Shown here piece after piece: positions 1-64,000 of a stretch of DNA of 64,000 nt. Below the pieces are notes generated by a model. The model saw nothing but the letters and a program-made list of their open reading frames with translations. It made no database searches and was not told the origin of the DNA. The translations under genes and the position numbers were made by a program. This stretch comes from Methylotenera sp. Its GTDB lineage: Bacteria; Pseudomonadota; Gammaproteobacteria; Burkholderiales; Methylophilaceae. The number at the start of each line of letters is the position of its first letter. Position 1 is the stretch's first letter. The stretch lies in contig JADGRO010000016.1 of NCBI GenBank assembly GCA_017880905.1, positions 5,363 to 69,362 on the forward strand, in the 5' to 3' direction.

Positions 1-152
1 GTAGCAAGCGGATCTAGCGTACCTGTATGACCAGCTTTTGCAGCCTGAAACAACCATTTTACTTTTTGTAACGCTTGGTTAGATGAAAAACCAAGTGGCT
101 TATCGAGTAGCAGAACACCATTGATGTTTCTTTTGATGCGCTTAATTTGCAA
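1..152 (-). CDS. truB: tRNA pseudouridine(55) synthase TruB, N-terminal part (runs off window)
   Basis: Manual translation from TTG at 152: [50 protein letters not shown] (GHTGTLDP motif); follows rbfA. Confidence 0.96.
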
Positions 153-165
153 GGCTTTTAGTCGA

Positions 166-525
166 TTAAGAGTTGGATTTGTTGTCCGAAGCACGTGCGG
201 CATCTATAAGTTGCGCCATTTTAATGCCAATATCAATTGATTCATCATACACAAAATGCAATTGAGGAATAGTGCGTAACAACATACGTTTAGCCAGTTG
301 CGTACGTAAAAAACCTGCAGATTTTTCTAGACCCTTTTGTAAGCTATTGCTGGCTTTAGCGGCACTGTAGTAGATTTTGGCATGCGCCATATCACCTGTG
401 ACCTCAACGTCTGTAACTGTTACCATACCAATGCGTGGGTCTTTCACTTCAAGCTGCAATAACCCGGCCAACTCGCGCTGCATTTGCTCGGCAACCCTAT
501 TTGACCTCGAAAACTCTTTCGCCAT
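166..525 (-). CDS. rbfA: 30S ribosome-binding factor RbfA
   Basis: [32 protein letters not shown] motifs; between infB and truB. Confidence 0.97.
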
Positions 526-3146
526 TAAAGTGTTCTTGCTACCTCGACAACTTCATAAACTTCTAATATATCGCCAACTTCAATATCATTAAAGTTTTTA
601 AGTGAAAGCCCACACTCAAAGTTGTTTTTCACTTCTTTTACGTCGTCTTTAAAGCGTTTCAATGAATCTAACTCCCCAGTATGAATAATCACATTGTCAC
701 GCAACACGCGTACTTTAGAGTTACGTTTAATCATGCCGTCTTGCACATAGCAACCAGCAACCGCGCCCACTTTAGAGATACGGTACACCTCGCGAATTTC
801 TACCGTGCCTATCATCGTTTCTTTTTGTTCTGGAGCTAACATGCCGCCAAGAGCTGCTTTTACTTCATCTACCGCTTCGTAAATAATATTGTAGTAGCGT
901 ACATCGACGCCCAAATTGTCGATGAGCTTACGAGAACCAGCATCAGCGCGCACGTTAAAGCCAATTAACACAGCGCCAGACGCGCTCGCCAAGTTCACAT
1001 CCGATTCGCTAATTGCACCTACGCCAGTATGGATAATATTGACTTTGACTTCTGCGGTTGAAAGTTTTTGCAAACTGGTAGCCAAGGCTTCGTAAGAGCC
1101 TTGTACATCAGATTTAACTATCAAATTGAGCGTTTGTACTTCGCCCTCTTCCATTTGCTCGAACATATTTTCAAGCTTGGCCGCTTGCTGCTTGGCCAAC
1201 TTCACATCGCGGAATTTGCCTGCACGGAAATTTGCAATCTCGCGTGCTTTACGCTCATCGTTGAGCACAATCACTTCCTCGCCTGCGCTTGGTACATCGG
1301 ATAAGCCTAAAATTTCAACTGGAATTGATGGCCCAGCTTCTTTAATTTCTTTGCCGGATTCATCTAACATAGCGCGTACGCGGCCAAACGTACTGCCCGC
1401 TAAAATCATATCGCCACGACGTAACACACCAGATTGCACCAAAATTGTTGAAACAGAACCACGGCCTTTATCAATTCTACCCTCGATTACCAAGCCTTTG
1501 GCTGGCGTATTTCTAGGCGCTTTTAATTCTAATATTTCGGCTTGAAGCAACACTGCCTCTAGCAACTCATCGATACCTTTGCCTGTTTTTGCTGACACCT
1601 CACGGAACATAGTATCGCCACCAAGATCTTCTGGCACCACTTCTTGGGCTACCAGCTCCATTTTCACGCGTTCTGGCTGTGCATCTGGTTTATCAATTTT
1701 GTTAATCGCCACTACTATTGGCACACCAGCCGCTTTGGCATGGTGAATTGCTTCAATGGTTTGTGGCATTACGCCGTCATCGGCAGAAACCACCAAAATC
1801 ACCACATCAGTCGCTTTTGCGCCACGCGCACGCATGGCGGTGAATGCCTCGTGACCTGGCGTATCTAAGAAAGTCACCATACCGCGTGGTGTTTCGACGT
1901 GGTATGCGCCAATATGCTGGGTAATGCCACCCGCTTCACCAGAAGCCACATGGCTACGACGAATATAATCTAACAGTGAGGTTTTACCATGGTCAACGTG
2001 ACCCATCACCGTCACCACTGGGGGGCGCTCTTCCAAAATCGCCTCGGCATGTTCAGTTTCTTCTAGGAATGTTTCTGGGTCATTTGCTGCCGCTGCTTTA
2101 GCTGTATGCCCCATTTCTTCCACCAGAATAATTGCCGTTTCCTGGTCGAGCACTTGGTTAATCGTTACCATCATGCCCATGCCCATCAGCACCTTAATCA
2201 CTTCGGCCGCTTTTACCGACATTTTGTGTGCCAAATCGGCCACCGAAATAGTTTCTGGTACCAACACTTCATGCACAATAGGCTCGGTTGGCGCATTAAA
2301 AGCGTGCTCTTGGTCGTCATCGTCTTTATGCGATTTGTGTTTACCTTTTGGTGAACGCCATCCTTGGTTAACGTTAATATCTCCGCGCGTTTTTAAGCCA
2401 CGCTTTTTGCTTTCTTTTTCGTTCCAATCTTTGTTATTGCCTTTGCTTTTTTTCGCATCTTTATTTGCAGGTTTTGCTGCACCTTCTTTAGCGACAGGCT
2501 TATGTAGTGTACCTTCAGAGAGTTTTGCAGTTTTAGCTTTTGCAGAAGCTTCCTCAGCTATCTTTTTAGCTTCTTCTTCCGCGCGGCGTTGCGCAATTTC
2601 TTGTTTTTTACGCACATCTTCTGCTTGTATCGAAGCCAGAGCTGCATGCCGTTGGGCTTCTTGTTCACGCAGCGCAACTTGCTCCGCTGTTAATACCTGT
2701 TTCTTGAGTGTTGTAGATTTTGTTTCAGGTGCTGTCACTACTGGTGCGGCTTCATTGCTAGCAATTGCTGCATCCGCAGCCTCATCAGCAACTGGTGATA
2801 GTCTAGTTTCAATAACTGGCGCTGGTGCCGCTACTTCAGTCTCACTTTCATTGCGCACCAACACACGTTTTTTGCGCACCTCGACTTGAATCATCCGCGC
2901 TTTGCCCATGCTGTCGGTTTTTTTAATTTCGGTGCTAGATTTGCGTGTGAGCGTGATTTTATTTTTTGGGGCTTGTGCGGCACCATGTTCTTTACGCAAA
3001 TATTCCAGCAGCGCAGATTTATCAGCTTCTTCTAATTTGTCTTCAACGGCAGATTTAACCACGCCCGCACTTTTCAGCTGCTCTAGCAGCAAGGCGGTGG
3101 GCAGCCCTAGCTCTGCGGCGAATTGTGCAACGGTTGTTTGTGCCAT
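525..3146 (-). CDS. infB: Translation initiation factor IF-2
   Basis: [24 protein letters not shown] GTPase motifs; nusA-infB-rbfA order. Confidence 0.99.
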
Positions 3147-3189
3147 TTACTGTACCTGTCTTTCCACTTTGAGTCTCTCTACTTTCCTA

Positions 3190-4656
3190 CTATTTAAACC
3201 AGGGCGCACGTGCGGTCATAATCAATGTTTTAGCACGCTCGGCATCCATATTGGTTAATTCTACCAGCTCATCTACTGCCAATTCAGCCAAGCTTTCCAT
3301 TGTTGGAACTCCTTTAGAAGCCAATAGATGTGCGGTCTTATCGTCCATACCTTCCATGCCCAACAAATCGGCTGAAGCTTCCTCTATTTTTTCTTCCTTG
3401 GCAATAGCTTCAGTTAACAAGGCGGCACGCGCACGTGAGCGAAGCTCATTAATGGTGTCCTCGTCAAACGCGTCAATTTCAGCCATTTCGGTCAGTGGCA
3501 CGTAAGCAATTTCTTCCAAAGTACTAAAGCCTTCTTGCACCAAAATATCGGCCACTTCTTCATCCACGTCGAGTTTTTCCATAAACAATTGGCTCACGCT
3601 AGAGTATTCGTCTTGGTTTTTCTTAGCAGCTTCATCTTCAGTCAGAATGTTCAATGTCCAGCCAGTCAATTCAGAAGCTAAACGTACGTTTTGGCCGTTA
3701 CGACCAATCGCTAACGCCAATTGTTCCTCATTCACCACCACGTCCATGCTGTGCGCATCTTCATCTACTACGATGCTGGAAACTTCAGCAGGTGCCATAG
3801 CATTAATCACAAACTGTGCTGGCTCCATGCTCCACAACACAATATCCACGCGCTCGCCAGCCAATTCACCTGTAACCGCTTGTACGCGCGAACCGCGCAT
3901 ACCCACGCACGTACCTACTGGGTCTAAACGTTGATCGTTAGTTTTAACAGCAATTTTTGAGCGCAAACCAGGGTCACGTGCAGCGGCCTTGATTTCCAAC
4001 AACCCTTCTTCAATTTCTGGCACTTCTAGCTCAAATAAACGCTGTAAAAATTCTGGCGCAATGCGTGATAATATAAGCTGCGGGCCACGACCACCACGTT
4101 CAATGCGCGATAAATAGGCACGCACGCGGTCGCCCACACGCAAGTTTTCTTTTGGTATCATCGCCTCGCGTGGCAATAGGCATTCAATACGGCCAACCTC
4201 AATCAGTGCGTTGCCTTTTTCCATGCGCTTAATTACACCTGTCACTAAATTTTCGTTTCGGCTCAAAAAGTCCTCTAAAATTTGCTCGCGCTCAGCTTCG
4301 CGTACTTTTTGTAAGATAACTTGCTTAGCGGCTTGCGCACCAATGCGGCCAAATTCAATACTTTCCAGCGGCTCTTCATAATAATCGCCAATTTGGCGAT
4401 CTTTGGCGTGTTCGCTCTCTTCATCAAATTGGTAAGCTGAATTTTCCAGCAAATCATATTCCACATATTGCCAGCGCCTAAATGTTTTATATTCGCCAGT
4501 CTCACGATCAATCTCTACGCGAATATCTGCATTTTCATCGTGTTTTTTCTTGGTTGCAGAGGCCAATGCAAGCTCTAGTGCAGTAAAAATCACCTCTTTG
4601 CTCACATTTTTCTCATGGGCTAAGGCATCTACCAATAATAAAATTTCACGACTCAT
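3190..4656 (-). CDS. nusA: Transcription termination/antitermination factor NusA
   Basis: [14 protein letters not shown]1/KH motifs ([25 protein letters not shown]). Confidence 0.99.
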
Positions 4657-4706
4657 TGCAATCTCCAGCTATCAATTTATTCTAAACTACATCCAATTTA
4701 TCTGCA

Positions 4707-5192
4707 CTAAAACACTGGGCTTAAGCGTGCCTTATCAATATTATTCAAGGCCATTTTGTAAGTATGGCCTTCAAATTCCAGCAACACCATGTCATCTTGT
4801 ACACCGCGCAAAGTGCCCAAAAAGGTCTTGCGCGGCAACGTGGTTTCAGTCGCTTGTGCGCTTTCATCCTTAATACCCACACGCAGTTTAATCTGTGCGC
4901 GCTCACCCGTAAAACGCACAAAATCTTTTTCTTTTTTTAACACTCTATCCATACCAGCTGAAGAAATCTCCAGCCTATCATAATCAATCTCATGCTCCAC
5001 CGTCAGCACATTGCCCAGTTGATTGCTCACCAACACACAATCATCAATATTTACGCTATCTTTGTTATCTTTTGGGTTTAACTTATCAATAAACACGCGC
5101 AATAACTTACCTCTGTTTGACATCTCAAGGTCTACCAGCTCAAACCCAAGTTGGGTCACGGTTTTATCAATTAAACCCTGCAAATCTTGCAT
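4707..5192 (-). CDS. rimP: Ribosome maturation factor RimP (likely start ATG at 5192, shorter than the track ORF)
   Basis: LRVFID, YDRLEISSAGMDR motifs; AAGGA SD upstream of MQDLQ; first gene of the nusA-infB operon. Confidence 0.95.
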   Translation of the reverse strand: MQDLQGLIDKTVTQLGFELVDLEMSNRGKLLRVFIDKLNPKDNKDSVNIDDCVLVSNQLGNVLTVEHEIDYDRLEISSAGMDRVLKKEKDFVRFTGERAQIKLRVGIKDESAQATETTLPRKTFLGTLRGVQDDMVLLEFEGHTYKMALNNIDKARLSPVF

Positions 5193-5230
5193 TACTACCA
5201 ATTCCTTAAGGCTACATAACCTGCAGAAAC

Positions 5231-5252
5231 AAAAAATGGGCACAAAGCCCAT
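5231..5252 (-). promoter_or_regulatory. rimP-leader hairpin (terminator-like)
   Basis: Minus strand ATGGGC-TTTGT-GCCCAT followed by TTTTT, about 40 nt upstream of the rimP start. Confidence 0.65.
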
Positions 5253-5266
5253 CGAATTATTCGCGC

Positions 5267-5275
5267 ATTATACCA
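5267..5275 (-). promoter_or_regulatory. Extended -10 sigma70 promoter for the rimP-nusA-infB operon
   Basis: TGGTATAAT followed by a GC-rich discriminator GCGCG on the minus strand. Confidence 0.55.
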
Positions 5276-5500
5276 ATTAATTCAAGCAAAGAACACATTT
5301 ACGGTAGCTATGTGTTTGTTCAAGCCAAATTTGAGGAGTTACAAAATATTATATGTGCGCTCAACTAGCTTTCTTATTCATAATTTGCAAAGCCAATAGC
5401 CCAAAAGGGTCATAGATTTTCGCTTCATAATCGATAGAATGCTGATGGTAAGTCATAACTTTTTTCTTAAGCTATATTTTAAAGTGGGGTCACCGAATAA

Positions 5501-6526
5501 ATGAAACTCGACTTTAGCTTATCGCATATAAACCCTTTACTCTTGCTAGCTGGTTTAACTGTTTATACTAGCGTCATGGCGAACGACGTTGAAAAAGTAA
5601 TAGATACACAACAAATTGTCGAAAATTCAGCCCCACCATCAACTAACCCTGCGGTCGATAATCAAAACGCCAAAGCATCTTTCAAAAACCCCAATTCGCC
5701 GCTAGTAGAAATGGCATTCAAGTTCAAAAACACCGAAGGGTCTCCTCACAATTACGCAGAAGTTGCAGCCGGCTATTGCAAAGCGGCAAAATCTGGTGAT
5801 GCCGATGCGCAATATGCGCTAGCCTGGATGTATTTAAACGGGCGCGGTGTCTCTGTAAACAAAAGTATTGCCGCACAACTATATACCATGGCAGCAGAGC
5901 AAGGGCACATTCGTGCGGAAGAGGCGCTTAGCGAAATTACAGATACTTTGCCACGATCCGATTTGCCTACCTGTTTCTTCTTGCCCGACTCGCCCGCAGC
6001 AAGCGCCCCCGGCTTAGGGACAGCTACAACAGAACGAAAGGATATATCACCAGAAACGGCTGCACTGTTCTATTCACAAGCACATATTCTAAAACTGGTA
6101 ACTAAGCTCGCCCCCCGTTACAACATCGACACCAATTTAGCGATGGCTTTTATTGCAGTGGAATCGGGATTTAATATACAAGCAACTTCAGCTAAAAATG
6201 CACAAGGTCTGATGCAACTCATTCCAGAAACCGCGCAACGTTTTGGTGTAAAGAACGCTTACAAAGCGGAGGATAATATCAAAGGCGGGCTGGCTTATCT
6301 ACAATGGTTACTGGCTTATTTCAAAGGTGACGTACAGCTGGTAGCGGCGGCCTATAATGCTGGCGAAGCCACAGTCGAGAAATATAAAGGGGTTCCTCCA
6401 TATGCAGAAACGCAAATGTATGTGAAGAAAATTGCCAAACTTTACAACAACAGAACCCATCCTTATCTAAATAACTTGGTAAAAACTTCTCCGCTGCTTA
6501 ATTTACCAAATAAAAGGACAATGTAA
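5501..6526 (+). CDS. Exported Sel1-repeat plus SLT lytic transglycosylase domain protein
   Basis: Hydrophobic N-terminal signal; Sel1 repeats (AAKSGDADAQYALAWMYLNGRGV); SLT motifs AVESGFN, AQGLMQL, AAYNAGE, PPYAETQ.YV. Confidence 0.88.
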   Translation: MKLDFSLSHINPLLLLAGLTVYTSVMANDVEKVIDTQQIVENSAPPSTNPAVDNQNAKASFKNPNSPLVEMAFKFKNTEGSPHNYAEVAAGYCKAAKSGDADAQYALAWMYLNGRGVSVNKSIAAQLYTMAAEQGHIRAEEALSEITDTLPRSDLPTCFFLPDSPAASAPGLGTATTERKDISPETAALFYSQAHILKLVTKLAPRYNIDTNLAMAFIAVESGFNIQATSAKNAQGLMQLIPETAQRFGVKNAYKAEDNIKGGLAYLQWLLAYFKGDVQLVAAAYNAGEATVEKYKGVPPYAETQMYVKKIAKLYNNRTHPYLNNLVKTSPLLNLPNKRTM

Positions 6527-6541
6527 GAAAACGCTTTGATT

Positions 6542-6559
6542 TTAGCCGCATATGGCTAA
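6542..6559. terminator. Short hairpin between convergent SLT and tyrS genes
   Basis: TTAGCC-GCATAT-GGCTAA. Confidence 0.4.
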
Positions 6560-7794
6560 CTTATAGTAATTTTAGCAAACTTACGCTTACCCACTTGCGC
6601 TACAACAGTTACGCCTTTATTTAACTGCAAATTTTTATCTGTGACTTTTTCGCTATCAAGCTTGACGCCGCCTTGCTCAATCGCGCGGTAGGCTTCCGAA
6701 GTGCTTTCTACTAAGCCCGCCATCTTTAAAAGTTGTGCAATACCTATGGAACCTGCAATGCCTACAGAGCCAATAGAAGCACTTGCCGAGACGCCTGTTA
6801 TAGCAACAGTTACTTTTTGCACATCATCCGGAATGCCGCCTTTAGCGCGAGTTTGAAAGTCGTTCAGCGCTTTTTCGGCATCGGCTTGGCAGTGAAAGCG
6901 TGCAACAATTTCTTGCGCGAATTTCACTTTAATATTACGTGGATTTTCGCCTGCCTTAACGTCCGCCTTCCATTTGGCAATGGTTTCTAGACTTTCAAAC
7001 GACAACAATTCAATATAGCGCCACATTAGCTCATCCGAAACCGACATTAATTTGGCAAAAATAATTTCTGGCGGTTCGTTAATGCCAATGTAGTTATCGA
7101 GCGATTTCGACATCTTATTCACGCCATCTAAACCTTCTAACAAAGGCATGGTAAGCACGCATTGCTGGGGCTGTCTGGCTTGTTTTTGCAGCTCGCGACC
7201 CATCAGCAAGTTAAATTTTTGATCTGTTCCTCCCAATTCAACATCTGCTTTAAGCACGACTGAATCGTAGCCTTGCAGCAACGGATACATAAATTCGTGA
7301 ATCGCGATTGGTTGATTGCCTTTGAAGCGTTTTGAGAAATCATCGCGTTCAAGCATACGTGCAACCGTATGGCTAGCGGCCAGTTTGAGCATGCCTGCCG
7401 CACCTAAATCTGTGAGCCAGCTTGAATTAAAAACAATTTCGGTTTTATCTTTATCTAAAATCTTAAATACCTGTGTGGCGTACGATTTGGCATTCTCAGC
7501 CACCTGCTCTTTGGTTAATGGCAGTCGTGTGGCACTTTTGCCAGTCGGGTCGCCAATCATGCCGGTAAAATCGCCAATCAAAAACAATATGTGATGGCCT
7601 AAATCTTGAAAATGACGCAGTTTATTGATGAGTACAGTATGTCCAAGATGCAAGTCTGGCGCGGTTGGATCGAAACCTGCCTTAATGCGCAACGGCACGC
7701 CTTTTTTAAGTTTTTCGACTAGTTCAGCCTCAATTAGCAGCTCGTCGCAGCCGCGTTTTATAATTGCCAATGATTGATTAATATCTGTTTTCAC
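6556..7794 (-). CDS. tyrS: Tyrosine--tRNA ligase (GTG start)
   Basis: HLGH and KMSKS class I motifs; C-terminal S4 domain. Confidence 0.98.
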
Positions 7795-8018
7795 AGTGTT
7801 TCCCAGTAGTATTGGTGTTATATTTTTTTACAATGTGTTACTTTTTATTAGTTTAAAAATTCTGTTACCATGCTTTTATATGCAAGCATTTGGGCGGTAC
7901 TTTGTCATTCTTCCGGTCATATTCTATGCAAAAAACAATGATGTAGTTTAGGCTTCTATTTTAACGCAAAATAAATTCTTAAGCCTGCGTAAAATTTAAA
8001 CCCGATGAAAGATATTTA

Positions 8019-9110
8019 TTGATGCAATTATTCATAGGCATTATGTCTGGCACCAGTTTAGATGGTATCGACGTTGTTTTATGCTCGTTCGAGGAAAACG
8101 CCTGTCAGCTTCTCGCCACGCATTTTGCGCCTTACCCCGCAGCACTTAAATTAGAATTATTGGCTTTGCATCAAAACAGTAACAATGAGCTGGAAACCGC
8201 AACTTTAATGGATAACAGGCTAGCGACCATGTATGCGAATGCGGTCAGGCAATTACTAGATTCTGTGCAAACCAGTGCTAAAAAAATTACTGCGATTGGC
8301 TGTCACGGCCAAACTATTCGGCATAGGCCAGAGCTTGGGTATACTTTGCAAATTGGCAACTCTGCCTTGTTAGCTGAACTCACTGATATCACTGTGATAT
8401 CAGGTTTTAGAAGCCGCGACATTGCAGCGGGCGGCCAAGGTGCACCACTCGTGCCAGCGTTTCATAAAGCAGTATTTGCAAGTGATGAAGCTAATCGTGC
8501 CATCGTCAATATTGGCGGCATCGCCAATATCACCTATCTCGCCAGTACAGGTGCAGTGCTTGGTTTTGATTCTGGCCCGGGCAATATGTTATTGGATGCG
8601 TGGACAAAACAAAATATAGGTAAAGATTACGACGCGGATGGCGCGTGGGCAGCCACTGGCGTGGTGCTGGATATTTTATTATTTAATATGCTTGCCGAGC
8701 CCTATTTTGAGCTGCCGCCGCCCAAAAGCACTGGGCGCGATCTTTTTAACGATAGTTGGTTAAAGCAGCATTTGTTGTATCCACATCTGCGGCCACAAGA
8801 TGTCGCACATACACTCACCGCGCTAACTGCACATAGCATTCACAATGCGCTCAACAATTGTGGCAAGGTTGACGAAGTTTATTTATGCGGTGGTGGTGCA
8901 CATAACAGCTTGCTGAAAAACAGCTTACAAACATTATTAGGCAACACAAAAGTGGCTACTACCGACGATTTGGGTGTAAGTGTCAATTGGGTTGAAGCAG
9001 CTGCATTTGCTTGGCTGGCCAAGCAAACACTTACAAACAAACCCAGCAACTTGCCCTCTGTTACTGGTGCAAAAGGATTGCGCATTTTGGGTGCCATTTA
9101 CCCCAAGTAA
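8019..9110 (+). CDS. anmK: Anhydro-N-acetylmuramic acid kinase (ATG at 8022 also possible)
   Basis: GIMSGTSLDGID, GCHGQTIRHRP, GGQGAPLVP, FDSGPGN motifs. Confidence 0.97.
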   Translation: MMQLFIGIMSGTSLDGIDVVLCSFEENACQLLATHFAPYPAALKLELLALHQNSNNELETATLMDNRLATMYANAVRQLLDSVQTSAKKITAIGCHGQTIRHRPELGYTLQIGNSALLAELTDITVISGFRSRDIAAGGQGAPLVPAFHKAVFASDEANRAIVNIGGIANITYLASTGAVLGFDSGPGNMLLDAWTKQNIGKDYDADGAWAATGVVLDILLFNMLAEPYFELPPPKSTGRDLFNDSWLKQHLLYPHLRPQDVAHTLTALTAHSIHNALNNCGKVDEVYLCGGGAHNSLLKNSLQTLLGNTKVATTDDLGVSVNWVEAAAFAWLAKQTLTNKPSNLPSVTGAKGLRILGAIYPK

Positions 9111-9174
9111 AGCCCCCTAAATAAGCGCGTATTTTTCGGCGTATAATCATAAATAAAGATTACAAAGAGCGATC

Positions 9175-10473
9175 ATGACAAAACCTACAAAAGCAACGAT
9201 TACTTTCGATAACGACGCTAAACCCATCGAATTACCCGTACTTTCTGGCACACTAGGTAACGATGTGATTGATATTCGCACACTGGGTAAACACGGCGTA
9301 TTTACTTACGACCCCGGCTTTATGTCTACTGCGGCATGCCAATCTAGCATCACGTTTATTGATGGTGAAAAAGGTCAACTGCTTTATCGCGGTTACCCGA
9401 TTGAACAACTTGCCGAGCATTGCAACTTTTTAGAAGTTTCATATTTACTGATGCATGGCGAGCTGCCAAATACAGCGCAAAGAATTGAATTCACCAAAAC
9501 TATCGTCAACCACACTATGTTGCACGATCAGCTTAGCAATATATTCCGCGGCTTTCGGCGCGATGCGCACCCCATGGCTGTTATGATTGGCGTGGTTGGC
9601 AGCTTGTCGGCTTTCTATTTCGATGCTATGGATGTGTATAACCCGCAACATCGCGTTATTTCTGCACATCGTTTATTAGCAAAAATCCCTACCATTGCGG
9701 CTTGGAGTTACAAGTACAACTTAGGTCAGCCGTTTATGCAGCCCAAAAACAGCCTCAATTATGCTGAAAACTTCATGTATATGATGTTTGCCGTGCCTTG
9801 CGAGGAATACACGCCAAACCCAGTATTGGCGCGTGCTTTCGAGAAGATTTTAATTCTGCATGCAGACCATGAGCAAAATGCTTCAACTTCTACCGTTCGC
9901 TTAGTCGGCTCGAGCGGTGCCAACCCATTTGCCAGCGTGGCGGCAGGCATTGCCTCGCTTTGGGGACCAGCGCACGGCGGCGCCAATGAAGCCACACTTA
10001 AAATGCTGGAAGAAATCGGCGATGTATCGCGCATAGGCCAATTTATTAAACGCGCTAAAGATAAATCTGACAGTTTCAGGCTGATGGGTTTTGGGCATCG
10101 TGTGTATCGTAGCATGGACCCACGTGCCGCTATCATGCAAAAAACCTGTTACGAGGTATTAAACGAACTTGGTTTGCACGACGACTCGATTTTTAAACTG
10201 GCGATGGAGCTGGAAAAAATAGCGCTGGAAGACGAATATTTTGTCTCACGTAAACTTTACCCGAATGTCGATTTTTACAGTGGCATAGTCATGCGTGCGA
10301 TGGGTATCCCTTACAGCATGTTTACCGCCATCTTCGCGCTTGCCCGCACCGCTGGCTGGATAGCGCAATGGGACGAGATGAACGCTGACCCGGAACACAA
10401 AATTGGCCGCCCAAGACAACTTTATACAGGTGAAGCGAGACGGGAGTTTGTGCCGATTGAAAAAAGAACTTGA
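9175..10473 (+). CDS. gltA: Citrate synthase (type II)
   Basis: [35 protein letters not shown] motifs. Confidence 0.98.
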
Positions 10474-10570
10474 ATTTAAAGTGATGTTTTTATTTTTTTA
10501 ATTTTAGGATTTACTAAAAATAAATAACAACATGATTTATTTATATATTTTATTCATTCGCAACAACACA

Positions 10571-10610
10571 ACATCCATTTTGACGCAATATAAAACGTCA
10601 AATAGGATGT
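10571..10610. repeat. Imperfect 15-bp inverted repeat just upstream of the GTT core site
   Basis: ACATCCATTTTGACG-N10-CGTCAAATAGGATGT (13/15 complementary). Confidence 0.7.
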
Positions 10611-10619
10611 CTACTTTAC

Positions 10620-11332
10620 GTTGGACTGCTCAAGAATGACGACGCACGAGAAGCCGACGGGGACGAATGGCCCGGTCCGGATTACGGGCGGCGGACCTCC
10701 GCCCCAGTTCCAAGCAGTCCCTTTTCCGTGTTCCAAGCCGGAAATGGAGGCACTGATTCTCCGCGGCGCTTTGAAATTCTCCGCCGGTATGGAGAAGCCA
10801 TTCTATTCTCTGGCTGGAGAACCAATCCAGAACAAGGAGAATGACCTCGATTTCCAGCTGCCCACGGCATCAGGGCTTCAGCACCTGGATCAAGCTGAAA
10901 TCGTGCACAGCATGCACCAAGGCGACTACGCCGGAGCGCCGAACCGATACCGGGTCGGTGACATGGTGGATACCGTCTGGGGCGTGATACAGGCAAAGGA
11001 AAAGAAATACGGAGAAAGGCGAAAGCTAGCTGTGCATCTGCTGCTCTACAGCGTTGACTGGAGGTTCCTGCTGAGCGAGTCATGCATAGGCCTACTCCGC
11101 GCGTACTGTCTGCGGCGCAAACAGCACTTCGTATCAATCGCGTACTACGCGCCCATCACCGTTGACGAGGGTATTCTCTGGCCCCTAGATCCATTCGATC
11201 CCGCGTCATTGCCGCACGTTGACGAGGCTACGGTACGAAACAACGTAGTGACTAACGGAAATCCGGCCATGTTTACGCCCGCTCCGAATGGCATGGGCGC
11301 AGAGCTTCGATTCGACAAATGAGCAGTCCAAC
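10620..11332 (+). mobile_element. Integron-cassette-like solo insertion
   Basis: GTTGGACTGCTCA (10620-10632) and TGAGCAGTCCAAC (11320-11332) are perfect reverse complements; the ends fit GTTRRRY and RYYYAAC; the enclosed DNA is visibly GC-richer than its flanks. Confidence 0.6.
10636..11322 (+). CDS. Hypothetical protein, possibly PD-(D/E)XK nuclease-like fold
   Basis: 228-aa ORF from ATG 10636 filling the inverted-repeat unit; ENDLDF...DQAEI and K.KKY...LLLY patterns; foreign codon usage; function uncertain. Confidence 0.6.
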   Translation: MTTHEKPTGTNGPVRITGGGPPPQFQAVPFPCSKPEMEALILRGALKFSAGMEKPFYSLAGEPIQNKENDLDFQLPTASGLQHLDQAEIVHSMHQGDYAGAPNRYRVGDMVDTVWGVIQAKEKKYGERRKLAVHLLLYSVDWRFLLSESCIGLLRAYCLRRKQHFVSIAYYAPITVDEGILWPLDPFDPASLPHVDEATVRNNVVTNGNPAMFTPAPNGMGAELRFDK

Positions 11333-11351
11333 CAAATTAAAGGGGTCAGCT

Positions 11352-11424
11352 TCAAATTAATTTCAAAACAATGCCCCTGCAAGCCGCTCTGGTATTGTCT
11401 CACAGAGCCTGCTCAAATTAATTT
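11352..11424. repeat. 12-bp direct repeat TCAAATTAATTT
   Basis: Copies at 11352-11363 and 11413-11424; the second overlaps the stop codon of the esterase gene. Confidence 0.65.
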
Positions 11425-12041
11425 GCAAAGCCCCATTGTTTTAACGCTTGTGCCATTTTATTGCCCACTTCAACGTAGCCCTGCGCATTTGGGTGTATCT
11501 GGTCAGATTTTAAATCTCTATCCGAAAGCACATCTGAAAACACACCTGCTATCAACGGCGTTGCGGTTTCTTTAGCAAGTTTTTCATACAGCGGATGATC
11601 AGACAAATTACCAAGCGCTGCTTTTAATGGACTAAATACGGGAATCGCCACCAAAATTGTGGTCACGCCTTGTTTTTTAGATTGCGCCAAAATGCTTTTT
11701 AAATTGGCGATGGTTTCGCTTTCCGGCACTTGGTGTAAAAAATCGTTGCCGCCTAGCTCGACGATTAACAGTTTTGGTTGATCTTGTTCCAGCAAGGCCG
11801 GCAGCCGCTCTAGGCCGCCCGCTGTGGTGTCACCCGGAACGCCTTCGTTAATGATTTTCCAGCCCGTGGTTTTGGCAAGTTGCGTTGGGTAATCTTCACC
11901 CGTATTTGCACCTGTGCCGTAGCTTAGACTATCGCCCAGAATAAGCACTGTTGCGCCTTGTGGGATAGTTGTGTACTTTTCTTTGTGGCTGCCACAGCTT
12001 GTAAGGATTAAAATAAGCAGTAGATAAATAAGCTTTTTCAT
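11418..12041 (-). CDS. SGNH/GDSL arylesterase (TesA-like), lipoprotein
   Basis: GDSLSYG, N.GVPGDTT, ELGGND, D.IHPN motifs; LTSC lipobox. Confidence 0.9.
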   Translation of the reverse strand: MKKLIYLLLILILTSCGSHKEKYTTIPQGATVLILGDSLSYGTGANTGEDYPTQLAKTTGWKIINEGVPGDTTAGGLERLPALLEQDQPKLLIVELGGNDFLHQVPESETIANLKSILAQSKKQGVTTILVAIPVFSPLKAALGNLSDHPLYEKLAKETATPLIAGVFSDVLSDRDLKSDQIHPNAQGYVEVGNKMAQALKQWGFAN

Positions 12042-12056
12042 GCACTAAACCCTTAT

Positions 12057-12085
12057 AAAAAAAGCCAAGCAATTGCTTGGCTTTT
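12057..12085 (-). terminator. Rho-independent terminator (may act in both directions)
   Basis: AGCCAAGC-AATT-GCTTGGCT with A/T tracts on both sides. Confidence 0.8.
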
Positions 12086-12094
12086 ATCATGTCC

Positions 12095-12220
12095 AATTAA
12101 GTAGCTGAGTTAGATGAAATGCAAGGCGCACGGAACACAGGATATGAGATAGTACGCGGTTGTACAGCGAATATCCGAGTACCGCGTAACGCCGCAATTC
12201 GCTAACGCAGGCACTTAATT
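12095..12220. repeat. RPE-like palindromic miniature repeat element (~126 bp)
   Basis: Imperfect terminal inverted repeats (AATTAAGTAGCTGAGTTAG / reverse complement AATTAAGTGCCTGCGTTAG); internal CACGGAACACAG...GTAC...GTAC...CGAGTACCG. Confidence 0.6.
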
Positions 12221-12585
12221 TAAACTGAGAATGACGAACCGCAACCACAAGTAGATGTAGCTTGTGGATTACGAATCACAAATTGCGATCCTTGCAGGCT
12301 ATCTTGGTAATCAATCTCTGCGCCCATCAAGTACTGCAAGCTCATAGGGTCGATTAACAAAGTCACCGTATCTTTTTGTACCTGGGTGTCGTCTTCGTTC
12401 ACTTCTTCTTCAAACGTAAAACCGTATTGAAAGCCAGAACAGCCACCGCCGCTAACAAATACGCGCAGTTTGAGGTCTGGGGAGCCTTCTTCTTCAATCA
12501 ACTCTTTCACTTTTTTGGCTGCATTGTCGGTAAATACCAACGGGGCCGGCATTTCAATATCTGGAATTTCCGCAACTGTATTCAT
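12220..12585 (-). CDS. erpA: Fe-S cluster insertion protein ErpA
   Basis: [11 protein letters not shown] and CGCGSSF A-type carrier motifs. Confidence 0.96.
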
Positions 12586-12606
12586 TTTTTGCTCCTTAAA
12601 CTTCTT

Positions 12607-12631
12607 AATGACTTAATCGTTAGTCTACTAT
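12607..12631 (-). promoter_or_regulatory. Putative IscR/Rrf2-type operator upstream of erpA
   Basis: Minus strand ATAGTAGACTAACGATTAAGTCATT; left half resembles type-1 IscR sites. Confidence 0.35.
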
Positions 12632-12657
12632 TTGGGGCTAATGTTCAAATTTACAAG
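12632..12657 (-). promoter_or_regulatory. sigma32-like promoter for erpA
   Basis: CTTGTAA-N13-CCCCAA on the minus strand. Confidence 0.5.
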
Positions 12658-12658
12658 C

Positions 12659-13042
12659 TTAGATGGTTTCTTCCGGCATATTATCGCCTAAATACACCAA
12701 TTTACCCTCAATTACTGCACCGGTGTGCATTTCTAGCGATTTGTAATATAAATCACCGGTAATGCGCGCTTTGGTTTGCAACTCTATAAAATGGCTGGAT
12801 TTCACCGTGCCAATGACTTTGCCGTTGAGCACGATTTTAGCCGCGTTCACTGCGCCTTCAATACTACCATGCTCACTCAAAATGATCGTGCTTGGAGTGC
12901 CGTTTTGCTCACTCACATCGCCACGAATCGCGCCATCGACACGCAAACCGCCATTAAAGTGCAAATCACCCTCTATGCGGGTATCTACACCTACTAGGGT
13001 ATCGATGCGATTATCTATTTTGTTGGCTTTTTTAAAAAACAT
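12659..13042 (-). CDS. Bactofilin (polymer-forming cytoskeletal protein)
   Basis: IEGDLHFNGGLRVDGAIRG, GAVIEGKL beta-helix pattern. Confidence 0.9.
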   Translation of the reverse strand: MFFKKANKIDNRIDTLVGVDTRIEGDLHFNGGLRVDGAIRGDVSEQNGTPSTIILSEHGSIEGAVNAAKIVLNGKVIGTVKSSHFIELQTKARITGDLYYKSLEMHTGAVIEGKLVYLGDNMPEETI

Positions 13043-13062
13043 GTACGTTCCTTAATTATTTT

Positions 13063-13425
13063 TTACCTAAGTTTTTTATCTAGCATATTTTTGTAAAATA
13101 ACAGGTCTTGTTTAATCTTAGTATTCTCATCTTGAACGGTTGAAAGCTGTTTAGCAAGGTTATTATTGGTTGCCAGCTCTACTTGCAACTCGCGCTGCGC
13201 CCCTACTAACTTCACTTCTAAATCTCTATTTTCAAGTGTTGCTTCGTGTAAATTTTCACGCATATTCACAGCATCATGCAGTATCCAATAGGCTATTGCA
13301 AAGCCTATTGCCATAAATACAGCAGCCACCAGCGCCTGAAAGTACCAAGGGCGCTGTGAGCGTACCGCCACACGCCTAGCGGTAGGGCCATAATAGTTGC
13401 GAACTCTACGGTCAACTGGTCTCAT
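13063..13425 (-). CDS. Membrane-anchored coiled-coil hypothetical protein (resembles the N-terminal half of DUF6776-type proteins)
   Basis: One TM helix, then coiled coil ending DLLFYK; upstream of bactofilin. Confidence 0.6.
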   Translation of the reverse strand: MRPVDRRVRNYYGPTARRVAVRSQRPWYFQALVAAVFMAIGFAIAYWILHDAVNMRENLHEATLENRDLEVKLVGAQRELQVELATNNNLAKQLSTVQDENTKIKQDLLFYKNMLDKKLR

Positions 13426-13428
13426 AAA

Positions 13429-14469
13429 TTATGGAAGCAATGGCACAATCTCTAATCCGGTGCTTTCTTCAAGCCCAAACATAATATTCATATTTTGCAC
13501 CGCTTGCCCTGCCGCGCCTTTCACTAAATTATCTATCACCGACAATATAACAATAGTATCACCATCTTGTGGTTGATGTACCGCAATGCGACACTGGTTA
13601 GAGCCACGTACAGAGCGCGTTTCGGGATGCGAGCCCTTAGGCAACACATCGACAAACCGCTCATTAGCATAGCGCGCTTCATATAGAGACTGCAAATCGA
13701 CCGATTTAGTTGCCTTAGCGTACAAAGTTGCGTGTATGCCGCGAATAAGCGGCGTTAAATGCGGCACAAAAGTAAAGCCAACTTTGCCCTTAGCCATATT
13801 GTTTAAACCTTGGCTGATTTCGGGCAAATGTCTGTGCCCAGCTACGCCATAGGCTTTAAAGTTATCGCTAGATTCGGCAAATAACGTATGCACTTCAGCT
13901 TTTCTGCCCGCACCGCTCACGCCTGATTTGGCATCGGCAATTAAATAGCTGGTATCAACCACGCCCGCTTCCAGCAATGGCAAAAAGCCCAATTGTACTG
14001 CGGTTGGGTAGCATCCCGGGTTGGCAATTAGCCGCGCTTTTTTAATGACTTCCCGATTAATTTCAGGCAAGCCATATACCGCCTCAGTCACCAAATCCGG
14101 ACAAGCGTGAGGCATGGCGTACCATTTCTCCCAAGTTGGGATATCTTTAATCCTGAAATCGGCGGCCAGATCAATCACCCGCACGCCTTTATCAAGCAGC
14201 TCGCGTGTTTGCTGCATGGCAATGCCGTTGGGTGTGGCAAAAAACACCACATCACACGCGTCTAGATTAGAACTTGCAGGATCGGTAAAAACCAAATCTA
14301 CGTAACCACGCAGACTAGGGAACATGTCAGCCACAGCCAATCCAGCCTCACCACGCGAAGTAATTGCAACAAGCTCAGCATGTGGGTGTACAGCCAATAG
14401 ACGTAACAACTCAACACCTGTGTAACCGGTGCCACCAACAATACCAATTTTTAATTTTTTAGTTGCCAT
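13429..14469 (-). CDS. argC: N-acetyl-gamma-glutamyl-phosphate reductase
   Basis: [26 protein letters not shown] motifs. Confidence 0.98.
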
Positions 14470-14505
14470 ACTTAAATTTACATACCAAAAACTAAACCTT
14501 AAATG

Positions 14506-14531
14506 AAAAAGGCCGCAAACGCGACCTTTTT
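14506..14531 (-). terminator. Terminator after rpsI
   Basis: GGTCGC-GTTT-GCGGCC stem (one G-U pair) followed by TTTTT on the minus strand. Confidence 0.75.
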
Positions 14532-14550
14532 AAATCTTAACCGCTGTAAA

Positions 14551-14943
14551 TTAGCGTTTAGAGAATTGTTTACGGCGGCGTGCTTTGCGTAAGCCCACTT
14601 TTTTACGCTCCACTTCACGTGCGTCACGCGTAACAAAACCTGCTTGCGATAAGGCACTTTTAAGTGCAGCATCGTAATCAATCAAAGCACGGGTAATACC
14701 ATGACGCACCGCGCCCGCTTGGCCAGATTCACCGCCACCAATCACGTTAACCATGATATCGAAACTGGCAAGGTTGTTTGTTAGCTCTAACGGCTGACGT
14801 AAAATCATACGTGCAGTCACACGTGAAAAATACTCATCTACAGGCTTATCGTTTACCACGATATTGCCTTTGCCTGATTTTAAGAACACGCGCGCTACTG
14901 AGCTTTTGCGGCGGCCTGTACCATAATTGTATTTACCAATCAT
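14551..14943 (-). CDS. rpsI: 30S ribosomal protein S9
   Basis: GTGRRKSS N-terminus, QFSKR C-terminus. Confidence 0.99.
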
Positions 14944-14953
14944 TCTTAAACCC

Positions 14954-15382
14954 TTAAATAGTTAACGCTTGCGGTTGTTGTGCAGCATGTTCATGCTTAT
15001 CGCCAGCATAAACTTTCATTTTTTTAATCATTGCATAGCCCAGCGGGCCTTTTGGTAGCATGCCTTTTACTGCTTTTTCTAAAGCGCGACCCGGAAAACG
15101 GTCTTGCATTTTAGCAAATGTAGTTGTGCTGATGCCACCTGGATAACCAGAGTGGCTGTGATAAAGCTTGCCTTCAGCTTTTGCGCCCGTTACTTTCAAT
15201 TTGTCGGCGTTAATCACCACAATGTAATCGCCAGTATCCACATGCGGCGTGTAAATGGTTTTATGTTTGCCACGCAAACGGTGCGCTACTGCACTTGCCA
15301 AGCGACCCAGTACTAAATCAGTCGCGTCGATGACAAACCAATCGCGTTTTACTTCATGCGTTTTAGCAGAAAAAGTTTTCAT
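14954..15382 (-). CDS. rplM: 50S ribosomal protein L13
   Basis: [25 protein letters not shown] motifs. Confidence 0.99.
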
Positions 15383-15422
15383 ATCAGAACTACCAAATAG
15401 CTTAATAAAATCAAGAGCGCGG

Positions 15423-15452
15423 ATTATATGCTTTTGGGCGAAGTCTTGTCAA
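15423..15452 (-). promoter_or_regulatory. sigma70 promoter of rplM-rpsI
   Basis: TTGACA-N18-TATAAT followed by a CCGCGC discriminator. Confidence 0.8.
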
Positions 15453-15572
15453 TTGCCAAGCACCTAATAATTGGTGATTTTATTTACCGACTTTTTAATG
15501 CAATTTAGATTTTAAAGTAATTTTCTTCAAATCCCCTTCAAATTCTAGTCGACTTATCGATAGATTATTAGT

Positions 15573-15588
15573 TGGCACGCCAATTGCT
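15573..15588 (+). promoter_or_regulatory. sigma54 (-24/-12) promoter
   Basis: TGGCACGCCAATTGCT, GG-N10-GC, about 80 nt before the FimV-like ATG. Confidence 0.8.
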
Positions 15589-15669
15589 TAAATTGATTTA
15601 AGAAGCAATCTGAATAATAAACATTAAAAGTTGTACTTAATACTTATAATAGATAGATGGGTGAACGAT

Positions 15670-17514
15670 ATGCAAACCAATTACACACTTAAGCAGGCGG
15701 TTATTACCGCATTAACCATTCTAGCCTTTGGCGCAGAAACTAACGCGCTGGCGCTTGGTTTGGGCAATATAGATGTTAAATCGTATCTTGGACAACCCTT
15801 GCGTGCAACTATTAAAATACAGGGTGCTAGCGACCTTAAAGGTGATACTTGCTTTAAGGTAATTAACGATTCCGATACAGAGAATCAATTATCTAGCGCA
15901 AATTTTAAGCTATCTAAAGCTGTCGATGATGTTGCAATTTTGACAGTGACTACCAATCAAATCATCAATGAACCGATTGTTAATTTATCTGTACTAGCAG
16001 AGTGCGACTCCAACATGCGTCGTGATTATGTGTTGTTGTTAGATCCGCTTTTAACTGCTGAGGATGAGAATTCTGCAGATGAAGTGTCCGGCAGTAATGA
16101 CGACAAAACCAGCACAAAAGAAAATAGTAAAGTAGAAACCAGCCTATATAAACAGACTATAAAAGTACCTGTTGCTGCTAAAAAAAGCACTTCTACAAAA
16201 AAACATAGAAATGGCAAAAAAGCTAATAAAAACATTGTATTAAAAAATGGTAATAACATTGATAAGTCCACTGAAACACTTCCTTCAAGCTCAAAAAATA
16301 ATGTCACAAAAGAAGCGAAACCGCGGTTAACAATTTCTGGTGGTGGTGCTTCATATGTAAATTTGAATAGCACAGAGCTGCGTTTAGATAAGCAACTACA
16401 TTTCACACCAGAAACAGCGTCCCAAGCATTGGCTACTGATACTGAAATACAAGACGAGGCGACGGTAATGAGCCATCGTCTGGCACATCTTGAGAAACAG
16501 ATTAGCGCTTTAGCACAAACTAACCAAAAGCTAAAAACGGATAATCAGCATAAAACACAGCAATTAGAACAAGCTAATTCAATGCGTAATAAACTGGATT
16601 GGCTGGGCTATATTTTGGGTGGTGGGCTACTAATAAGCAGTCTTACCGTAGCCGATAAATGGCGCCGTCGCCGTCAAATTCAACGGCTTGAAAATGCGCG
16701 ATTGGAATGGGCAAACCACAATGAAACAGCGAATGATTTATTGGAAGAATTTGATACAAATGACAATTTTTTTGAGTCTGAAACGCATCAAACATTTAAT
16801 AGCGATGCTGAAAAGTCAGCAGAAAAATCTGGTGACGCCGCTGACACTGAAAAGGCAGTTGTTCCTTTTTCAGTTGAAGAGTTTAATTCTGACCATAACA
16901 TTTTAGACCATGCCGATGTATTTTTATCGCACGGTCGTACTAGTTTGGCTATTCAATTATTACAAAATCATTTACTCGAGTTCCCAAAACAATCTGTTAC
17001 AGTTTGGATGTTTTTACTCGATTTGCTTGCTAAAGAGAATTTACAAGCTGGTTACGAGCAAGCCGCGCTTGAGTGTAAAGAACACTTTAATATCCAAATT
17101 GCTGATTTTTCTAAACCTGAAGTCGACTCGGCCAATACCTTGGATTCATTTCCACGTATTACCGCAGGGTTACAACAAGCTTGGGGCAGCCCTGCTGCGC
17201 TTACCTACCTAGATGATTTAATTTACAACAGCCGTCTGGAAATCCGCGTTGGTTTTCATAAAAATATCATTGAAGAACTCATTTTATTAAGAAGTATTGC
17301 CCAGGAAGAATTAAAAACTGCAGAAGTGATACAAATGGATGAAAAGAAATTGGCAATGAAAGAACTTAAAGAAGTCCAACTTGCTGCCAAAAAAGAAGAG
17401 AAGCTAGAAAAAATGCATGAAATCGCGTTAGCTGATGAGCAAAAAAAACAAGCAGCAGCAAAGCTTGAAAGCAAAGAAGCGATGTTTGAATTTAATTTAG
17501 TCGAGTTTAAGTAA
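15670..17514 (+). CDS. FimV/HubP-like polar landmark / type IV pilus assembly protein
   Basis: LGLGNIDVKSYLGQPLRA FimV-type N-terminus, coiled coil, single TM, acidic linker, C-terminal helical repeat (HADVFLSHGR...A...L). Confidence 0.75.
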   Translation: MQTNYTLKQAVITALTILAFGAETNALALGLGNIDVKSYLGQPLRATIKIQGASDLKGDTCFKVINDSDTENQLSSANFKLSKAVDDVAILTVTTNQIINEPIVNLSVLAECDSNMRRDYVLLLDPLLTAEDENSADEVSGSNDDKTSTKENSKVETSLYKQTIKVPVAAKKSTSTKKHRNGKKANKNIVLKNGNNIDKSTETLPSSSKNNVTKEAKPRLTISGGGASYVNLNSTELRLDKQLHFTPETASQALATDTEIQDEATVMSHRLAHLEKQISALAQTNQKLKTDNQHKTQQLEQANSMRNKLDWLGYILGGGLLISSLTVADKWRRRRQIQRLENARLEWANHNETANDLLEEFDTNDNFFESETHQTFNSDAEKSAEKSGDAADTEKAVVPFSVEEFNSDHNILDHADVFLSHGRTSLAIQLLQNHLLEFPKQSVTVWMFLLDLLAKENLQAGYEQAALECKEHFNIQIADFSKPEVDSANTLDSFPRITAGLQQAWGSPAALTYLDDLIYNSRLEIRVGFHKNIIEELILLRSIAQEELKTAEVIQMDEKKLAMKELKEVQLAAKKEEKLEKMHEIALADEQKKQAAAKLESKEAMFEFNLVEFK

Positions 17515-17519
17515 TGGGT

Positions 17520-18395
17520 TTAGCGGCGAAAATAATATTGCGCCGCCAACCCTAGAAACAGCACTAAACCAATCCAGTTGTTAAATAAAAAAGCATAAAA
17601 ACAATTATTTTTATCGCGTGTTTTAATTAATTGGTATTGACCTAACACTAGGCCTAGAGCGGATCCTAAGCCCAAGTAATAATACTTTTCAAAACTCATA
17701 AATTTGCCCACATACCCCAGCAAACCCAGCATAACCGCATAGCAAATCATCACTGCAATCACATCATATTGCCCAAAGAATATCGCGGAAGATTTAATGC
17801 CTATTTTTAAATCATCGTCCCTATCTACCATCGCATACTCAGTGTCATAAGCTACCGCCCAAAATACATTTGTAGCCAGCAAAACCCAAGTTAGTGGCGG
17901 AATGTAGTCATTCACTGCAGCAAATGCCATGGGGATACCGAAGCCAAACGCCAAGCCCAAATAAGCTTGTGGAATCGCCAAAAAACGCTTAGTGAACGGG
18001 TAAGTCGCAGCTAAAAATAGCGCCGCGAGTGATAATAAAATAGTGGTTTTATTAAACAAAAGTACCAACGCAAAAGCCATTAAACATAAGCCAGCCGCCA
18101 AACAATACGCCTCTTTTAGGCTCACTTCACCTGTCGCAAGCGGGCGATTTTTGGTGCGTTCCACTAGGCCATCATATTTGCGGTCGGCAATGTCATTCAT
18201 TACACAGCCCGCGCTACGCATCAGCACTGCGCCTGTGATAAAAATCAGCAGTGTAATCCAGTCGGGAACGCCGCGCGAAGCCAGCCACAACGCCCATAAC
18301 GTCGGCCACAGCAGCAGCAAAATGCCGACAGGCTTATCTAGGCGCATTAAGCGTTCGTAAGCGTCTAATTTTTTGCTTAAGTTTTCAAAATTCAT
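17520..18395 (-). CDS. ubiA: 4-hydroxybenzoate octaprenyltransferase
   Basis: MRLDKPVGILLLLWP, NDIADR..D, YDT.YAMVDRDDD motifs. Confidence 0.97.
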   Translation of the reverse strand: MNFENLSKKLDAYERLMRLDKPVGILLLLWPTLWALWLASRGVPDWITLLIFITGAVLMRSAGCVMNDIADRKYDGLVERTKNRPLATGEVSLKEAYCLAAGLCLMAFALVLLFNKTTILLSLAALFLAATYPFTKRFLAIPQAYLGLAFGFGIPMAFAAVNDYIPPLTWVLLATNVFWAVAYDTEYAMVDRDDDLKIGIKSSAIFFGQYDVIAVMICYAVMLGLLGYVGKFMSFEKYYYLGLGSALGLVLGQYQLIKTRDKNNCFYAFLFNNWIGLVLFLGLAAQYYFRR

Positions 18396-18937
18396 TTTAA
18401 TAACTGCTCTAAATAAACTTCAGTAACTAATATCTTAGCGCAATCTAATTGAAACACCGAGCGGCGCGCCCATAATGTTTTTGGTTTATTTGACAGATGC
18501 TCTGCAACCCTTATAGATATTGGATGGTGGCGTGGTAGCTTTTTATAATCTAGTAGCGTGCGTATTACTTTAGGGTTAGCAAATAAAGCTGCACCAAGTG
18601 GTTTGTTGCCCAACTTACCCAAACCGCGCCAAGCCCCGCGCAAGCTGGCATGCGGCAACACACTATGCGCAAACACCACGGGTTGATTGTTGCCCATCAA
18701 TAACACCTCGCGAATCAGTGCATGCTGATTGACTTTCAAGCCAAGTAGCGCGGACTCATCTTGCAACGCTTTGGCATTTTTTAACAACACCGGCCGCACC
18801 GAAAAATCTGTGTAGCGCGCCTTTAACCGCGCAGTGAGTGAGCCAGTATCAATCAACCAAGGTTGCAACGCTTTGGCTAACATCGACTTTCTAAGCCATT
18901 GCTGACGCTGCTGAGAACGATTTTGTTGAATTTTCAC
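18392..18937 (-). CDS. ubiC: Chorismate pyruvate-lyase (start approximate, GTG at 18937)
   Basis: GSLTARL, REVLL, VFAHS, LGNKPLG..LF, WARRS.F, VTEVYL; upstream of ubiA. Confidence 0.9.
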   Translation of the reverse strand: MKIQQNRSQQRQQWLRKSMLAKALQPWLIDTGSLTARLKARYTDFSVRPVLLKNAKALQDESALLGLKVNQHALIREVLLMGNNQPVVFAHSVLPHASLRGAWRGLGKLGNKPLGAALFANPKVIRTLLDYKKLPRHHPISIRVAEHLSNKPKTLWARRSVFQLDCAKILVTEVYLEQLLK

Positions 18938-18968
18938 GGTTGAATATCGCACGCCCTGCTGTAACCAA

Positions 18969-20303
18969 TTAAGGTAGCTCTGCCTCAAAACTATATTGGC
19001 CGATAACTCTCCCTGGAAATTTCTTGCCTTGGTTATAGTCAACCCCAACAAAATCAACAAGCCCAACGTTTATTCGATCTTTGCCGATAGAAATATCAGA
19101 TATTTGATGCCCGTTAATTGGTAATTGCACAGACCATTTCTTTTTAAGCTGGGCATTTAGGCTATACTCTAAAACTTGCAACGAGTTATTATCCTCACCA
19201 AAATCAACAATTATTCGATCTGGCTGGCAATGCATTAAACTTATCCTCGTTGCACTAGCGCCTTGTAAAGGCAAATAAAAGGATCGTGTTTCCCCATTTG
19301 TACCTGCAATTAGCTCTACTCGCTCAGCGGCGCCTGCGCTTTTAAAAGTTCCTTCTGGTACTCCAGCTACTTTGACGAATTCAGCCTGATTTTCTTTTGC
19401 AAGCTGTGTAGTGAAGTGTCGCTTCACAACTTTGTCACAGTTGCCGAGGATTTTTGGAACAAGGTACATCTGCTTCAGTTCGTAGTCGCTCAGTTCAATT
19501 TTTTCATCACTTTCTTTCACTATGTTTGCTTGCACTTTCACTGCTTTCATCTCTACATACTCCCTGAGCGAACGCCTTTCGTCAGGATCAACTGGAGGGT
19601 TCAAGTAATAACAAGAACCTGCATCTGCAATATAAGGTAACTCCATATTTAACTTAGCACTTTCCTTAATGGTTTTCCCCGACCCATCTTCATTGATGTA
19701 TTGGTGCATTTGCCCGCTATTGTATAAATCCACGTCTAGGCTTTGCCTAATTTCAGGTGTTATTTTTTCGTTCATTTCATCATTATTCTGAAGCAGATTT
19801 ACACGCAAACTAGGTGGTGCCTGTTCATAGGGTACTTGCTTCCATATTTTGTTATCCAGTTTGAAAACTGCAAACCCTTCTCGTGGAAATCCATACTCAG
19901 AACATTTGGCACCTCGCACTGGTAAAACCACCCACGGCACATTATTAACCACATCAAATGTGACTGGAAATGTTTGATCCATCACGGGTATATTCGAGTT
20001 CTCGTAAGTCCAGGGAGGATAGTCTTCAGTATTCAAAGCTAATGAATATTTGCCTGTATACCAATATTTATTAGCGTGCACCGTAATCTGCTTCCCATCC
20101 GTAGTTTCAATCAATTGCTCTGTCACAAAGTGTTCGGGCACCACATATCGGTACAATGTAGAAATTACTGTGGCTGGGCTGACTGCAGAAAGCAGGCCAG
20201 CAAACATCGCTAACATAAGTAACATAACTACTATTGTAAGCAGTGTAATTACTAGCCACTTAATGAGGGTAATGAGCTGGGCAAAAATTGATTTATTTTT
20301 CAT
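18969..20303 (-). CDS. Hypothetical membrane-anchored periplasmic protein
   Basis: 444-aa ORF with an N-terminal hydrophobic anchor; no family recognised. Confidence 0.65.
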   Translation of the reverse strand: MKNKSIFAQLITLIKWLVITLLTIVVMLLMLAMFAGLLSAVSPATVISTLYRYVVPEHFVTEQLIETTDGKQITVHANKYWYTGKYSLALNTEDYPPWTYENSNIPVMDQTFPVTFDVVNNVPWVVLPVRGAKCSEYGFPREGFAVFKLDNKIWKQVPYEQAPPSLRVNLLQNNDEMNEKITPEIRQSLDVDLYNSGQMHQYINEDGSGKTIKESAKLNMELPYIADAGSCYYLNPPVDPDERRSLREYVEMKAVKVQANIVKESDEKIELSDYELKQMYLVPKILGNCDKVVKRHFTTQLAKENQAEFVKVAGVPEGTFKSAGAAERVELIAGTNGETRSFYLPLQGASATRISLMHCQPDRIIVDFGEDNNSLQVLEYSLNAQLKKKWSVQLPINGHQISDISIGKDRINVGLVDFVGVDYNQGKKFPGRVIGQYSFEAELP

Positions 20304-20331
20304 AATTTTTATAATTAGTTAGATATTCGCA

Positions 20332-22371
20332 TTATACCTTCACCAATTCACCCGCATGACTCATCCAACGTTCTAAATGTGCTTCTACAGCTTGCGGATA
20401 TTCCTTAATCAGCTTATCCGCCATGCTTTTGGCGCTTTCTAGTAAATCGGCATCGCGTTCTAAATCGGCAATTTTAAGCATGGGCACACCACTTTGGCGG
20501 GTGCCTAAATATTCACCCGGGCCGCGTAAATTTAAATCTGCTTGGGCGATGATAAAACCATCGTTATTTTCATAAATCACTTTTAACCGCGCGCGGGCTG
20601 TCTCACTAAGCTTATTTTGGTAGAGCAAAATGCAGGTGCTTTTTGCCGCTCCGCGCCCCACCCGGCCACGTAGCTGGTGCAACTGACTCAACCCCATACG
20701 TTCTGCGTGTTCAATTATCATTAAACTGGCATTTGGCACATCCACCCCCACTTCGATAACCGTAGTTGCTACAAGTAATTGAATTTCGCCAAATGTAAAA
20801 GCTTGCATCACAGCTTGTTTTTCTGCAGTTTTCATGCGGCCATGCACCAAGCCAATATTGAGCTCAGGGAACTCACTTTGCATATGCGCAAACGTGTCTT
20901 GCGCGGTTTGTAATTGTAGCGCCTCGCTTTCCTCAATCAACGGACACACCCAATAGGCCTGACTTCCAGCCATGCACGCTTCGCGTACGCGTTGCAAAAT
21001 TTCATCGCGCCGCTCATCCGAAACCAATTTGGTCATAACTGGCGTACGGTCAGGCGGCAGTTCATCTATCACCGAAACATCTAAATCGGCAAAATAACTC
21101 ATCGATAATGTGCGCGGAATCGGCGTGGCAGACATCATGAGCTGATGCGGTTCCGGTTCGCCTTTTTTGCGCAAAGCCAGCCGTTGCTGTACACCGAAGC
21201 GATGTTGCTCGTCGATAATGGCAAGGCCTAATTTGCTAAATTGTACTGATTCTTGAAATAAGGCATGCGTTCCAATAGCAAGCTGGGCGCGGCCGCTGGC
21301 GATGCCTTCTAATGCAGCTTCACGTTCTATTTTGCTTTGGCTGCCCGTGAGCCAAGCAATATTGATATCTAATGGTGCTAACCATTGGCTAAACTTTTTA
21401 TAATGTTGCTCCGCCAAAATTTCAGTCGGCGCCATCAGCGCCACTTGCCAGCCATGTTCTATTGCCTGCAACGCAGCCGTGCCAGCCACGATGGTTTTGC
21501 CGCTGCCGACATCGCCCTGCAACAAGCGCCGCATGGGGTGAGGCTGCATCAAATCGTGGCTGATTTCTGCCACTACTTTTTGTTGCGATTGCGTTAAAAT
21601 AAACGCCAAGTTTTTTAATAATTGCGGCGCTAATTTCTGCGATGCTGCAATGGCTGGCGCCTCCAAACTGCGCCGCTTAATGTAGTGCTTGCGCATCGAG
21701 AGTTGTTGCGACAATAGCTCGTCAAACGCCAAGCGGCGCCATTCTGGCATGGTTTTGTTTTCAAGCGTGCTTAAATTAGCGTCTGGCGGCGGATTGTGCA
21801 GCGCATGAATGCTTGTCGAAAAATTGGGTAAATTTAAGTTTTTATAAACGCATGCGGGCAAGGTTTCAGCCAGATCATTTTGACCAATGGCAAGTGCAAT
21901 TGCCTTGCGAATATTGGCTTGCGTGAGGCCTGAGGTAGTTGGGTAAACCGGCGTGAGCGTTTCAGCAACAATGGTCTGACTACCCACACTTTTGCACTGT
22001 GGGTGCACCATCTCATAGCCAAAAAAACCATGCCGCACTTCGCCATAAGCGCGAATGTACTTACCCACCGCTAGCGCCGCAACTTGGCTAGGATAAAAAT
22101 GTAAAAAACGCAAATTTATCTGCCCGCTGGCGTCTTCTAAGCGCACATGTAAGGCTTTACGAGGCTTATAGCTAACTTCGGCGTGCACAATTTCGCCTTC
22201 CATTTGCGCGGCATCGCCCAGCCGCAAATCACGAATTGCTGTGATGCGCGTTTCATCAATATAACGCAACGGTAAATGCAACAATAAGTCTTGAATAGTC
22301 GAAATGCCAAGCTTGTGCAAGTTGGTAATCAGTGGTTTGCTAAAACCTTTTATATCCGCAAGATTTGTCAT
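20332..22371 (-). CDS. recG: ATP-dependent DNA helicase RecG
   Basis: QGDVGSGKT, DEQH, MSATPIPR, HQLRGRVGRG motifs. Confidence 0.98.
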   Translation of the reverse strand: MTNLADIKGFSKPLITNLHKLGISTIQDLLLHLPLRYIDETRITAIRDLRLGDAAQMEGEIVHAEVSYKPRKALHVRLEDASGQINLRFLHFYPSQVAALAVGKYIRAYGEVRHGFFGYEMVHPQCKSVGSQTIVAETLTPVYPTTSGLTQANIRKAIALAIGQNDLAETLPACVYKNLNLPNFSTSIHALHNPPPDANLSTLENKTMPEWRRLAFDELLSQQLSMRKHYIKRRSLEAPAIAASQKLAPQLLKNLAFILTQSQQKVVAEISHDLMQPHPMRRLLQGDVGSGKTIVAGTAALQAIEHGWQVALMAPTEILAEQHYKKFSQWLAPLDINIAWLTGSQSKIEREAALEGIASGRAQLAIGTHALFQESVQFSKLGLAIIDEQHRFGVQQRLALRKKGEPEPHQLMMSATPIPRTLSMSYFADLDVSVIDELPPDRTPVMTKLVSDERRDEILQRVREACMAGSQAYWVCPLIEESEALQLQTAQDTFAHMQSEFPELNIGLVHGRMKTAEKQAVMQAFTFGEIQLLVATTVIEVGVDVPNASLMIIEHAERMGLSQLHQLRGRVGRGAAKSTCILLYQNKLSETARARLKVIYENNDGFIIAQADLNLRGPGEYLGTRQSGVPMLKIADLERDADLLESAKSMADKLIKEYPQAVEAHLERWMSHAGELVKV

Positions 22372-22374
22372 CGC

Positions 22375-22932
22375 TCAAATTGAATAGCTTTTCAGCCAAT
22401 CTAAAACTATAGCCGCGTGCTGATTGGGTGGAAACACGGGATAAAACACTTTTTTAATAATATTTTGCCCGGCAATCAAGGTGAGTCTTTTATACAAAGT
22501 AAGCTTGCCAACCTAAAAAGTAGGCAAATTTAAAGTTTGTTTTAACTTAAAATCAACATTACTCAACAAATCAAAGGGTAAATGTAAACGATTTTTAAGT
22601 TCTAGCTGATATTCGCTAGTTTGCGTGCTTAAGCCAAAAACGCGCATATTTAAACCCTGACACTGTTGATAATGCGCACTAAAATCGCAGGCTTGTGGCG
22701 TACAGCCACACGCGCCCGGAATCTCATCCCAGCCCTCCGTCAGAGCTAACTCAGGTTGACCGGTGAGTGGATAAATATAAATGACTATTTTTTCATGATT
22801 AAAACTGAAGTTTTGTCCGTTAGTAGAAAGCAATGAAACATCGGGTAAACGCATACCTACTAGGTGCGCGGCTTGCCCGTCATCCATCGGCACTGGCAAG
22901 CCTGCAGGTAATTGATTGAGGTTTTGATTCAC
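22375..22932 (-). pseudogene. Peroxiredoxin (BCP/AhpC-TSA-like) interrupted by an in-frame TAG at 22513-22515
   Basis: Frame continues past the stop as VGKLTLYKRLTLI...VFYPVFPP...WLKSYSI* to 22375; WDEIPGACGCTPQAC active-site region. Confidence 0.8.
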
Positions 22933-22979
22933 AGAACCAACTTAAAAGGTATTCTAAACTTAAAGATACTTAATAATGG

Positions 22980-25229
22980 TTATTGGATTTTTTCTTCATT
23001 GTGCAACCCCTTGACACGGTTAATGCGCACCACATCCGGTATTTTGCGTAAATTACGCATTAACTCGGCCAAATGCACACGATTGCGCACTTGCACAGTA
23101 AAATTGATATTAACGTAAGCGCTGCCATCGGGTTCTTCTACACTTACGTTATCAATATTAGAACCTACATCTGAGATGCCAGCAGCGATTTTGGCGAGCA
23201 TACCACGCTCATTTGCCACTACCACACACACATTCACCTTAAACAGTTTTTTGTCATCAGAATCCCACTCTACATCCAACCATTTATCAGGGTCAAGTTT
23301 AAATTTACGCGTGGTTGGGCAATCGTGTGTATGAATAATGAGGCCTTTTTCCTTGTTAATGAAGCCTAAAATTGGATCGCCCGGAATGGGTCTGCAACAT
23401 TGTGCAAACTGTACCGCCATGCCTTCCGAGCCGCTGATGGTGATACTATCAAGTTTTTTAGTGGGTTTTATTTTAGTGTTTTCAAGTACATGCAAATCGG
23501 GGTAACCAACGGTCAATTGGTGCGCTACCATCAAGCTAATGCGTTTGCCTAAACCAATGTCGGTCAAAATCTCCGACTTATCTTTAGCGCCATAATCACG
23601 CATCACTTTGCGCCATTGCGTATCTTGTACCGCGCTTGGCTCCACATGCAAAGCACGCAACGCCATATTAAGCATGCGCTCGCCTAGGTGGGCAGATTCT
23701 GTAGCTTGCAGCGTTTTTAAATAATGTCGAATATGTGAGCGCGCCTTGCCCGTGACTACATAATTCAACCAAGCAGGGTTTGGGTTGGCCAAGGGAGCTG
23801 TAATAATTTCTACATTATCGCCATTGTGCATCTCGCTACGCAGTGGCGCGAGGTCGTTATTGATTTTAACTGCCACGCAACTATTGCCCACATCGGTATG
23901 TACTGCGTAGGCGAAATCTACCGCGGTAGAACCTTTGGGAAGCGCTAATATATTACCTTTCGGCGTAAACACATACACTTCATCCGGAAATAAATCGACT
24001 TTAAAATTCTCTAAAAATTCGTAAGAATCATCACTTTCGGTTTGAATTTCCAGCAAACGTTGTAGCCATTGATGGGTTTGTTGCTGCAAGGCAGTCAAGC
24101 TGGCATCTGTGGTTTTGTACATCCAGTGCGCCGCCACGCCCGCATTGGCAATTTTATGCATTTCTTCACTGCGAATTTGCACCTCTATCGGCGTGCCGTA
24201 TGGGCCAAATAAGGTAGTATGCAACGATTGATAACCATTGGCTTTGGGGATGGCGACATAATCTTTAAACTTGCCCGGGATTGGCTTGTAGAGTGCATGC
24301 AAACAACCTAGCGTTAAATAACAAGTGGGCGTATCTTTAACCAAAATTCTAAAGCCATAAATATCGTGAATTTGCTCTAGCGCGGTGGCTTTATTCGCCA
24401 TTTTTCGGTACACACTGTACAAATGTTTTTCGCGGCCTTTAACATCAGCCTCAATATGCGCATCTGACAAACTTTGTTTAATCGACTCTAAAATCTTGCT
24501 AATTACCTCTTTGCGATTGCCGCGCGCCACCTTGATAGCCTTGGCAATCACACGATAACGCATCGGGTGTAAGTGTTTAAAACTCAAGTCTTCCAGCTCT
24601 TGATAGATAAGATTTAAGCCTAAGCGATTGGCAATCGGTGCGTAAATTTCCAGCGTTTCACGCGCGATGCGTTTTTGCTTTTGCGCGTTCATCGCGTCCA
24701 GCGTTTGCATGTTATGCAATCTATCGGCCAGCTTCACCAAAATCACGCGCACATCTTGACTCATCGCCAGCAGCATCTTGCGGAAATTTTCGGCCTGTGC
24801 AGCCGCAGCGCTTTGAAACTCGATTTTGTCGAGCTTGGTTAAACCTTCGACCAAATCGGCCACTTGCTTGCCAAATTTTTTGTTTATTTCCTTGATTGCA
24901 ACGCCAGTATCTTCCGCTACATCGTGCAACAGCGCGGCCAGCAAAGTAGGTAAATCTAAATGCAGCTTGGCCAATATACACGCCACCGCCACCGGGTGCG
25001 AAATATATGGATCACCCGTCATACGAGTTTGACCTTGATGCGCGGCAGCAGCATAGCGATATGCCGCCCACACCTGTTCGATGTCAGCTTGGCTAAAGTA
25101 TTCTTTAAGTAAAAGGGTGAGCTGTGAAGTTTCAGAATCTGCCGGCAATAAAAGCGGCTCGGCAGATTGAAAAGTGTCGATAGTGTGTTGGTTAATGCCT
25201 AATTTGGTTGCCGTTTTTGGCATTGCCAT
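22980..25229 (-). CDS. spoT: Bifunctional (p)ppGpp synthetase/hydrolase
   Basis: HD domain (PYISHP, LLHDVAED), synthetase (YQSLHT, EVQIR), TGS and ACT domains; after rpoZ. Confidence 0.96.
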   Translation of the reverse strand: MAMPKTATKLGINQHTIDTFQSAEPLLLPADSETSQLTLLLKEYFSQADIEQVWAAYRYAAAAHQGQTRMTGDPYISHPVAVACILAKLHLDLPTLLAALLHDVAEDTGVAIKEINKKFGKQVADLVEGLTKLDKIEFQSAAAAQAENFRKMLLAMSQDVRVILVKLADRLHNMQTLDAMNAQKQKRIARETLEIYAPIANRLGLNLIYQELEDLSFKHLHPMRYRVIAKAIKVARGNRKEVISKILESIKQSLSDAHIEADVKGREKHLYSVYRKMANKATALEQIHDIYGFRILVKDTPTCYLTLGCLHALYKPIPGKFKDYVAIPKANGYQSLHTTLFGPYGTPIEVQIRSEEMHKIANAGVAAHWMYKTTDASLTALQQQTHQWLQRLLEIQTESDDSYEFLENFKVDLFPDEVYVFTPKGNILALPKGSTAVDFAYAVHTDVGNSCVAVKINNDLAPLRSEMHNGDNVEIITAPLANPNPAWLNYVVTGKARSHIRHYLKTLQATESAHLGERMLNMALRALHVEPSAVQDTQWRKVMRDYGAKDKSEILTDIGLGKRISLMVAHQLTVGYPDLHVLENTKIKPTKKLDSITISGSEGMAVQFAQCCRPIPGDPILGFINKEKGLIIHTHDCPTTRKFKLDPDKWLDVEWDSDDKKLFKVNVCVVVANERGMLAKIAAGISDVGSNIDNVSVEEPDGSAYVNINFTVQVRNRVHLAELMRNLRKIPDVVRINRVKGLHNEEKIQ

Positions 25230-25256
25230 AACATGTTAAAAAGCTATACTGAATGC

Positions 25257-25469
25257 TTACGGATGAATGCGATTTAGAATTTCTAAACCCACTTTGCCCG
25301 CAGCAATCTCGCGCAAAGCCAGCACCGTTGGCTTATCTTTTTGATTTGGGCTATGCACAAACGGGTCAGAGCCATTGGCCAATTGGCGCGCACGGTAAGC
25401 TGCCACCAGTGTTAATTGAAAACGGTTTGGAATCTTATCTAAGCAATCATCTACTGTAATACGAGCCAT
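25257..25469 (-). CDS. rpoZ: RNA polymerase omega subunit
   Basis: [26 protein letters not shown]. Confidence 0.98.
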
Positions 25470-25482
25470 TTTATGCTCCTTT

Positions 25483-26097
25483 TTAAGTTAGTTTTTGAAT
25501 GAGGGTAGCGTAACGTTGCAACTGCGATTGCGATTTAAGTCTGGTTGCGCGAATAATCGCCATTAAATCTTGCAATGCCACATCAAATTTATCGTTGATT
25601 GTAACATAATCGAACTCCACCACATGACGCATTTCTTCGCGCGCCGCCGCAACGCGCTTGGCAATGACCTCAACGCTATCTTGGCCGCGATTATTCAAGC
25701 GCTCTTTCAATGTTTCTACCGAAGGCGGCAAAATAAAAATGCTCATTGCTTGCGGATAAATGTTGCGCACTTGCGCGGCGCCTTGCCAATCAATTTCTAA
25801 AATCACATCAAAACCAGCCTGCAAGGCAGTATCCACAGCGCTTTGCGAGGTGCCATATTTGGCGCCATGCACATTGGCGCTTTCTAAAAAGTCACCCGCG
25901 CTTAGAATTTCTAAAAATTGTGCCTCGGTTACAAAATGATAATGCACATCATTTTCTTCACCTAGCCGCAGTGGCCGCGTGGTATGCGAAACTGAGCGCT
26001 TAATCTGCGCATCGTTTACCAACAAAGCCTCTACCAAACTGGTTTTGCCTGCACCAGAAGCGGCGGTGATAATAAATAAATTACCGTTCACCATCAT
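25483..26097 (-). CDS. gmk: Guanylate kinase (likely start ATG 26097 or 26094, shorter than the track ORF)
   Basis: ASGAGKTS P-loop, SHTTR, YGTS, EIDWQGA. Confidence 0.96.
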
Positions 26098-26101
26098 CCT
26101 A

Positions 26102-26836
26102 TTAACACCAATCTGGACTGGGTAGCGCGGAAAATACTTCTTTAAGCCCCGCACCCCAGCCTTGACGCACCTTAGAGTAATACGGGTCGTTTTCACTAAT
26201 GCGTTGTTTGCAATCAGCATGCAAACTATCTACTCGATAAATCAATAAATCAATTGGGGCAGCTACCGATACGTTACTACGAATAGTAGAATCGAATGAA
26301 ATTAGCAAACATTTTACTGAATCCATGATGTCACTGTTGTATTTAACCACGCGATCGATAATAGGTTTGCCATATTTGGTTTCGCCAATTTGAAAATAAG
26401 GCGTTTCACTGCATGTTTCTATAAAATTACCTGCAGCATACACATTGAACAACCGCGGTTTTTCGCCTTTAATTTGGCCACCCACCAAAATACTCGCAGT
26501 GAAGTCAATGTCGTGATTTTTAAAATGCTCTCCATCACGCTCAAAAACTGCGCGCAATTCTGCTCCTACCAAACCCACCGCTTCGAATAAACTAGCCACA
26601 TTATGTAAGTGCTTACTATCTGCCTTACTATTTTCTATAGCAGCTCTCAAGTGATTGACTACAGATTGTGCAATCGCTAGATTGCCTGCCGTAAGTAATA
26701 CAATTACGCGCTCGTTTTTAACTTCAAAAATATGCATTTTGGGCGAAATGGCTACTTGATCAACCCCAGCATTTGTGCGGGTATCTGACGCAAAAACCAA
26801 GCCCTGTTCTAGTAATAAACCGACGCAATATGTCAT
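26102..26836 (-). CDS. Anbu / proteasome-type N-terminal-threonine peptidase
   Basis: M-TYCVG N-terminal Thr, SDTRTNAGVD, QIGETKYGKP; typical operon context. Confidence 0.88.
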   Translation of the reverse strand: MTYCVGLLLEQGLVFASDTRTNAGVDQVAISPKMHIFEVKNERVIVLLTAGNLAIAQSVVNHLRAAIENSKADSKHLHNVASLFEAVGLVGAELRAVFERDGEHFKNHDIDFTASILVGGQIKGEKPRLFNVYAAGNFIETCSETPYFQIGETKYGKPIIDRVVKYNSDIMDSVKCLLISFDSTIRSNVSVAAPIDLLIYRVDSLHADCKQRISENDPYYSKVRQGWGAGLKEVFSALPSPDWC

Positions 26837-26924
26837 GATAACGATGAAATTTTAAATAATCACAAAAGAATTATCATACCATTTTGCTCAAAAAAAATTT
26901 AATGCTAATTTAGCAGTAGAAGTT

Positions 26925-27764
26925 TTATTGTTGCGCCTGTTGTGCCTGCTTTAGCAGTTCAATTTGGTTCATTTTATGTTGCTGATTAATTGGCACGCCC
27001 ACTTGATTAACTACGACACTGGTAGCCATACCTTCTAGCCCACCACCAAAGCGCATACCGCTAATTGGGCTGGCTGTTCGGTAATCCAAGCCCGTAGCTA
27101 TTCGCACATAGGTTTCACCAACACGACAGCCATTAGATACATCAACACTTTGCCAAGCATTATCAAACCACACATCTACCCAGGCGTGGCTTTGCATGAG
27201 GCTACCATCTTGTGTAAATAAATAACCACTGACATAACGTGCTGGGTAACCTAAACTTCGGCAACAGGCAATCATGACATGAGCATGATCTTGGCACACA
27301 CCTTTACCTAACCTGAAAGCTTCTATTGCGGTAGTATCCACTTGAGTTGCACCTTTGATATAGCCCACTTTATCAAGTAGCGCATGCATTAAATCATCAA
27401 TTGACTTTTTTTGTTTAAACTCCTCTGCAAAGGTGATAATTGCTTCATCCGCCAATGTTAGGGGTGTATCGCGCAAATAAATCGTTAGTGGCAACGGTTG
27501 ATATTGTGAGTAATCGATGACGCCCGTTTCCACCTCACCTGCAACCGATATATTAAGTTCTATATGCGGGATATCGACCACTAGCGTGTGCATGCTATTG
27601 CCAAAGGCATCTTCAAAAGCGTGCAATTGACCTTGCACTTTAACCTCCCAATGTTTAACGTGCTGACCAAAGCCACTTTGTGGAGTTAGCCTAAGCTGTT
27701 GAATAGTGTAATGAACGGGACTACTGTAGACGTATTGGGTATGGTGTTCTATGTTAAGGCGCAT
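26925..27764 (-). CDS. Transglutaminase-like protein
   Basis: GVCQDHAH (Cys), SHAW (His), DVSN (Asp) triad; N-terminal H.T.Y.Y pattern. Confidence 0.9.
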   Translation of the reverse strand: MRLNIEHHTQYVYSSPVHYTIQQLRLTPQSGFGQHVKHWEVKVQGQLHAFEDAFGNSMHTLVVDIPHIELNISVAGEVETGVIDYSQYQPLPLTIYLRDTPLTLADEAIITFAEEFKQKKSIDDLMHALLDKVGYIKGATQVDTTAIEAFRLGKGVCQDHAHVMIACCRSLGYPARYVSGYLFTQDGSLMQSHAWVDVWFDNAWQSVDVSNGCRVGETYVRIATGLDYRTASPISGMRFGGGLEGMATSVVVNQVGVPINQQHKMNQIELLKQAQQAQQ

Positions 27765-27777
27765 TATTCATTACTCG

Positions 27778-28728
27778 TTACTGACTGGCAGTTACGCTTA
27801 AAAATGCACGCTGAATTTCAGCACCCAAATAATTATTTGCATCAATAAAATCACTTAAAAATTCATGCAAGCCCTGTTGAAATATATCTTGCATTTTGCC
27901 AAACCGTAGTTTGGCGTGTAACTCGCCCGCTAATCGCTTGCACTCGATTTGGCGCAACCCCGATAACTGCTCCAATATAGGCGTGACTTCGTCTAAACAC
28001 GCATGCAAGGAGCGTGGCATATCGCGCCTTAACACCAGCAACTCTGCCACTCGCCATGGCGCGATGGTGTCGCTGAATATTTTTTGATAGGCTTGAAAAG
28101 CTGATACCGAACGCAAAACTGCGCTCCATTCATAATAATCCACCGCCCCACCCACTTCTTCTTGTGACGGTAATAACAAATGATACTTTACATCTAGTAA
28201 ACGCGCCGTGTTGTCAGCACGTTCAATAAACGTGCCCAACCTTACAAAACTAAATGCGTCATCGCGTAACATGGTGCCAAAACACACTCCACGAAATAAA
28301 TGCGAACGCGCTTTTACCCAATCACAGAATTCAGTTAGACCATGTTTAGCAAGGTCTTGTCCGATAAATTGACTAAATTCCAGCCAAAGCGCATTGATGT
28401 TCTCCCAAGTTTCAGAAGTCATCGCCACACGCACAGCACGAGCATTCTCACGTGCACTTCGCAAGGTATTATAGATACTGGATGGATTATCAATATCCAT
28501 CGCTAGATAGTGAATCACTCCGGCGGCAGAATAATCGTCGTGCTCATGATCATAGGCTTCGACATTACCTGATATTTCTAGTGCAGGTAGCCATAGCGCA
28601 GCCTCGCTCACGGCAGCATTTGGCACTAGCGACATGTTATAAGTCACATCCAGTACACGCGCCATATTCTCTGCGCGCTCAATATAGCGCGCCATCCAAT
28701 AGAGGTGATCTGCGGTTCTACTTAACAT
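27778..28728 (-). CDS. Alpha-E domain protein (DUF403-type)
   Basis: MLSRTAD.LYWMARYIERAEN..R and second FIERADNTAR ER motif. Confidence 0.9.
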   Translation of the reverse strand: MLSRTADHLYWMARYIERAENMARVLDVTYNMSLVPNAAVSEAALWLPALEISGNVEAYDHEHDDYSAAGVIHYLAMDIDNPSSIYNTLRSARENARAVRVAMTSETWENINALWLEFSQFIGQDLAKHGLTEFCDWVKARSHLFRGVCFGTMLRDDAFSFVRLGTFIERADNTARLLDVKYHLLLPSQEEVGGAVDYYEWSAVLRSVSAFQAYQKIFSDTIAPWRVAELLVLRRDMPRSLHACLDEVTPILEQLSGLRQIECKRLAGELHAKLRFGKMQDIFQQGLHEFLSDFIDANNYLGAEIQRAFLSVTASQ

Positions 28729-30212
28729 ACGGACTCAACTTTGCTGTTTTTTGCTTTTGCCGTAATTGTCACTGGTTCATCTTCCAATAAATCATTTTCT
28801 AATATCCAAGTATCTTTGGTACCACCGCCTTGTGATGAATTCACCACCAGCGAGCCTTCTTTTAAAGCAACGCGACATAGCGCGCCTGGCACTAGGGTGA
28901 CTGTTTTACCTGAAAGCACAAATGGACGTAAATCCACGTGACGCGGTGCGATACCCTTTTCAACCAAAGTTGGACAGGTGGAAAGTGCTAATGTGGGCTG
29001 TGCAATGTAATTAGCGGGCTTGGATAGCATACGCAGTTTAAACTCTTCTATCTCTTTTTTGCTGGCCGCAGGGCCAACCAGCATGCCATAACCACCAGAA
29101 CCTTGTACCTCTTTCACCACTAACTTATGCAAATGCGCCAGCACATATTTCAGATCTTCTTCCTTTCTTAACTCATAAGTCGGTACGTTTTCTAAAATAG
29201 GCTCTTCACCTAAATAGAACTTGATCATGTTTGGCACATGAATGTACGTGGCTTTATCATCGGCAACACCCGTGCCCACTGCATTGGCTAGTGTCACACC
29301 ACCGTTTCGATACACCGAAAGCAACCCCGGCACACCTAACATTGAATCTTGGTTAAATACCAGCGGGTCTAAATAATCGTCATCAATCCGTCTATAAATT
29401 ACATCAACACGCTGCGGACCTTGCGTGGTACGCATAAATACTGCGTTATTGCGCACAAACAGATCTTGACCTTCAACCAGTTCAATGCCCATTTGCTGTG
29501 CTAAAAAAGCGTGCTCAAAATATGCACTGTTGTATGCGCCTGAAGATAACACCACCACAGTTGGGTCTTGCACGCCAACTTGCGCTACAGCACGCAGATT
29601 TTTCAATAACACTTGCGGGTAGTGGTCCACAGGTGCCACAGAATAACGGCGAAATAATTCAGGAAAAAGTCGCATCATCATTTTGCGGTCTTCTAACATA
29701 TAAGAGACGCCCGATGGCGTACGCAAATTGTCTTCCAACACATAAAATTGCGATTCGCTGGTGCGCACTAAATCAATGCCCGCAATGTGCGCATAAACTT
29801 GGTTTGGCACATCAACGCCAAACATTTCCGGGCGATATTGGCTGTTAGCCAAAATGCTAGATGGCACAATGCCTGCCTTGATAATTTCTTGGTTGTGGTA
29901 AATATCGTGCAAAAACATATTCAAGGTACATACACGCTGGACAGCACCTGCAGAGAGATGTGTCCATTCTTTAGCTGAAATCAAACGCGGAATAACATCA
30001 AAAGGGATTAATCGTTCAGCGCCATCTGCCTCGCCGTATACATTAAAAGTAATCCCCACACGACGAAATAGCAGCTCAGCCTCTTGGCGTTTACTTTCTA
30101 ATTGGTGATGCGGCACATCTTTTAACCAATGTTGATAAGCCACATAAATTTCGCGCACGCTAGCAGAATCTAGCTGCATCTCATCAAAAAATTGGGCGGC
30201 GAATTTTTGCAT
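28722..30212 (-). CDS. Circularly permuted type 2 ATP-grasp protein
   Basis: VLEDNLRTPSGVSY, DVIYRRIDD, ANAVGTGVADDK, VNSSQGGGTKDTW. Confidence 0.9.
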   Translation of the reverse strand: MQKFAAQFFDEMQLDSASVREIYVAYQHWLKDVPHHQLESKRQEAELLFRRVGITFNVYGEADGAERLIPFDVIPRLISAKEWTHLSAGAVQRVCTLNMFLHDIYHNQEIIKAGIVPSSILANSQYRPEMFGVDVPNQVYAHIAGIDLVRTSESQFYVLEDNLRTPSGVSYMLEDRKMMMRLFPELFRRYSVAPVDHYPQVLLKNLRAVAQVGVQDPTVVVLSSGAYNSAYFEHAFLAQQMGIELVEGQDLFVRNNAVFMRTTQGPQRVDVIYRRIDDDYLDPLVFNQDSMLGVPGLLSVYRNGGVTLANAVGTGVADDKATYIHVPNMIKFYLGEEPILENVPTYELRKEEDLKYVLAHLHKLVVKEVQGSGGYGMLVGPAASKKEIEEFKLRMLSKPANYIAQPTLALSTCPTLVEKGIAPRHVDLRPFVLSGKTVTLVPGALCRVALKEGSLVVNSSQGGGTKDTWILENDLLEDEPVTITAKAKNSKVESVC

Positions 30213-30244
30213 ACTTTAAAATCTTTTTTATGTAAAAAGACTTT

Positions 30245-30260
30245 AGCAAAACGCATACCA
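30245..30260 (-). promoter_or_regulatory. sigma54 promoter of the ATP-grasp/Anbu operon
   Basis: TGGTATGCGTTTTGCT (GG-N10-GC) on the minus strand, 32 nt before the ATG. Confidence 0.8.
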
Positions 30261-30277
30261 ATATTTTAGTTATTAAA

Positions 30278-30290
30278 AATCAAATAGTTA
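30278..30290 (+). promoter_or_regulatory. IHF consensus site
   Basis: AATCAAATAGTTA fits WATCAANNNNTTR; lies between the sigma54 site and the enhancer-like sites. Confidence 0.65.
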
Positions 30291-30321
30291 CAATAAAAAA
30301 ATAGATTTGTAGTTGTTTACG

Positions 30322-30369
30322 CGCACTAAGACAGTGCATTAATAATTATTAATAGTACATGCTGCACCA
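30322..30369. promoter_or_regulatory. NtrC-like enhancer sites
   Basis: CGCACTAAGACAGTGCA (30322-30338) resembles TGCACCA-N3-TGGTGCA; second half-site TGCACCA at 30363-30369. Confidence 0.6.
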
Positions 30370-30396
30370 ATAAATACATTATTTAATACCAAACTT

Positions 30397-31263
30397 TTAT
30401 TCGATATTTTGAATCTGCTCGCGCATTTGTTCGATTAACACTTTAAGCTCCATCGAAATTTGGCTGGTTTCAATTGTCACCGATTTTGAGCCCAGTGTAT
30501 TCGCTTCGCGATTCATTTCTTGCATTAAAAAATCTAAGCGCTTACCCACTGAACCACCACCATTCAGAATACGTTTTACTTCGTTAATGTGCGTATTTAA
30601 ACGTGATAATTCTTCATCTACATCAATGCGCTGTGCAAACAGCACGATTTCCTGGCGAACGCGCTCGTCATCTCCACTCGCATTGGCTTCGTTTAGTTTG
30701 GCAGTAAGCTTTTCCTGATATTGCTTAATTAAAGCAGGCATCATCGGTTTCACTTTTGTAACTTGTTGCTCAATCTCTTGCAAACGTACCAAAATAATGG
30801 CTTTTAGCTTTTCGCCTTCACGCGCTTTTGCCTCAATTAAATCTTGCAATACTTGATTCAAACTTGTTTTTAAATCATTTTCCAGCGCATCCGTATTTAA
30901 AGCTTCTGTCGCCATCACACCTGGCATTTGTAGTATCTCAAGCATATTGACGGGTTGTGTATGTGGAAAATACTGCGCGGCAACTTTTGCGCTTTCGGCA
31001 ATTTGCTGCAAAACCGTATGATTAAGCTGCGGTGCGCTATCCGCATCAGCACTATGCACCAAACTCAAGCGACAATCGACCTTGCCACGCCCTAGTTTAG
31101 CCTGAATAAGCTCGCGCACGGCGGCTTCAAAACCGCGCAAATTATCATCTAATTTGAGTTGTAACTCTAGGTAACGATGGTTCACCGAGCGCAATTCAAT
31201 CAACAAAATTCCATTCATAGTGTTGCGTTCTTGCGACGCATAGCCTGTCATACTTAGTATCAT
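30397..31263 (-). CDS. yicC: YicC/YloC family endoribonuclease
   Basis: SMTGY, RSVNHRYL, RGKVDC, GKRLDFLMQEMNREANTLGSK. Confidence 0.95.
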   Translation of the reverse strand: MILSMTGYASQERNTMNGILLIELRSVNHRYLELQLKLDDNLRGFEAAVRELIQAKLGRGKVDCRLSLVHSADADSAPQLNHTVLQQIAESAKVAAQYFPHTQPVNMLEILQMPGVMATEALNTDALENDLKTSLNQVLQDLIEAKAREGEKLKAIILVRLQEIEQQVTKVKPMMPALIKQYQEKLTAKLNEANASGDDERVRQEIVLFAQRIDVDEELSRLNTHINEVKRILNGGGSVGKRLDFLMQEMNREANTLGSKSVTIETSQISMELKVLIEQMREQIQNIE

Positions 31264-31369
31264 AGCTTACTTTCTTAAAGTAATTAATGATAATTGTATC
31301 AAATACCTATGATTTTATGAGAGAATATTCTCAGTTTGTTACTATAACTATTATTATTTAAACAAATAG

Positions 31370-32311
31370 ATGGCTACCACTAAAAATCAACCATTGCCTA
31401 TCGGCTATTTGCTACAAGACTACATCATCACCAAAGTCTTGAGCTCTGGCGGCTTTAGTTTTGTCTATCTTGCACAAGATATGAACAAAAATATCGTTGC
31501 CATTAAAGAATATATGCCAACAGGCTTAGCCTTGCGCGAAGAAGGTGCCACCGTGCTGCTGGGCACGGATGATGACGCTGCCACTTTTAAGCATGGCCTT
31601 AAATGTTTTTTTGAAGAAGGTTTGGCGCTAGCGAAAATTGATCACAGAAATATCGTGCGCGTGATTAATTTTTTTAGAGAAAATAACACCGTTTATATGG
31701 TGATGCAGTACGAGCGCGGCAAATCGCTGCAAGATTACATACTCTCACAACCCGAGCCGGTAAATGAAAAATTTGTGCGACGTGTATTTGGCGAACTTTT
31801 AAACGGCTTACGCGAAGTACACACACAAAAATTGCTGCATTTGGATATTAAGCCCGCCAATATTTATATTCGGTTAGACGGTTCGCCCGTATTGCTGGAT
31901 TTTGGTTCTGCAAGACAAACGCTTACCCAAGTGCAATCTAAATTATCTCCAAGCTACACGCCTGGTTTTGCACCTCCTGAACAATATTTTGAGCGCAAGC
32001 AACTAGGGCCTTGGAGCGATATTTATAGTGTTGGCGCGAGCATGTATTCTTGTTTAGTGCGGTCTGCGCCTATCGCTGCAAATCTGCGCGTAAAAGAAGA
32101 TACTTTGTCGCCTGCTGTTAAAACTGGCAAAGGTATTTATACCAAAGAACTGCTGGCAATTATTGATTGTTGTTTAAAAATTGATTATTTAGAAAGACCG
32201 CAGAGCGTGTTTTCACTGCAAAAAACTCTGCTTGAAAACGTGCCGCCGTTAATCCCTAAAAAACCAAGTTTAGTGAATAAAATTAAGCATGTTTTAAATA
32301 AACCGCTATAA
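31370..32311 (+). CDS. Hanks-type Ser/Thr protein kinase
   Basis: SSGGFSFVY, VAIKEY, HLDIKPANI, DFG, GFAPPE, SDIYS. Confidence 0.93.
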   Translation: MATTKNQPLPIGYLLQDYIITKVLSSGGFSFVYLAQDMNKNIVAIKEYMPTGLALREEGATVLLGTDDDAATFKHGLKCFFEEGLALAKIDHRNIVRVINFFRENNTVYMVMQYERGKSLQDYILSQPEPVNEKFVRRVFGELLNGLREVHTQKLLHLDIKPANIYIRLDGSPVLLDFGSARQTLTQVQSKLSPSYTPGFAPPEQYFERKQLGPWSDIYSVGASMYSCLVRSAPIAANLRVKEDTLSPAVKTGKGIYTKELLAIIDCCLKIDYLERPQSVFSLQKTLLENVPPLIPKKPSLVNKIKHVLNKPL

Positions 32312-32326
32312 CCGTAAATTTACTAG

Positions 32327-33256
32327 ATGAAATTCACTATTTATCAAAATAGTCGCCAAGGGCCAAGACCATATAACCAAGACAGATTGGCTTATTCTTA
32401 CAGCAAAGATGCTTTATTGCTAGTATTGGCGGATGGCATGGGCGGCCACCGTAATGGTGAAATTGCTGCGCAATTGGCGGTTAAAACACTTACCGATGCG
32501 TTTCAGCGCTTAGCTGTGCCAGCACTTAGCAGCCCAGCAAAATTTTTAATCGAACATATTCAGCAAGTACACGATATGATTGAAAACGTAACGCAAAGCG
32601 AAGAATTCGTCGAATCTCCGCGCACTACCATCGTTGCAGCCATTATCCAGCGCAGTTATCTATATTGTGCGCACGTCGGTGATTCGCGCCTGTATCATTT
32701 CCGTAATGGGCACTTGCTATTTCGTACCGAAGATCATTCCGTCGTGCAATCGCTGTATAAAAAAGGCATGATTTCTCTTGAAGAAATGGCGACCCACCCA
32801 TACAAAAATAAAATTTACAATTGTGTGGGGGGAGAAGCGCCGCCACAAATAGACCTATCTGATAGACATGAGCTCAGTGAAGGCGATACTGTTTTACTAT
32901 GTACAGATGGTGTTTGGGGCGTGATTAACGATCAACAAATCAAAGAAATTGTTCAACGAAATACGGATATTACCCAAGCTGTTACAGAGCTCATGGATAG
33001 CTCAGAATTTGCCAGTGATGATAAGGGTGACAATATGAGCGCTATTGGTTTGCAATGGGGCGACAGGCCAGAAAGTCATAGCGCAGTTTCTACACTGCTT
33101 ATGCCTTTGGGTGAGACCACTACCATCATTAACACCGTCACCCGCCAAATGGTTGATGGGAGCTCTCCATACGAACTTTCAGACGATGATATTGAAAATA
33201 CTATTGCCGAAATACAAAATGCTTTAATTAAAACACAGCAAAAACCTAGGATTTAA
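32327..33256 (+). CDS. PP2C/PPM-family Ser/Thr phosphatase
   Basis: NQD, LADGMGGH, HVGDSR, LCTDG, DN motifs. Confidence 0.93.
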   Translation: MKFTIYQNSRQGPRPYNQDRLAYSYSKDALLLVLADGMGGHRNGEIAAQLAVKTLTDAFQRLAVPALSSPAKFLIEHIQQVHDMIENVTQSEEFVESPRTTIVAAIIQRSYLYCAHVGDSRLYHFRNGHLLFRTEDHSVVQSLYKKGMISLEEMATHPYKNKIYNCVGGEAPPQIDLSDRHELSEGDTVLLCTDGVWGVINDQQIKEIVQRNTDITQAVTELMDSSEFASDDKGDNMSAIGLQWGDRPESHSAVSTLLMPLGETTTIINTVTRQMVDGSSPYELSDDDIENTIAEIQNALIKTQQKPRI

Positions 33257-33333
33257 ACCTCAGAAATCCAAGTTTTAAACCACCGCGCTTTATGCATGGC
33301 TTATAATTGGCTTTTTTGTTCAAAGTCAATGCC

Positions 33334-34062
33334 ATGCAAGCTAATATACGTCCTAGCAATCGCGCCAATAATCAGCTGCGCGATATTAAAATTATCCGCC
33401 ATTACACTAAGCATGCCGAAGGCTCGGTGCTGATTAAATTCGGCGATACGCACGTGCTTTGCACCGCCAGTGTAGAAGAAAAAGTACCGAGTTTTCTCAA
33501 AGGCAAGGGGCAAGGTTGGGTTACAGCCGAATACGGTATGTTGCCGCGCAGCACTGGCAGCCGCATGGATAGAGAGGCCACCAAAGGCAAGCAATCTGGC
33601 CGCACGCAAGAAATTCAACGTTTAATTGGCAGAAGTCTTAGAGCAATTATCGACTTAGAAAAACTAGGCGAAAGGTCAATTCACTTGGATTGCGACGTGA
33701 TTCAAGCCGATGGCGGCACACGCACAGCCAGCGTTACTGGCGCTTACGTCGCCTTGTATGATGCAATTTCTCATCTTTTGGCAAACAATTTAATTACCGA
33801 AAATCCTCTCAAACAAGCAGTCGCAGCGATTTCGGTAGGCGTATATAAAGGCACGCCGGTACTAGATTTGGACTATATCGAAGATTCTGACTGCGATACC
33901 GATATGAACGTAATTATGACTTCTGACGGCGGTTTTGTAGAAATTCAAGGCACCGCCGAAGGCGATCCCTTCGATAAGGCCACGATGAACGCCATGTTAG
34001 ATTTGGCACATATGGGTATCACAGAATTACTTAAAAAACAGCAAATCGCTTTAAAAAAATAA
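33334..34062 (+). CDS. rph: Ribonuclease PH (likely start ATG 33334)
   Basis: [31 protein letters not shown]. Confidence 0.97.
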
Positions 34063-34659
34063 ATGCTTAAAAAACTCGTTATTGCTTCTAACAATGAGGG
34101 CAAACTACGCGAAATTCAACAACTTTTAGCGCCATTGAATATCGAGGTAATGCCACAATCGGTGTTTAATATTACTGAAGCCGAAGAGCCACACTGCACA
34201 TTTATCGAAAACGCGTTGGCCAAAGCACGTCACGCCAGTTTGCATTCTAGTTTGCCTGCTTTGGCTGATGATTCTGGCATTTGTGTGGATGCCCTGCAAG
34301 GCAATCCTGGCGTGCACTCTGCACGTTATGGTGGTGAACCAAAAAGTGACGAAAAAAATAATCAAACACTTTTAAATGCACTAGAAAACGAAACTAACCG
34401 CGCAGCTTATTATTACTGTGCAATCGTATTAGTACGTAGCCATGATGACCCGCAACCTTTGATTGCAGAAGGCATTTGGAAAGGTGAGATTTTAATCGCA
34501 GCGCGCGGTAATGGTGGTTTTGGTTACGACCCGTTGTTTTTAGATGTAAAATTAGGTAAAACCGGTGCGGAACTAAGTCCGCAATATAAAAATCAAATTA
34601 GCCATCGCGGACAAGCATTGCAACATTTAATTGAAAAAATGAAGGTACTACAACCATGA
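34063..34659 (+). CDS. rdgB: dITP/XTP pyrophosphatase
   Basis: SNNEGK, ADDSG, GFGYDP, SHRG motifs; after rph. Confidence 0.96.
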   Translation: MLKKLVIASNNEGKLREIQQLLAPLNIEVMPQSVFNITEAEEPHCTFIENALAKARHASLHSSLPALADDSGICVDALQGNPGVHSARYGGEPKSDEKNNQTLLNALENETNRAAYYYCAIVLVRSHDDPQPLIAEGIWKGEILIAARGNGGFGYDPLFLDVKLGKTGAELSPQYKNQISHRGQALQHLIEKMKVLQP

Positions 34660-34910
34660 AATCATCTCAAAAAGCCCTGCCAACTTGGGTGCGCGACGAC
34701 GGTAGCGTTGTCTCTTGCACCGAAAAAATTAAAGTCATGCGCGAAAATTTTGAAGAAATCAAACAAATTGCCCAAGACGCGCTGGAAGATGGCTTGCTAC
34801 TTGAGGTTTCTGAAACGCAAATGCGCGAAACCTTGCACAAACTGGTGGATAGCTTGGTGAATCCGTACCCAAAACAAAAAGCGGCGATTGAAAAAAGTTA
34901 TACCAATTAG
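34656..34910 (+). CDS. Small conserved hypothetical protein
   Basis: 84-aa ORF coupled to rdgB and hemW; W.RDDGS.VSC.EK.KV..EN. Confidence 0.75.
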   Translation: MKSSQKALPTWVRDDGSVVSCTEKIKVMRENFEEIKQIAQDALEDGLLLEVSETQMRETLHKLVDSLVNPYPKQKAAIEKSYTN

Positions 34911-36129
34911 CGCAGAAGCTAGCATTCATGCGCCTCTCAACCCTATCAGCACCAGCTCGCCAATTTTAGGCGCGGCCACACTTTCTGGCTTAAAAAATCC
35001 ACCGCCGCTTGCCCTTTATATTCATATTCCGTGGTGTGTAAAAAAATGTCCGTATTGCGATTTTAATTCGCATGAATCACGAAATAAAATTCCGGAAAAA
35101 CGTTATGTTGCGGCTTTGATTGCAGATTTAGAGCAATCGGTGCCACGTGTTTATGGACGCAAAATCAAAAGTGTGTTTTTTGGCGGTGGTACACCAAGTT
35201 TGTTTTCGGCCAAATCAATCGACGAAATTTTAAGCGCAGTGCGTATGCTCACACCTCTGGAATATGGTGCAGAAATAACGCTGGAAACCAACCCAGGCGC
35301 GATAGACACCGCACATTTTTCAGGTTACAAGCAAGCCGGAGTCAATCGCGTTTCACTTGGCATCCAAAGTTTTAATGCGGATTATTTGCGTGCCTTGGGA
35401 CGTATTCACGATAACAAACAGGCCATCACAGCCTCTGAATTAGCATTAAATACGTTTGAACATGTGAATTTGGACGTCATGTACGGGCTACCGAATCAAA
35501 CGCTCGAGTATGCTTTACAAGACGCTCGACAAGCCATAAGCCTTAGCCCCGATCATCTGTCTTTTTACCATTTAACGTTAGAGCCCAACACGCCGTTTTA
35601 CCGTACTCCGCCTAGCTTACCGGAGGATGACACGAGCGCCGATATGCAAGAAAAAATAGAAGCTTTATTCGCCGAACACGGTTATGAGCATTATGAAACC
35701 TCGGCTTTTTGCAAACCGAAAAATCATGCGCGACATAACCTCAATTATTGGCAATTTGGCGATTATTTGGGCATCGGTGCGGGTGCACATTCCAAATTGA
35801 GCTTTCACGATAAAATCACCCGCGAAACGCGCCACAAGCACCCAAACGCCTTTATGGAAAACGCTGAAACTGGCAATGCCCTGGATAACACTTGGGTGAT
35901 TCCACAAGCTGATTTAGGTTTTGAATTTATGATGAACGCGCTGCGACTTAACAACGGTTTTGAAAAAAACTTGTTTCAAGAGCGCACAGGTATGCCGTGG
36001 GAGGAAATATCCATGCGGGTTACAGAGGCGTCAACTAAAGGTTTTATTACACAAGATTTACAATACATAAAACCAACACTCAAAGGCCAGCGTTATTTGA
36101 ATAATTTACTACAAATTTTTTTAGATTAA
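34888..36129 (+). CDS. hemW: Radical SAM heme chaperone HemW
   Basis: HIPWCVKKCPYCDFNS, GGGTPS, HNLNYW; rph-rdgB-hemW order. Confidence 0.93.
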   Translation: MKKVIPISAEASIHAPLNPISTSSPILGAATLSGLKNPPPLALYIHIPWCVKKCPYCDFNSHESRNKIPEKRYVAALIADLEQSVPRVYGRKIKSVFFGGGTPSLFSAKSIDEILSAVRMLTPLEYGAEITLETNPGAIDTAHFSGYKQAGVNRVSLGIQSFNADYLRALGRIHDNKQAITASELALNTFEHVNLDVMYGLPNQTLEYALQDARQAISLSPDHLSFYHLTLEPNTPFYRTPPSLPEDDTSADMQEKIEALFAEHGYEHYETSAFCKPKNHARHNLNYWQFGDYLGIGAGAHSKLSFHDKITRETRHKHPNAFMENAETGNALDNTWVIPQADLGFEFMMNALRLNNGFEKNLFQERTGMPWEEISMRVTEASTKGFITQDLQYIKPTLKGQRYLNNLLQIFLD

Positions 36130-37445
36130 TTTATCGCTTTACGTATATCTAGCAAGGCTATTAACAATAAAATTTCGCTCAATACTTCTTTGCCAAAACC
36201 CATGCGCTCACCTCCGCGGTTATCGGTAATCAATCCGCGTAAATAGATAGTTGCCGTGTCGTTAGGCCATGTGCTATAAAGTTTTTCCATAATATGTGGA
36301 AATTCCGCTAAACTTTGCGGCACCACCATTGCGATTTCGGTATCCTGCCATATAGGCGTCATTACGTTAAAAGTACTATGCAAATTAGTTGCGTATTTTT
36401 CAAAATCCTCATTTAAATTAAGCTTTTTAAAAATATCTAGCAAATACAGCCAATGATTTATAGTTGCTTTAGGTTGCGCTTCCATCGTCATTTTAAGATG
36501 CGCAATTGCATCCGTAGCACGATTAATACTCATCAGCAATTTAGCTTCTTCTAAGGTCGCATCTAATCTCACTTCCCCTTCTTTATAAATTGTTGATTCT
36601 GGCTTGCTTTCTATCCCCACCGATTGTTTTGTAGCTTGCCAAGAACCGCCTAAATCCGCAACACTTGCCTGCATTTTGGTTGCAACAAAGCTCATTTTTG
36701 AAAGCATATGTCGCTGATATTTTTTAAACAAATACACACACAGAACTGTTAACAAACCTAAGACAAAAATAGTTGTAAATAAATTATTATTTACAATATT
36801 CAATAGCGAATCTTTGTCTGGGTTTTCTGGTGCTTTTGCTAGTTCACTGACGTTTGCAGGTTGATTCAAATTCTTAAATATTTTTTTGGCTGATGAGCCG
36901 TTATTTGGTAGTGTGAGCGTTTTATCCAAAATCAGCTTTAGCTCATCTAACTTAATTTGTAAAAAAACTAATTTTTCATTTAATTTGGCCAGCTCTTCTT
37001 TTAAAAAAGCATTTTTACTCAGCAATACCTCATAATCTTTCATTAATTTTGCAGGTATTTGCTCAAGGCTATAACTCATTATCAGTTTTTGTGTACGGAC
37101 ATTGTTTCGCCCATATTGAATGGCATGCGTGCCGTTTGAGAGTGATTTTAAAGTGGGAATCATCAACAAAGTGGGTGATTTAAAACGCTCGGTTGCATTG
37201 AGTTTTGGCTGAATATCTGCATTTAAACGTAAAGTTTTGAATACAAACTGTTGCTGCATGGTTTTATTTTTAGGGTAAAACAAACGTGCGATATCATTGA
37301 CATTCTCGCCAGGCAACATAGGCCAAGCCATGCTTTTGGCGTCTTGTGGCTCTGTATTGAAAACTAAAGAATTATCGGCGACAGCTGCAACATTGCCGCT
37401 TAACAGTAGGGCAAGCGAAAAAACTAAAATATAATTTAGCTTCAA
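36126..37445 (-). CDS. Second FimV-like membrane protein (LysM-like N-terminus, TM helix, helical C-terminus)
   Basis: Signal peptide, W.MLPGENV..IAR.FYP, coiled coil, TM, LEEAKL...AI.HL and DNRGGER.GF C-terminal pattern shared with the 15670 gene. Confidence 0.65.
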   Translation of the reverse strand: MKLNYILVFSLALLLSGNVAAVADNSLVFNTEPQDAKSMAWPMLPGENVNDIARLFYPKNKTMQQQFVFKTLRLNADIQPKLNATERFKSPTLLMIPTLKSLSNGTHAIQYGRNNVRTQKLIMSYSLEQIPAKLMKDYEVLLSKNAFLKEELAKLNEKLVFLQIKLDELKLILDKTLTLPNNGSSAKKIFKNLNQPANVSELAKAPENPDKDSLLNIVNNNLFTTIFVLGLLTVLCVYLFKKYQRHMLSKMSFVATKMQASVADLGGSWQATKQSVGIESKPESTIYKEGEVRLDATLEEAKLLMSINRATDAIAHLKMTMEAQPKATINHWLYLLDIFKKLNLNEDFEKYATNLHSTFNVMTPIWQDTEIAMVVPQSLAEFPHIMEKLYSTWPNDTATIYLRGLITDNRGGERMGFGKEVLSEILLLIALLDIRKAIN

Positions 37446-37458
37446 AATAGTAATGTTG

Positions 37459-38871
37459 TTAATTTATAAATTTGCGGGCACGCTGAATGGCTTTTTTTAC
37501 TTGAGTGGGCGCTGTGCCGCCAATATGGTTGCGACTGGCTACTGAGCCTTCTAGCGTAAGGACTTTATAAACATCTTGTTGGATTAACTCACTGAATTTT
37601 TGCAATTCAGCCAAGGACAAAGCCGACAAATCGCAACCCTTTTTAATTGCATGTTTTACCACCACAGCAACCACCTCGTGGGCATCTCTAAACGGCATAT
37701 CCTTTTTTACTAGGTAATCGGCCAAATCGGTCGCCGTGGCAAACCCTTCCAGCGCGGCTTGGCGCATATTAGCCTTGTTTACCGCAATACCACGCAACAT
37801 ATCTGCATAAATTTCCAATGTAATTAATACTGTATCCGCAGTATCGAATAAGGGCTCTTTATCTTCTTGATTATCCTTGTTATATGCGAGCGGCTGGCCT
37901 TTCATCAGTGTGAGCAACGCAACCAAGTGTCCGTTCACGCGCCCTGTTTTGCCACGCACCAACTCTGGCACATCGGGGTTTTTCTTCTGCGGCATAATCG
38001 ATGAGCCCGTACAAAAGCGATCGGCAATTTCAATAAACGCAAATCGAGGGCTTGACCACAAAATCAACTCTTCTGAAAATCTTGATAAATGCGTCATCAA
38101 TACCGCACTTGCCGCGGTAAATTCAATGGCAAAATCGCGATCTGAAACCGCATCCAATGAGTTTTCGCACACCCCATCAAAACCCAAAGTTTTAGCCACC
38201 ATTTCGCGATTAATCGGGTAGCTTGTGCCTGCTAATGCCACCGCGCCTAGCGGCAATTTATTGACACGTTTTCGGCAATCAGCAAAACGCTCAGCATCAC
38301 GTTTAAGCATCTCAAAATACGCCATCAAATGGTGCCCAAATGTGACAGGTTGCGCCACTTGCAAATGCGTCAAACCTGGCATGATGGTGTCAACATGCAG
38401 TTCGGCCAAATCTAAAATAGATGTTTGCAGCTTATGAATACCTGTCAACACACCATCAGTTGTGGCGCGCAACCACAACCGCACATCTGTCGCTACTTGA
38501 TCGTTGCGACTTCTGCCCGTATGCAAGCGCTTACCCGCGTTACCGATTTTGTCGGTCAGGCGTTTTTCAATATTTAAATGCACATCTTCTAAATCCAGCA
38601 ACCATTCAAACTTGCCCGCTTGGATTTCTGCCAAAATTTCTTTTAAGCCCTTTTCAATTGCGCTGACGTCTTTTTTGCTAATGATGCCCTGTACTCCCAG
38701 CATACGTGCGTGCGCCAGCGAACCTTGAATATCAAATTCGGCTAGGTGCTTATCAAAATCGACTGATGCGGTATATTTTTTAACCAATTCAGCCACCGGC
38801 TCACTAAAGCGGCCAGACCAGCTTTTGTTTTTTTGGCTTTTGGCTTTTTTATTTAAACTATTTTTTTGCAA
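37459..38871 (-). CDS. argH: Argininosuccinate lyase (TTG start)
   Basis: [26 protein letters not shown]. Confidence 0.98.
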
Positions 38872-38958
38872 AGGAAATCGCTTTATTTATTAGGTTTAAT
38901 TGTAAAAATTACTTTAATAATAATATACTTATCGCAATATTATAACCAAGTATACGCT

Positions 38959-39948
38959 GTGCGCAAAAATAGTCGCCTTCCGAACCTACATAATCTTGGC
39001 ATTCATTTACGAATTTTGCTAATTGTGAACTTATTAACGGCGATAGCAGCCATTTTGCTCAGTAAACAATGGAACGAATTTTTGCCATTATTGGCACAAA
39101 TATCTGCGCTAGTTCAGCCTATTTTGCTACTCAGTATGTTGGGGTTATATGCGCTTTATCCAATTCTGGCTAAGCTCAAATATTGGCAAGGCGTTGTAGC
39201 CATCCTATTGCTTGAAATTGCCTTCACCAGCCTTGTATTTATTTTTATCAATCACCTATTTGCGTTTGATTCTATTCCTAATCCTTACCGCGCTTACTTG
39301 CTCACTGCCATTGTCACAGCTATCGTGCTGTATTATTTTTATTTGCAAGAGCGCGCCTATTCGCCCGCCATCGCAGAGGCACGTCTACAGGCTTTGCAAG
39401 CGCGTATACGTCCACATTTTTTGTTTAACAGCATCAACGCAGTCTTGTCACTCATACGCAGCCAACCCAAACGCGCCGAGACCGCGCTAGAAGACATGGC
39501 GGATTTATTTCGTGTCTTGATGAGTGAAAATCGCGATTTAGTGCCTCTCGCACAAGAAATTGGCCTATGTCACCAATATCTGGATTTGGAAAAATTGCGT
39601 TTGGAAAATCGCCTAAAAATCACTTGGCAAATCGATGATATGCCTAGTGATGCCATGATTCCACCTCTGATTTTACAGCCTTTGTTAGAAAACGCGGTAT
39701 ATCACGGCATAGAACCGATGCCTGAAGGTGGCGAAATTATCGTCAAAATTTACAGTAAACTAAAAGAGTTACACATTGTCATCAGCAATCCTTATGCGCC
39801 ACAAAACGATCACCATACCGGCAATAAAATGGCGCTTAAAAACATTAAAGAGCGCTTAAACTTGCATTTTGATTTGGAAAGCTCGCTGAGAACCGAAATT
39901 AAGCAAAGTCGTTATGAAGTGCATATTCGCATTCCAGAAAAAATTTAA
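38959..39948 (+). CDS. LytS/AlgZ(FimS)-type sensor histidine kinase (likely GTG start 38959)
   Basis: LQARIRPHFLFNSIN, PPLILQPL.ENA.YHG; four TM segments; argH-algZ-algR-hemC synteny. Confidence 0.9.
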   Translation: MRKNSRLPNLHNLGIHLRILLIVNLLTAIAAILLSKQWNEFLPLLAQISALVQPILLLSMLGLYALYPILAKLKYWQGVVAILLLEIAFTSLVFIFINHLFAFDSIPNPYRAYLLTAIVTAIVLYYFYLQERAYSPAIAEARLQALQARIRPHFLFNSINAVLSLIRSQPKRAETALEDMADLFRVLMSENRDLVPLAQEIGLCHQYLDLEKLRLENRLKITWQIDDMPSDAMIPPLILQPLLENAVYHGIEPMPEGGEIIVKIYSKLKELHIVISNPYAPQNDHHTGNKMALKNIKERLNLHFDLESSLRTEIKQSRYEVHIRIPEKI

Positions 39949-39951
39949 ATT

Positions 39952-40680
39952 ATGTTGCAGACGCTTAAAATTTTAATCGCAGATGATGAAACGCCCGCTA
40001 GAAATAGAATGCGAGATTTGTTGGGCGATATTGAGCATGTGACTGTCGTTGCCGAAGCAAGAAACGGTAAAGAAGCAATTGATTTGGCGCAAACAACCAA
40101 TCCTGATGTGATGTTGCTAGATATCCGCATGCCACTCATGGATGGCATCGAAGCTGCACAACACGCGCAAAAGTTGGAGCCCAAGCCGTACATTATTTTC
40201 ACCACTGCTTTTGATGCTTACGCGATTAAAGCCTTCGATTTAAACGCAATAGATTATTTGCTTAAACCAATTCGGCTAGAACGTCTGCAAATCGCAATAA
40301 ATAAGGCGCATGCGCTAAAACCCTTGCCAATAGAAGCGCTAAGACCTCTACAAAAAATGCGTAGTCACTTGAGCATACACGAGCGCGGTCGTGTGCTGCT
40401 GGTGCCTGTCGAAACAATTATTTATTTACGTGCGGAGCTAAAATATATTACCGTGCGCACCGCAGAGCGCGAATATTTGATTGAAGAATCGCTCACCAAT
40501 TTAGAAACAGAATTTGGTGAGCGGTTTATACGCTTGCATCGCAATTGCTTGGTTGCACCACAATTTATCACCGGCTACGAAAAGTGCATCACCGACGACG
40601 AAAGCCAATGGGTCGCCATCCTAAAAAATATCCCTGAAACCATTGCCGTTAGCCGTCGCCAACAGTATTTAATACGCTAA
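39952..40680 (+). CDS. LytTR response regulator, AlgR-like
   Basis: DDE, LLDIRMP, TTAFD, DYLLKP, F.R.HR..LV, VSRR. Confidence 0.92.
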   Translation: MLQTLKILIADDETPARNRMRDLLGDIEHVTVVAEARNGKEAIDLAQTTNPDVMLLDIRMPLMDGIEAAQHAQKLEPKPYIIFTTAFDAYAIKAFDLNAIDYLLKPIRLERLQIAINKAHALKPLPIEALRPLQKMRSHLSIHERGRVLLVPVETIIYLRAELKYITVRTAEREYLIEESLTNLETEFGERFIRLHRNCLVAPQFITGYEKCITDDESQWVAILKNIPETIAVSRRQQYLIR

Positions 40681-40686
40681 AGCTAA

Positions 40687-41361
40687 CTACTTATTTTTAT
40701 TCCGGTCAAAATCCTCTATCACCTTAGCGGCCCAATCTTTTCCACCCAAACCAAATGCTATCGCCAGCGCCAAGAAAAACGCACCAAACACAATCACAAA
40801 TAACGAATAAATAAGCTGCATACCAATACCCAGCTGCTCTAAGGCGACAAATACAGAAAAAATTTGTATGCCATATTCGGCCGATGTGCTGACTGTGAGC
40901 GCATACGAAAATTTAATGCTGTAAAGCCAAGCAAACACCAGCCGATTTACAAAACGCGCTAACAAAGTACCAAAAATCACCACTAAAATCGCCACGATGA
41001 TATGCGGTAAATAACTGGCTAATTGCTCTAATAAACCGGCCACCTCACTTAACCCCAATGAATTTGCGCCTGTGATGATAAATAAAATAATCACTAACCA
41101 ATACACCACTTGGCTAATAATGCCACTTAAGGTCAGGCTAAAATTGCCGTGACTCATAAAGGCTTCCAACCCGGATTTTTGTGCAAATTTATCAAATTGT
41201 GCCAGCTCAAGCCCGCGCTTCACCGCTTTTCTAACAAGTTTAGCAACCAGCCAACCAACAAATAAAATCACAATAACTGCCAATAATTTAGGCACAAAAT
41301 TAACCAGTTGTAACCAAAATTGATTCAATGACTCAACAAAAATATCAATTTGATATTGCAT
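40687..41361 (-). CDS. Mechanosensitive-channel-related TM helix repeat protein (CmpX-like)
   Basis: FVPKLL..IVIL.VGW..AK, YLPHI..A, LA.AIAFGLGGKD. Confidence 0.8.
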   Translation of the reverse strand: MQYQIDIFVESLNQFWLQLVNFVPKLLAVIVILFVGWLVAKLVRKAVKRGLELAQFDKFAQKSGLEAFMSHGNFSLTLSGIISQVVYWLVIILFIITGANSLGLSEVAGLLEQLASYLPHIIVAILVVIFGTLLARFVNRLVFAWLYSIKFSYALTVSTSAEYGIQIFSVFVALEQLGIGMQLIYSLFVIVFGAFFLALAIAFGLGGKDWAAKVIEDFDRNKNK

Positions 41362-41516
41362 AGAAATCTCCTAAAAATAAAGTTGAAACAATGGGTTAAC
41401 TAAAAATATCTAATCATTTTTTAGTTTTTTAGCGCCGGTAAAACTTTAGCTTAACCTAAAAAAACACACTTTACATGTAACAGTTTGTAAAACTGGCGTG
41501 TGATAAAATCATCCAT

Positions 41517-42464
41517 ATGAAAAACCCACCAATAAGACTAGTCATCGCCTCGCGCGAAAGTGCGCTGGCCATGTGGCAAGCTAAACATATTCAAGCAAAA
41601 TTGCAATCCTTATATCCAAATTGTGAAGTCACAATTTTGGGCATGACGACAACTGGTGACCAAATTTTAGATTCACCCTTGGCGTATATTGGTGGCAAAG
41701 GCTTATTTGTAAAAGAGCTAGAAACCGCGCTTGCTAATGGTAGTGCCGATTTGGCCGTGCATAGCATGAAAGATGTACCGATGAACTTGCCCGATGGTTT
41801 TATGCTCGTCGCCACTGGCGAGCGCGAAGATGCGCGCGATGCATTTGTTTCAAACAATTTTAAAAATTTGGAAAGCTTGCCGCATGGTAGCATTGTGGGC
41901 ACCTCTAGCTTGCGTCGTCAAAGCCAATTACAGGCACGCTTTCCGCATCTCAAAATTGAATCACTACGCGGTAATTTACAAACACGTTTGCGTAAATTAG
42001 ACGAAGGCCAATATGCTGCAATTATTTTAGCGGCTGCGGGTTTAATTCGGTTAGGACTCGCAAATCGCATTAAGGACACCATCAGTCCGCAAGACAGCAT
42101 CCCTGCCGTTGGGCAAGGCGCGCTGGGTATAGAAATTAACGCGATGAGAGGTGATTTATTGGAAATTCTTGCGCCGCTTAATCATACCGACACACAGCTT
42201 TGTGTAGAGGCTGAGCGCGCTTTCAGCCGCGCCTTGGCAGGTAGTTGCACCGTGCCGCTGGGCGCTTATGCTTTGCGCGATGACGATACCATTAATATCG
42301 CCGGCTTTGTAGCAAGTGTGGATGGCAAGCAAATGTTGCGTGAAAAAGCACATGGCCCAGCAGCCAATGCAGAAGCGGTTGGTAGAGCATTGGCGGATAA
42401 ACTTATCAGCCGCGGCGCAGATAAAATACTCGCTGCTCTTGACCACATAAATAATGCAAAATAA
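41517..42464 (+). CDS. hemC: Hydroxymethylbilane synthase
   Basis: [32 protein letters not shown]. Confidence 0.98.
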
Positions 42465-43218
42465 GCCTTTAACTGTCATCACCATTGCGGTTACCCGCCC
42501 AGTTGATCAGGCGCAGGCTTTATGCGAGGCCATTACCCACCTTGGTGGCAGAGCAGTTTTGTTTCCCCTGCTTGCTATCACACCCTTGCCAGATTATCAC
42601 GCGTTTGAGCAACAACTTGCTGAACTAGAAACGACCGATTGGGCGATTTTCATCAGCTCAAACGCCGTTAATTACACCATGCCACGTGTGCTTAAGCACT
42701 ATGGCAATATCCCAGATAACTTAAAATTTGCTGCCATTGGCCACCAATCCGCCAAAGAGCTTGCACATTATGGCGTACGCAATGTGCTAACCCCACACAC
42801 CCGCTTTGATAGTGAAACTTTGCTAGCCTTGCCAGAAATGCATGATGTTGCCAACATGAAAATTGCTATTTTTCGTGGTGTTGGTGGGCGCGAGTTGATG
42901 GCAGAAACACTTACTGCACGCGGTGCCAACGTTTATTTTGCAGAATGTTATCAGCGCATTAATCCGCAAACTGATGCCAATTTACTGGGCGAACTTTGGA
43001 AGAAAGGCGAGCTGCAAGCGATTATTGTCACCAGCTCCGAAGCTATGCGCTACTTACTAGACATAGCGGGCACTTCAGAGTGGTTGCGCCACGTGACACT
43101 ATGCGTTAACCACGCTAGAATCGCAGAATTACCGTTACAGTTAGGCTTAAAAGTATTGGTAGCAGACGCACCAGGTGATGAGGCGATGCTGAAAAAATTG
43201 GTTAATAATTTATGTTAA
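42454..43218 (+). CDS. hemD: Uroporphyrinogen-III synthase
   Basis: [27 protein letters not shown]. Confidence 0.93.
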
Positions 43219-43251
43219 AGTTAGTTATACATTGATTTATTAAGGAATTTT

Positions 43252-44044
43252 ATGGCCATCAAATCCAAACCTCCATCAATTAATGAACAAGCCTTTGATT
43301 GCCCACACTGCGGGGCATACACGACACAGTATTGGTTCGATGTGCACATCGAACCAATAAAAAGATAATGACACGCCAATTGTATCAAGCACTATGTTTA
43401 GGGCGGTACTAAATGAGGGAAAACAACTGCCAGAAGATGTCAAAAAGAAGCAACTCAAATGGTGCGACGATATGGATTTTGGACTCATTTTTTTAGAGAA
43501 AGTTAGCGGCTATATAGACTATATTGCTTACAATATTCATCTTAGCAAGTGCTATCACTGTAAGAAAATAGCTGTCTGGATACATGGCAATCTTATATTT
43601 CCAAATGAAAAGATAGGCGTAATTCCAAATCCCGATTTGCCAGCTGAAATAATTCGAGATTTTGAAGAAGCAAGATCGATTCTCGGAGAATCGCCTAGGG
43701 GCGCTGCGGCGTTGCTTCGGCTTTGTGTTCAGAAGCTATGTGTGCATTTAGGGGAAAAAGGAAAGAATATTGATGATGATATTGTGAGTCTTGTGAAAAA
43801 AGGTCTAAACCCGTTGGTCAAGAAGTCATTAGATATTGTACGAGTCATCGGAAATGAAGCTGTTCACCCTGGTGTCATTGACTTAAATGATGATAGAGAT
43901 ACTGCTTCACAACTTCTCGACCTCATAAATTCTATAGCTGACCAAATGATTAGCCATCCAAAGCATGTTGAAGCAATGTATGAAAAATTACCTGAAAGCA
44001 AAAGAGTAGCTATCGAAAAACGTGATGAGAAATCAAAAAACTAA
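43252..44044 (+). pseudogene. DUF4145 (HEPN-like) protein with N-terminal CPHC, split by a +1 frameshift in A5 at 43359-43363
   Basis: AAGGA SD and ATG 43252 give MAIKSKPPSINEQAFDCPHCGAYTTQYW...; removing one A joins it in frame to the 43394 ORF; SPRGAAALLRLC and RVIGNEAVHPG. Confidence 0.75.
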
Positions 44045-45078
44045 GCCTTAGGTAGTGGGTTAGCAAACGTAAACGCATCACTAAAAAACTCATCCGCAGG
44101 CAAGCCTTGTTGCACAAAGGTTTGATGCGCTGCTTCACACATGCCAGGTGCGCCACACACATAGGCTTGGTAGGCGCTTAAATCCCTGTTTTGATTTAGG
44201 ACGTCATCCAATACAGCTTGGTGTACTAGCCCTGTTCTACCTTGCCAATTGCTACTAGACTGCGGTTCTGAAATCACAGGGATATACGTTAAATGTGGGG
44301 TAAATTCTGCCCATTTTTCGCACAGCTCATTCATGTATAAATCCTCTGCCACCCGCGCACCGCGATACAAAATAATTTCGCGTTTGATATTGTTGTGCAG
44401 CATGTGCTCAATAATGCCTTTAACTGGGGCAAAGCCAGTGCCGCCTGCTACAAAAATAACGGGCTTATCGGAATCCTCGCGCAGAAAAAAGTTACCAAAT
44501 GGCCCCTCTAGCCGCAAGATGGCCTTTTCTTGCATTTCATTCGCCACGTAAACGCTAAATACACCACCTGGGATGACGCGAATATGTAGCTGTAAAAATT
44601 CAGCATCGTGCGGGGCATTAGCGATAGAAAACGCGCGACGCTTGCCATCTTTTAAAATAAACTCAATATACTGACCTGCCAAAAACTGTAAGCGCTCACT
44701 CGCCGGTAATTGCAAGTGTAAAGCCACCACATCGTGCGAAAGCTGTTCTTTTTTAGCCACGCGCGCTGGCAAAATGCGCGGCTTGATACCGGTTAATCCA
44801 CCCACTTCGCGACATTCTACGATGATATCTTCTAACGGACGGGCGCAGCAAAGCAAAGTGTTGCCCGCGGCAAGCTCCACTTCTGTCATGGCACTATGTT
44901 GGTAATCGTCATGCACGACTTTGCCAGCAACTAATTTGGCTTTGCAGCTTCCGCATGCGCCATTGCGACAGCCGTATGGTATGTGAATATCCGCTTCAAT
45001 CGCAGCTTCTAGCACGGTTTGGCTTAGGCGCACATCAAACGTGTGGCCGCTATTTTGAATAGTGACTTGATGACTCAT
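44041..45078 (-). CDS. CDP-6-deoxy-delta-3,4-glucoseen reductase-like 2Fe-2S/FAD/NAD oxidoreductase
   Basis: CRNGACGSC, RAFSIAN, GGTGFAP, CG.P motifs. Confidence 0.9.
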   Translation of the reverse strand: MSHQVTIQNSGHTFDVRLSQTVLEAAIEADIHIPYGCRNGACGSCKAKLVAGKVVHDDYQHSAMTEVELAAGNTLLCCARPLEDIIVECREVGGLTGIKPRILPARVAKKEQLSHDVVALHLQLPASERLQFLAGQYIEFILKDGKRRAFSIANAPHDAEFLQLHIRVIPGGVFSVYVANEMQEKAILRLEGPFGNFFLREDSDKPVIFVAGGTGFAPVKGIIEHMLHNNIKREIILYRGARVAEDLYMNELCEKWAEFTPHLTYIPVISEPQSSSNWQGRTGLVHQAVLDDVLNQNRDLSAYQAYVCGAPGMCEAAHQTFVQQGLPADEFFSDAFTFANPLPKA

Positions 45079-45512
45079 TAATTTTTATCTTTTTCTTCGT
45101 TTACGTGCGTATATTCGCCTTCAATCACATCATCATTAGCGGCTTTTTCGTAATTTGATTGTTGCTGTGCATTAGTCGCAGTATTCAGGTTTGGCTTACT
45201 TATAGGTATTAGCAATAATATCACCGCGATTATATCTGTAATCACGCCCGGAATAATCAACAACACGCCAGCCACCATATTGCGCGCGCTTCCCAGCATG
45301 GTTTTAATCGGGTTGCCCCCTGCTGCACTCATGCTTTGCATCATTTTGGCGGACATGAGTAATTTTTCGCCGCGAATGAGTTGTAAGCCTAGCAAGCCAA
45401 CCGCGACTAAATACACTAGCAGCCACCAGCCGTAGCGATGTGCAAGCTCGACCAGCAGAAATATCTCGGCAAATGGAAAAGCGAGTAAAATTAAGCCTAT
45501 TAAAAAACGCAT
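45078..45512 (-). CDS. fxsA: FxsA family membrane protein
   Basis: P.AEI, G.LLIIPG.ITD, DVIEGEY C-terminus. Confidence 0.88.
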   Translation of the reverse strand: MRFLIGLILLAFPFAEIFLLVELAHRYGWWLLVYLVAVGLLGLQLIRGEKLLMSAKMMQSMSAAGGNPIKTMLGSARNMVAGVLLIIPGVITDIIAVILLLIPISKPNLNTATNAQQQSNYEKAANDDVIEGEYTHVNEEKDKN

Positions 45513-45548
45513 GGTTAAGAACTTTCTAAAGAATTTATCCTCATTAGG

Positions 45549-45573
45549 TTGGGGTTAGGTCTAGTAATTACAA
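45549..45573 (-). promoter_or_regulatory. sigma32-like promoter for fxsA
   Basis: TTGTAA-N13-CCCCAA on the minus strand. Confidence 0.55.
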
Positions 45574-45607
45574 CCGCTCGTGCATTAACTCAATAACGGA
45601 GCAATAT

Positions 45608-47266
45608 TTGAAACGCATTTTTAGCATTATTGTAGTGTGTTTGTGGACAACTTTCACAGCACAATTGCTACACGCGGGTGAAAGTAGCAGCGCGGTCAAA
45701 AATGCATTTACCGAAGATACTAAAGAAGACGAATTTTTATCGCCGGATGTGGCGTTTCACCTCGATTTAGCAGCAAAAGACACACAAAATATCAGCGCAA
45801 ATTTCAAAATTGCGCCGGGTTATTATTTATACAAAAACCGCATTAAATTTGGCGAGCAGGTCGAAATCCCCGTGAAAGATAGCCTTGGCCAAGGTGTTAC
45901 AGCCGTTAACCTGCCTGCGGGCGACATTAAAGACGACCCGAATTTTGGCAAACAAGAAGTGTATCACCACGATTTTGTGGCGAATATTGGATTAACCAAT
46001 AGCCGCAACCCGATTGTGATTAAAGCCATTTATCAAGGTTGTAGTGAAAAAGGCTTGTGCTACGCGCCACAAACCAAAATCATTGGCGTTAATTTACCTA
46101 TCCTAAACACCAATACTAGTGCGGCCTCCAGCCCTATTACAAATAATGATGACAAAACCACAACCGCTTTAAAATCAGGCAGTTTATGGTTGGTCATCGC
46201 AGGTTTTTTCGTAGCCGGCTTACTGCTTTCATTCACGCCGTGTGTGTTGCCGATGATTCCGATTTTATCCAGTATTATCGTCGGCAGCCAAAGCAAACAA
46301 GCGCAACCCAGTAAACTCCACGCATTCGGCTTATCAGTCGCCTATGTGCTCGGCATGGCGCTCAGCTACACCTTGGCAGGCATCGCGGCGGGATTATCGG
46401 GCAACTTAATCAGCCAGAGCCTGCAAAGCCCGTGGATATTGGCTCTCACGGCATTGTTATTTGTGGTTTTAGCATTCTCGATGTTCGGGTTTTACGAGCT
46501 TAAATTACCCTCTGCATTCGAAAATAAAATATTAAACTTCAGCAATAAACTTAAAGGCGGCGAATTTTTTGGCGTGTTTATCATGGGCGTAATTTCTTCG
46601 CTTATTGTTAGCCCATGTGTGGCAGCGCCACTCGCTGGTGCACTCATTTATATCGGCCAAACGCACAATGTGTTGCTTGGCGGCGTGAGTTTATTCATGC
46701 TGGCCATCGGTATGGGTGTACCGTTGTTGCTAATTGGGGCATCCGCAGGTAGTTTGCTGCCCAAACCAGGCGTCTGGATGACCGTGGTGCGTAACTTGTT
46801 TGGTGTGCTCATGTTGGCAATGGCGGTTTATATCGTATGGCCGGTATTGCCACATAGCATTACACAACCGGTGAATAAACTGCTTGGTTTAAGCAACAGT
46901 GCTGAACATAATTTACCATTTACTCGCATAAAATCTGTGGCCGATTTAGACGCGGCAATTAAGTCTGCCAACGGTAAAATTATAATGCTAGATTTTTATG
47001 CAGATTGGTGTACCTCATGCAAAGAAATGGAAAAACTCACTTTTAGCAATGACAAGGTAAAAGCCGCTTTGAAAAACACAATTCTACTGCAAGCAGATGT
47101 GACGGGAAATAACAATGACGACCAAGCTCTACTTAAACGATTTGGTTTATTTGGTCCGCCCGGCATTATCTTTTTCGATAAAACTGGCAATGAAGTTAAA
47201 ACTCGCGTGATCGGCTATAAAAATGCAGAAGATTTTGTACAAATACTCAATAAAATAAATCAATAA
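45608..47266 (+). CDS. dsbD: Thiol:disulfide interchange protein DsbD (TTG start)
   Basis: QGCSEKGLCY, FTPCVLP, SPCVAAP, WCTSC in alpha/beta/gamma domains. Confidence 0.95.
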   Translation: MKRIFSIIVVCLWTTFTAQLLHAGESSSAVKNAFTEDTKEDEFLSPDVAFHLDLAAKDTQNISANFKIAPGYYLYKNRIKFGEQVEIPVKDSLGQGVTAVNLPAGDIKDDPNFGKQEVYHHDFVANIGLTNSRNPIVIKAIYQGCSEKGLCYAPQTKIIGVNLPILNTNTSAASSPITNNDDKTTTALKSGSLWLVIAGFFVAGLLLSFTPCVLPMIPILSSIIVGSQSKQAQPSKLHAFGLSVAYVLGMALSYTLAGIAAGLSGNLISQSLQSPWILALTALLFVVLAFSMFGFYELKLPSAFENKILNFSNKLKGGEFFGVFIMGVISSLIVSPCVAAPLAGALIYIGQTHNVLLGGVSLFMLAIGMGVPLLLIGASAGSLLPKPGVWMTVVRNLFGVLMLAMAVYIVWPVLPHSITQPVNKLLGLSNSAEHNLPFTRIKSVADLDAAIKSANGKIIMLDFYADWCTSCKEMEKLTFSNDKVKAALKNTILLQADVTGNNNDDQALLKRFGLFGPPGIIFFDKTGNEVKTRVIGYKNAEDFVQILNKINQ

Positions 47267-47268
47267 TA

Positions 47269-47802
47269 ATGCCCAACAAACTTAAATCGCCCATTGTTTA
47301 CCTCATTCTCATCATATTGCTAGGCTTTGGCTTGCATTATTTTTTTCAAGACTCACATTTGGTAGATGGTGGCAAACAAGCCACTCAAGCCTTATTCGCA
47401 GCCAGTTTCCCCGATGAAAAAGGTCAACCACAAAACTTGAAACAATATGCTGGAAAAATTGTAGTGCTTAATTTTTGGGCTAGTTGGTGCGAGCCATGCC
47501 GCGAAGAAATGCCAGAGCTTTCAAAACTACATGAAACCTATAAAGATAAAAATTTGGTTGTACTAGGCGTGGCAATTGATGATGTCGCAGCAATTAGCAA
47601 GTTTGTCAAAGAGACCAAAGTGAGCTACCCTTTATTTGCTGCCGATATGCAAGGCATGGAAATTGCCACTAATTTGGGTAACAATAAAGATGTTTTACCT
47701 TACACCGTCATTATTAAAGCCGATGGTAGTGTAGCCAAAACCTATTTTGGACGCGTTACAAAACCATTATTAGAAGAAACCTTAACTAAATTGTTAAAGT
47801 AA
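47269..47802 (+). CDS. TlpA-family disulfide reductase
   Basis: LNFWASWCEPCREEMP; N-terminal TM anchor. Confidence 0.92.
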   Translation: MPNKLKSPIVYLILIILLGFGLHYFFQDSHLVDGGKQATQALFAASFPDEKGQPQNLKQYAGKIVVLNFWASWCEPCREEMPELSKLHETYKDKNLVVLGVAIDDVAAISKFVKETKVSYPLFAADMQGMEIATNLGNNKDVLPYTVIIKADGSVAKTYFGRVTKPLLEETLTKLLK

Positions 47803-47807
47803 ATTTT

Positions 47808-47827
47808 AGAAAGCAGTTTAGCTTTCT
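47808..47827 (+). terminator. Hairpin after the TlpA-like gene
   Basis: AGAAAGC-AGTTTA-GCTTTCT. Confidence 0.5.
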
Positions 47828-47836
47828 ATTCAATCA

Positions 47837-47932
47837 CTTAAGCTCGGTCACAACATCAACTTCGCTTAAGTTCTGCGAATCTGCTGGACAAAAACGCTTA
47901 AGTTCGGCAAACTTGCATCTATGGAGTTCTGC
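47837..47932 (+). repeat. Three to four direct repeats CTTAAG(C/T)TC(G/T)G upstream of aroQ-accBC
   Basis: Copies at 47837, 47865, 47897 plus a partial AGTTCTG at 47925. Confidence 0.65.
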
Positions 47933-47970
47933 AAAAATCCTATAAAAATGTTGGCGCAAAGAGGCGCTTT

Positions 47971-48417
47971 ATGGCAACTAAGTCAGTATTAGTGTTGCAT
48001 GGCCCGAACCTGAATCTGCTCGGTGCGCGCGAACCAGAGCATTATGGCAGTTTGACTTTGGCCGATATTAATAACAATCTGCAAACACTGGCCAAACAAG
48101 CCAATATCGCATTAGAAACTTATCAAAGTAATGCAGAAGCCGAAATTGTAGCCAAAATCCAATCTTTGGCTATCAACAAAGTTGATTTTATTATTATCAA
48201 TCCCGCTGCGTTTACACATACTTCTATTTCGATTCGCGATGCGATTTCTGCAGTAAAAATTCCGTTTATCGAAGTGCATTTATCTAACGTATTTGCCCGC
48301 GAAAGTTTTAGGCATCACTCATATTTTAGCGATATTGCCGTAGGCGTGATTAGCGGCTTGGGCGCAGAAGGTTACAGCGCCGCCTTTAATTTCGCTGCAA
48401 ATCAACTCAATAATTAA
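47971..48417 (+). CDS. aroQ: Type II 3-dehydroquinate dehydratase
   Basis: [29 protein letters not shown]. Confidence 0.97.
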
Positions 48418-48438
48418 AAATTATTCCCCGAGGTTATT

Positions 48439-48888
48439 ATGGATTTACGTAAACTTAAAAAATTGATTGATTTGGTGGAAGAATCCGGTATTTCTGAACT
48501 AGAACTTACCGAAGGTGAAGAAAAAGTACGCATTAGCCGCGCCTTGATGCCAAGCCAAACGCCTATGACGCACTATATGGCTACGGCACCACAACCAGTA
48601 GCAAGTGCCACGCCTATGCCAACCGCCGCAGCGCCTGTGGTTGCTGAAGTTGAAGGTCACATTGTTAAATCACCTATGGTGGGAACATTTTATCGCTCGT
48701 CTTCACCTGATGCAAAAGCGTTTATAGATATCGGCTCTAAAGTTGCCGTTGGCGATACGCTCTGTATTATTGAAGCCATGAAATTACTCAATGAAATTGA
48801 TTCTGACCACGCAGGCGTAATCAAAAAAATCTTGGTTGAGAACGGGCAACCGGTTGAATACGGCGAACCTTTATTTGTGATCGGTTAA
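48439..48888 (+). CDS. accB: Biotin carboxyl carrier protein
   Basis: [13 protein letters not shown]. Confidence 0.98.
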
Positions 48889-48892
48889 TTAA

Positions 48893-50242
48893 ATGTTTGA
48901 AAAAATACTGATTGCCAATCGCGGCGAGATAGCACTTCGCGTGCAGCGTGCATGCCGTGAGCTAGGCATCAAAACAGTTGCTGTGCATTCTGAAGCCGAT
49001 AAAGAAGCTAAATACGTCAAACTGGCCGATGAGTCTGTCTGCATTGGACCAGCGCCTTCTAACCAAAGCTATTTGAATATCCCCGCCGTAATTAGTGCGG
49101 CTGAAGTCACCGACGCGCAAGCGATTCATCCCGGTTATGGTTTTTTATCCGAAAATGCTGATTTTGCAGAACGCGTAGAGCAAAGCGGCTTTGTGTTTAT
49201 TGGCCCACGAGCTGAAACCATACGTTTAATGGGCGACAAAGTCTCCGCTAAAGACGCCATGAAAAAAGCGGGTGTGCCTTGCGTGCCAGGCTCTGAAGGC
49301 GCATTGCCCGACGATTCTGCAGAAATAATAAAAACCGCTAAAAAAGTGGGTTATCCCGTGATTATTAAGGCGGCTGGCGGTGGTGGCGGACGTGGTATGC
49401 GCGTAGTGCATACCGAGGCAGCGCTCATCAATGCGGTTGCTATGACCAAAGCCGAGGCGCAAGCTGCATTTGGCAACCCCATGGTATACATGGAAAAATT
49501 TTTAGAAAATCCACGCCATATCGAAATACAGATAATGGCAGATCAACACGGTAATGCGGTGTTTTTAGGCGATCGTGATTGCTCCATGCAGCGCCGCCAT
49601 CAAAAAATTATTGAAGAAGCGCCTGCGCCATTACTTAATCCTAAATTGCGCAACAAAATTGGTGAACGTTGCGCAGATGCTTGTCGCAAAATTAAATATC
49701 GCGGCGCGGGTACGTTTGAGTTTTTATATGAAAATGAAGAATTTTACTTTATCGAAATGAATACGCGCTTGCAAGTTGAGCATACCGTTACCGAGATGAT
49801 TACCGGGCTTGATTTGGTACAAGAACAAATTTTTGTTGCCGCAGGTGAAAAATTAAAATTCCGCCAAAAAGACATTGAATTGCGTGGCCATGCGATTGAA
49901 TGTCGCATTAATGCAGAAGATCCCTATAATTTCATACCATCTCCTGGTCGTATAGGCACGTTTCATATGCCGGGCGGGCCAGGTGTACGTATTGATACAC
50001 ATGTATATTCTGGCTACACTGTGCCGCCATTCTATGATTCTATGATAGGCAAACTCATCACCTATGGTGCCACACGCAATCAAGCGATTGCGCGCATGCG
50101 CATTGCGCTTTCTGAAATGCTAGTGGATGGCATTAAAACTAATATTCCACTGCATGAAGATTTAATGGCAGATGCGGCCTTTCACTTAGGCGGCACCAGC
50201 ATTCACTACCTGGAACAGAAACTGGGTATACAGCATAAGTAA
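48893..50242 (+). CDS. accC: Biotin carboxylase
   Basis: [41 protein letters not shown]. Confidence 0.99.
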
Positions 50243-51127
50243 GTGGCGTGGTTATTACTTAAAATTGATGCCGACGAGCATAATGCTGATGCGATTAGCG
50301 ATGCATTGATGCGTATTGGCGCGCTTTCTGCCAGCATCGAAGACGCAAATGCTGAAACTCATGCCGAACAAGCTATTTTTGACGAACCTGGGGATCCACC
50401 CCCAGGTATATGGCAGCAAAATATTGTCACTGCGATGTTTGATGAAGCTACCGATGTAACCCGAATAATTAGCACACTTAGCCGAGAAACTAACATTCAA
50501 GCGTTTCAGTACAGCACTGAAATAATTGCCGAGCAAGATTGGGTGCACGCTACACAAGCACAGTTTGACCCGATTAAAATTACCAATAATTTATGGATTG
50601 TGCCCACATGGCATGTTGCGCCAAACCAAGAGGCAATCAATATCGTGCTAGACCCTGGTTTGGCTTTTGGCACAGGCAGTCACCCTACCACAAGCTTGTG
50701 TTTGGAATGGCTTACACAACAGCAAGACATAAATAGCGTATTAGATTACGGTTGTGGCTCCGGCATTTTAGCCATCGCTGCCAAAAAATTAGGCGCGCAA
50801 CACGTAGTTGGCGTGGATATTGACGATCAAGCCATTATTGCAAGCAACAATAATGCAGCGCAAAATCGGGTTGAGATTGATTTTTATGATGCAAATACAT
50901 TTACTCAGCAAACTTTTGATGTAGTTGTAGCCAATATTTTATCCAGCGCATTGATGGTGCTGGCACCTGTGCTAGCAAAGTATTGCAAAACTGGTGGTAA
51001 ATTGGCATTATCAGGTATATTAGAGAGTCAAAAAGATGCGCTGACTACGCGCTACAGTGAATGGTTTAACATGGATACGCCCACACAAAAGAACGCTTGG
51101 ATACTGCTTACAGGCACAAAACGATGA
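50243..51127 (+). CDS. prmA: Ribosomal protein L11 methyltransferase (GTG start)
   Basis: DPGLAFGTGSHPTT, LDYGCGSGIL, VANIL. Confidence 0.97.
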   Translation: MAWLLLKIDADEHNADAISDALMRIGALSASIEDANAETHAEQAIFDEPGDPPPGIWQQNIVTAMFDEATDVTRIISTLSRETNIQAFQYSTEIIAEQDWVHATQAQFDPIKITNNLWIVPTWHVAPNQEAINIVLDPGLAFGTGSHPTTSLCLEWLTQQQDINSVLDYGCGSGILAIAAKKLGAQHVVGVDIDDQAIIASNNNAAQNRVEIDFYDANTFTQQTFDVVVANILSSALMVLAPVLAKYCKTGGKLALSGILESQKDALTTRYSEWFNMDTPTQKNAWILLTGTKR

Positions 51128-52044
51128 ATTACATCACCTCTTGCCCTGCCTGTGATACACAATTTTTGCTCAATAAAGAACAATTAAAATCACATCGCGG
51201 CAAAGTCCAATGCGGTAATTGTGAGCATATTTTTAATGCCAAAAATCGCCTTACTGAAATTCCTGATGACATTCATAGCCCCGCTGAATACCAATCCAGT
51301 CTTGAGTCACAAGCCTATGAAGCTTCCGAAACTACGGATGAAAAACCGATAGGTGAGGTTTTAAATATTGTATTAGAAGGTGTACCAAATTTGGAAGACC
51401 TAGAGTCAATTCCATCGGAATCATACTTGGAATCTAACGAGCCCACTATTGGCGTAACTACCACTAAGCCCGCGCATGAATTTGGCGTGTATTATGGCGG
51501 CGATCGGAGACAAACGCCTACCATTATAGAAGACTTAACAAATGACCCAAAATTTGCAAACCGAAAAACAAAACTTAATCCCTGGTTAGTGTTATTTAGC
51601 TTGCTGCTGGCCATTTTGGCTGGTTTGCAAACCATTTATACAATGCGCACCAAAATCGCCGCAGAATATCCACAATATAAGCCTTACTTAGTGCAAGCGT
51701 GTGCAGTGCTGCATTGTGATATGCCTTTATCAAAAAATTTAGATTTACTCACTATCGATGACTCGGACATGCAAGAAGATGAAAATCATACAAATGTGAT
51801 TAAATTTTCTAGTTTGCTCATTAACAATGCGCTATACGCGCAAGCATATCCCGATGTTGAACTTACGCTTACCGACACTTCCGACCAGCCCGTTTTGCGC
51901 AGACTTATTAAACCAAGCGAATACCTAGCAGCTAATACCAAAGCGGCTTCTGGCATGGAGTCGCGAGAAGAAGTCCGCATCAATCTTGCTATTAATGTGA
52001 CAGATTTAGCGGTTGCGGGTTACCGCGTTTTACTTGTTTATTAA
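51124..52044 (+). CDS. Zinc-ribbon (MJ0042-type) plus DUF3426 membrane protein
   Basis: CPAC.T.F...V.CG.C; TM; ACAVLHC; follows prmA. Confidence 0.85.
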   Translation: MNYITSCPACDTQFLLNKEQLKSHRGKVQCGNCEHIFNAKNRLTEIPDDIHSPAEYQSSLESQAYEASETTDEKPIGEVLNIVLEGVPNLEDLESIPSESYLESNEPTIGVTTTKPAHEFGVYYGGDRRQTPTIIEDLTNDPKFANRKTKLNPWLVLFSLLLAILAGLQTIYTMRTKIAAEYPQYKPYLVQACAVLHCDMPLSKNLDLLTIDDSDMQEDENHTNVIKFSSLLINNALYAQAYPDVELTLTDTSDQPVLRRLIKPSEYLAANTKAASGMESREEVRINLAINVTDLAVAGYRVLLVY

Positions 52045-52046
52045 CT

Positions 52047-52077
52047 AACATCTAATGATTTTCATTAGATGTTTTTA
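52047..52077 (+). terminator. Rho-independent terminator
   Basis: AACATCTAATGA-TTT-TCATTAGATGTT perfect 12-bp stem running into a T tract. Confidence 0.75.
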
Positions 52078-52167
52078 ATTACAACACATAGGCTTTACTT
52101 TCAACTAATCTGTAATATACAACTCATAGATTGCGTAGTACTTAATTAATTAACTAGGAGATCTACC

Positions 52168-52239
52168 ATGTGGACAAAACCAGCTGCTACTGAAATGCGT
52201 TTCGGTTTCGAAGTTACAATGTACGTAATGAACAAGTAA
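52168..52239 (+). CDS. pqqA: Pyrroloquinoline quinone precursor peptide PqqA (not in the ORF track)
   Basis: AGGAG SD; MWTKPAATEMRFGFEVTMYVMNK with the E-x3-Y core. Confidence 0.96.
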   Translation: MWTKPAATEMRFGFEVTMYVMNK

Positions 52240-52254
52240 TTGTTCAAATGTACT

Positions 52255-52282
52255 AAAAAAGGCGCCTAGTGCGCCTTTTTTT
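52255..52282. terminator. Bidirectional terminator between pqqA and oxyR
   Basis: AAAAAAGGCGC-CTAGT-GCGCCTTTTTT. Confidence 0.85.
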
Positions 52283-52330
52283 ATTAGGCGCACTTTTTAT
52301 AAGGTCACGCCTTTTTGTTGTCTGGGTTTT

Positions 52331-53233
52331 TTAGTTTACAGTTTTCATGTAATCAGAATTAATCGCCTTAATCGCCTCAGCAATTTTTTCCACCGCCTCA
52401 AGCCGCACAAAACTTTTACGCCAAGCAATAGCAATGCGCCTTGTGGGCGCAGGGCTTGCAAATGGAATCACCTTAATCAGCGGGTTATTGTAGCGTTCTG
52501 CCGTGGCTGAGCAAGGCAGCACGGTAATACCCAAATTTGATGCCACCATATTACGAATAGTCTCAAGTGAGTTTCCCTGCAAAATCTCGCCTTTACGCGA
52601 TAGTTCTGGGCACGCTTGCGTTACTTGGTTACTAAAACAATGGCCGCTATTCAGCAATAACACTTTTTCATCGGATAATTCTTCTGGCTTTATGTGCTTG
52701 CGATGTGCCCAATGATGATGGCTGGGCACCACCACATCAAACTCCTCGTCGTATAAGGCGCGATATTGCAAACCTGGTATATCAAACGGCAACGCGATAA
52801 TCGCCGCATCAATCACGCCATTGCGAAGTTGCGCTTCTAAATTCGCAGTTAAATTTTCTTCTACCTCCAGCGGCATATCTGGCGTGGTTTTACGCAATAT
52901 GGGGATAATTTCTGGTAATAAATAGGGCCCTACAGAATGGATCATACCCAGCTTTAATGCGCCTTTCAGCTGATTTTTACCCAGCTCGGCGAGTTGTTTA
53001 ATACGCGCTGTTTCCTCTAGCACACGCGATGCTTGCTCTACAATTTTCTCGCCAATTTCCGTCATGGTGACATCAGTGCGACTACGCTCAAAAATAATAA
53101 TATTGAGCTCTTGTTCCAACTTTTTAATGGCCAAACTCAAGGCCGGTTGCGTCACAAAACATTTTTCTGCCGCGCGCCTAAAGTTGCGCTCTTGCGCTAC
53201 GGCTACAATAAATTTTAATTCCGTAAGACTCAT
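52331..53233 (-). CDS. oxyR: LysR-type H2O2 sensor OxyR
   Basis: LysR HTH (TQPALS), GHCFSNQVTQAC redox-cysteine pair; divergent from catalase. Confidence 0.92.
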   Translation of the reverse strand: MSLTELKFIVAVAQERNFRRAAEKCFVTQPALSLAIKKLEQELNIIIFERSRTDVTMTEIGEKIVEQASRVLEETARIKQLAELGKNQLKGALKLGMIHSVGPYLLPEIIPILRKTTPDMPLEVEENLTANLEAQLRNGVIDAAIIALPFDIPGLQYRALYDEEFDVVVPSHHHWAHRKHIKPEELSDEKVLLLNSGHCFSNQVTQACPELSRKGEILQGNSLETIRNMVASNLGITVLPCSATAERYNNPLIKVIPFASPAPTRRIAIAWRKSFVRLEAVEKIAEAIKAINSDYMKTVN

Positions 53234-53270
53234 ATTTATTAATAATTAATTAAGTTTTGCTTATCATACA

Positions 53271-53291
53271 TTGATAAATTAAATTTATCAA
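53271..53291. promoter_or_regulatory. Palindrome in the oxyR-katA spacer, probable OxyR site
   Basis: TTGATAAAT-TAA-ATTTATCAA perfect inverted repeat flanked by ATAC/CTAT-like tetramers. Confidence 0.6.
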
Positions 53292-53337
53292 CTATATCAA
53301 AACATACAATTATACAAATCAATTAGTGCTCTTTACA

Positions 53338-53359
53338 ATGTTTGACATGCATCAAACAT
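53338..53359. promoter_or_regulatory. Second inverted repeat upstream of katA
   Basis: ATGTTTGA-CATGCA-TCAAACAT. Confidence 0.45.
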
Positions 53360-53381
53360 GATGACTGTTGAGGAGAGCAAT

Positions 53382-53432
53382 ATGTTGAAAACTATTTTGA
53401 AACAATGTGTTACACATTTAGCCAAGTGCTAG
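53382..53432 (+). CDS. Candidate 16-aa leader peptide MLKTILKQCVTHLAKC
   Basis: GAGGAG SD shortly before ATG 53382; TAG at 53430; no homology evidence. Confidence 0.35.
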   Translation: MLKTILKQCVTHLAKC

Positions 53433-53491
53433 TTGAACTACTAGCTAACTACGCTGCAAGCAATTAACTTTTATATATTTTTACAGGAAAA

Positions 53492-54940
53492 ATGATGATG
53501 AGTAACAAAAAAAGATTAACCACTGCCGCTGGCGCACCTGTGCCGGATAACCAAAACACCATGACTGCAGGGCCTCGTGGGCCAGCATTGTTGCAAGATG
53601 TTTGGTTGTTAGAAAAACTTGCCCACTTTGACCGCGAAGTGATTCCTGAGCGCCGCATGCACGCCAAAGGTTCCGGCGCTTATGGCACGTTTACCATAAC
53701 GCACGACATTACCCAATACACGCGCGCTAAAATATTCTCACAAATTGGCAAAAAAACTGAATTGTTCGCACGTTTTACTACAGTTGCAGGTGAGCGCGGT
53801 GCCGCCGATGCCGAGCGCGATATTCGCGGCTTTGCGTTGAAGTTTTATACCGAAGAAGGCAACTGGGATTTAGTGGGTAACAATACGCCTGTGTTCTTCT
53901 TGCGCGATCCGCTTAAATTCCCCGATTTAAAACACGCTGTGAAACGCGACCCCAAAACCAACATGCGTAGCGCCGAGAACAACTGGGATTTCTGGACATC
54001 ATTGCGTGAAGCCTTGCACCAAGTCACCATTGTAATGAGCGAACGAGGCTTACCCGCCACTTACCGCCACATGCATGGCTTTGGTAGCCACACCTTTAGC
54101 TTTATTAATGCTAAAAATGAACGCTTTTGGGTTAAATTCCACTTCCGTTCACAACAAGGCATTAAAAATCTAACTGACGCAGAGGCCCAAGAGATTGTAG
54201 GTAAAGACCGTGAAAGCCATCAACGCGACCTTTACGAATCAATTGAAAATCGTGACTTTCCAAAATGGATACTTTTCGTACAAATCATGCCAGAAAAAGA
54301 TGCGGGTTCTTACCACTTAAACCCGTTCGATTTAACCAAAGTGTGGCCACATGGCGATTACCCTTTGATTGAAGTGGGCGTAATGGAGCTTAACCGTAAC
54401 CCGGAAAACTTTTTTGCCGAAGTAGAGCAATCCGCTTTTAACCCTGCGGCGGTAGTACCTGGCATCAGCTTTTCACCAGATAAGATGCTGCAGGCGCGTT
54501 TGTTCTCTTACGGTGATGCTCAGCGTTACAGATTAGGCGTTAATCATCACCAGATACCCGTAAATGCGCCTAAATGCCCTTTCTACAGCTATCACCGTGA
54601 CGGTGCAATGCGCATAGATGGCAACCAGGGTGCTACGATTGGCTACGAGCCAAACAGCAAAGGCGAGTGGCAAGAACAGCCAGACTTTTCAGAGCCACCA
54701 TTAGCCGTTGAAGGCATGGCAGATCACTGGAATCACCGCGTAGATGAAGATTATTTTTCACAACCGGGTAATTTGTTCCGCTTGATGACGCCAGCGCAAC
54801 AACAAGTGTTGTTTGAAAATACCGCACGTTCTGTTGGCGGCGCGTCTGTGGAGATTCAAAAACGCCACATTGCCAACTGCTCTAAGGCAGACCCAGCTTA
54901 CGGCACAGGTATTGCCAAAGCATTAGGTTTAAAAGTTTAA
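53492..54940 (+). CDS. katA: Monofunctional heme catalase
   Basis: [35 protein letters not shown]. Confidence 0.96.
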
Positions 54941-54955
54941 ATACTTACCCCTCTT

Positions 54956-54979
54956 AGCCCGCGCAAGCGGGCTTTTTTT
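54956..54979 (+). terminator. Terminator after katA
   Basis: AGCCCGC-GCAA-GCGGGCT plus TTTTTT. Confidence 0.9.
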
Positions 54980-55054
54980 CTGTAAAATTTTGCACATGCT
55001 TGCGACAAAACAAAGTGTTTATCACTTAAAATAACCCTTTATAAAAGGATTAGC

Positions 55055-55219
55055 ATGAAAACTTGGGTATGCGTTGTATGCGGTTTTATTTACGAGGAAG
55101 AAAAAGGCTGTCCAGAAGACGGCATCCCTGCTGGCACCGCGTGGGAGGATGTACCTGCGGATTGGAAATGCCCGGAATGTGGTGCAAGTAAAGCAGAATT
55201 TGAAATGGTGGAGTTTTAA
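55055..55219 (+). CDS. Rubredoxin (not in the ORF track)
   Basis: [13 protein letters not shown]...[21 protein letters not shown], two CxxCG motifs; AAGGA SD. Confidence 0.95.
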
Positions 55220-55264
55220 AAGCAGGTGCCCTGCAAAGCAATATCCATGCAGATTATAGAGATA

Positions 55265-55944
55265 TTAATTCTTCGGTAGTTGGCACGCGTGCGCAAATGA
55301 ACGACCTAAAACTGTTGGATTGACCCTACCAAAGCTCTCACCTCCGCCCCATGTCGTGCCTATGCGTATGCACCCAAGCCGCGCAAGATTGCCTAAAGCT
55401 AGAACGATGTCCCCGACGGTTCGAGAAGATCCATTTCTTTCTCTTCCTTGATCCGCACAGAACGAGGCAAATCAACGGTAACTATGCCTGCATGCTGACT
55501 CTGCTCAAAAGGCAAAGCATAAAGTACATCCAAAATTTGTGCTTCTAGTGGCGTAAGTTGCTCCAATATATCAAGATAAGAGCGGCGAATTTCCGTATCA
55601 AAACTAGCGTTCGCTGCATTTACCATCAGCATCGCCCATCTATCCTGAAGGCCATCATCATCTTCAAGTGTTGCCCCTTGAAGCAACGGAACCATAAGTT
55701 TCAATGGTATCGGCTTCGTTGGACTGGAAAGGCCAGATTGCTTTAGAAGTTCCTCCGCACGCAACATCAAACGCAGTTGACGCTCCCAACGCGCATACCG
55801 TAAATGATCCTCAAAAATTCCAATACCTTGTTCAAGTGGCCCAGAAACAAAGCGGGCAATAAATCCGCCTGCTTCTCGAGCGGCATCGATTGCCTTGCCC
55901 GCAGTTTTAGCAACCTCTTGAACAGCTTTTGATTCTTCTTCCAT
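55265..55944 (-). pseudogene. Abi-alpha (DUF4393-like) protein with a -1 frameshift at the G4 run 55411-55414
   Basis: P.KL..PLL.GA.LE.D..LQ..WA.L..NA pattern; adding one G extends to DIVLALGNLARLGCIRIGTTWGGGESF...ACQLPKN*. Confidence 0.7.
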
Positions 55945-55980
55945 GGGCTTCCTGTAACGAAATAAGAAACCTGAGTGGTT

Positions 55981-58413
<2,433 letters not shown>

Positions 58414-58440
58414 TTAGGTTTTGTTAAATGTTAAACAAGT

Positions 58441-59541
58441 TTAAATGCGCATGGGCATCACGACGTATTTGTAATTTTTGTCATTGGGCACAGTAATTAA
58501 GCAACTGCTGTTTGCATCGGCAAACGAAAAATTAATGGTTTCATCACCAACGTTATTGAGCACATCGATTAAATAAGTGACGTTAAAGCCAATATCTAAA
58601 GCATCTTTGGCGTAATCAATCTCTAGTTCTTCTTCCGCTTCTTCCTGCTCGGTATTGGTGCTAATGAGTTTAAGATTATTTTTACTCAGCACCATGCGAA
58701 TGCCACGATATTTTTCGTTAGACAATATTGATGCGCGTTGCATTGCGGTGAGCACGGTTAATCGATTTACGCTAAATGTGTTTTCATGGCCGGTAGGAAT
58801 CACACGATGATAATCTGGAAATTTACCATCGATTACTTTTGAAATGAGTTGAATCTCACTAAAAGCAAAGTTCACTTGGCCGGCGTTAATCTCGATGCTT
58901 AGCTCTTCTTCGCTATCATCGAGCAGTTTAATAAGCTCTATTACCGTTTTGCGCGGCAAGATTACATCGGTTTTTTCATAACTTTTATTCAGTGTGGTTG
59001 AGGTAAAGCTTAAACGGTGCCCATCGGTTCCAACTACGTTTAATTTATTTTCACTCACCTCTAACAGCAAGCCATTTAGATAATAACGAATGTCTTGTTG
59101 CGCCATGGCAAATTCGACTTGCTTAAGTAATTTTTTTAGAGCAATTTGGCTAATATTAACCAAGGTTCCGGCGCCCGCCGCTTTGGTCATGATTGGATAG
59201 TCCGCCGCAGGTAAGGTTTGCAAATTAAAGCGGCTTTTGCCTGCTTTAACCGTTATGCGGCTATCGTTACTTACCATGTCAATATCCACACCATCTGGTA
59301 GCGAGCGGCAAATGTCCAACAATTTTTTTGCAGAAATTGTCGTAGATAATTCACCGCTAAATTTACTTTCAATATTTAAAGAAATTTGCATTTCTAAATC
59401 TGTCGCGGTGAGTTGAATATTATTATTTTTTGCCTCAAGCAATAAATTTGAGAGTATAGGAAGCGTATGACGACGTTCTACAATACTACTGACATTGGTG
59501 AGTGGCTTTAATAAAACTTCACGGTTAATTTTAATTTGCAT
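58441..59541 (-). CDS. dnaN: DNA polymerase III beta clamp
   Basis: TLPILSN, TDLE, TDGHRL, VVMPMRI. Confidence 0.99.
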   Translation of the reverse strand: MQIKINREVLLKPLTNVSSIVERRHTLPILSNLLLEAKNNNIQLTATDLEMQISLNIESKFSGELSTTISAKKLLDICRSLPDGVDIDMVSNDSRITVKAGKSRFNLQTLPAADYPIMTKAAGAGTLVNISQIALKKLLKQVEFAMAQQDIRYYLNGLLLEVSENKLNVVGTDGHRLSFTSTTLNKSYEKTDVILPRKTVIELIKLLDDSEEELSIEINAGQVNFAFSEIQLISKVIDGKFPDYHRVIPTGHENTFSVNRLTVLTAMQRASILSNEKYRGIRMVLSKNNLKLISTNTEQEEAEEELEIDYAKDALDIGFNVTYLIDVLNNVGDETINFSFADANSSCLITVPNDKNYKYVVMPMRI

Positions 59542-59822
59542 GATTTTAATTTCCAGGATTTGCTTATGTTTAAGTTTACGTAATTAAAGGTTTTGTTTAA
59601 TTAATGTTTTAATAAGTATTTAAAGTAATAGTAATAATAATGTCTGCTTTTTCTGTTGGTATACTTTAATAACTAAATTAAATCATCAAGTTACACTCTA
59701 TTTAAAGTTGTTCAAAATAGTGTTTTATTCTGCGGACTAAATGTGTACAAAAAACTATTATTTAAAAATAGCGTTTTAATCTCATTTAACTCACAGGTTA
59801 ATATTGCTTTAATCACAATTGT
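59542..59822. other. Candidate oriC segment (AT-rich, DnaA-trio-like run, degenerate DnaA boxes)
   Basis: Very AT-rich 281-bp spacer; TAATAGTAATAATAA at 59626-59640; TGTGTACAA 59742-59750 and TTAATCACA 59809-59817 each one mismatch from TTWTNCACA. Confidence 0.5.
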
Positions 59823-61205
59823 TTAATCTCTAATAACCTGGGTTAAAAATCCAATATCTCTTGCGATAGTCTGATCGTTTAAGCGTAATTGCTCTATTTC
59901 TTCACATGCATGCATCACAGTGGTATGGTGACGGCTACCAAATGCTTCGCCTATTTCTGGAAAGCTATGGCTGGTAAGCTCTCTCGCCAAACTCATGGCA
60001 ACTTGCCTAGGCCGAGCAAAATTACGCGAACGTTTTTTGCTGTGCATTTCACTCACTTTAATTTTGTAATAATCAGCCACCGTTTTCTGAATATTCTCAA
60101 TAGTGATTTGGCGACCACGCACCGCAATCAAGTCGCGTAACGCATCCTTGGCAAGCTGAATATCAATAGCATGGCCGGTAAAATTGGCCATGGCAACAAT
60201 ACGGTTTAATGCACCTTCCAGCTCGCGTACGCTAGAACGAATTTGCTTGGCAACAAAAAATGCTACGTCTTCATGCAAATTAATTTTAGATTCTTCGGCT
60301 TTTTTAAGTAAAATGGCCACACGCATTTCTAGCTCCGGAGGCTCAATTGCCACGGTTAAGCCCCAACTAAAACGGGTGCGTAAGCGCTCGTCAACATCCA
60401 CAATTTCTTTAGGGTAAGTATCGCAAGTGATGACGATTTGTTTTTTTTCTTCAATCAGAGTGTTAAACGCGTAAAAAAATTCTTCTTGCGTACGTGTTTT
60501 TTTGGCAAAAAATTGAATATCATCAATTAACAATAAATCTAGCGAGTGATATTGCCGTTTAAACTCATCAAAGGCTTTATTTTCGTAGGCTTTTACCACA
60601 TCAGATACATAGCGCTCAGCGTGCAAATAACGAATATTAGCATCAGGGTTTTGTTGTTTTAACTGATTGCCAATCGCTTGTAATAAATGCGTTTTGCCCA
60701 ATCCTACCCCACCATAGATAAATAGCGGGTTATAGGCCTGTCCTGGGTTCTCTGCGACTTGTATCGCTGCTGCTCGCGCCAATTGGTTGGCGCGGCCGGT
60801 GACATAATTATTGAAATTAAAACTGGCATTTAAGCCAGAAGCACGTTCGCCAGTGCGGCGGTTGATAGCAGCTTTTGCGGCCGCAATATTCGTTACATTG
60901 ATTTTTTCCGCTGAGGGCGAGTTTGCATTTTTGTTAGCTTTGCCATTAAGTGCTTTTTTTGCAGCTGTTTTTTCACAAATCGCAAGCTCAATTAAAGTAT
61001 TTTGCGGCAATAATTCGACAGCAATAGTTTCAATTTTGCTTAAAAAACGTTCTTTCACCCACTGCAGTACAAATTTATTGGGGGCAAGTATACGTAACGC
61101 ATTGTCCCCAATTTCTGTTTGCAGGGGCTTAATCCAAGTGTTAAATTGTTGCGCAGATAGCTCTTGTTCAAAGCGACTAAGGCAGGTAGGCCAAAAATTT
61201 TCCAT
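59823..61205 (-). CDS. dnaA: Chromosomal replication initiator DnaA (likely start ATG 61205)
   Basis: YNPLFIYGGVGLGKTHL, LLIDDIQF, RELEGAL, domain IV RHHTTV. Confidence 0.99.
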   Translation of the reverse strand: MENFWPTCLSRFEQELSAQQFNTWIKPLQTEIGDNALRILAPNKFVLQWVKERFLSKIETIAVELLPQNTLIELAICEKTAAKKALNGKANKNANSPSAEKINVTNIAAAKAAINRRTGERASGLNASFNFNNYVTGRANQLARAAAIQVAENPGQAYNPLFIYGGVGLGKTHLLQAIGNQLKQQNPDANIRYLHAERYVSDVVKAYENKAFDEFKRQYHSLDLLLIDDIQFFAKKTRTQEEFFYAFNTLIEEKKQIVITCDTYPKEIVDVDERLRTRFSWGLTVAIEPPELEMRVAILLKKAEESKINLHEDVAFFVAKQIRSSVRELEGALNRIVAMANFTGHAIDIQLAKDALRDLIAVRGRQITIENIQKTVADYYKIKVSEMHSKKRSRNFARPRQVAMSLARELTSHSFPEIGEAFGSRHHTTVMHACEEIEQLRLNDQTIARDIGFLTQVIRD

Positions 61206-61336
61206 CGGTTGCCTGAAACCTCTTACTGTTTTTGTTAAGATATTGATTTTATTATGTTTAATTGTTAGTGATGCATTAATAAGTTTATTATAATTATTAT
61301 TAATTTGTTCGACTATTCTAGCGGGTTTAATCATAC

Positions 61337-61345
61337 TTATCCACA
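61337..61345 (+). promoter_or_regulatory. Perfect DnaA box
   Basis: TTATCCACA in the dnaA-rpmH spacer. Confidence 0.85.
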
Positions 61346-61376
61346 GGCAAACACACATTTATTAAACAAATATTCA

Positions 61377-61406
61377 TTGACAAAATAGCCGCTTATCGGG
61401 TTTAAT
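61377..61406 (+). promoter_or_regulatory. sigma70 promoter for rpmH
   Basis: TTGACA-N18-TTTAAT. Confidence 0.6.
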
Positions 61407-61442
61407 GTACGGCTTTGTAGTAATTGCTAGCTGGAGATTTTA

Positions 61443-61577
61443 ATGAAACGTACTTATCAACCTTCTAAAACACGTCGCGCACGTACGCACGGCTTTTTGG
61501 TACGCATGAAAACCAAGGGTGGTCGTGCAGTTATTGCTGCTCGTCGTGCTAAAGGCCGCACGCGTTTAGGCCTTTAA
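61443..61577 (+). CDS. rpmH: 50S ribosomal protein L34 (not in the ORF track)
   Basis: [44 protein letters not shown]; GGAG SD. Confidence 0.98.
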
Positions 61578-61595
61578 CTTTAAAAAGAGTACCAA

Positions 61596-61994
61596 TTGGC
61601 AACGTTTAGATTGACTAAACAAGCCAAAATTGTAAAAACGGATGATTTTTCATCCGTTTTTAATTTACGCAAACGTATTGCAAGCCAGCATTTAATCGTG
61701 CGTTATCGGCCAAACGAAGCGAATATTGCGCGTTTAGGCTTAATTGTGAGCAAAAAAACGGCTAAATTGGCTGTACAGCGTAATTATATGCGACGTGTGT
61801 TGCGTGAGCTTTTTAGGTTAAATAAGCACAATTTACCTGCCATTGATCTGGTGATTCAAGTACAAAAAACATTTGAAAAACCAGACTTTGTTGTGATAAA
61901 AAATGAGTTTGAACATTTAATGCAAAAGCTAGCTACAAAAACTATTACAATTAAAATTGCTTCAATTGCTAACCAAGAATATAAACCAACATGA
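61596..61994 (+). CDS. rnpA: Ribonuclease P protein component
   Basis: RLGLIVSKK, AVQRNYMRR (RNR-like motif). Confidence 0.95.
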   Translation: MATFRLTKQAKIVKTDDFSSVFNLRKRIASQHLIVRYRPNEANIARLGLIVSKKTAKLAVQRNYMRRVLRELFRLNKHNLPAIDLVIQVQKTFEKPDFVVIKNEFEHLMQKLATKTITIKIASIANQEYKPT

Positions 61995-62200
61995 CACGGA
62001 TTTTGATAGCATTTATCAAAGTGTACCAATTTGCATTAAGTCCTTTTTTTGGCCAGCAATGTCGATTTGCGCCAACATGTTCGCAATACGCGGTTGAAAG
62101 TATGCAAAAATACGGTGCATTTAAGGGCTTTTTACTTACAATAAAACGATTGTCACATTGTCACCCTTGGCATGTTGGCGGTCATGATCCTGTGCCATAA
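61991..62200 (+). CDS. yidD: Membrane protein insertion efficiency factor
   Basis: CRFAPTCSQY, CHPW..GG.DPVP. Confidence 0.96.
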   Translation: MTRILIAFIKVYQFALSPFFGQQCRFAPTCSQYAVESMQKYGAFKGFLLTIKRLSHCHPWHVGGHDPVP

Positions 62201-62254
62201 TAGACGTACTTAACTTTGGCACAATGAAAATAACTTACTGATTATAAAGAAGCT

Positions 62255-63892
62255 ATGGATACACGTCGTTTAATTTTATTTGTTATTTTTTCATTTTCTA
62301 TCATGATGCTGTGGGAGTCATGGCAGCAAAAAAATAAGCCAGTAACGCCAACGCAACAAGCGGCGCAAGCGCCAGCTTCTGACACAGTTAACGATACAAC
62401 AAGTACTTCAACCGCCAATAATGTGGCAAGTGAGGGGGGCTTTAAGCTCGAAAAAGGCCAGCGCATTAAAGTAACTACCGATTTATTTCAAGCTGAAATT
62501 GACACCATAGGTGGCGATTTACGACATCTAGAACTCAACAAGCATCGTGCAGCCGAGAGCAAAGACGGTAATTTTGTGCTGATGGATGATGCACAAAAAC
62601 CAATGTTATACATCGCCCAAACTGGTTTGTTGGGTAAAAGTTTGCCTAATCACAAGTCGCTATTTACTAGCGCTGCAATTAGTTATTCTTTAGCCGAGGG
62701 TGCAGCAAGCCAAGAGGTACGATTATCTTGGATAGGCGACGGAATTAACGTCGATAAAATTTACACTTTCCATCGTGGCAGTTACGTAGTTGATGTGAGT
62801 TATCAAATCAATAATGGCAGCGCCACCGCCATTGCGCCGAAAGCATATTATCAAATCGTGCATGATAGCTTATCGAATCAAGGTACCAAAATGCGCCCTA
62901 CTTTTACTGGCGGCGCGTATTTTACAGAGGCAGATAAATTTAAAAAAATTAAATTTGCAGATATGGCAAAAGAAAATTTGTCTAAAACCAGCAAAGATGG
63001 CTGGATAGGGGTTATCCAACAGTATTTTGCCAGTGCATGGATTCCTAAAGCCGGGGTAAGTCATGAGTTTTATACTAAGCAACTAACTGAAAATATTTTT
63101 GCTACGGGCGTTGTAACGACAGGTACCAACATTGCTGCAGGCGCAAAGACAGAGATTGACACGCAATTATTTGCCGGACCACAAACGCATGCCGATTTAG
63201 CGGCCGCAGCACCAGGGCTGGAGTACGCGGTAGATTACGGTTGGTTGAAGGTCATAGCAGAGCCATTGTTTTGGGTGCTATCAAAAATTCATGCACTGGT
63301 ACACAACTGGGGTGTGGCCATTATTTTAGTGACCATATTAATTAAAGCTGCGTTTTATCCACTATCGGCTGCCAGTTATCGATCAATGGCGCAGATGCGA
63401 GAAATGGCACCGCGCATGCAAGCCATGAAAGAAAAATTTGGTGAAGATAAACAAAAAGTACAGCAAGCCATGATGGAGCTTTATCGCACTGAAAAAATTA
63501 ATCCCATGAGTGGTTGTTTGCCTATCGTAATACAAATTCCTGTATTTATTGCATTTTACTGGATGCTATTAGGTACGGTAGAACTGCGTCACGCACCATT
63601 TTTTGGCTGGATTCAAGATTTGTCTGCAATTGATCCATTTTATGTGTTGCCGATTTTAATGGGGGCAACCATGATTATTCAAACTTTTTTGAACCCACCG
63701 CCAACAGATCCAATTCAAGCTAAAGTCATGAAAATTATGCCAGTGGTGTTTAGCATATTTTTCTTTTTCTTCCCGGCGGGTTTGGTGTTGTATTGGTTGG
63801 TGAATAATGTGCTTTCAATCGCACAACAATGGTATGTGAATAAAACCATCCATGCTGTAGCTTTAGCCAAAAAAGGTAATGCAAAAAAATAG
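62255..63892 (+). CDS. yidC: Membrane protein insertase YidC
   Basis: DYGW, NWGVAII, NPMSGCLP, GLVLYW..NN. Confidence 0.98.
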   Translation: MDTRRLILFVIFSFSIMMLWESWQQKNKPVTPTQQAAQAPASDTVNDTTSTSTANNVASEGGFKLEKGQRIKVTTDLFQAEIDTIGGDLRHLELNKHRAAESKDGNFVLMDDAQKPMLYIAQTGLLGKSLPNHKSLFTSAAISYSLAEGAASQEVRLSWIGDGINVDKIYTFHRGSYVVDVSYQINNGSATAIAPKAYYQIVHDSLSNQGTKMRPTFTGGAYFTEADKFKKIKFADMAKENLSKTSKDGWIGVIQQYFASAWIPKAGVSHEFYTKQLTENIFATGVVTTGTNIAAGAKTEIDTQLFAGPQTHADLAAAAPGLEYAVDYGWLKVIAEPLFWVLSKIHALVHNWGVAIILVTILIKAAFYPLSAASYRSMAQMREMAPRMQAMKEKFGEDKQKVQQAMMELYRTEKINPMSGCLPIVIQIPVFIAFYWMLLGTVELRHAPFFGWIQDLSAIDPFYVLPILMGATMIIQTFLNPPPTDPIQAKVMKIMPVVFSIFFFFFPAGLVLYWLVNNVLSIAQQWYVNKTIHAVALAKKGNAKK

Positions 63893-64000
63893 TTCCGACA
63901 CAATAGCTGCTATTGCTACCGCGAGTGGCGCAGGCGGCATTGGAGTGGTACGAGTTTCGGGTGGTTTATCTCAAAGCATTGCAACCCAAATTTTAGGCCA
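63879..64000 (+). CDS. mnmE: tRNA modification GTPase MnmE, N-terminal part (runs off window)
   Basis: MQKNSSDTIAAIATASGAGGIGVVRVSG; follows yidC. Confidence 0.93.
   Translation, partial: MQKNSSDTIAAIATASGAGGIGVVRVSGGLSQSIATQILG

Follow-up and report, generated by a model that had tools for sequence, protein, structure and literature searches.

The window analysed here, a stretch of 64,000 nucleotides from a Methylotenera sp. genome, raises the question of how single genes that vary between species came to stand directly behind the housekeeping genes gltA, hemD, gyrB and recG. A preliminary description had placed one cargo gene behind each, a gene layout that we confirmed, and had proposed that IntI-type recombination at secondary GTT sites filled these slots. 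We consider it probable that two of the genes, the gltA and hemD cargos, are integron cassettes stranded outside a working integron; the gyrB and recG cargos carry no integron mark.

When the conserved backbone of about 58 kb was compared gene by gene, the only real genes missing from every one of the five long syntenic contigs of the genus were the four flagged cargos and a small gene, o139, which was found in other species of the genus. Strong variation was seen at 5 of the 50 junctions between conserved genes (gltA–GDSL, hemD–FNR, rubredoxin–gyrB, ubiC–recG and recG–next gene), that is, at 3 of 9 convergent junctions vs 2 of 41 others (Fisher p=0.035). Moreover, each of the four slots held differing cargo or was empty from species to species (30 species genomes; 30-47 genus genomes in all), in agreement with the turnover that had been envisaged. 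The four cargos can be described as single-gene insertions into a conserved backbone of Methylotenera type, at slots whose content turns over between species. The expected fixed breakpoints were not observed: they are scattered, with one cargo fused in frame to hemD and others overlapping the hemD end, and no significant GTT motif is shared across the four slots. As had been described, three of the four slots lie at convergent junctions (gltA with a GDSL lipase, hemD with a ferredoxin reductase and gyrB with a rubredoxin gene). The co-orientation of a cargo with its upstream gene, which had also been noted, is automatic for a single gene in a convergent junction; in the recG slot 4 cargos are co-oriented vs 7 opposite.

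The gltA slot contains the following features:

9175-10473, plus strand: gltA, citrate synthase (Pfam Citrate_synt, E 1.3e-137), its stop codon abutting the leader
10474-10620, plus strand: integrase-less copy of an integron attI leader
10620-10626, plus strand: core site GTTGGAC (GTTRRRY)
10621-11332, plus strand: integron gene cassette with an orphan ORF, 10636-11322 (228 aa; possibly 192 aa from 10744), GC 57%
11326-11332, plus strand: GTCCAAC, the R'' inverse core of the cassette attC, the remainder of which is missing
11371-11412, plus strand: REP-like hairpin of a dispersed family, in degenerate form, shortly ahead of the GDSL stop and alignable with better-preserved copies at the corresponding position of relatives
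11418-12041, minus strand: GDSL lipase gene, the convergent right flank (Pfam Lipase_GDSL_2, E 4e-24)

The gltA gene is 85-94% identical in 29 of 31 genus genomes, and in the empty-site genomes G001, G006 and G021 the GDSL lipase gene lies about 20-70 bp from its stop. Over 111 bp the leader shares 81% identity with the G001 stretch from the intI start to the first cassette; it adjoins intI directly in 21 public genomes and gltA in 4. All leader copies end in ..CTAYTTTACGTTRRRY and diverge beyond that point, which is consistent with a crossover between 10620 and 10621 (G/TTGGAC). A cassette homologous to the gltA cargo, in the metagenomic locus L162, begins with GTTGGACTG as the cargo does; its 5' and 3' ends are identical to those of the cargo, and the same R'' is followed there by a complete 67-nt attC. 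In the window R'' GTCCAAC forms part of a 13-bp inverted repeat (10620-10632/11320-11332). The orphan is missing at the same slot in all relatives and has only 7 homologues among 5.8 billion proteins, of which those of L162 and L164 sit in attC arrays. Behind the same gltA leader, attC-bearing cassettes occur in three relatives (G005, G012 and G004). The G/TTGGAC start, the R'' end and the L162 homologue with its full attC demonstrate that the gltA cargo is a genuine integron cassette at an attI leader, and the earlier statement that at least one cargo has integron core sites is borne out by these boundaries. Between the gltA stop and the leader a few bases resembling the first intI codons may remain; the integrase gene itself is wholly absent. 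A nuclease fold proposed for the orphan was unsupported.

The leader also contains a promoter-like motif (TTGACG, 10580-10585; 17-nt spacer; TAGGAT, 10603-10608) that overlaps a palindrome and is a consensus match of a kind not commoner here than in shuffled sequence. Since the gltA cargo is located at a copy of the integron's own attI leader with such a motif, its site is not a secondary one, and it cannot simply be called promoterless, as all the cargos had been. The hemD, gyrB and recG spacers contain no promoter-like or terminator-like motif.

The hemD slot is organized as follows:

42454-43218, plus strand: hemD, uroporphyrinogen-III synthase, the left flank (Pfam HEM4, E 2.6e-41; present in 29 of 31 genus genomes)
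43220-43226, plus strand: GTTAGTT, the likely cassette 5' end, one base past the hemD stop (43216-43218) and 32 nt ahead of the ATG
43252-44044, plus strand: PD-T7-4-type DUF4145 putative defence gene (PADLOC PD-T7-4, E 6.6e-74; Pfam DUF4145)
44041-45078, minus strand: ferredoxin-NAD(P) reductase-type gene, the convergent right flank (Pfam Fer2, FAD_binding_6, NAD_binding_1)

Similarity to the empty-site relatives G022 and G045 ceases at 43219, i.e., the break (43219/43220) lies beside GTTAGTT. Cassette-borne DUF4145 homologues have GTTAGGC or GTTAGAC 25-35 nt ahead of the ATG and the same AAGGAA ribosome site as the hemD cargo. An attC-like site was scored in 6 of 64 homologues (76 metagenome loci), including the two closest (84% identity), and these closest and several others are flanked by GTTAGGC and attC. 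Judged by these features, the hemD cargo was found to have cassette ancestry, and its start at GTTAGTT would fit an insertion at a secondary site (attG-type). A GTTAG in the 33-nt spacer has by itself a chance of about 10%, and a GTT close to the hemD stop showed no enrichment (6 of 12 filled slots, p=0.12). At the other end, where the stop codons of the cargo and the reductase-type gene overlap, similarity to relatives begins again at 44057, and some 45 nt of the ancestral sequence have been replaced, among them the last ~8 codons of the reductase gene. The attC is gone, and GCCT after the cargo stop is the only possible R'' remnant. No canonical attC was detected with the genus attC profile in other hemD-slot cargos of relatives, which means that a mechanism unrelated to IntI could fill this slot, the present cargo included; across the hemD and recG loci a looser scan flagged just one site, a short 53-nt attC-like hairpin ending the cargo of the G004 hemD slot. 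Both the DUF4145 gene and the Abi-alpha gene of the gyrB slot are frameshifted in the present assembly. The DUF4145 gene lies in two frames (43252-43368 and 43394-44044) split at an A-run (43359-43363), whereas a contig of run X1 lacks one A at 43359 and thereby unites them; the frameshift may be a sign of beginning decay.

In this genus IntI-type recombination does play a real part: intI (TIGR02249 above cut-off) was present in 27 of 47 genus genomes, canonical attC sites of 58-60 nt adjoin intI in relatives, and attC-bearing cassettes occupy the gyrB slot of one relative besides the gltA slots mentioned above. In the present genome, which is 92% complete, no intI above the cut-off was found, leaving a slight chance of a copy elsewhere. 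The locus matching the G022 integron, on contig C17, consists of about 190 bp, one attC and three ORFs, with neither intI nor leader; thus, intI has been deleted at the usual integron locus and was not lost in an assembly gap, and the genome contains no working integron. Canonical attC sites persist at five scattered loci of this genome, and nhmmer with the attC profile and a structural scan detected no complete attC on the contig of the window. As had been noted, no integrase accompanies the cargos: none of the genome's six tyrosine recombinases lies on this contig.

According to the reading that we favour, the gltA orphan would have been captured at the G/TT of the integrase-less leader by IntI supplied in trans, the leader being fused to the gltA stop and carrying a predicted cassette promoter. 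The hemD cargo would have entered at the G/TT one base past the hemD stop and, given the spacer without a promoter-like motif, would be read through from hemCD. Later deletions would have taken the attC hairpin from both cassettes, and the one on the hemD side would also have rewritten the last codons of the convergent reductase gene. Afterwards the lineage would have lost intI and attI at the usual locus, so that neither cassette could be excised any longer.

The fuller model of the preliminary description, with IntI filling all four slots at secondary GTT sites, extended by a later erosion of every attC, seems rather unlikely. In its favour, attC erosion was directly observed for the gltA cassette, attC cassettes are scattered over five other loci of the genome, in G022 an insert of two genes behind gyrB terminates in a canonical attC, and, as a preprint shows, IntI integrates cassettes throughout genomes at GWT sites, so that promoters close by can drive their expression (10.1101/2022.09.11.507474). 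However, the remaining two slots argue against it, and so do 60 hemD or recG loci of relatives, in which the genus attC profile revealed no canonical attC. The gyrB slot reads, from gyrB onwards:

55981-58392, minus strand: gyrB, the upstream flank (Pfam gyrase B domains)
55265-55944, minus strand: Abi-alpha gene, frameshifted, with 181 aa in one frame (55399-55944) and ~45 aa in another
55223-55266, minus strand: REP-like hairpin separating what remains of the Abi-alpha gene from the rubredoxin gene (hairpin profile, nhmmer E 7.7e-9)
55055-55219, plus strand: rubredoxin gene, the convergent right flank, read from the sequence

The sequences part right after the gyrB stop in every species compared, and in species without cargo a hairpin and then a T-run follow gyrB directly; rubredoxin copies in four relatives (54-62% identical) lie 1.8-17.8 kb from gyrB. 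The Abi-alpha gene, unique in the genus, starts 36 nt past the gyrB stop, with no GTTRRRY in the spacer ahead of it, and the four close homologue contexts that were examined contained no attC and are not cassettes. Its Abi_alpha Pfam match (E 4.8e-18) covers profile positions 2-96 of 196, and compared with intact 226-aa homologues it has a net -1 shift in the linker that also occurs in contigs from runs X1 and X3. Three cargos had been thought to be related to defence or nucleases; two have defence-family matches, strong for PD-T7-4 and partial for Abi_alpha.

The recG slot differs in having a co-oriented downstream flank:

20332-22371, minus strand: recG, the upstream flank (Pfam RecG_wedge, DEAD, Helicase_C; present in 31 of 31 genus genomes)
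18969-20303, minus strand: 444-aa gene, 28 nt past the recG stop and 31 nt ahead of ubiC, whose product combines an N-terminal membrane helix with a strand-rich body
18392-18937, minus strand: ubiC, chorismate lyase, with its true start GTG at 18937, followed by ubiA (17520-18395)

The assignment of ubiC rests on an NCBIfam chorismate lyase match (E 4e-20; 71.8 bits, below the 191-bit cut-off) and that of ubiA on TIGR01474 (E 1e-104); ubiC directly follows recG in nine species. The 444-aa protein has 15 homologues and no match in Pfam, NCBIfam, PADLOC or PHROGs, and its predicted model (pLDDT 70) gave no meaningful fold match. At the recG site the gene is found only in the present genome and, broken, in G016. 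The spacer ahead of it contains no GTT on the coding strand, none of the three distant homologue contexts examined showed cassette features, such distant homologues sharing a fixed operon arrangement with a radical SAM gene, and the mixed cargo orientation in this slot also speaks against IntI filling. The proposed IntI filling is retained for the gltA and hemD cargos, which are of cassette type, and not for these two genes. The Abi-alpha and 444-aa genes most likely arrived by recombination that left no signature, and they would then have persisted thanks to the tolerance of 3' junctions for inserts and the read-through transcription that such junctions provide.

It is unlikely that IntI took no part at all and that the inserts are flexible-genome islets, formed by illegitimate or one-sided homologous recombination of imported DNA and exchanged between species via the conserved flanks, with cassette-type genes merely being common cargo. 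The scatter of breakpoints around stop codons (fusions, overlaps, replaced gene ends), the duplicated target sequence in the G022 gyrB slot, the missing GTT enrichment near the hemD stop, and other DUF4145 genes of the genus, which stand behind rsmI, aspS and glmS without attC or shared flanks, would all fit this explanation. However, the start of the gltA cargo coincides with the crossover base of a genuine attI leader, and its R'' has been kept; relatives carry attC cassettes behind the same leader, and the hemD cargo has kept a 5' end of cassette type, spaced from the ATG as is usual. That faulty assembly or binning of this low-coverage metagenome-assembled genome produced the inserts is hardly credible. 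The depth was only 2-6x in the source runs, and assemblies disagree on the length of one homopolymer; however, each of the eight cargo junctions is covered by contigs that were assembled separately for four runs of one sample, with no alternative joints, the 444-aa gene occupies the identical site in G016, and complete genomes of the genus show slot occupancy of the same kind.

Among known arrangements, flexible-genome hotspots are few core-gene junctions that take most horizontally acquired genes. The window resembles them in that few junctions, mainly convergent, hold nearly all of its variation; it differs in that its units are single genes within a few bases of the flanking stops and not multi-gene islands with integrases. 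Sedentary chromosomal integrons can be fixed beside a housekeeping gene and are prone to integrase decay, as in the Xanthomonas integron at ilvD. The gltA platform is likewise anchored at a core-gene end, with cassette content varying by species, but its integrase gene is wholly absent rather than decayed, and several relatives have a complete, separate integron in addition to this platform.

Phage-defence genes occur as integron cassettes (10.1101/2024.07.02.601719), and the hemD cargo, with its match to the single-gene PD-T7-4 system (PADLOC PDLC04109) and its cassette-borne relatives, would belong among them; unlike those systems it is frameshifted in the assembly, and its defence role is putative. 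According to the IntegronFinder definitions, CALIN and SALIN are attC sites, clustered or single, without an integron integrase (10.1101/2022.09.11.507474). The five other loci of the present genome and the gltA and gyrB slots of relatives are similar in carrying chromosomal cassettes without an adjoining integrase. In contrast, the two cassettes of the window have no detectable attC, and therefore fall outside this definition and are invisible to attC-based finders; the gltA cassette moreover keeps an attI leader, a feature that the definition does not consider. The attG route, in which IntI integrates cassettes at GWT sites that lie outside att sites and resident promoters express them, was described by Loot et al. 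in a preprint on laboratory work with E. coli and V. cholerae (10.1101/2022.09.11.507474). The hemD cargo is alike in being of cassette type, beginning at a chromosomal G/TT behind an expressed operon and having no promoter-like motif of its own, and differs in that it would represent a natural and old event in a methylotroph, with the attC deleted, the end of the neighbouring gene rewritten and the integrase gone. The gltA and hemD cassettes are thus of a known kind (CALIN/SALIN/attG) in a degraded natural form. Stranded, as they probably were, by the loss of the integrase, they offer an example from nature of a gene-capture route that is known but has seldom been documented.

Every ORF of the window was compared with five long contigs from the genus that are syntenic with it. 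The backbone was found to be kept across 5.5 to 64 kb, and only four genes within it had no counterpart in these contigs:

10636-11322, plus strand: orphan ORF behind gltA
18969-20303, minus strand: gene for a 444-aa protein behind recG
43252-44044, plus strand: DUF4145 gene behind hemD
55265-55944, minus strand: Abi-alpha gene behind gyrB

The placement of gltA, hemD, gyrB, recG and their neighbours agreed with the preliminary description; the conserved genes 3' of recG are ubiC and ubiA. The genome, which originates from a permafrost metagenome, comprises 1.93 Mb in 54 contigs and is 92% complete. The window lies on contig C42. Because it reaches dnaN and dnaA, its gyrB slot adjoins the replication origin region. 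Among 50 conserved-gene junctions the strongly variable ones were gltA-GDSL, hemD-reductase, rubredoxin-gyrB, ubiC-recG and that between recG and its next gene; they account for 3 of the 9 convergent junctions, compared with 2 of the 41 others (p=0.035). The turnover of cargo predicted for the four junctions was borne out, as the content of each slot differs among species. Moreover, contigs assembled separately from four sequencing runs of the sample spanned all eight insert junctions. Taken together, this variation and the spanned junctions demonstrate that the four inserts are real and that the slots are true hotspots. A 139-aa thioredoxin-fold gene with a weak peroxiredoxin match (22513-22932, minus strand), located between recG and the upstream 749-aa gene and found in only about six of 30 species, marks a fifth, less variable slot.

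The four genes had been proposed to fill their slots by IntI-type recombination at secondary GTT sites. For the gltA cargo the location proved instead to be a true attI leader (10474-10620), homologous to the intI-adjoining region of the genus genome G001: the 147 bp that follow the gltA stop show 81% identity to the G001 stretch reaching from the intI start codon to the first cassette. A search of one genome per species detected the leader core motif at 63 loci; at 21 of these the start of intI lies some 100-150 bp upstream, on the other strand, and at four the end of gltA stands in that place. Every copy of the leader ends in ...GGATGYCTAYTTTACGTTRRRY with divergence beyond, the behaviour of an attI site. 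Most members of the leader family come from Methylophilaceae, and the public records with the same gltA-leader junction are named Methylotenera sp. On the basis of a consensus match only (TTGACG-17-TAGGAT, 10580-10608, within a palindrome of the leader), the leader is predicted to hold the cassette promoter. In addition, other cassettes, whose attC sites are intact, follow the gltA leader in three genus genomes (G005, G012 and G004). The gltA slot is thus an integron platform that lacks the integrase, with gltA occupying the place beside the leader where intI is expected.

The gltA cargo itself has the ends of a cassette, in line with the earlier claim that at least one cargo carries integron core sites. 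Its 5' end is G/TTGGAC (10620/10621), where the core site GTTGGAC (10620-10626; GTTRRRY) stands at the exact end of the leader, and its 3' end is TGAGCAGTCCAAC (11320-11332), the last seven bases of which form the complementary R'' core GTCCAAC (11326-11332). Only seven homologues of this ORF were found among 5.8 billion proteins, and the unit occurs elsewhere as a cassette: a homologue of 78% identity (L162) belongs to a cassette array and shares both the GTTGGACTG start and the ...AGCAGTCCAAC end, after which comes a complete 67-nt attC, and a more distant one (L164, 45% identity) also lies between attC sites. The window sequence beyond R'' is unrelated. Neither nhmmer with the genus attC profile nor a structural scan detected any attC on the window's contig, and only R'' is left at the gltA cargo; the generic RYYYAAC...GTTRRRY hairpin scan gave many false matches in genes and was used only together with position and homology. 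The attI leader, the cassette ends shared with L162 and the attC cassettes behind the leader in relatives establish that the gltA cargo is a genuine cassette, that it sits at a genuine attI, and that its attC is truncated. The fold search with this orphan gave no match below E 0.2, and its predicted structure (pLDDT 63) and the fold search neither supported nor excluded the idea of a PD-(D/E)XK protein.

In 27 of 47 genus genomes IntI exceeded the curated cut-off. The genome of the window was not among them: there the integrase search that had been suggested returned a best TIGR02249 score of 82 bits against a cut-off of 265. The integron of the genus genome G022 sits between a PPK2-like gene and dhaL/dhaK; its first cassette after attI (L137:1628-2509) is, as we take it from the look of the sequence, of the class A beta-lactamase type. 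In the window's genome the same two flanks occur on contig C17 (30541-32467). Between them are about 190 bp, a single canonical attC (30730-30786) and three ORFs of small size, and this locus has neither intI nor the leader. Since both flanks are present on one contig without intI, the absence of intI is not an assembly gap. Eight more attC matches were found at four other loci, on contigs C8, C48, C50 and C53; thus attC sites without a nearby integrase, absent from the window, occur on C8, C17, C48, C50 and C53. The loss of the integrase at the C17 locus together with attC sites at other loci indicates that an integron was once active in this lineage, that its cassettes were scattered, and that the enzyme was lost afterwards.

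The hemD cargo matches the single-gene defence system PD-T7-4 (PADLOC PDLC04109, E 6.6e-74, profile positions 40-210 of 211), and the first ~40 profile positions correspond to the upstream frame 43252-43368. The frame is split at a run of five A's (43359-43363); one contig of the independently assembled source run X1 has four A's there, which would give a continuous frame of 263 codons. The difference could be a sequencing error or a true variation in length by which the gene is turned on and off. Metagenome loci with homologues of this DUF4145 gene numbered 76, and 64 homologues were read. A strict attC scan found an attC-like site 3' of six of the 64, including the two closest (84% identity), and several more whose flanks were read have GTTAGGC 25-35 nt before the ATG and an attC after the gene, which is the layout of a cassette. 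In the window the similarity of the hemD region to the empty sites of G022 and G045 extends one base past the hemD stop and ends at GTTAGTT (43220-43226), 32 nt before the ATG, followed by the same AAGGAA ribosome site; GTTRR is expected by chance in about 10% of spacers this short. At the right junction, which is without attC, the cargo stop overlaps the reductase stop and leaves no room for one; about 45 nt of ancestral sequence, including the last eight codons of the reductase, has been replaced there, and the only resemblance to the start of R'' is GCCT after the cargo stop. The hemD cargo has cassette ancestry. Most economically, and probably, a cassette was inserted at G/TT beside the hemD stop and a subsequent deletion removed its attC.

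This reading does not extend to the whole hemD slot, because the genus attC profile found no canonical attC in the other hemD cargos and the breakpoints are not enriched for GTT. A shared GTT motif, for which the preliminary description had suggested aligning the breakpoints, occurred in 6 of 12 filled hemD slots (p=0.12) and was rejected as not significant. Four further DUF4145 genes of the genus lie behind rsmI, aspS (two species) and glmS, the first three at convergent junctions, and none of them has an attC or shared flanks; nor were conserved non-coding ends found among the five DUF4145 inserts of the genus. We also observed a short attC-like hairpin of 53 nt at the end of the hemD cargo of G004, and palindromes of a second repeat family, CTTGTAGGGTGGGTCAC...GTGACCCACCCTACAAG, directly 3' of the hemD stop in L077 (G016) and L082 (G014). 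At seven empty slots (L076, L079, L083, L084, L089, L092 and L096) the 3' ends of hemD and the reductase overlap by ~28 nt, an unusually tight junction for an insertion hotspot.

For the Abi-alpha gene and the 444-aa gene the integron interpretation was not upheld: their spacers contain no cassette-type core site, and the four Abi-alpha homologue contexts that were read contain no attC. At the gyrB slot species diverge directly after the stop codon; in five a different gene starts ~10-45 bp downstream, and in six others a hairpin and then a T-run occupy this position instead. The Abi-alpha gene, which is unique in the genus, scored 66.3 bits with Pfam PF14337 (cut-off 29) over profile positions 2-96 of 196 only. 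This partial coverage is due to a frameshift, a net -1 shift in the variable linker relative to intact 226-aa homologues, which was confirmed by two other assemblies. A homologue of 79% identity in a Gallionella sp. MAG (L319:2501-3230), positioned two bases after a DegT-type aminotransferase gene in an arn-like operon, is frameshifted in the same E/K-rich linker. The gyrB slot of G022 (C12, ~48200-50340) has the REP-like hairpin described below and the rubredoxin 3' end duplicated on either side of a block of two ORFs (150 and 98 aa), which suggests successive insertions that copied the target. In the 444-aa protein an N-terminal membrane helix precedes a strand-rich body (pLDDT 70); no family matched it, and the fold search returned only strand-rich proteins with a TM of ~0.15, which is not meaningful. 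Its distant homologues belong to a fixed operon that also contains LGT and a radical SAM gene, and the gene occurs at the recG site only in the window's genome and, broken, in G016.

The dispersed hairpin, ~45-50 nt long with the conserved loop CCGCATGGATATTGG and covarying stems, is often found at 3' gene ends across the genome. Its copies in the window are:

11371-11412, plus strand: REP-like hairpin
35991-36027, minus strand: REP-like hairpin
55223-55266, minus strand: REP-like hairpin

About 20 copies are intergenic, and the core motif also occurs within ORFs. No Rfam family matched the hairpin, and the Rfam scan of the window found none. We considered whether it might be a second type of attC and rejected this, as its flanks are without AAC/GTT cores, its central motif is present in coding sequence too, and in G022 it adjoins true attC sites.

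The preliminary description also held that the cargos are promoterless and co-oriented with the upstream core gene. Any single gene in a convergent junction is co-oriented with its upstream gene, so co-orientation as such is uninformative; only the bias towards one strand seen within the hemD slot and the gltA slot is informative. The hemD slot is empty in 13 of 30 species genomes and filled in 12 species by ~11 different cargos, 10 of them on the hemD strand (p=0.012). The gltA slot holds ~15 different co-oriented cargos and two opposite ones and is empty in three cases, and for the recG slot we counted nine empty, four co-oriented and seven opposite. Leading-strand bias was rejected as the cause of cargo orientation, since by GC skew hemD and gltA are on the lagging strand and gyrB and recG on the leading one. 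Promoter-like or terminator-like motifs were absent from the coding strand of the hemD (33 nt), gyrB (36 nt) and recG (28 nt) cargo spacers; the counts of the consensus scans did not exceed those in shuffled sequence, and they indicate only a lack of obvious spacer motifs. Judged from these spacers, the transcripts of the three cargos are likely to arise by read-through from the core genes. The spacers of these three fit the promoterless state, and the gltA leader, with its promoter-like match, may depart from it.

The more interesting lead is the orphan leaders outside the window. At least 15 Methylophilaceae leader copies have no intI within several kb and lie downstream of a co-oriented gene; about a dozen start 0-50 bp after the stop of that gene, and many are followed by attC cassettes. 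Besides those behind gltA they include the following, which start 0-101 bp after the stop:

L186, L190, L200, L224: orphan leaders behind acs (four species)
L180, L197: orphan leaders behind fur
L221, L227: orphan leaders behind a bamD-like gene
L196: orphan leader behind tpx

One scaffold of Methylotenera mobilis 13 carries both an intI-linked copy (L226) and the acs-linked copy L186, and the MAG LC076 has one intI-linked and one orphan copy. We tentatively suggest, as an idea that falls a little short of being probable, that Methylophilaceae operate a multi-platform integron, with a single IntI acting on several copies of the attI leader that lack an integrase and carry its promoter-like motif, each fused within 0-50 bp to the stop of a different co-oriented housekeeping gene (gltA, acs, fur, bamD-like, tpx). 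Together with attG-type insertions, these would form dispersed, expressed one-gene slots, and after the loss of IntI, as in the window's genome, the cassettes would become fixed through attC erosion. If so, one integrase serving many platforms would broaden the concept of the integron, and the fixed attC-less cassettes would appear as ordinary-looking genes, invisible to attC-based detection.

These loci offer a natural before-and-after series, from capture at an orphan attI or a secondary G/TT through loss of the attC hairpin to loss of the integrase, in which cassettes depart from the integron and end up as ordinary genes of the chromosome. Because such fossil cassettes escape attC-based tools, integron-derived genes may be under-counted. 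The terms CALIN and SALIN denote cassettes that lie outside integrons, and those of the window are degraded natural examples that fall outside the attC-based definitions. Relatives of the PD-T7-4-type gene in the genus sit just behind core operons, and its occurrence as a cassette in other bacteria possibly fits a spread of small anti-phage genes in this way; defence genes have been documented as integron cassettes (10.1101/2024.07.02.601719). Experiments have demonstrated that IntI drives insertion at GWT 'attG' sites and that promoters close by provide expression (10.1101/2022.09.11.507474). The hemD cargo, with GTTAGTT one base after the hemD stop, may be such an insertion, one in which the attC is missing at the right junction.

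Follow-up and report, generated by a model that had tools for sequence, protein, structure and literature searches.

Introduction

Class 1 integrons possess, in their 3'-conserved segment, a terminal cassette that can no longer leave the array: qacEdelta1, the attC of which is truncated. Cassettes are also found beyond the complete integron: arrays with no integrase gene are classed as CALINs (Cury et al. 2016, PMC4889954), and single cassettes inserted outside integrons by attC x attG recombination as SALINs (Loot et al., bioRxiv 10.1101/2022.09.11.507474). The attG sites concerned correspond to a minimal GWT consensus scattered over the genome, and the same authors described the 'domestication' of cassettes by loss of attC, which they proposed to result from replication slippage (Loot et al., bioRxiv 10.1101/2022.09.11.507474).

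The locus considered here lies within a 64-kb stretch of Methylotenera DNA (the window, with all positions numbered from its first nucleotide), and is a natural example of this known process, with no new mechanism involved. The spacer between the citrate synthase gene gltA and a convergent esterase gene is probably the stump of an integron platform, in which an orphan attI-like site holds one immobilised cassette, the integrase having acted in trans or having since been lost. A preliminary description of the window had offered two accounts of this spacer, a decayed integron or an undescribed route by which single cassettes become fixed behind housekeeping genes; the latter is unnecessary, insertion of the attG/SALIN type having already been published (bioRxiv 10.1101/2022.09.11.507474).

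Locus Layout and Cassette Boundaries

The conserved neighbours of the locus are gltA on the left (9175-10473, + strand; Pfam Citrate_synt, E = 1e-137) and a GDSL esterase/arylesterase gene on the right (11418-12041, - strand; Pfam Lipase_GDSL_2, E = 4e-24), the convergent order of which is kept in Methylotenera genomes. Between them lies an ORF of 228 aa (10636-11322, + strand; ATG at 10636, TGA stop codon at 11320-11322). Its GC content, 0.54-0.58 along its length and 0.57 overall, compares with approximately 0.44 in the flanks, 0.30 in the intergenic leader that precedes it and 0.43 in the window as a whole, while its GC3 value of 0.66 exceeds those of gltA (0.48) and of the esterase gene (0.43). 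This composition points to a cassette ORF of foreign origin, from a GC-rich donor.

An inverted-repeat search located a perfect 13-bp inverted repeat around this ORF. The left arm, GTTGGACTGCTCA (10620-10632, + strand), comprises an R' core plus a 6-nt extension, and the right arm, TGAGCAGTCCAAC (11320-11332, + strand), overlaps the stop codon. Within the left arm, the core site G|TTGGAC (10620-10626, + strand) fits the consensus GTTRRRY and marks the point of crossover, at which the cassette begins; within the right arm, the inverse core R'' GTCCAAC (11326-11332) fits RYYYAAC. Taken as stand-alone evidence the repeat fails, being no rarer than chance: the window contains eight perfect 13-mer inverted repeats spaced 300-3000 nt apart, and Markov-1 random windows contain about six on average. 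The repeat acquires meaning because its arms enclose the ORF precisely, because they agree with the consensus of core and inverse core, and because it is kept around homologues in cassette arrays; it is the cassette's own R'/R'' pair.

BLAST comparison of the window with the related locus L148 (esterase 90% identical) gave a 93% alignment up to 10621 and an 87% alignment from 11335, with unrelated sequence between these points, so that the foreign segment is precisely the repeat-bounded piece. The features listed in the preliminary description, namely the ORF, the 13-bp repeat, an upstream palindrome, an attI-like CTACTTTAC|GTT (10611-10622, at the end of the leader) and various downstream elements, were all found to be present, although the coordinates given for them were displaced by about 1 nt.

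Homologues in Cassette Arrays and the Encoded Protein

Relatives of the ORF comprised seven close homologues and, in a profile search, 413 representative clusters. Whether such homologues sit in attC arrays had been put forward in the preliminary description as a check on its proposal, and they do: both close (73-84% identity) and distant (42-45%) homologues were found in arrays of small co-directional ORFs with attC sites between them (L001, L003, L139, L140/L141 and L142/L143), and comparison of L142 with L143 indicated that one cassette occupies two different array positions. The cassettes of the close homologues open with GTTGGWCTG, GTTGGAC being itself the opening in L140/L141 and L001, and their stop codon leads into GCAGTCCAAC and then into attC; in the homologues this attC is a GC-rich stretch of 60-75 nt that follows GTCCAAC and terminates in GTTAGGY. 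The 13-bp repeat is kept in the close homologues, its left arm being identical in L140/L141 and matched at 12 of 13 positions in L139. The ORF family is usually cassette-borne, and these contexts identify the 228-aa ORF segment as a genuine integron gene cassette.

The same data bear on the proposition that the locus is not integron-related at all, being either an ordinary orphan whose bracketing repeat is coincidental, or a miniature transposon-like element that ends in 13-bp terminal inverted repeats. The chance frequency of 13-mer inverted repeats (eight against about six) and the lack of attC in the window would both accord with it, but the homologues lie in cassette arrays whose attC sites begin at the same GTCCAAC, and the repeat is the cassette's R'/R'' pair, conserved among them. 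A miniature or IS-like element is further opposed by the lack of both a target-site duplication (the flanks being TTTAC and CAAAT) and a transposase domain. Refuted by the homologue contexts, the conserved repeat and the L148 junctions, this proposition retains scarcely any probability.

The 228-aa product had no match in Pfam, NCBIfam or PADLOC, and ten longer, fused members of its family contained no Pfam domains; dN/dS values for the ORF were 0.07-0.11, a sign that it is under selection. An AlphaFold2 model generated from a 72-sequence alignment (pLDDT 93.9) superseded an earlier one made from eight sequences, for which the pLDDT was 63 and the fold search uninformative. The order of strands and helices in the later model is that of the alpha-beta-beta-beta-alpha-beta core of the PD-(D/E)xK superfamily; D72, E88 and K121 are invariant across the 72 family sequences, and Y125 is also listed as invariant. 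Foldseek searches with the model returned weak matches, mostly to nucleases (best E = 9e-3; TM-score <=0.45), and the uncharacterised protein probably has a nuclease-like PD-(D/E)xK fold, the likeness being a weak one.

The Right Junction and the Missing attC

The GTCCAAC at 11326-11332 is followed by no L boxes, R' or GTTRRRY, and AT-rich DNA of the locus stands there instead. Pattern searches for attC sites of the Methylophilaceae and aadA types found none in the window; a scan that combined regular expressions with folding lacked the specificity needed for a test of membership, many of its matches lying within coding regions. The R'' GTCCAAC is the sole remnant of attC in the window, and excision of the cassette is no longer to be expected because attC has been lost. 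The sequence CAAATTAAAGG that follows GTCCAAC was considered as the degenerate 3' end of an attC (CAAAC|GTTAGG) and rejected, the likeness being too weak.

The right flank common to relatives, (A)TTAAAGGGGTCAGCTTC... (11335-11364, + strand), was delimited by alignment of the window with L147 and L148, and begins where homology with L148 resumes; AAAGGGGTCAG lies downstream of the cassette at 11339-11349. The x|TTAAA at the start of this flank possibly derives from the original attI core, as its right half. At the right junction the sequence is ...GTCCAAC CAAA|TTAAAGG and not the simple GTCCAAC-G|TT to be expected of a clean hairpin deletion, a difference that counts against such an event. The terminal gene is attC-less in L148, L149 and L150 too, which indicates either that loss of attC is recurrent, or that right-hand junctions have been formed otherwise.

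Further to the right, a repeat search detected a 12-nt direct repeat, TCAAATTAATTT (11352-11363 and 11413-11424, + strand), the second copy of which contains the esterase stop codon. The two copies bracket a decayed member of the GCCGCTCTGGTATTG subfamily of a hairpin repeat dispersed in Methylophilaceae (11365-11410, strand not assigned); other members of this subfamily were found in the ORF-less cassettes of L049; a search of Rfam with the window region and the hairpin loci gave no match. The right-hand conserved motif was at one point entertained as a locus-specific att site, a role that was ruled out since it is this dispersed hairpin repeat, present in more than 120 unrelated contexts. 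The copy in the window, which separates the cassette from the esterase gene, is probably terminator-like and bidirectional.

An attI-Like Leader with a Predicted Promoter

Alignment of the window with L148, L006, L149, L150 and L119 delimited a leader of about 140 nt, a putative orphan attI-like platform (10481-10619, + strand) that starts 7 nt after the gltA stop codon. Its conserved blocks are GTGATGT, TTAGGnnkTACTAAAA (10504-10519) and TTTGAyGcAATATAAArCGTCAAwTAGGATGkCTAyTTTAC, and in all six aligned loci the homology stops at TTTAC|GTT. The core of the leader is CGTCAAWTAGGATGKCTAYTTTAC|GTT, and the 50 nt or so up to the junction are far better conserved than the surrounding intergenic DNA. 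Viral contigs scanned for the leader yielded no match. Within the leader there is an imperfect palindrome (arms 10571-10585 and 10596-10610, + strand) with 15-nt arms that are 87% complementary and a 10-nt spacer; the fold z-score of the region 10571-10610 is -3.1, and in L119 the hairpin carries one compensatory change (ACATCC/GGATGT to CCATCC/GGATGG).

A sigma-70-like promoter facing the cassette is predicted, as a consensus match, at 10580-10608 (+ strand), with a -35 hexamer TTGACG, a 17-nt spacer and a -10 hexamer TAGGAT that together match the consensus at 9 of 12 positions. L148 and L006 keep both hexamers, the -35 becomes TTGATG in L149 and L119, and the -10 is kept in relatives with an intact leader. 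The preliminary description had remarked that the cassette leaves no room for a promoter inside it; this is not a problem, given a leader with a predicted promoter so oriented.

Reuse of the Site and Its Interpretation

In each of the six loci the leader and its GTT are followed by a different first cassette. What follows TTTAC|GTT is a 73-aa ORF in L148 and, in L006, a GIY-YIG-like cassette that possesses a full attC; L149 has a 173-aa cassette whose attC is of the class 1 type, L150 a 127-aa cassette whose attC is of the Methylophilaceae type (the L150 esterase protein being identical to that of L149), and L119, a locus not beside gltA, a series of at least three cassettes; one attC each was detected in L006, L149 and L150, and at least two in L119. 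Comparison of the gltA-esterase junction across relatives, also advocated in the preliminary description, revealed either an empty site or other inserts, and the ORF of the window is not fixed there. The decayed integron of that description, of which attI and a single cassette with a shortened attC would be left, is the account that is supported, on the combined evidence of array-borne homologues, a conserved repeat, a locus that is not fixed and a junction that is reused; none of the findings that the description had named as refuting it was made.

This reuse weighs heavily against a further possibility, namely that a one-off attC x attG insertion of the SALIN type occurred at a random GWT behind gltA, with attC lost later and the attI-like features coincidental. 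Such a route is experimentally established, and subsequent loss of attC has been proposed for it (bioRxiv 10.1101/2022.09.11.507474); moreover a GTT is present at the junction, no integrase lies nearby, and in L002 an attC-less copy of the ORF family lies downstream of a glycosyltransferase gene and is part of no array. The junction is nevertheless shared, with different cassettes, by at least five other loci, one of them not beside gltA, and conservation of the preceding 50 nt far above that of the surrounding intergenic DNA argues against a random site, leaving this a highly improbable account of the window.

Contigs of three other metagenomes contained the leader core at low copy followed by differing sequences, and both flanks of the core (approximately 50 nt) varied among them. 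The depth of the leader core was 10-36, whereas that of the Methylophilaceae attC reached 200-860 in two of the three metagenome runs, as would fit one platform per array. The term attI-like is used here on the basis of how the site behaves, that is, its reuse, its first position and its low copy number.

The hairpin with its compensatory change, taken with the variable flanks, could alternatively mean that the leader core is an unusual attC and not an attI. On that interpretation, the leader hairpin would be the AT-rich attC of an ORF-less, promoter-bearing mini-cassette (TTAGGA...TTTAC|G, approximately 10504-10620), and the locus a small CALIN fragment rather than an attI stump. Folding of the palindrome is consistent with this, as are the variation of the metagenome contigs on both sides of the core, the cassette-like TTAGGn start found in all six loci, and the frequent occurrence of ORF-less cassettes in the arrays of Methylophilaceae (L049); a crude attC scan also flagged the L006 copy (TTTTAAC...TTTAC GTTAGAG), but not that of the window, which has no clear R'' (RYYYAAC). 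The distance from stem to GTT is, however, 9-12 nt where 5-6 nt is usual, the nucleotide before TTAGG is A or T and not G, the leader is always first in its array and, in two of the three metagenomes, has a low copy number beside that of the true attC family, and a weak IntI-like similarity lies directly upstream of it in L119. An attC origin for the leader is on balance unlikely, and an attI-like platform remains the preferred reading.

The Search for an Integrase

The statement in the preliminary description that the window holds no intI was borne out. A tblastn search of the 64 kb with an approximate IntI1 sequence found nothing better than E = 2, and ten window ORFs of 290-346 aa compared with Pfam were all of the housekeeping kind, with no integrase among them. 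With the same query, tblastn of part of the related loci gave no match at E <= 1e-3, and no integrase gene was seen adjoining the leader at any locus examined. In L119, just upstream of the leader and on the opposite strand, one stretch resembles the N-terminus of IntI1 (residues 13-38) in a single pairwise BLASTP comparison with that approximate query (E = 9e-5); searches of Pfam, NCBIfam, PDB and a large protein database lent this stretch no support, and it constitutes a weak lead to a possible integrase remnant.

Proposed History of the Locus and Its Significance

The preferred explanation envisages the leader (10481-10619) as an orphan attI-like site with a promoter directed outward and with crossover taking place in TTTAC G|TT; an integron integrase, encoded elsewhere in the genome or since lost, would have inserted a circular cassette there, at G|TT. 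The inserted cassette would correspond to 10621-11332, comprising the 228-aa ORF and its own R' and R'' cores. The attC stem-loop 3' of GTCCAAC would have been deleted later, most likely by hairpin-stimulated replication slippage or by hairpin excision, and the cassette would consequently have become non-excisable. Transcription probably proceeds from the leader promoter, by read-through from gltA, or both, and would end at the hairpin repeat ahead of the convergent esterase gene. It counts against this history that homologous recombination in the flanking gltA and esterase genes could have spread the diverse alleles of the locus even if no integrase were active in this strain.

So understood, the locus is the end state predicted by Loot et al., in which a cassette, once captured away from a complete integron, is locked in place by loss of attC, and close relatives display intermediate states at the same locus, with a full attC, two cassettes or a class-1-type attC. 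It also suggests that an orphan attI-like site with no neighbouring integrase can continue to take up cassettes across a lineage. Since the window cassette has no attC, IntegronFinder and other attC-based tools would probably miss it, and genome surveys may undercount integron-derived genes.

A more far-reaching idea, advanced tentatively and with the balance of probability against it, is that the leader of about 140 nt is a portable orphan recombination module with its own promoter, whether attI-like or a mimic of attC, that seeds integrase-less arrays at various chromosomal positions in Methylophilaceae and is served in trans. Were this so, the gltA-esterase spacer would be a population-level point of cassette exchange, and terminal cassettes would as a rule be fixed by loss of attC, forming a 'domesticated' class hidden from attC-based finders.

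Comparison with Known Systems

Measured against the definition of an integron gene cassette, the window segment has the 5' G|TTRRRY core and array-borne homologues but lacks the 3' attC, and it departs from the definition of a complete integron in having no intI adjacent to its attI-like site. The leader resembles the class 1 attI1 with its Pc/P2 promoters in its presumed crossover at G|TTRRRY, in the apparent insertion of new cassettes at the first position and in an outward promoter, here a predicted one, just upstream; it differs in having no sequence similarity to attI1, in forming a hairpin and in having no known linked intI. As with qacEdelta1, the cassette is without an intact attC and is permanently fixed, but class 1 integrons possess intI1 and attI1 and the truncation of qacEdelta1 is a fusion to sul1, whereas the window has no intI and its truncation abuts host intergenic DNA.

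With CALINs and SALINs the window and its relatives share chromosomal cassettes with no intI nearby. Both of these classes require at least one detectable attC, however, whereas the window cassette has none, and it was inserted not at an arbitrary site but at a conserved leader that bears a predicted promoter and is used more than once. There is a likeness to attG insertion followed by 'domestication', the window cassette being single, outside a complete integron, deprived of its attC and presumably dependent for its expression on an upstream promoter; unlike an attG, the site that received it is a specific module of about 50-140 nt, common to several loci and used repeatedly.

Locus organisation and spacer content

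The window is part of a Methylotenera (Methylophilaceae) chromosome and carries housekeeping genes, in the order anmK, gltA (9175–10473, + strand), a GDSL esterase gene (11418–12041, − strand, convergent with gltA) and an Fe-S assembly gene, an arrangement also present in the Methylotenera MAGs carrying the closest esterase relatives in GTDB genomes. The 944 bp gap between gltA and the esterase gene contains the 228-aa ORF (10636–11322, + strand), with a GC content of 0.57 as against 0.43 for the whole window, and a GC3 of 0.66, compared with 0.48 in gltA and 0.43 in the esterase gene. A permafrost metagenome contained low-depth contigs that matched the window exactly, right junction (11182–11505) included. 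Elsewhere in the window, a eukaryotic-type Ser/Thr protein kinase gene adjoins a PP2C phosphatase gene (31370–33256).

Comparison with related loci (L numbers) showed that the ORF is not fixed at this junction: the spacer was empty (25–29 bp) in three genomes (L010, L012, L013), and elsewhere held genes for an HNH homing-type endonuclease (L007), SieB (L055), a cation-efflux protein (L015), a PIN protein (L147), a GIY-YIG-like protein (L006) or, in others, unknown ORFs. L005 and L006 were two alleles within one MAG. Judged from these sequences the spacer is a variable hotspot, and its variable forms (L005, L006, L007, L014, L015, L055, L147) mostly lacked the leader, the ~140-nt segment (10481–10619) lying upstream of the cassette in the window.

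Identity of the cassette gene

The encoded protein had no match in Pfam, NCBIfam or PADLOC and only seven close relatives among the 5.8 billion proteins searched; a profile search (E ≤ 1e-3) revealed a wider uncharacterised family of 413 representative clusters. Values of dN/dS against four homologues were 0.07–0.11 with dS > 1, and the ORF is therefore a real gene under purifying selection. Its nature was settled by the genomic contexts of its relatives (attC below denotes a cassette's own recombination site). In L003 (45% identity), small co-directional ORFs form an array with a ~100-nt repeat running from ACCTAAC to GTTAGGT after each. In L001, L139 and L140/L141 (78–83% identity), an attC ending G|TTGGAC (G|TTGGTC in L139) comes before the gene. 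The stop codon of the gene leads into GCAGTCCAAC, after which lies a GC-rich palindromic attC of 60–75 nt ending GTTAGGY. The more distant P0009 (42% identity) is a single cassette whose place in the array differs between L142 and L143. On this comparative evidence, the 228-aa gene is a true integron cassette. A second attC-less family copy (L002, 5005–5702; 79% identity) follows a GT4 glycosyltransferase gene without interruption, within a polysaccharide cluster that is GC-rich, and likewise ends immediately after CAGTCCAAC.

An AlphaFold2 model built on a 72-sequence alignment (pLDDT 93.9, pTM 0.91) placed the core elements in the order helix, three strands, helix, strand, helix, strand, with D72, E88, K121 and Y125 invariant. 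The top Foldseek matches were PD-(D/E)xK nucleases (SfsA, PA4535, HincII, AddAB, BstEII, Mus81 and phage endonucleases), every one of them weak (E ≥ 2e-3, TM-score ≤ 0.45); a nuclease-like role is plausible from the model. In L145 and L146 (3773–5690), the gene for P0017, another distant family member, lies outside any cassette array, with an AAA_14 + DUF4143 ATPase gene 8 nt upstream, and the pair may represent a two-gene ATPase and nuclease module.

Cassette borders and the missing attC

All of the sequence features listed in the preliminary description were found in the window at positions within ~1 nt: a perfect 13-bp inverted repeat (GTTGGACTGCTCA, 10620–10632; TGAGCAGTCCAAC, 11320–11332) with the TGA stop codon inside its right arm, a 15-nt imperfect palindrome upstream of the ORF (10571–10610), the upstream junction CTACTTTAC|GTT, AAAGGGGTCAG downstream, and the 12-nt direct repeat TCAAATTAATTT (11352–11363 and 11413–11424). 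Perfect 13-mer inverted repeats spaced 300–3000 nt numbered 8 in the window, and random sequences from a Markov-1 model averaged ~6; taken alone, the 13-bp repeat is no more than chance. It gains meaning from context, namely the homologues in cassette arrays: it was identical in L140/L141 and matched at 12/13 positions in L139, and it is the cassette's own R′/R″ pair (GTTGGAC, GTCCAAC) plus a 6-bp extension.

BLAST comparison with L148, the esterase of which is 90% identical, aligned 9900–10621 (93%) and 11335–11967 (87%), the intervening 713 nt being unrelated to the 331 nt at the equivalent place. The right flank, (A)TTAAAGGGGTCAGCTTC..., is common to the window, L147 and L148 and is therefore locus DNA. 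The sequence directly 3′ of GTCCAAC is AT-rich, and neither L boxes nor GTTRRRY were found downstream of it in the window. Judged from these alignments, the foreign DNA coincides exactly with the segment that the repeat bounds, and its attC is gone.

The conserved motif next to the esterase stop codon was considered as a locus-specific att site and ruled out: it is a dispersed Methylophilaceae hairpin repeat found in at least 120 metagenome contigs (L019–L138), in many unrelated contexts. Its consensus, AAAACAg-ATGCCCTGGAAGCC-GCATGGATATT-GGCTTCCAGGGCAT-cTGTTTT, comprises a 14-bp stem in which positions covary (80% paired versus 34–40% in shifted registers) and a conserved 11-nt loop, GCATGGATATT, often with a T-run 3′ of it; it is not in Rfam, and may be a bidirectional terminator or a REP-like or MITE-like element. 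The decayed window copy (11365–11410) is flanked by the direct repeat TCAAATTAATTT, which encloses the palindrome AAATTAATTT, has the esterase stop codon within its second copy, and could be the element's target-site duplication, a slippage duplication or a stem extension. The subfamily to which the window copy belongs also opens ORF-less cassettes in L049 (185–4520), a Methylophilaceae array in which a ~370-nt ORF-less cassette is repeated four times, each copy beginning with the hairpin repeat, a second GC hairpin and a T-run; the attC family there (CCTAACCC...GCGCTAAAGCGC...CAAAC|GTTAGG) reached a depth of 200–860 in two metagenomes.

The leader as a putative insertion site

The leader is common to six loci (the window, L148, L006, L149, L150 and L119) and contains three conserved blocks: GTGATGT, TTAGGnnkTACTAAAA and TTTGAyGcAATATAAArCGTCAAwTAGGATGkCTAyTTTAC. 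In all gltA loci its left end is ~10 nt away from the stop codon of gltA, and homology breaks down directly after TTTAC|GTT in all six. Beyond this point lie the 228-aa cassette without attC (window); a 73-aa membrane ORF (L148); a 421-aa cassette, weakly GIY-YIG-like, that has a complete attC of ~60 nt (L006); a 173-aa cassette, then a 109-aa gene without attC (L149); a 127-aa cassette whose attC is of the Methylophilaceae type, again with the 109-aa gene behind it (L150, leader partly deleted); and at least three cassettes (L119, where the leader does not adjoin gltA). From this pattern, the leader behaves as an insertion site. In three further metagenomes, contigs with the leader core carried several different sequences after ~10620; the summed depth of the core was 10–36, far lower than the 200–860 that the Methylophilaceae attC family reached in two of these three runs.

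The esterase proteins of L149 and L150 are identical and their first cassettes different, the outcome expected from first-position insertion; alleles could also have spread by homologous recombination via the conserved flanking genes, with no integrase in the window strain. In L149, a Methylotenera contig, the attC of the first cassette (~5029–5088, − strand) shares 95–99% identity with the aadA-type attC known from mobile class 1 integrons and matches 2,514 plasmid records, which suggests cassette traffic between clinical-type integrons and the environmental gltA locus.

A candidate sigma-70-like promoter in the leader (TTGACG, 17-nt spacer, TAGGAT; 10580–10608) faces the cassette, its −10 hexamer being kept in relatives with an intact leader and its −35 being TTGACG or TTGATG. 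The leader core also folds into a hairpin, in which L119 shows a single compensatory change, and for that reason could be the atypical attC of an ORF-less promoter cassette, a reading considered improbable.

Integrase search and proposed origin

As the preliminary description had stated, no intI was detected in the 64-kb window: tblastn with IntI1 gave no match, there or in those of the related loci that were searched in this way, and the ten recombinase-size ORFs of the window were all housekeeping by Pfam. In L119, a short reading frame, SKLLDQVRGKIRLGYTKLKW (SKLLDQVRGKIRL...; 893–1030, − strand), lies just upstream of the leader and divergent from it, and is truncated by a copy of the hairpin repeat. 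It resembles IntI1 residues 13–38 (BLASTP E = 9e-5 in a single pairwise comparison), a likeness that HMM and database searches did not confirm. The frame may be all that is left of an intI gene, and hints weakly that the leader belongs to a decayed integron, as its end next to intI.

The most likely origin is that a circular cassette was inserted at the G|TT of this orphan attI-like platform by an integrase acting in trans or since lost; the attC hairpin would then have been deleted and the gene thereby immobilised, with transcription probably from the leader promoter, gltA read-through, or both. Further weak points, besides the possible attC nature of the leader hairpin and the spread of alleles by recombination, are the right junction (GTCCAAC CAAA|TTAAAGG), which is no clean hairpin deletion, and the terminal genes of L148, L149 and L150, likewise without attC.

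Of the two origins previously put forward, the data support a decayed integron comprising attI and one cassette with a truncated attC; an undescribed route for fixing single cassettes is not needed, and such a route is in any case already described. Cassettes inserted in genomes (SALINs), and the idea that attC loss by replication slippage 'domesticates' a cassette, are found in Loot et al. (bioRxiv 10.1101/2022.09.11.507474). The locus belongs to a kind already known, that of integron remnants that have no integrase and hold a domesticated cassette.

Follow-up and report, generated by a model that had tools for sequence, protein, structure and literature searches.

Does an Anbu module with a nitrogen-type promoter, placed directly in front of gmk, rpoZ and spoT, bring these three genes under nitrogen control? 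The question is raised by a 64,000-nt stretch of Methylotenera sp. DNA (the window), for which an earlier note had proposed that NtrC-dependent read-through from the module raises Gmk, omega and SpoT together. If this proposal were true, the locus would represent an independently evolved link from nitrogen to ppGpp. Gene identities were established by Pfam, NCBIfam and PDB searches, which confirmed a four-gene module between yicC and gmk. Eight genes lie in the following order on the minus strand, all of them co-oriented:

30397..31263, minus strand, yicC (YicC/YloC endoribonuclease; PF03755 and PF08340; TIGR00255, E 8e-84)
28722..30212, minus strand, CP-ATP-grasp gene (circularly permuted ATP-grasp, amidoligase; PF14403, E 6e-162; PF04174)
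27778..28728, minus strand, Alpha-E domain gene (PF04168, E 1e-101)
26925..27764, minus strand, transglutaminase-like gene (PF08379 and PF01841)
26102..26836, minus strand, Anbu (proteasome beta-subunit homologue; PF00227 and PDB Anbu matches)
25483..26097, minus strand, gmk (guanylate kinase; TIGR03263, E 8e-68)
25257..25469, minus strand, rpoZ (RNA polymerase omega; TIGR00690)
22980..25229, minus strand, spoT (bifunctional (p)ppGpp synthetase/hydrolase; HD, RelA_SpoT, TGS and ACT domains in Pfam)

The last 7 nt of the ATP-grasp gene also belong to the Alpha-E gene, and rpoZ has a strong AGGAG ribosome-binding site of its own. The spoT product scored 896.5 bits against NF008303 (E 1e-269), slightly below the model cutoff of 947 bits, and 790.4 against TIGR00691 (spoT_relA), above the cutoff of 499.2. 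The best PDB matches of the Anbu protein were the Anbu structures 5LOY, 5NYW and 5LOX (E 1e-83 to 1e-67); together with 5NYJ and 5NYF they matched over the full length at E 2.5e-83 to 2.6e-62. It has the proteasome beta fold, is closest to these solved structures and starts with MTYCVG, so that the Thr nucleophile directly follows Met1; T2, D18 and K33 are invariant in the alignment (A2). The co-oriented CP-ATP-grasp, Alpha-E and transglutaminase-like genes directly upstream agree in content and order with Anbu operons as defined previously (Valas and Bourne, 2008; Iyer et al., 2009), and the same order of the four genes was found in most of ∼65 unrelated metagenome loci.

The position of the module departs from the usual gene order. 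The earlier note had regarded yicC and gmk as normal neighbours, and in 39 of the 80 gmk loci surveyed in betaproteobacteria yicC was indeed found upstream at a distance of under 200 nt, the gap from the yicC stop to the gmk start often being 2–15 nt. By gene order, gmk ancestrally lay next to and downstream of yicC, and the module represents a lineage-specific insertion at the yicC-gmk junction. Such an insertion into the yicC-gmk-rpoZ-spoT string of a Methylophilaceae ancestor would have created a composite of two transcription units. At the new junction 4 nt separate the Anbu TAA (26104-26102) from the gmk ATG, the distance given in the earlier note; alternative in-frame gmk starts 3 and 6 nt later are possible and would widen the gap to 7–10 nt. 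In Methylophilus loci the two genes share an ATGA in which the stop codon of Anbu and the start codon of gmk overlap. Judged by this spacing, Anbu and gmk are packed closely enough for co-transcription. The linkage of the two genes is limited to Methylophilaceae and appears to be unreported.

Four elements were located upstream of the CP-ATP-grasp gene:

30245..30260, minus strand, sigma-54 promoter TGGTATGCGTTTTGCT (P1), an exact match to TGGYAY-N5-TTGCW with -24 GG and -12 GC
30278..30290, minus strand, IHF-like box TAACTATTTGATT, fitting the reverse complement of WATCAANNNNTTR (YAA-N4-TTGATW), between the dyad and the -24 element
30322..30338, minus strand, NtrC-like dyad TGCACTGTCTTAGTGCG, a proposed upstream activator site matching 9 of 12 positions of TGCACC-N5-GGTGCA
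30363..30369, minus strand, distal NtrC-like half-site TGGTGCA, read from the sequence (matching the full dyad at 6 of 12 positions, weak alone)

P1 has the GG and GC elements at the fixed spacing shortly upstream of a gene: it ends 33 nt before the CP-ATP-grasp ATG (at 30212), and from the spacing of the -12 element its start site is predicted near 30235. All 17 loci of a first set (the window and 16 genome loci) and all six Methylophilaceae-type metagenome loci have a strict sigma-54 motif 31–49 nt ahead of the CP-ATP-grasp start, i.e., 23 of 23 readable Methylophilaceae loci including the window. The dyad begins 78 nt upstream of the -24 element and is the only TGCAC-N7-GTGC in the window. 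Equivalent dyads, matching 9–11 of the 12 consensus positions, lie 75–79 nt upstream of the sigma-54 motif in 21 of 23 loci (15 of the 17 genome loci and all six from Methylophilaceae metagenomes); the background rate of such a dyad, irrespective of position, is 0.10 per 170 nt. Ten of the 17 loci have the IHF-like box at -29 or -30. Taken singly, the promoter motifs are not rare (0.79 and 0.92 expected in 64 kb); they are more than chance matches because relatives keep them at matching positions. The composite of sigma-54 motif and dyad occurred 22 times in 1.94 Mb of fetched DNA, 21 times ahead of CP-ATP-grasp genes. By its conserved sequence, then, the module carries a genuine enhancer-type sigma-54 promoter with NtrC-like sites. 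The arrangement is of the glnAp2 type, with a dyad ∼70–150 bp upstream and an IHF-like box in between, the second site in the window being only a half-site; second NtrC-like sites occur at variable positions in three relatives (L002, L012, L035). Of the full enhancer-dependent promoter described in the earlier note, the sigma-54, IHF and proximal NtrC-like elements were recovered, and the distal NtrC-like site was reduced to a half-site. The motif points to NtrC as the probable activator of P1; none of ntrBC, rpoN, glnA or another nitrogen-regulated promoter was found within the 64-kb window.

Whether P1 also governs gmk and spoT depends on the 88-nt spacer between the transglutaminase gene and Anbu (26837-26924), in which two features were noted:

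26890..26915, minus strand, weak hairpin UGCUA-AAU-UAGCA followed by UUAAAUUUUUUUU (centroid fold -3.3 kcal/mol)
26873..26885, minus strand, AAAATGGTATGAT (P2), a conserved block with an extended -10 element (TG-n-TATGAT), proposed housekeeping promoter

The whole spacer folds no better than shuffled sequences (z = +1.59), the terminator scan did not call the hairpin, and an Rfam search gave no RNA family at the spacer. The hairpin is at best a leaky terminator, and a convincing terminator is absent from the spacer. The P2 core TGGTATGAT (TGnTATGAT) is located at 26881-26873, its hexamer ending 36 nt before the Anbu ATG, a short-leader distance, with TG one base upstream of the TATAAT-like hexamer as in extended -10 sigma-70 promoters. 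P2 was the sole invariant block upstream of Anbu in a 20-locus alignment (mean identity 38%). Its 13-mer was found in 12 loci, a single time per locus and only at the P2 position, and TGnTAT[GC]AT was present in 27 of 29 Anbu-gmk loci, starting 36–47 nt before the Anbu ATG. The earlier note had mentioned the hairpin and a -10-like element, TGGTATGATAAT, as a caveat; both are present, and the latter turned out to be the best-conserved non-coding feature of the locus. We infer that P2 is the working promoter of Anbu-gmk-rpoZ-spoT; it could instead be a regulator site.

A synteny survey, suggested in the earlier note, indicated that P2 is kept whatever lies upstream. What fills the slot ahead of P2 varies among relatives: the gene there can be transglutaminase itself, an opposite-strand TonB receptor, a DUF2721 gene or an unknown gene of 400 aa. 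The link from P1 to gmk is physically broken in four loci. In L011 the opposite-strand TonB receptor lies between transglutaminase and P2; in L021 and L031 the partner genes lie in divergent orientation, with a fused CP-ATP-grasp/Alpha-E variant and no sigma-54 motif in the intergenic region; and in L015 three opposite-strand genes are followed by P2 and then directly by gmk. P2 is likewise retained directly before gmk after loss of Anbu or of the module in the deletion remnants L006 and L009.

Transcription was assessed from Logan contigs of public metatranscriptomes that derive from M. versatilis 7 (L008) and a Methylophilus strain (L035). All RNA evidence comes from these orthologous loci (∼67–85% protein identity for these genes), contig depth is a contig-wide mean, and the contigs may contain DNA. 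In L008, contig breaks or starts fall at 5753-5783, on the sigma-54 motif (5739-5754) or no more than ∼30 nt after it, and depth relative to yicC rises 3–10-fold at P1. In the Methylophilus strain the CP-ATP-grasp gene was 25-fold (X36) and 9–80-fold (X32) deeper than yicC. Depth over the Alpha-E and transglutaminase genes was mostly 6–48 in six L008 runs (X17, X18, X19, X20, X21, X23; lower in the sparse X23), and depth over Anbu and gmk in the same runs was 0–6, except for one Anbu 5' bin of 14 (X19). In contigs of both relatives, the upstream module genes were often 3–20-fold deeper than Anbu-gmk. On the question whether the four module genes form one unit, contigs crossed the spacer in some cases and were interrupted there in others. 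Contigs from the upstream genes stop at 9099-9190, close to the transglutaminase stop codon and short of P2 (L008 X13, X17, X18, X20, X23), and Anbu contigs start at 9236-9301 (L008 X16, X17, X20). In L035 the depth climbs from 40 (transglutaminase) to 64–190 (Anbu-gmk) in X36, and drops from ∼6800 to 345 ahead of the transglutaminase gene in X32. All junctions were spanned by contigs in L008 X7-X10, X12, X14 and X15; in X14 a single contig of depth 97, against 10.7 for yicC (∼9-fold), runs from ∼30 nt after P1 to the end of spoT. Spanning contigs of this type fit substantial read-through and overlapping transcripts equally well.

Read-through in quantity, by which NtrC/sigma-54 would co-induce Anbu, Gmk, omega and SpoT with P2 giving basal expression only, gains from these spanning contigs, from the lack of a credible terminator between transglutaminase and Anbu, and from the 4-nt Anbu-gmk gap within a run of co-oriented genes from yicC to spoT. 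In Pseudomonas putida the induction of Anbu (PP_2685) on nitrate vs. ammonium matched that of PP_2688, and NtrC activates relA in E. coli (Brown et al., 2014, as cited in a P. putida study). However, another P. putida study recorded 1.1–4.8-fold for PP_2685 against 11–37-fold for PP_2686-2688, and the depth of Anbu, gmk and spoT does not track that of the P1-driven genes in eight runs (six L008, two L035). The architecture of L011, L021, L031 and L015 precludes read-through, yet Anbu-gmk or gmk keeps P2 there. We regard this reading as unlikely. A separate conserved promoter appears to serve Anbu-gmk-rpoZ-spoT, and therefore wiring of nitrogen to ppGpp by read-through is possible and unlikely to be the main design; the conserved P2, the broken loci and the 3–20-fold drop in RNA all speak against the main mechanism put forward in the earlier note.

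Two further readings deny P2 or the gene order its role. TGnTATGAT may be an operator or part of a leader, with Anbu-gmk-rpoZ-spoT transcribed from yicC, P1 or intragenic promoters. P2 has no recognisable -35 element, the generic promoter scan left it unranked and merely listed an overlapping 9-of-12 match, and in L008 X11 the Anbu-spoT contig begins inside the transglutaminase gene (8385). This explanation is nevertheless quite improbable: the position and sequence of the element are those required of an extended -10 promoter, the spacer shows neither an RNA family nor unusual folding, and gmk, presumably essential, must be expressed in L015 and L011, where no same-strand gene lies upstream. 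The juxtaposition could also be a chance landing devoid of regulatory meaning, the downstream genes having their own promoters inside Anbu and gmk. The gmk 3' end and rpoZ (depth 8–60) exceed gmk (0–6) in L008 X17, X18, X20 and X21, which suggests an extra start inside gmk, and 50–90 nt with hairpins separate Anbu from gmk in L013, L014 and L016. Against this very improbable reading, Anbu and gmk have stayed side by side in 21 genome loci and 8 metagenome loci, the rearranged L021 and L031 among them, the two genes overlap in Methylophilus, and P2 persists before gmk after Anbu has been lost.

The locus thus probably consists of two transcription units, P1-driven module genes and P2-driven Anbu-gmk-rpoZ-spoT. 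The first would comprise the CP-ATP-grasp, Alpha-E and transglutaminase genes, with P1 assisted by an IHF-like site for bending and by NtrC-type activator sites, one or two in number; from the make-up of P1 it is most likely induced by nitrogen limitation, as is the orthologous P. putida operon. The second, Anbu, gmk, rpoZ and spoT, would be driven from the 88-nt spacer by P2 as an extended -10 sigma-70 promoter, supplying gmk (presumed essential), rpoZ and spoT independently of nitrogen once the insertion had separated them from yicC. Since the spacer, with only a feeble hairpin and U-run, lacks a convincing terminator, some P1 transcripts probably continue into the second unit. This spill-over looks minor and apparently not what selection preserved.

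The second unit resembles the E. coli spo operon (gmk-rpoZ-spoT-trmH-recG): the window has gmk-rpoZ-spoT and, somewhat further on, recG (20332-22371). A peroxiredoxin-like ORF occupies the place of trmH. The window differs from the spo operon in having Anbu as the first gene of the unit, and from the widespread yicC/yloC-gmk-rpoZ linkage, in which the gene upstream of gmk in betaproteobacteria is usually yicC. The module itself matches PP_2688-PP_2685 of P. putida KT2440 (CP-ATP-grasp, Alpha-E, transglutaminase, Anbu) in identical order. Expression of that operon is raised by nitrogen limitation or on poor nitrogen sources, and the operon was assigned to the NtrB/NtrC regulon; control of Anbu operons by nitrogen and NtrC has been published for P. 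putida and is not new. In one data set the response of Anbu there is weaker than that of the three genes preceding it; a separate conserved promoter before Anbu is not known to have been described for P. putida, and unlike the module in the window, the operon does not adjoin gmk-rpoZ-spoT. In Burkholderia cenocepacia H111 the transglutaminase-domain cluster I35_5080-83 is sigma-54- and NtrC-dependent under nitrogen limitation; it has a 'large protein' architecture, resembling the fused CP-ATP-grasp/Alpha-E variant of L021 and L031 (those with no intergenic sigma-54 motif), and Anbu is unmentioned in that paper. The likeness to E. coli relA, activated by NtrC/sigma-54 according to Brown et al. 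(2014, as cited in a P. putida study), is conceptual, in that nitrogen starvation is linked to (p)ppGpp via NtrC. The E. coli promoter acts directly on the synthetase gene relA, whereas P1 is separated from spoT by ∼5 kb, five genes and the conserved P2, and the target in the window would be the bifunctional SpoT instead of RelA.

The genes of the locus were assigned by strong matches in Pfam and NCBIfam; for Anbu, the Pfam/NCBIfam assignment was accompanied by end-to-end alignment to solved Anbu structures (E 1e-83 to 1e-62). In reading order they are:

30397-31263, reverse strand: yicC
28722-30212, reverse strand: circularly permuted ATP-grasp (CP-ATP-grasp) gene
27778-28728, reverse strand: Alpha-E gene
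26925-27764, reverse strand: transglutaminase-like gene
26102-26836, reverse strand: Anbu
25483-26097, reverse strand: gmk
25257-25469, reverse strand: rpoZ
22980-25229, reverse strand: spoT

The Anbu stop codon is followed after 4 nt by the ATG of gmk, and 88 nt separate the transglutaminase gene from Anbu. The gene order, the promoter elements before the ATP-grasp gene and the 4-nt gap were thus confirmed as the earlier note had described them. spoT is followed by a peroxiredoxin-like ORF and then by recG. Divergent from yicC, genes for a Ser/Thr protein kinase and a PP2C phosphatase occupy 31370-33256 (forward strand), with rph, rdgB and hemW after them; dnaA, dnaN and gyrB at 55981-61358 indicate that the replication origin is near the window. 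Two ORFs of 444 and 439 aa were noted at 18969-20303 and 36126-37445 (both reverse strand), respectively. The former had no match in Pfam or NCBIfam, and the latter had none in NCBIfam, the only collection searched for it. An exact-sequence look-up with the window Anbu matched no contig, and the runs containing the window sequence were DNA metagenomes only (permafrost, soil, river).

In 39 of 80 betaproteobacterial gmk loci surveyed for synteny, yicC precedes gmk by <200 nt, often by just 2-15 nt. Anbu was directly upstream of gmk in 21 of the 80, all Methylophilaceae. These counts bear out the proposal that the module of CP-ATP-grasp, Alpha-E, transglutaminase and Anbu genes was inserted before gmk-rpoZ-spoT. 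The closest gmk loci mark the organism as a Methylotenera (Methylophilaceae, Betaproteobacteria); the closest relative by Gmk (L001, 90% Gmk identity) is without the module. A gap of 200-1000 nt was present in four loci, including two deletion remnants of the module: L006 (9570-10000) has the 3' end of a 400-aa gene, the 13-mer of the putative promoter before Anbu (P2) and an Anbu with an internal deletion, and L009 (9232-10000) has Anbu fragments (residues 125-177 and 212-244). These remnants indicate that the module was lost repeatedly while the promoter was kept. When metagenomes were scanned with an Anbu alignment, Anbu-gmk was found only in eight loci, of Methylophilaceae type; in the ∼65 other Anbu loci, the fetched flank (≤6 kb) contained neither gmk nor rpoZ nor a spoT in the same orientation. 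One of these other loci, L097, has an opposite-strand spoT-like match (32% identical) upstream. A mobile-element origin of the module was considered and rejected, as GC content is flat across it and there are no flanking direct or inverted repeats.

The promoter before the ATP-grasp gene (P1) consists of the following elements:

30260-30245, reverse strand: sigma-54 -24/-12 element TGGTATGCGTTTTGCT, exact consensus
30290-30278, reverse strand: IHF-like box TAACTATTTGATT
30338-30322, reverse strand: NtrC-like dyad TGCACTGTCTTAGTGCG, 9/12 positions
30369-30363, reverse strand: NtrC-like half-site, TGGTGCA

All four were found where the earlier note had placed them, the distal one as no more than a half-site. 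Any of the motifs taken singly would turn up by chance about once per 64 kb. In 16/16 genome loci with yicC and the module, a strict sigma-54 motif precedes the start codon by 31-49 nt, and the motif is also present in 6/6 Methylophilaceae-type metagenome loci. The NtrC-like dyad was located 75-79 nt upstream of the sigma-54 motif in 21 of 23 loci (the window counted), and the IHF-like box at -29 or -30 in 10 of 17. In the 1.94 Mb of fetched DNA, the composite of motif and dyad is essentially restricted to CP-ATP-grasp genes (21 of 22 occurrences). Because of this comparison with relatives we accept the sigma-54 promoter as real; the dyad motif suggests NtrC as its activator. The same dyad was sought at other nitrogen genes, and the 30 window genes scanned (of ∼56 ORFs) included no nitrogen-assimilation or ntr gene. 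A second exact sigma-54 motif of the window, TGGCACGCCAATTGCT (15573-15588, forward strand), is intergenic and upstream of a FimV-like gene (ORF 15631-17514, PF25800). It has no NtrC-spaced dyad; a GCACC-N8-GGTG dyad lies ∼115 nt upstream, a spacing unlike that of NtrC. This site may serve a different enhancer-binding protein, perhaps a pilus-related one.

When 20 loci were aligned over the 130 nt preceding Anbu, mean identity was 38% and there was a single invariant island, TG-n-TAT-g/c-AT:

26885-26873, reverse strand: P2 island, window form AAAATGGTATGAT

TGnTAT[GC]AT was present in 27 of the 29 Anbu-gmk loci, starting 36-47 nt before the Anbu ATG, and the remaining two carry CGCTATGAT instead. 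In form and geometry, the island corresponds to an extended -10 sigma-70 promoter. The earlier note had mentioned this -10-like element as a caveat; it proved to be a conserved island and the decisive feature of the locus. The island is kept whatever gene precedes Anbu:

Transglutaminase gene: the window, M. versatilis 7 (L008), Methylophilus
Conserved 400-aa gene of unknown family: L002, L003, L007, L012, L013, L016
DUF2721 gene: L020, L028, L029, L033
Opposite-strand TonB-dependent receptor gene: L011
Divergent pair of fused ATP-grasp/Alpha-E and transglutaminase genes, no sigma-54 motif: L021, L031

The island has also survived the loss of Anbu, being retained next to the Anbu fragments of L006 and L009. 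In L015, yicC and gmk are separated by three opposite-strand genes and the P2 13-mer is found 82 nt before gmk. Since gmk is presumably essential, and neither L015 nor L011 has a same-strand gene upstream of the gmk unit, P2 is the best promoter candidate for gmk-rpoZ-spoT.

Several of these loci have unusual gene content. The ∼400-aa conserved gene lies on the same strand between the transglutaminase gene and Anbu in many Methylotenera loci (L002 7703-8905; also L003, L004, L007, L012, L013, L016, L083-L085, L087). It matched no Pfam family and no PDB entry, and could be an accessory of the Anbu module that has gone unrecognised. In the subclade of L020, L028, L029 and L033, the same place is taken by a 150-aa DUF2721 membrane protein (e.g., L028 8730-9182). 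L021, L031 (e.g., L031 2367-6813) and L094 carry a second type of Anbu, with 59% identity to that of the window. Its partners are a divergent gene in which CP-ATP-grasp and Alpha-E are fused (860 aa) and a transglutaminase gene; the shared intergenic region has no sigma-54 motif. This type is directly before gmk in L021 and L031, and not in L094. Between yicC and gmk, next to TraX and GGDEF-EAL genes, L015 encodes a 483-aa protein (5215-6666, reverse strand) with a ubiquitin-family domain (PF00240, E 1e-15) and an autotransporter beta-domain, an odd combination for a bacterium.

The spacer between the transglutaminase gene and Anbu contains a hairpin at 26915-26903 (5-bp stem, 3-nt loop) followed by UUAAAUUUUUUUU. 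The spacer folds at -7.6 kcal/mol, worse than shuffled sequences (z = +1.59), and the weak hairpin was therefore rejected as a real terminator. In this spacer no terminator was called by the generic promoter and terminator scan, whose sites were no more numerous than in shuffled sequence. The spacer is not explained by a riboswitch or leader, as an Rfam search of the whole window detected no RNA family.

RNA from relatives was taken from public synthetic-community and sediment metatranscriptomes, for M. versatilis 7 (L008, with the gene arrangement of the window) and a strain near Methylophilus sp. 42 (L035). The evidence consists of assembled contigs whose depth is a contig-wide mean and in which DNA contamination is possible; such depth is too coarse for quantifying read-through and was used only as a pattern recurring across runs. 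At P1, the breaks or starts of L008 contigs fall at 5753-5783, which is at the sigma-54 motif (5739-5754) or ≤∼30 nt past it, and depth steps up there. In six lower-coverage L008 runs (X17-X21, X23), depth over Alpha-E and transglutaminase was mostly 6-48 (lower in the sparse X23), and that over Anbu and gmk was 0-6, except for one Anbu 5' bin at 14 (X19). Upstream contigs stop at 9099-9190 in X13, X17, X18, X20 and X23, and Anbu contigs start at 9236-9301 in X16, X17 and X20; transglutaminase has its stop at 9170, and P2 occupies 9191-9199. In the L035 run X36, depth fell from 1255 over ATP-grasp to 40 over transglutaminase, then rose up to 64-190 over Anbu and gmk, and this rise after a trough calls for a second promoter. 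In X32, ATP-grasp and Alpha-E reached ∼6800 or more vs. 345 for the transglutaminase-to-spoT contig.

Three further RNA features were recorded inside genes. Within the 3' end of the L008 CP-ATP-grasp gene, contigs start at exactly 7247 in X13, X18 and X21, at 7258 in X20 and at 7235 in X23; those of X18 and X21 carry sequencing adapter. Depth over Alpha-E and transglutaminase far exceeds that over the ATP-grasp gene in these runs, a pattern suggestive of processing or of a start within the gene. A separate contig at L008 10435-10986 (gmk 3' end to rpoZ) has 5-10x the gmk depth in X17 and X18 (31.5-60 vs. 4.8-6.1), and an rpoZ-region contig stands at 8-16 in X20 and X21, where gmk is ∼0, suggesting an extra promoter inside gmk or a stable rpoZ fragment. 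In X32, short contigs at L035 6496-6743, inside the CP-ATP-grasp gene, reached 16000-25000, with the remainder of the gene at ∼6800 and the region downstream at 345; these contigs may be an artefact or stem from an RNA segment of very high abundance or stability.

The anatomy of the locus across relatives and the RNA patterns seen there point to two transcription units, in which P1 would drive the ATP-grasp, Alpha-E and transglutaminase genes and P2 would drive Anbu, gmk, rpoZ and spoT. The earlier note had proposed that NtrC-dependent read-through raises Gmk, omega and SpoT together. The insertion before gmk-rpoZ-spoT stands and nitrogen-type control of the module is very likely; read-through as the main design is not supported, given the conservation of P2 and the RNA patterns. 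Deep runs do have contigs across every junction, and in X14 a single contig extends from just past P1 to the end of spoT (depth 97 vs. 10.7 for yicC); read-through or overlapping transcripts could equally fit such contigs. Leakage through the spacer hairpin may be heavy, and some P1 transcripts therefore probably continue into Anbu-gmk in the window genome. A nitrogen input to SpoT by this route nevertheless appears unlikely to us. Were P1 spill-over substantial, the locus would provide a second case of (p)ppGpp control fed by nitrogen stress, an outcome that the evidence makes less likely.

The two-unit arrangement implies that regulation of Anbu can be separate from that of its partners, the ligase and transglutaminase genes being behind a nitrogen-type promoter and Anbu behind a housekeeping one. 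Anbu is predicted to be co-expressed in Methylophilaceae with guanylate kinase, RNA polymerase omega and SpoT. The Anbu-gmk link persists where the partners are swapped, inverted or separated. It is a long shot that selection, not accident, keeps Anbu first in the gmk-rpoZ-spoT operon, that the protease works with the stringent-response and GTP-homeostasis machinery, and that leaky P1 read-through adds a real nitrogen input to SpoT/Gmk levels in window-type genomes. A selected link would offer the first physiological handle on Anbu function and, together with read-through, a second, independently evolved nitrogen-to-ppGpp connection. The locus is carried by the culturable Methylotenera versatilis 7 and Methylophilus sp. 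42, and its natural variants (module present, absent or deletion remnant) form a ready comparative system.

For Anbu, a widespread relative of the proteasome, no physiological role has been established. In the literature, we found no description of Anbu heading gmk-rpoZ-spoT, and a targeted search for an Anbu-spoT link was uninformative; Anbu freed from its partners' promoter and made the first gene of a stringent-response operon in one family is apparently new. Nitrogen control of an Anbu operon is already known: P. putida PP_2685-2688 is induced on nitrogen limitation, attributed to NtrB/NtrC, and in B. cenocepacia a related transglutaminase cluster belongs to the NtrC/sigma-54 regulon. The sigma-54 motif was absent from 22 of 35 distant Anbu modules sampled in metagenomes, and sigma-54 control therefore appears to be lineage-specific. 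The window module is very likely nitrogen-controlled and as such one more case of this known type of regulation.

Follow-up and report, generated by a model that had tools for sequence, protein, structure and literature searches.

A small open reading frame conserved between oxyR and heme peroxidase genes in Methylophilaceae, apparently frameshifted in one Methylotenera genome: a candidate leader peptide

Results

Gene layout and control region

The window, that is, the whole stretch of 64,000 nucleotides of Methylotenera sp. DNA analysed here, contains a gene for a small-subunit monofunctional catalase (katA) that lies divergent from a gene for an oxyR-type LysR regulator (Table 1). The top NCBIfam match of the regulator was OxyR (E 2.3e-72), with a score of 243.8 bits that falls under the curated cut-off of 329 bits, and Cys199 and Cys208 were both found in the protein. 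The katA orthologues in relatives were 88–95% identical to katA. Three consecutive ATG codons open katA (53492–53500), and the true start is probably the second or the third of them (53495 or 53498) because of the spacing from the AGGA ribosome-binding site and the N-termini of the orthologues.

Table 1. Features of the oxyR–katA locus in the window (positions are those of the window)
Feature	Position	Strand	Remarks
oxyR-type LysR regulator gene	52331..53233	-	divergent from the sORF-katA unit
Intergenic region	53234-53491		258 nt; minus-strand LysR-type gene to plus-strand catalase gene
LysR/OxyR-type dyad, putative OxyR binding site	53261..53291		perfect inverted repeat 53271-53291
Conserved 24-nt block	53296..53319		>=90% conserved; putative overlapping divergent promoter elements
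Predicted -10 hexamer TACAAT of the sORF-katA promoter	53334..53339	+	promoter scan
Palindrome 8-N6-8	53338..53359		perfect 8+8 with 6-nt spacer; starts inside the -10, spans the predicted transcription start
5'-proximal leader stem-loop	53350..53363	+	5 bp, 4-nt loop; overlaps the right arm of the palindrome
Shine-Dalgarno sequence GAGGAG of the small ORF	53370..53375	+	from the sequence
Conserved sORF frame, open	53372..53467	+	C-terminal block 53423-53464, stop TAA 53465-53467
16-codon ORF of the sequence-only reading	53382..53432	+	ATG 53382, stop TAG 53430-53432
T4 run, frameshift site	53395..53398	+	relatives have five T's, Ile-Phe-Glu-Thr codons
Lineage-specific 12-nt in-frame insertion	~53405..53416	+	placement approximate; net 11-column gap in 7/7 relatives
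Spacer, sORF stop to katA	53468..53491	+	24 nt; katA RBS AGGA 53485-53488
katA, small-subunit monofunctional catalase	53492..54940	+	catalase HMM E 7.7e-146

In the conservation profile, the columns of the LysR/OxyR-type dyad were conserved in 37 relatives, and we infer that OxyR binds there. The 24-nt block that follows the dyad was conserved through Methylotenera and Methylophilus and seems to hold the –35 element of the sORF/kat promoter on the plus strand together with a perfect –10 element of oxyR on the minus strand. The promoter scan gave a plus-strand –35/–10 pair at 53311–53339 and, on the minus strand, a pair whose –10 at 53309–14 is perfect, which suggests tightly overlapping divergent promoters of oxyR and sORF/kat. 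In addition, the –10 pattern TA.AAT was kept in relatives. An earlier sequence-only reading of this DNA had suggested that the small peptide before katA could belong to the OxyR regulon; the promoter of the sORF-katA unit does have its control region in common with the divergent OxyR-type regulator. Downstream of the promoter, the 5′-proximal stem-loop of the leader may serve as a 5′ stabiliser. Its folding signal was weak (z = –1.76 in the window and a mean z of –0.33 in relatives), and an equivalent 5′ stem with changed base pairs, some of them compensating, was present in approximately 20 of the leaders of 37 relatives. No terminator-like sites were found by the site scan in the sORF–katA spacer or the intergenic region, and an Rfam scan of 52800–55400 returned sub-threshold noise only.

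The palindrome around the predicted transcription start had been called operator-like, and it could be a species-specific working operator of a dimeric regulator: a perfect 8+8 dyad directly after a –10 hexamer is in the classic position of a repressor site, and by our own reading it matches the FNR/CRP-type TTGAT-N4-ATCAA at 9 of 10 positions. However, the dyad was not conserved at the orthologous promoters of 37 relatives; its left arm was only 12–31% conserved among them and was absent in the nearest relative (L155), and its right arm is accounted for by the conserved 5′ leader stem. Furthermore, when the 258-nt intergenic region was shuffled 2000 times with its dinucleotides preserved, 13.5% of the shuffles contained a perfect 8+8 inverted repeat whose arms were at most 10 nt apart. 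We consider an operator quite unlikely here and regard the palindrome as a lineage-specific coincidence.

The small ORF in the window

The features listed in the sequence-only reading are all present, namely the palindrome, the GAGGAG, the 16-codon ORF, the Shine-Dalgarno (SD) sequence of katA, and the TAG of the ORF, which precedes the first ATG of katA by 59 nt. The 16-codon ORF consists of the true start and the first six or so codons of a conserved small ORF (sORF), followed by out-of-frame sequence. Past the T-run, the conserved reading continues in the –1 frame, in which a Y-F-E-T motif of the window is followed first by four extra residues and next by the C-terminal block of the family. 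The distance from the ATG to the end of the conserved stop is 86 nt, which is no multiple of three. When the window was aligned with seven relatives using MAFFT, the stretch from its ATG to the conserved block proved to be 11 bases longer than theirs, and this excess is made up of two events, the 12-nt insertion and the loss of one base from the T-run. The base missing from the T-run puts the SD-led ATG in a different frame from the conserved block, and the sORF is not intact in this window. We also considered programmed frameshifting at the T-run and rejected it; by our own reading, the sequence has no X-XXY-YYZ heptamer there. With the 12-nt insertion comes an in-frame internal ATG (53405) that lacks an SD, and if the frameshift is real, a 20-codon product could possibly be made from it.

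A hidden Markov model of the family (24 positions, built from the family alignment) had a single match in the whole genome to which the window belongs, at 53372–53467 (E 1.8e-8, model positions 4–24). The nearest relative found, metagenome contig L155 with a promoter region approximately 95% identical by eye, has an intact sORF of 24 codons that is free of cysteines, lacks the 12-nt insertion and whose last 13 residues are those of the window.

These results bear directly on the 16-residue peptide as it was first read, with a C-x6-C motif and, as a leader or small protein of this organism, a proposed response to redox state or heme. If the frameshift is real, this strain may in fact produce such a peptide, and its ORF does have a strong SD. 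Its residues 7–16, however, are the out-of-frame sequence of a conserved gene and are encoded by no relative, and no Cys column is conserved among the 35 aligned members of the family. One Cys of the peptide, like the Cys of the in-frame version, comes from the 12-nt insertion. The cysteines derive from a frameshifted reading and a lineage-specific insertion; a redox or heme function based on them is not supported, and this reading of the peptide is very improbable. What stood of the proposal of a translated small peptide before katA is the SD, the ATG, the frame and an excess of synonymous changes, which are all conserved or seen in relatives; the peptide as read beyond approximately six codons did not stand, and the copy in the window is not in frame.

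The missing base could reflect a real mutation or an assembly error. When 209 kb of the closest species-level genome (G022) was compared with the whole assembly, a frameshift-like junction was found in 1 of 96 conserved ORFs of this genome, and the reverse comparison gave none in 94; the assembly is therefore not riddled with indels. The sole junction among the 96 ORFs lies at approximately 6510–6560 of contig C29 of the genome. The small number of indels in the assembly, which leaves a small prior for an error at this T-run, and the repeated natural decay of the sORF described below together favour a real mutation, and the sORF was likely inactivated by one in this genome. The location of the site in a homopolymer counts against this, and an assembly indel is the alternative, to which we give a minor share of the probability. 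For a second assembly of the species, an exact 22-mer search of metagenome contigs gave no matches, and the best match in an OxyR-based metagenome scan was 94% identical.

The sORF family

To describe the family, we compared the region behind the start of the divergent oxyR in genomes of the same genus and in additional loci from genomes and metagenomes. A first catalogue contained 38 copies of the sORF, and a later unified scan gave 46 distinct loci, 15 before a monofunctional catalase gene and 31 before katG. In all, the sORF is carried by at least 46 genomes of the Methylotenera/Methylophilus type. In these relatives the sORF has 23–28 codons, rarely 33–38, and an AGGAG-type ribosome-binding site of its own; an AGGAG-like SD was present in at least 34 of the 38 copies, and the start codon was ATG in 36 and GTG in two. 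The consensus of the family alignment (35 members) is M-x5-E-x3-Q-x-LIELLAxYAA-x-x, in which one Ala is invariant and one Leu and a second Ala are nearly so. In 34 of 38 copies the stop codon follows the Tyr/Phe at a distance of exactly four residues; Phe takes the place of Tyr in 5 of 34. Insertions and other length variation are confined to the region N-terminal to the conserved block. A moderately conserved F-E-T motif is found near the N-terminus in Methylotenera. The members have a net charge of approximately –2 and a hydrophobic moment of 0.6–1.2. Conservation forms a contiguous block, and its periodicity along a helical face was not significant (p = 0.26). No conserved His, Cys or Met able to bind heme or metal was found in the family.

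Several lines of evidence indicate that this frame is translated. Among 34 aligned copies, column entropy was 1.07, 0.88 and 1.58 bits at codon positions 1, 2 and 3, respectively. The invariant Ala is encoded by all four of its codons, and the codons at the nearly invariant Leu number seven in total. The synonymous share of differing codon pairs was 36–38% in frame, compared to approximately 6% in the shifted sense frames and 6–25% in the antisense frames. Moreover, none of the 34 copies had a stop in the sORF frame, and each of the other five frames was interrupted in 22–25 of them. Antisense coding was rejected, every antisense frame being closed in 23–25 of the 34 species. Judged by these codon patterns, the sORF is conserved and selected as a protein, with selection concentrated in the C-terminal block, and it is very probably a real, translated and conserved small gene.

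It is extremely improbable that promoter DNA, an antisense gene or an RNA element underlies the conservation instead. In some copies a hairpin folds over the Leu-Ala … Ala-Ala codons, which would speak for an RNA element, but its variable third positions pair at 0.35–0.59, near random, and the hairpin is thus a by-product of GCN codons. The leaders as a whole were not more stable than shuffled sequences (mean z +0.09, n = 36 leaders) and had no Rfam match, and the sense frame was the one open in all species while the five others were closed in most.

Two further observations concern short reading frames and tails near the sORF. Between the sORF stop and katG, a second ORF of 21 codons with its own SD was found in L034, L035 and L044 (the same places as L121, L114 and L120, respectively). 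Its stop overlaps codons 2–3 of the KatG gene of the second lineage, and it occurs in these three species only, two loci with the same KatG type (L131 and L132) being without it. The tmRNA tag of the organism (10 residues; its gene lies on a contig outside the window) resembles the sORF family (in the window, 53450–53467) in having Tyr-Ala, three more residues and then the stop, and some sORF members read Tyr-Ala-Leu near the C-terminus; the two to three residues in common are probably due to chance.

Distribution and link to the peroxidase gene

The sORF occurred once per genome and always in the same place, with a divergent oxyR on one side and a gene for catalase or KatG on the other, and the 30 best HMM matches were all flanked by oxyR and by a catalase or KatG gene. 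Among 301 sampled Methylophilaceae genomes, 67 matched the HMM at E ≤ 1e-3, and no genome had a second match better than E ~0.05. As a specificity control, approximately 391 genomes from other families of the same order were searched, and none matched at E ≤ 0.01. As far as searched, the sORF thus forms a new family restricted to Methylophilaceae. By BLAST, the two catalase lineages that follow the sORF are approximately 50% identical to each other and the two KatG lineages approximately 60%. The spacer between the sORF and the peroxidase gene ranges from 15 to 129 nt and in some loci is only 15–35 nt, and the peroxidase genes have strong SDs of their own.

The sORF is tied to a heme peroxidase gene behind it, whatever the type of this gene. 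It was absent from loci in which oxyR faces a rubredoxin gene (L016, L047 and L054). Loss of the kat gene went with an altered sORF in L009, in which loss of the stop gives 38 codons, and with a decayed one in L048. It was also decayed in three lineages that retain katG (L011, L019 and L043), and so the sORF is not essential. In L009 (G023 contig 1), no catalase gene lies behind the 38-codon variant, and a rubredoxin gene follows approximately 400 nt on; in a large protein collection, the 38-residue form carries the name hypothetical protein and belongs to a cluster of five sequences that are nearly identical (≥ 90% identity).

No match to the sORF was found in Pfam, NCBIfam, Rfam or PDB. At E ≤ 10, Pfam and NCBIfam gave no leader-peptide or other family save one irrelevant match of 13 bits, and the HMM found nothing among PDB sequences. 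Mimicry of a larger protein was rejected, since the HMM at the same threshold found nothing in PDB and nothing else in the genome. Three members were present in the large protein collection, unnamed or as "hypothetical protein". Full-text searching of the literature found no report of such an ORF, and the sequence-only reading knew of none either.

Discussion

Taken together, our results lead us to suggest, tentatively, that the window has a disrupted version of a small gene which is family-wide and previously undescribed, and that the peptide of this gene acts in cis on the synthesis of the peroxidase encoded behind it. The sequence-only reading was right in kind, in that it saw a translated leader ORF in an OxyR–catalase unit, and wrong on the cysteines and the palindrome; to this extent it is partly supported.

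The proposed mechanism is as follows. The promoter region in common with the divergent oxyR would drive a transcript whose first cistron is the sORF with its strong ribosome-binding site, and a heme peroxidase gene of one of the two catalase or two KatG lineages would follow after the spacer, with a ribosome-binding site of its own. With a ribosome at the sORF stop codon, the conserved block would fill the upper exit tunnel and slow release, and the paused or terminating ribosome would either stabilise the leader or hand ribosomes to the peroxidase cistron. In this way the output of the downstream enzyme, of either type, would be tuned, and a ligand may be the signal. The contiguous conservation at a fixed distance from the stop, the tolerance of N-terminal insertions and the independence of the enzyme fold all point towards action on the ribosome-bound chain. 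Several observations weigh against a cis mechanism: the leaders have neither a conserved RNA structure nor a terminator and leave no space for a Rho site; known termination-arrest peptides do not typically vary in their last two residues, as the sORF peptide does; and the peroxidase genes have strong independent SDs. In particular, no readout element for a stalled ribosome (a terminator, a rut site or an SD-sequestering hairpin) and no covariation were found in the leaders.

The same observations fit a free, trans-acting micro-protein, a partly amphipathic acidic helix of approximately 24 residues made together with the peroxidase after activation by OxyR, whose partner might be OxyR itself, another stress protein or a factor shared in the maturation of heme peroxidases. 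Co-transcription of a small protein with the protein that it modulates is frequent, and the strong SD, the conserved length, the selection at the amino acid level (including the F-E-T motif in Methylotenera), the net charge and hydrophobic moment, and the lack of a conserved cis RNA element all speak for such a micro-protein; spacers of 15 nt, variable last residues and strong independent SDs are likewise compatible with it. On the other hand, the enzymes encoded downstream have two unrelated folds, catalase and KatG, which makes a direct enzyme partner unlikely, and the sORF is not kept where oxyR stays and kat is lost, which argues against OxyR as the partner. Nor does the peptide offer conserved residues for heme or metal, its Tyr being replaceable by Phe, and its conservation is contiguous rather than along one helical face. 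We therefore regard a free micro-protein as a serious possibility, though a doubtful one, and favour, still tentatively, a peptide that acts in cis as a leader. A more specific form of the cis-acting leader is that the conserved block is a nascent-chain sensor, belonging to a new family of arrest peptides, and that it pauses the ribosome at the end of the leader ORF when it senses a small molecule relevant to heme peroxidases; the signal may be, for example, heme or a redox metabolite. We consider this form rather unlikely. If it were true, catalase/KatG synthesis would be subject, beyond OxyR, to a further checkpoint at the level of translation or mRNA stability, and this would be the first description of a catalase controlled by a leader peptide.

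Induction of catalase and KatG by OxyR is a textbook circuit, and we know of no peptide-coding leader for an OxyR-controlled catalase or KatG gene. A gene of 24 codons between oxyR and four lineages of peroxidase genes is a clean and tractable candidate for studies of small proteins and leader peptides, and natural knock-outs of the sORF, possibly including this genome, are available for comparison. The locus also offers a lesson for annotation, as an ORF that looks plausible can turn out to be the beginning of a conserved gene read past a frameshift.

The sORF can be compared with several known systems. PqqA, the PQQ precursor peptide of 22–29 amino acids with an E-x3-Y motif, is common in methylotrophs, and the sORF resembles it in size, in having Glu and Tyr a few residues apart and in its methylotroph host. 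We rejected this relationship: the Glu and Tyr of the sORF are five positions apart (four residues between them) as opposed to E-x3-Y, the Tyr can be Phe, no PqqA model matched at E ≤ 10, and no pqqB–E genes are adjacent. Like oxyS and other small genes beside LysR-type regulators, the sORF is divergent from oxyR and uses a common control region; unlike oxyS, it codes for a protein rather than an sRNA, continues into a peroxidase gene and has no Rfam match. AnkB of the katB–ankB unit in P. aeruginosa and MntS in E. coli are accessory small proteins of peroxide or metal regulons. Proteins of this type are, like the sORF product, small and co-expressed or in the same regulon with a catalase, whereas the sORF has no homology to them, lies upstream rather than downstream, is far smaller and is linked to both catalases and KatG.

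Among leader ORFs, uof precedes fur in E. coli and is OxyR-controlled; it overlaps the fur start, acts by translational coupling and has little constraint on its peptide. Both uof and the sORF are short ORFs in a 5′ leader behind a promoter region with OxyR binding (inferred for the sORF). Translation of uof is linked to expression of the gene behind it, a link that for the sORF is part of our proposal. The sORF differs in that it is separated from the downstream gene by the spacer, in that this gene has its own SD and in that its peptide is selected, and the two have no sequence similarity. TnaC (24 amino acids), SpeFL and SecM are regulatory arrest or leader peptides. The sORF differs from them in its variable last two residues and in having neither a rut site nor an SD-sequestering hairpin nor a match to leader models, and stalling is in its case a proposal; it resembles them in being of similar size, in lying upstream of the gene that would be regulated, and in having a variable N-terminus and a conserved C-terminal part of approximately 12 residues whose distance from the stop is fixed.
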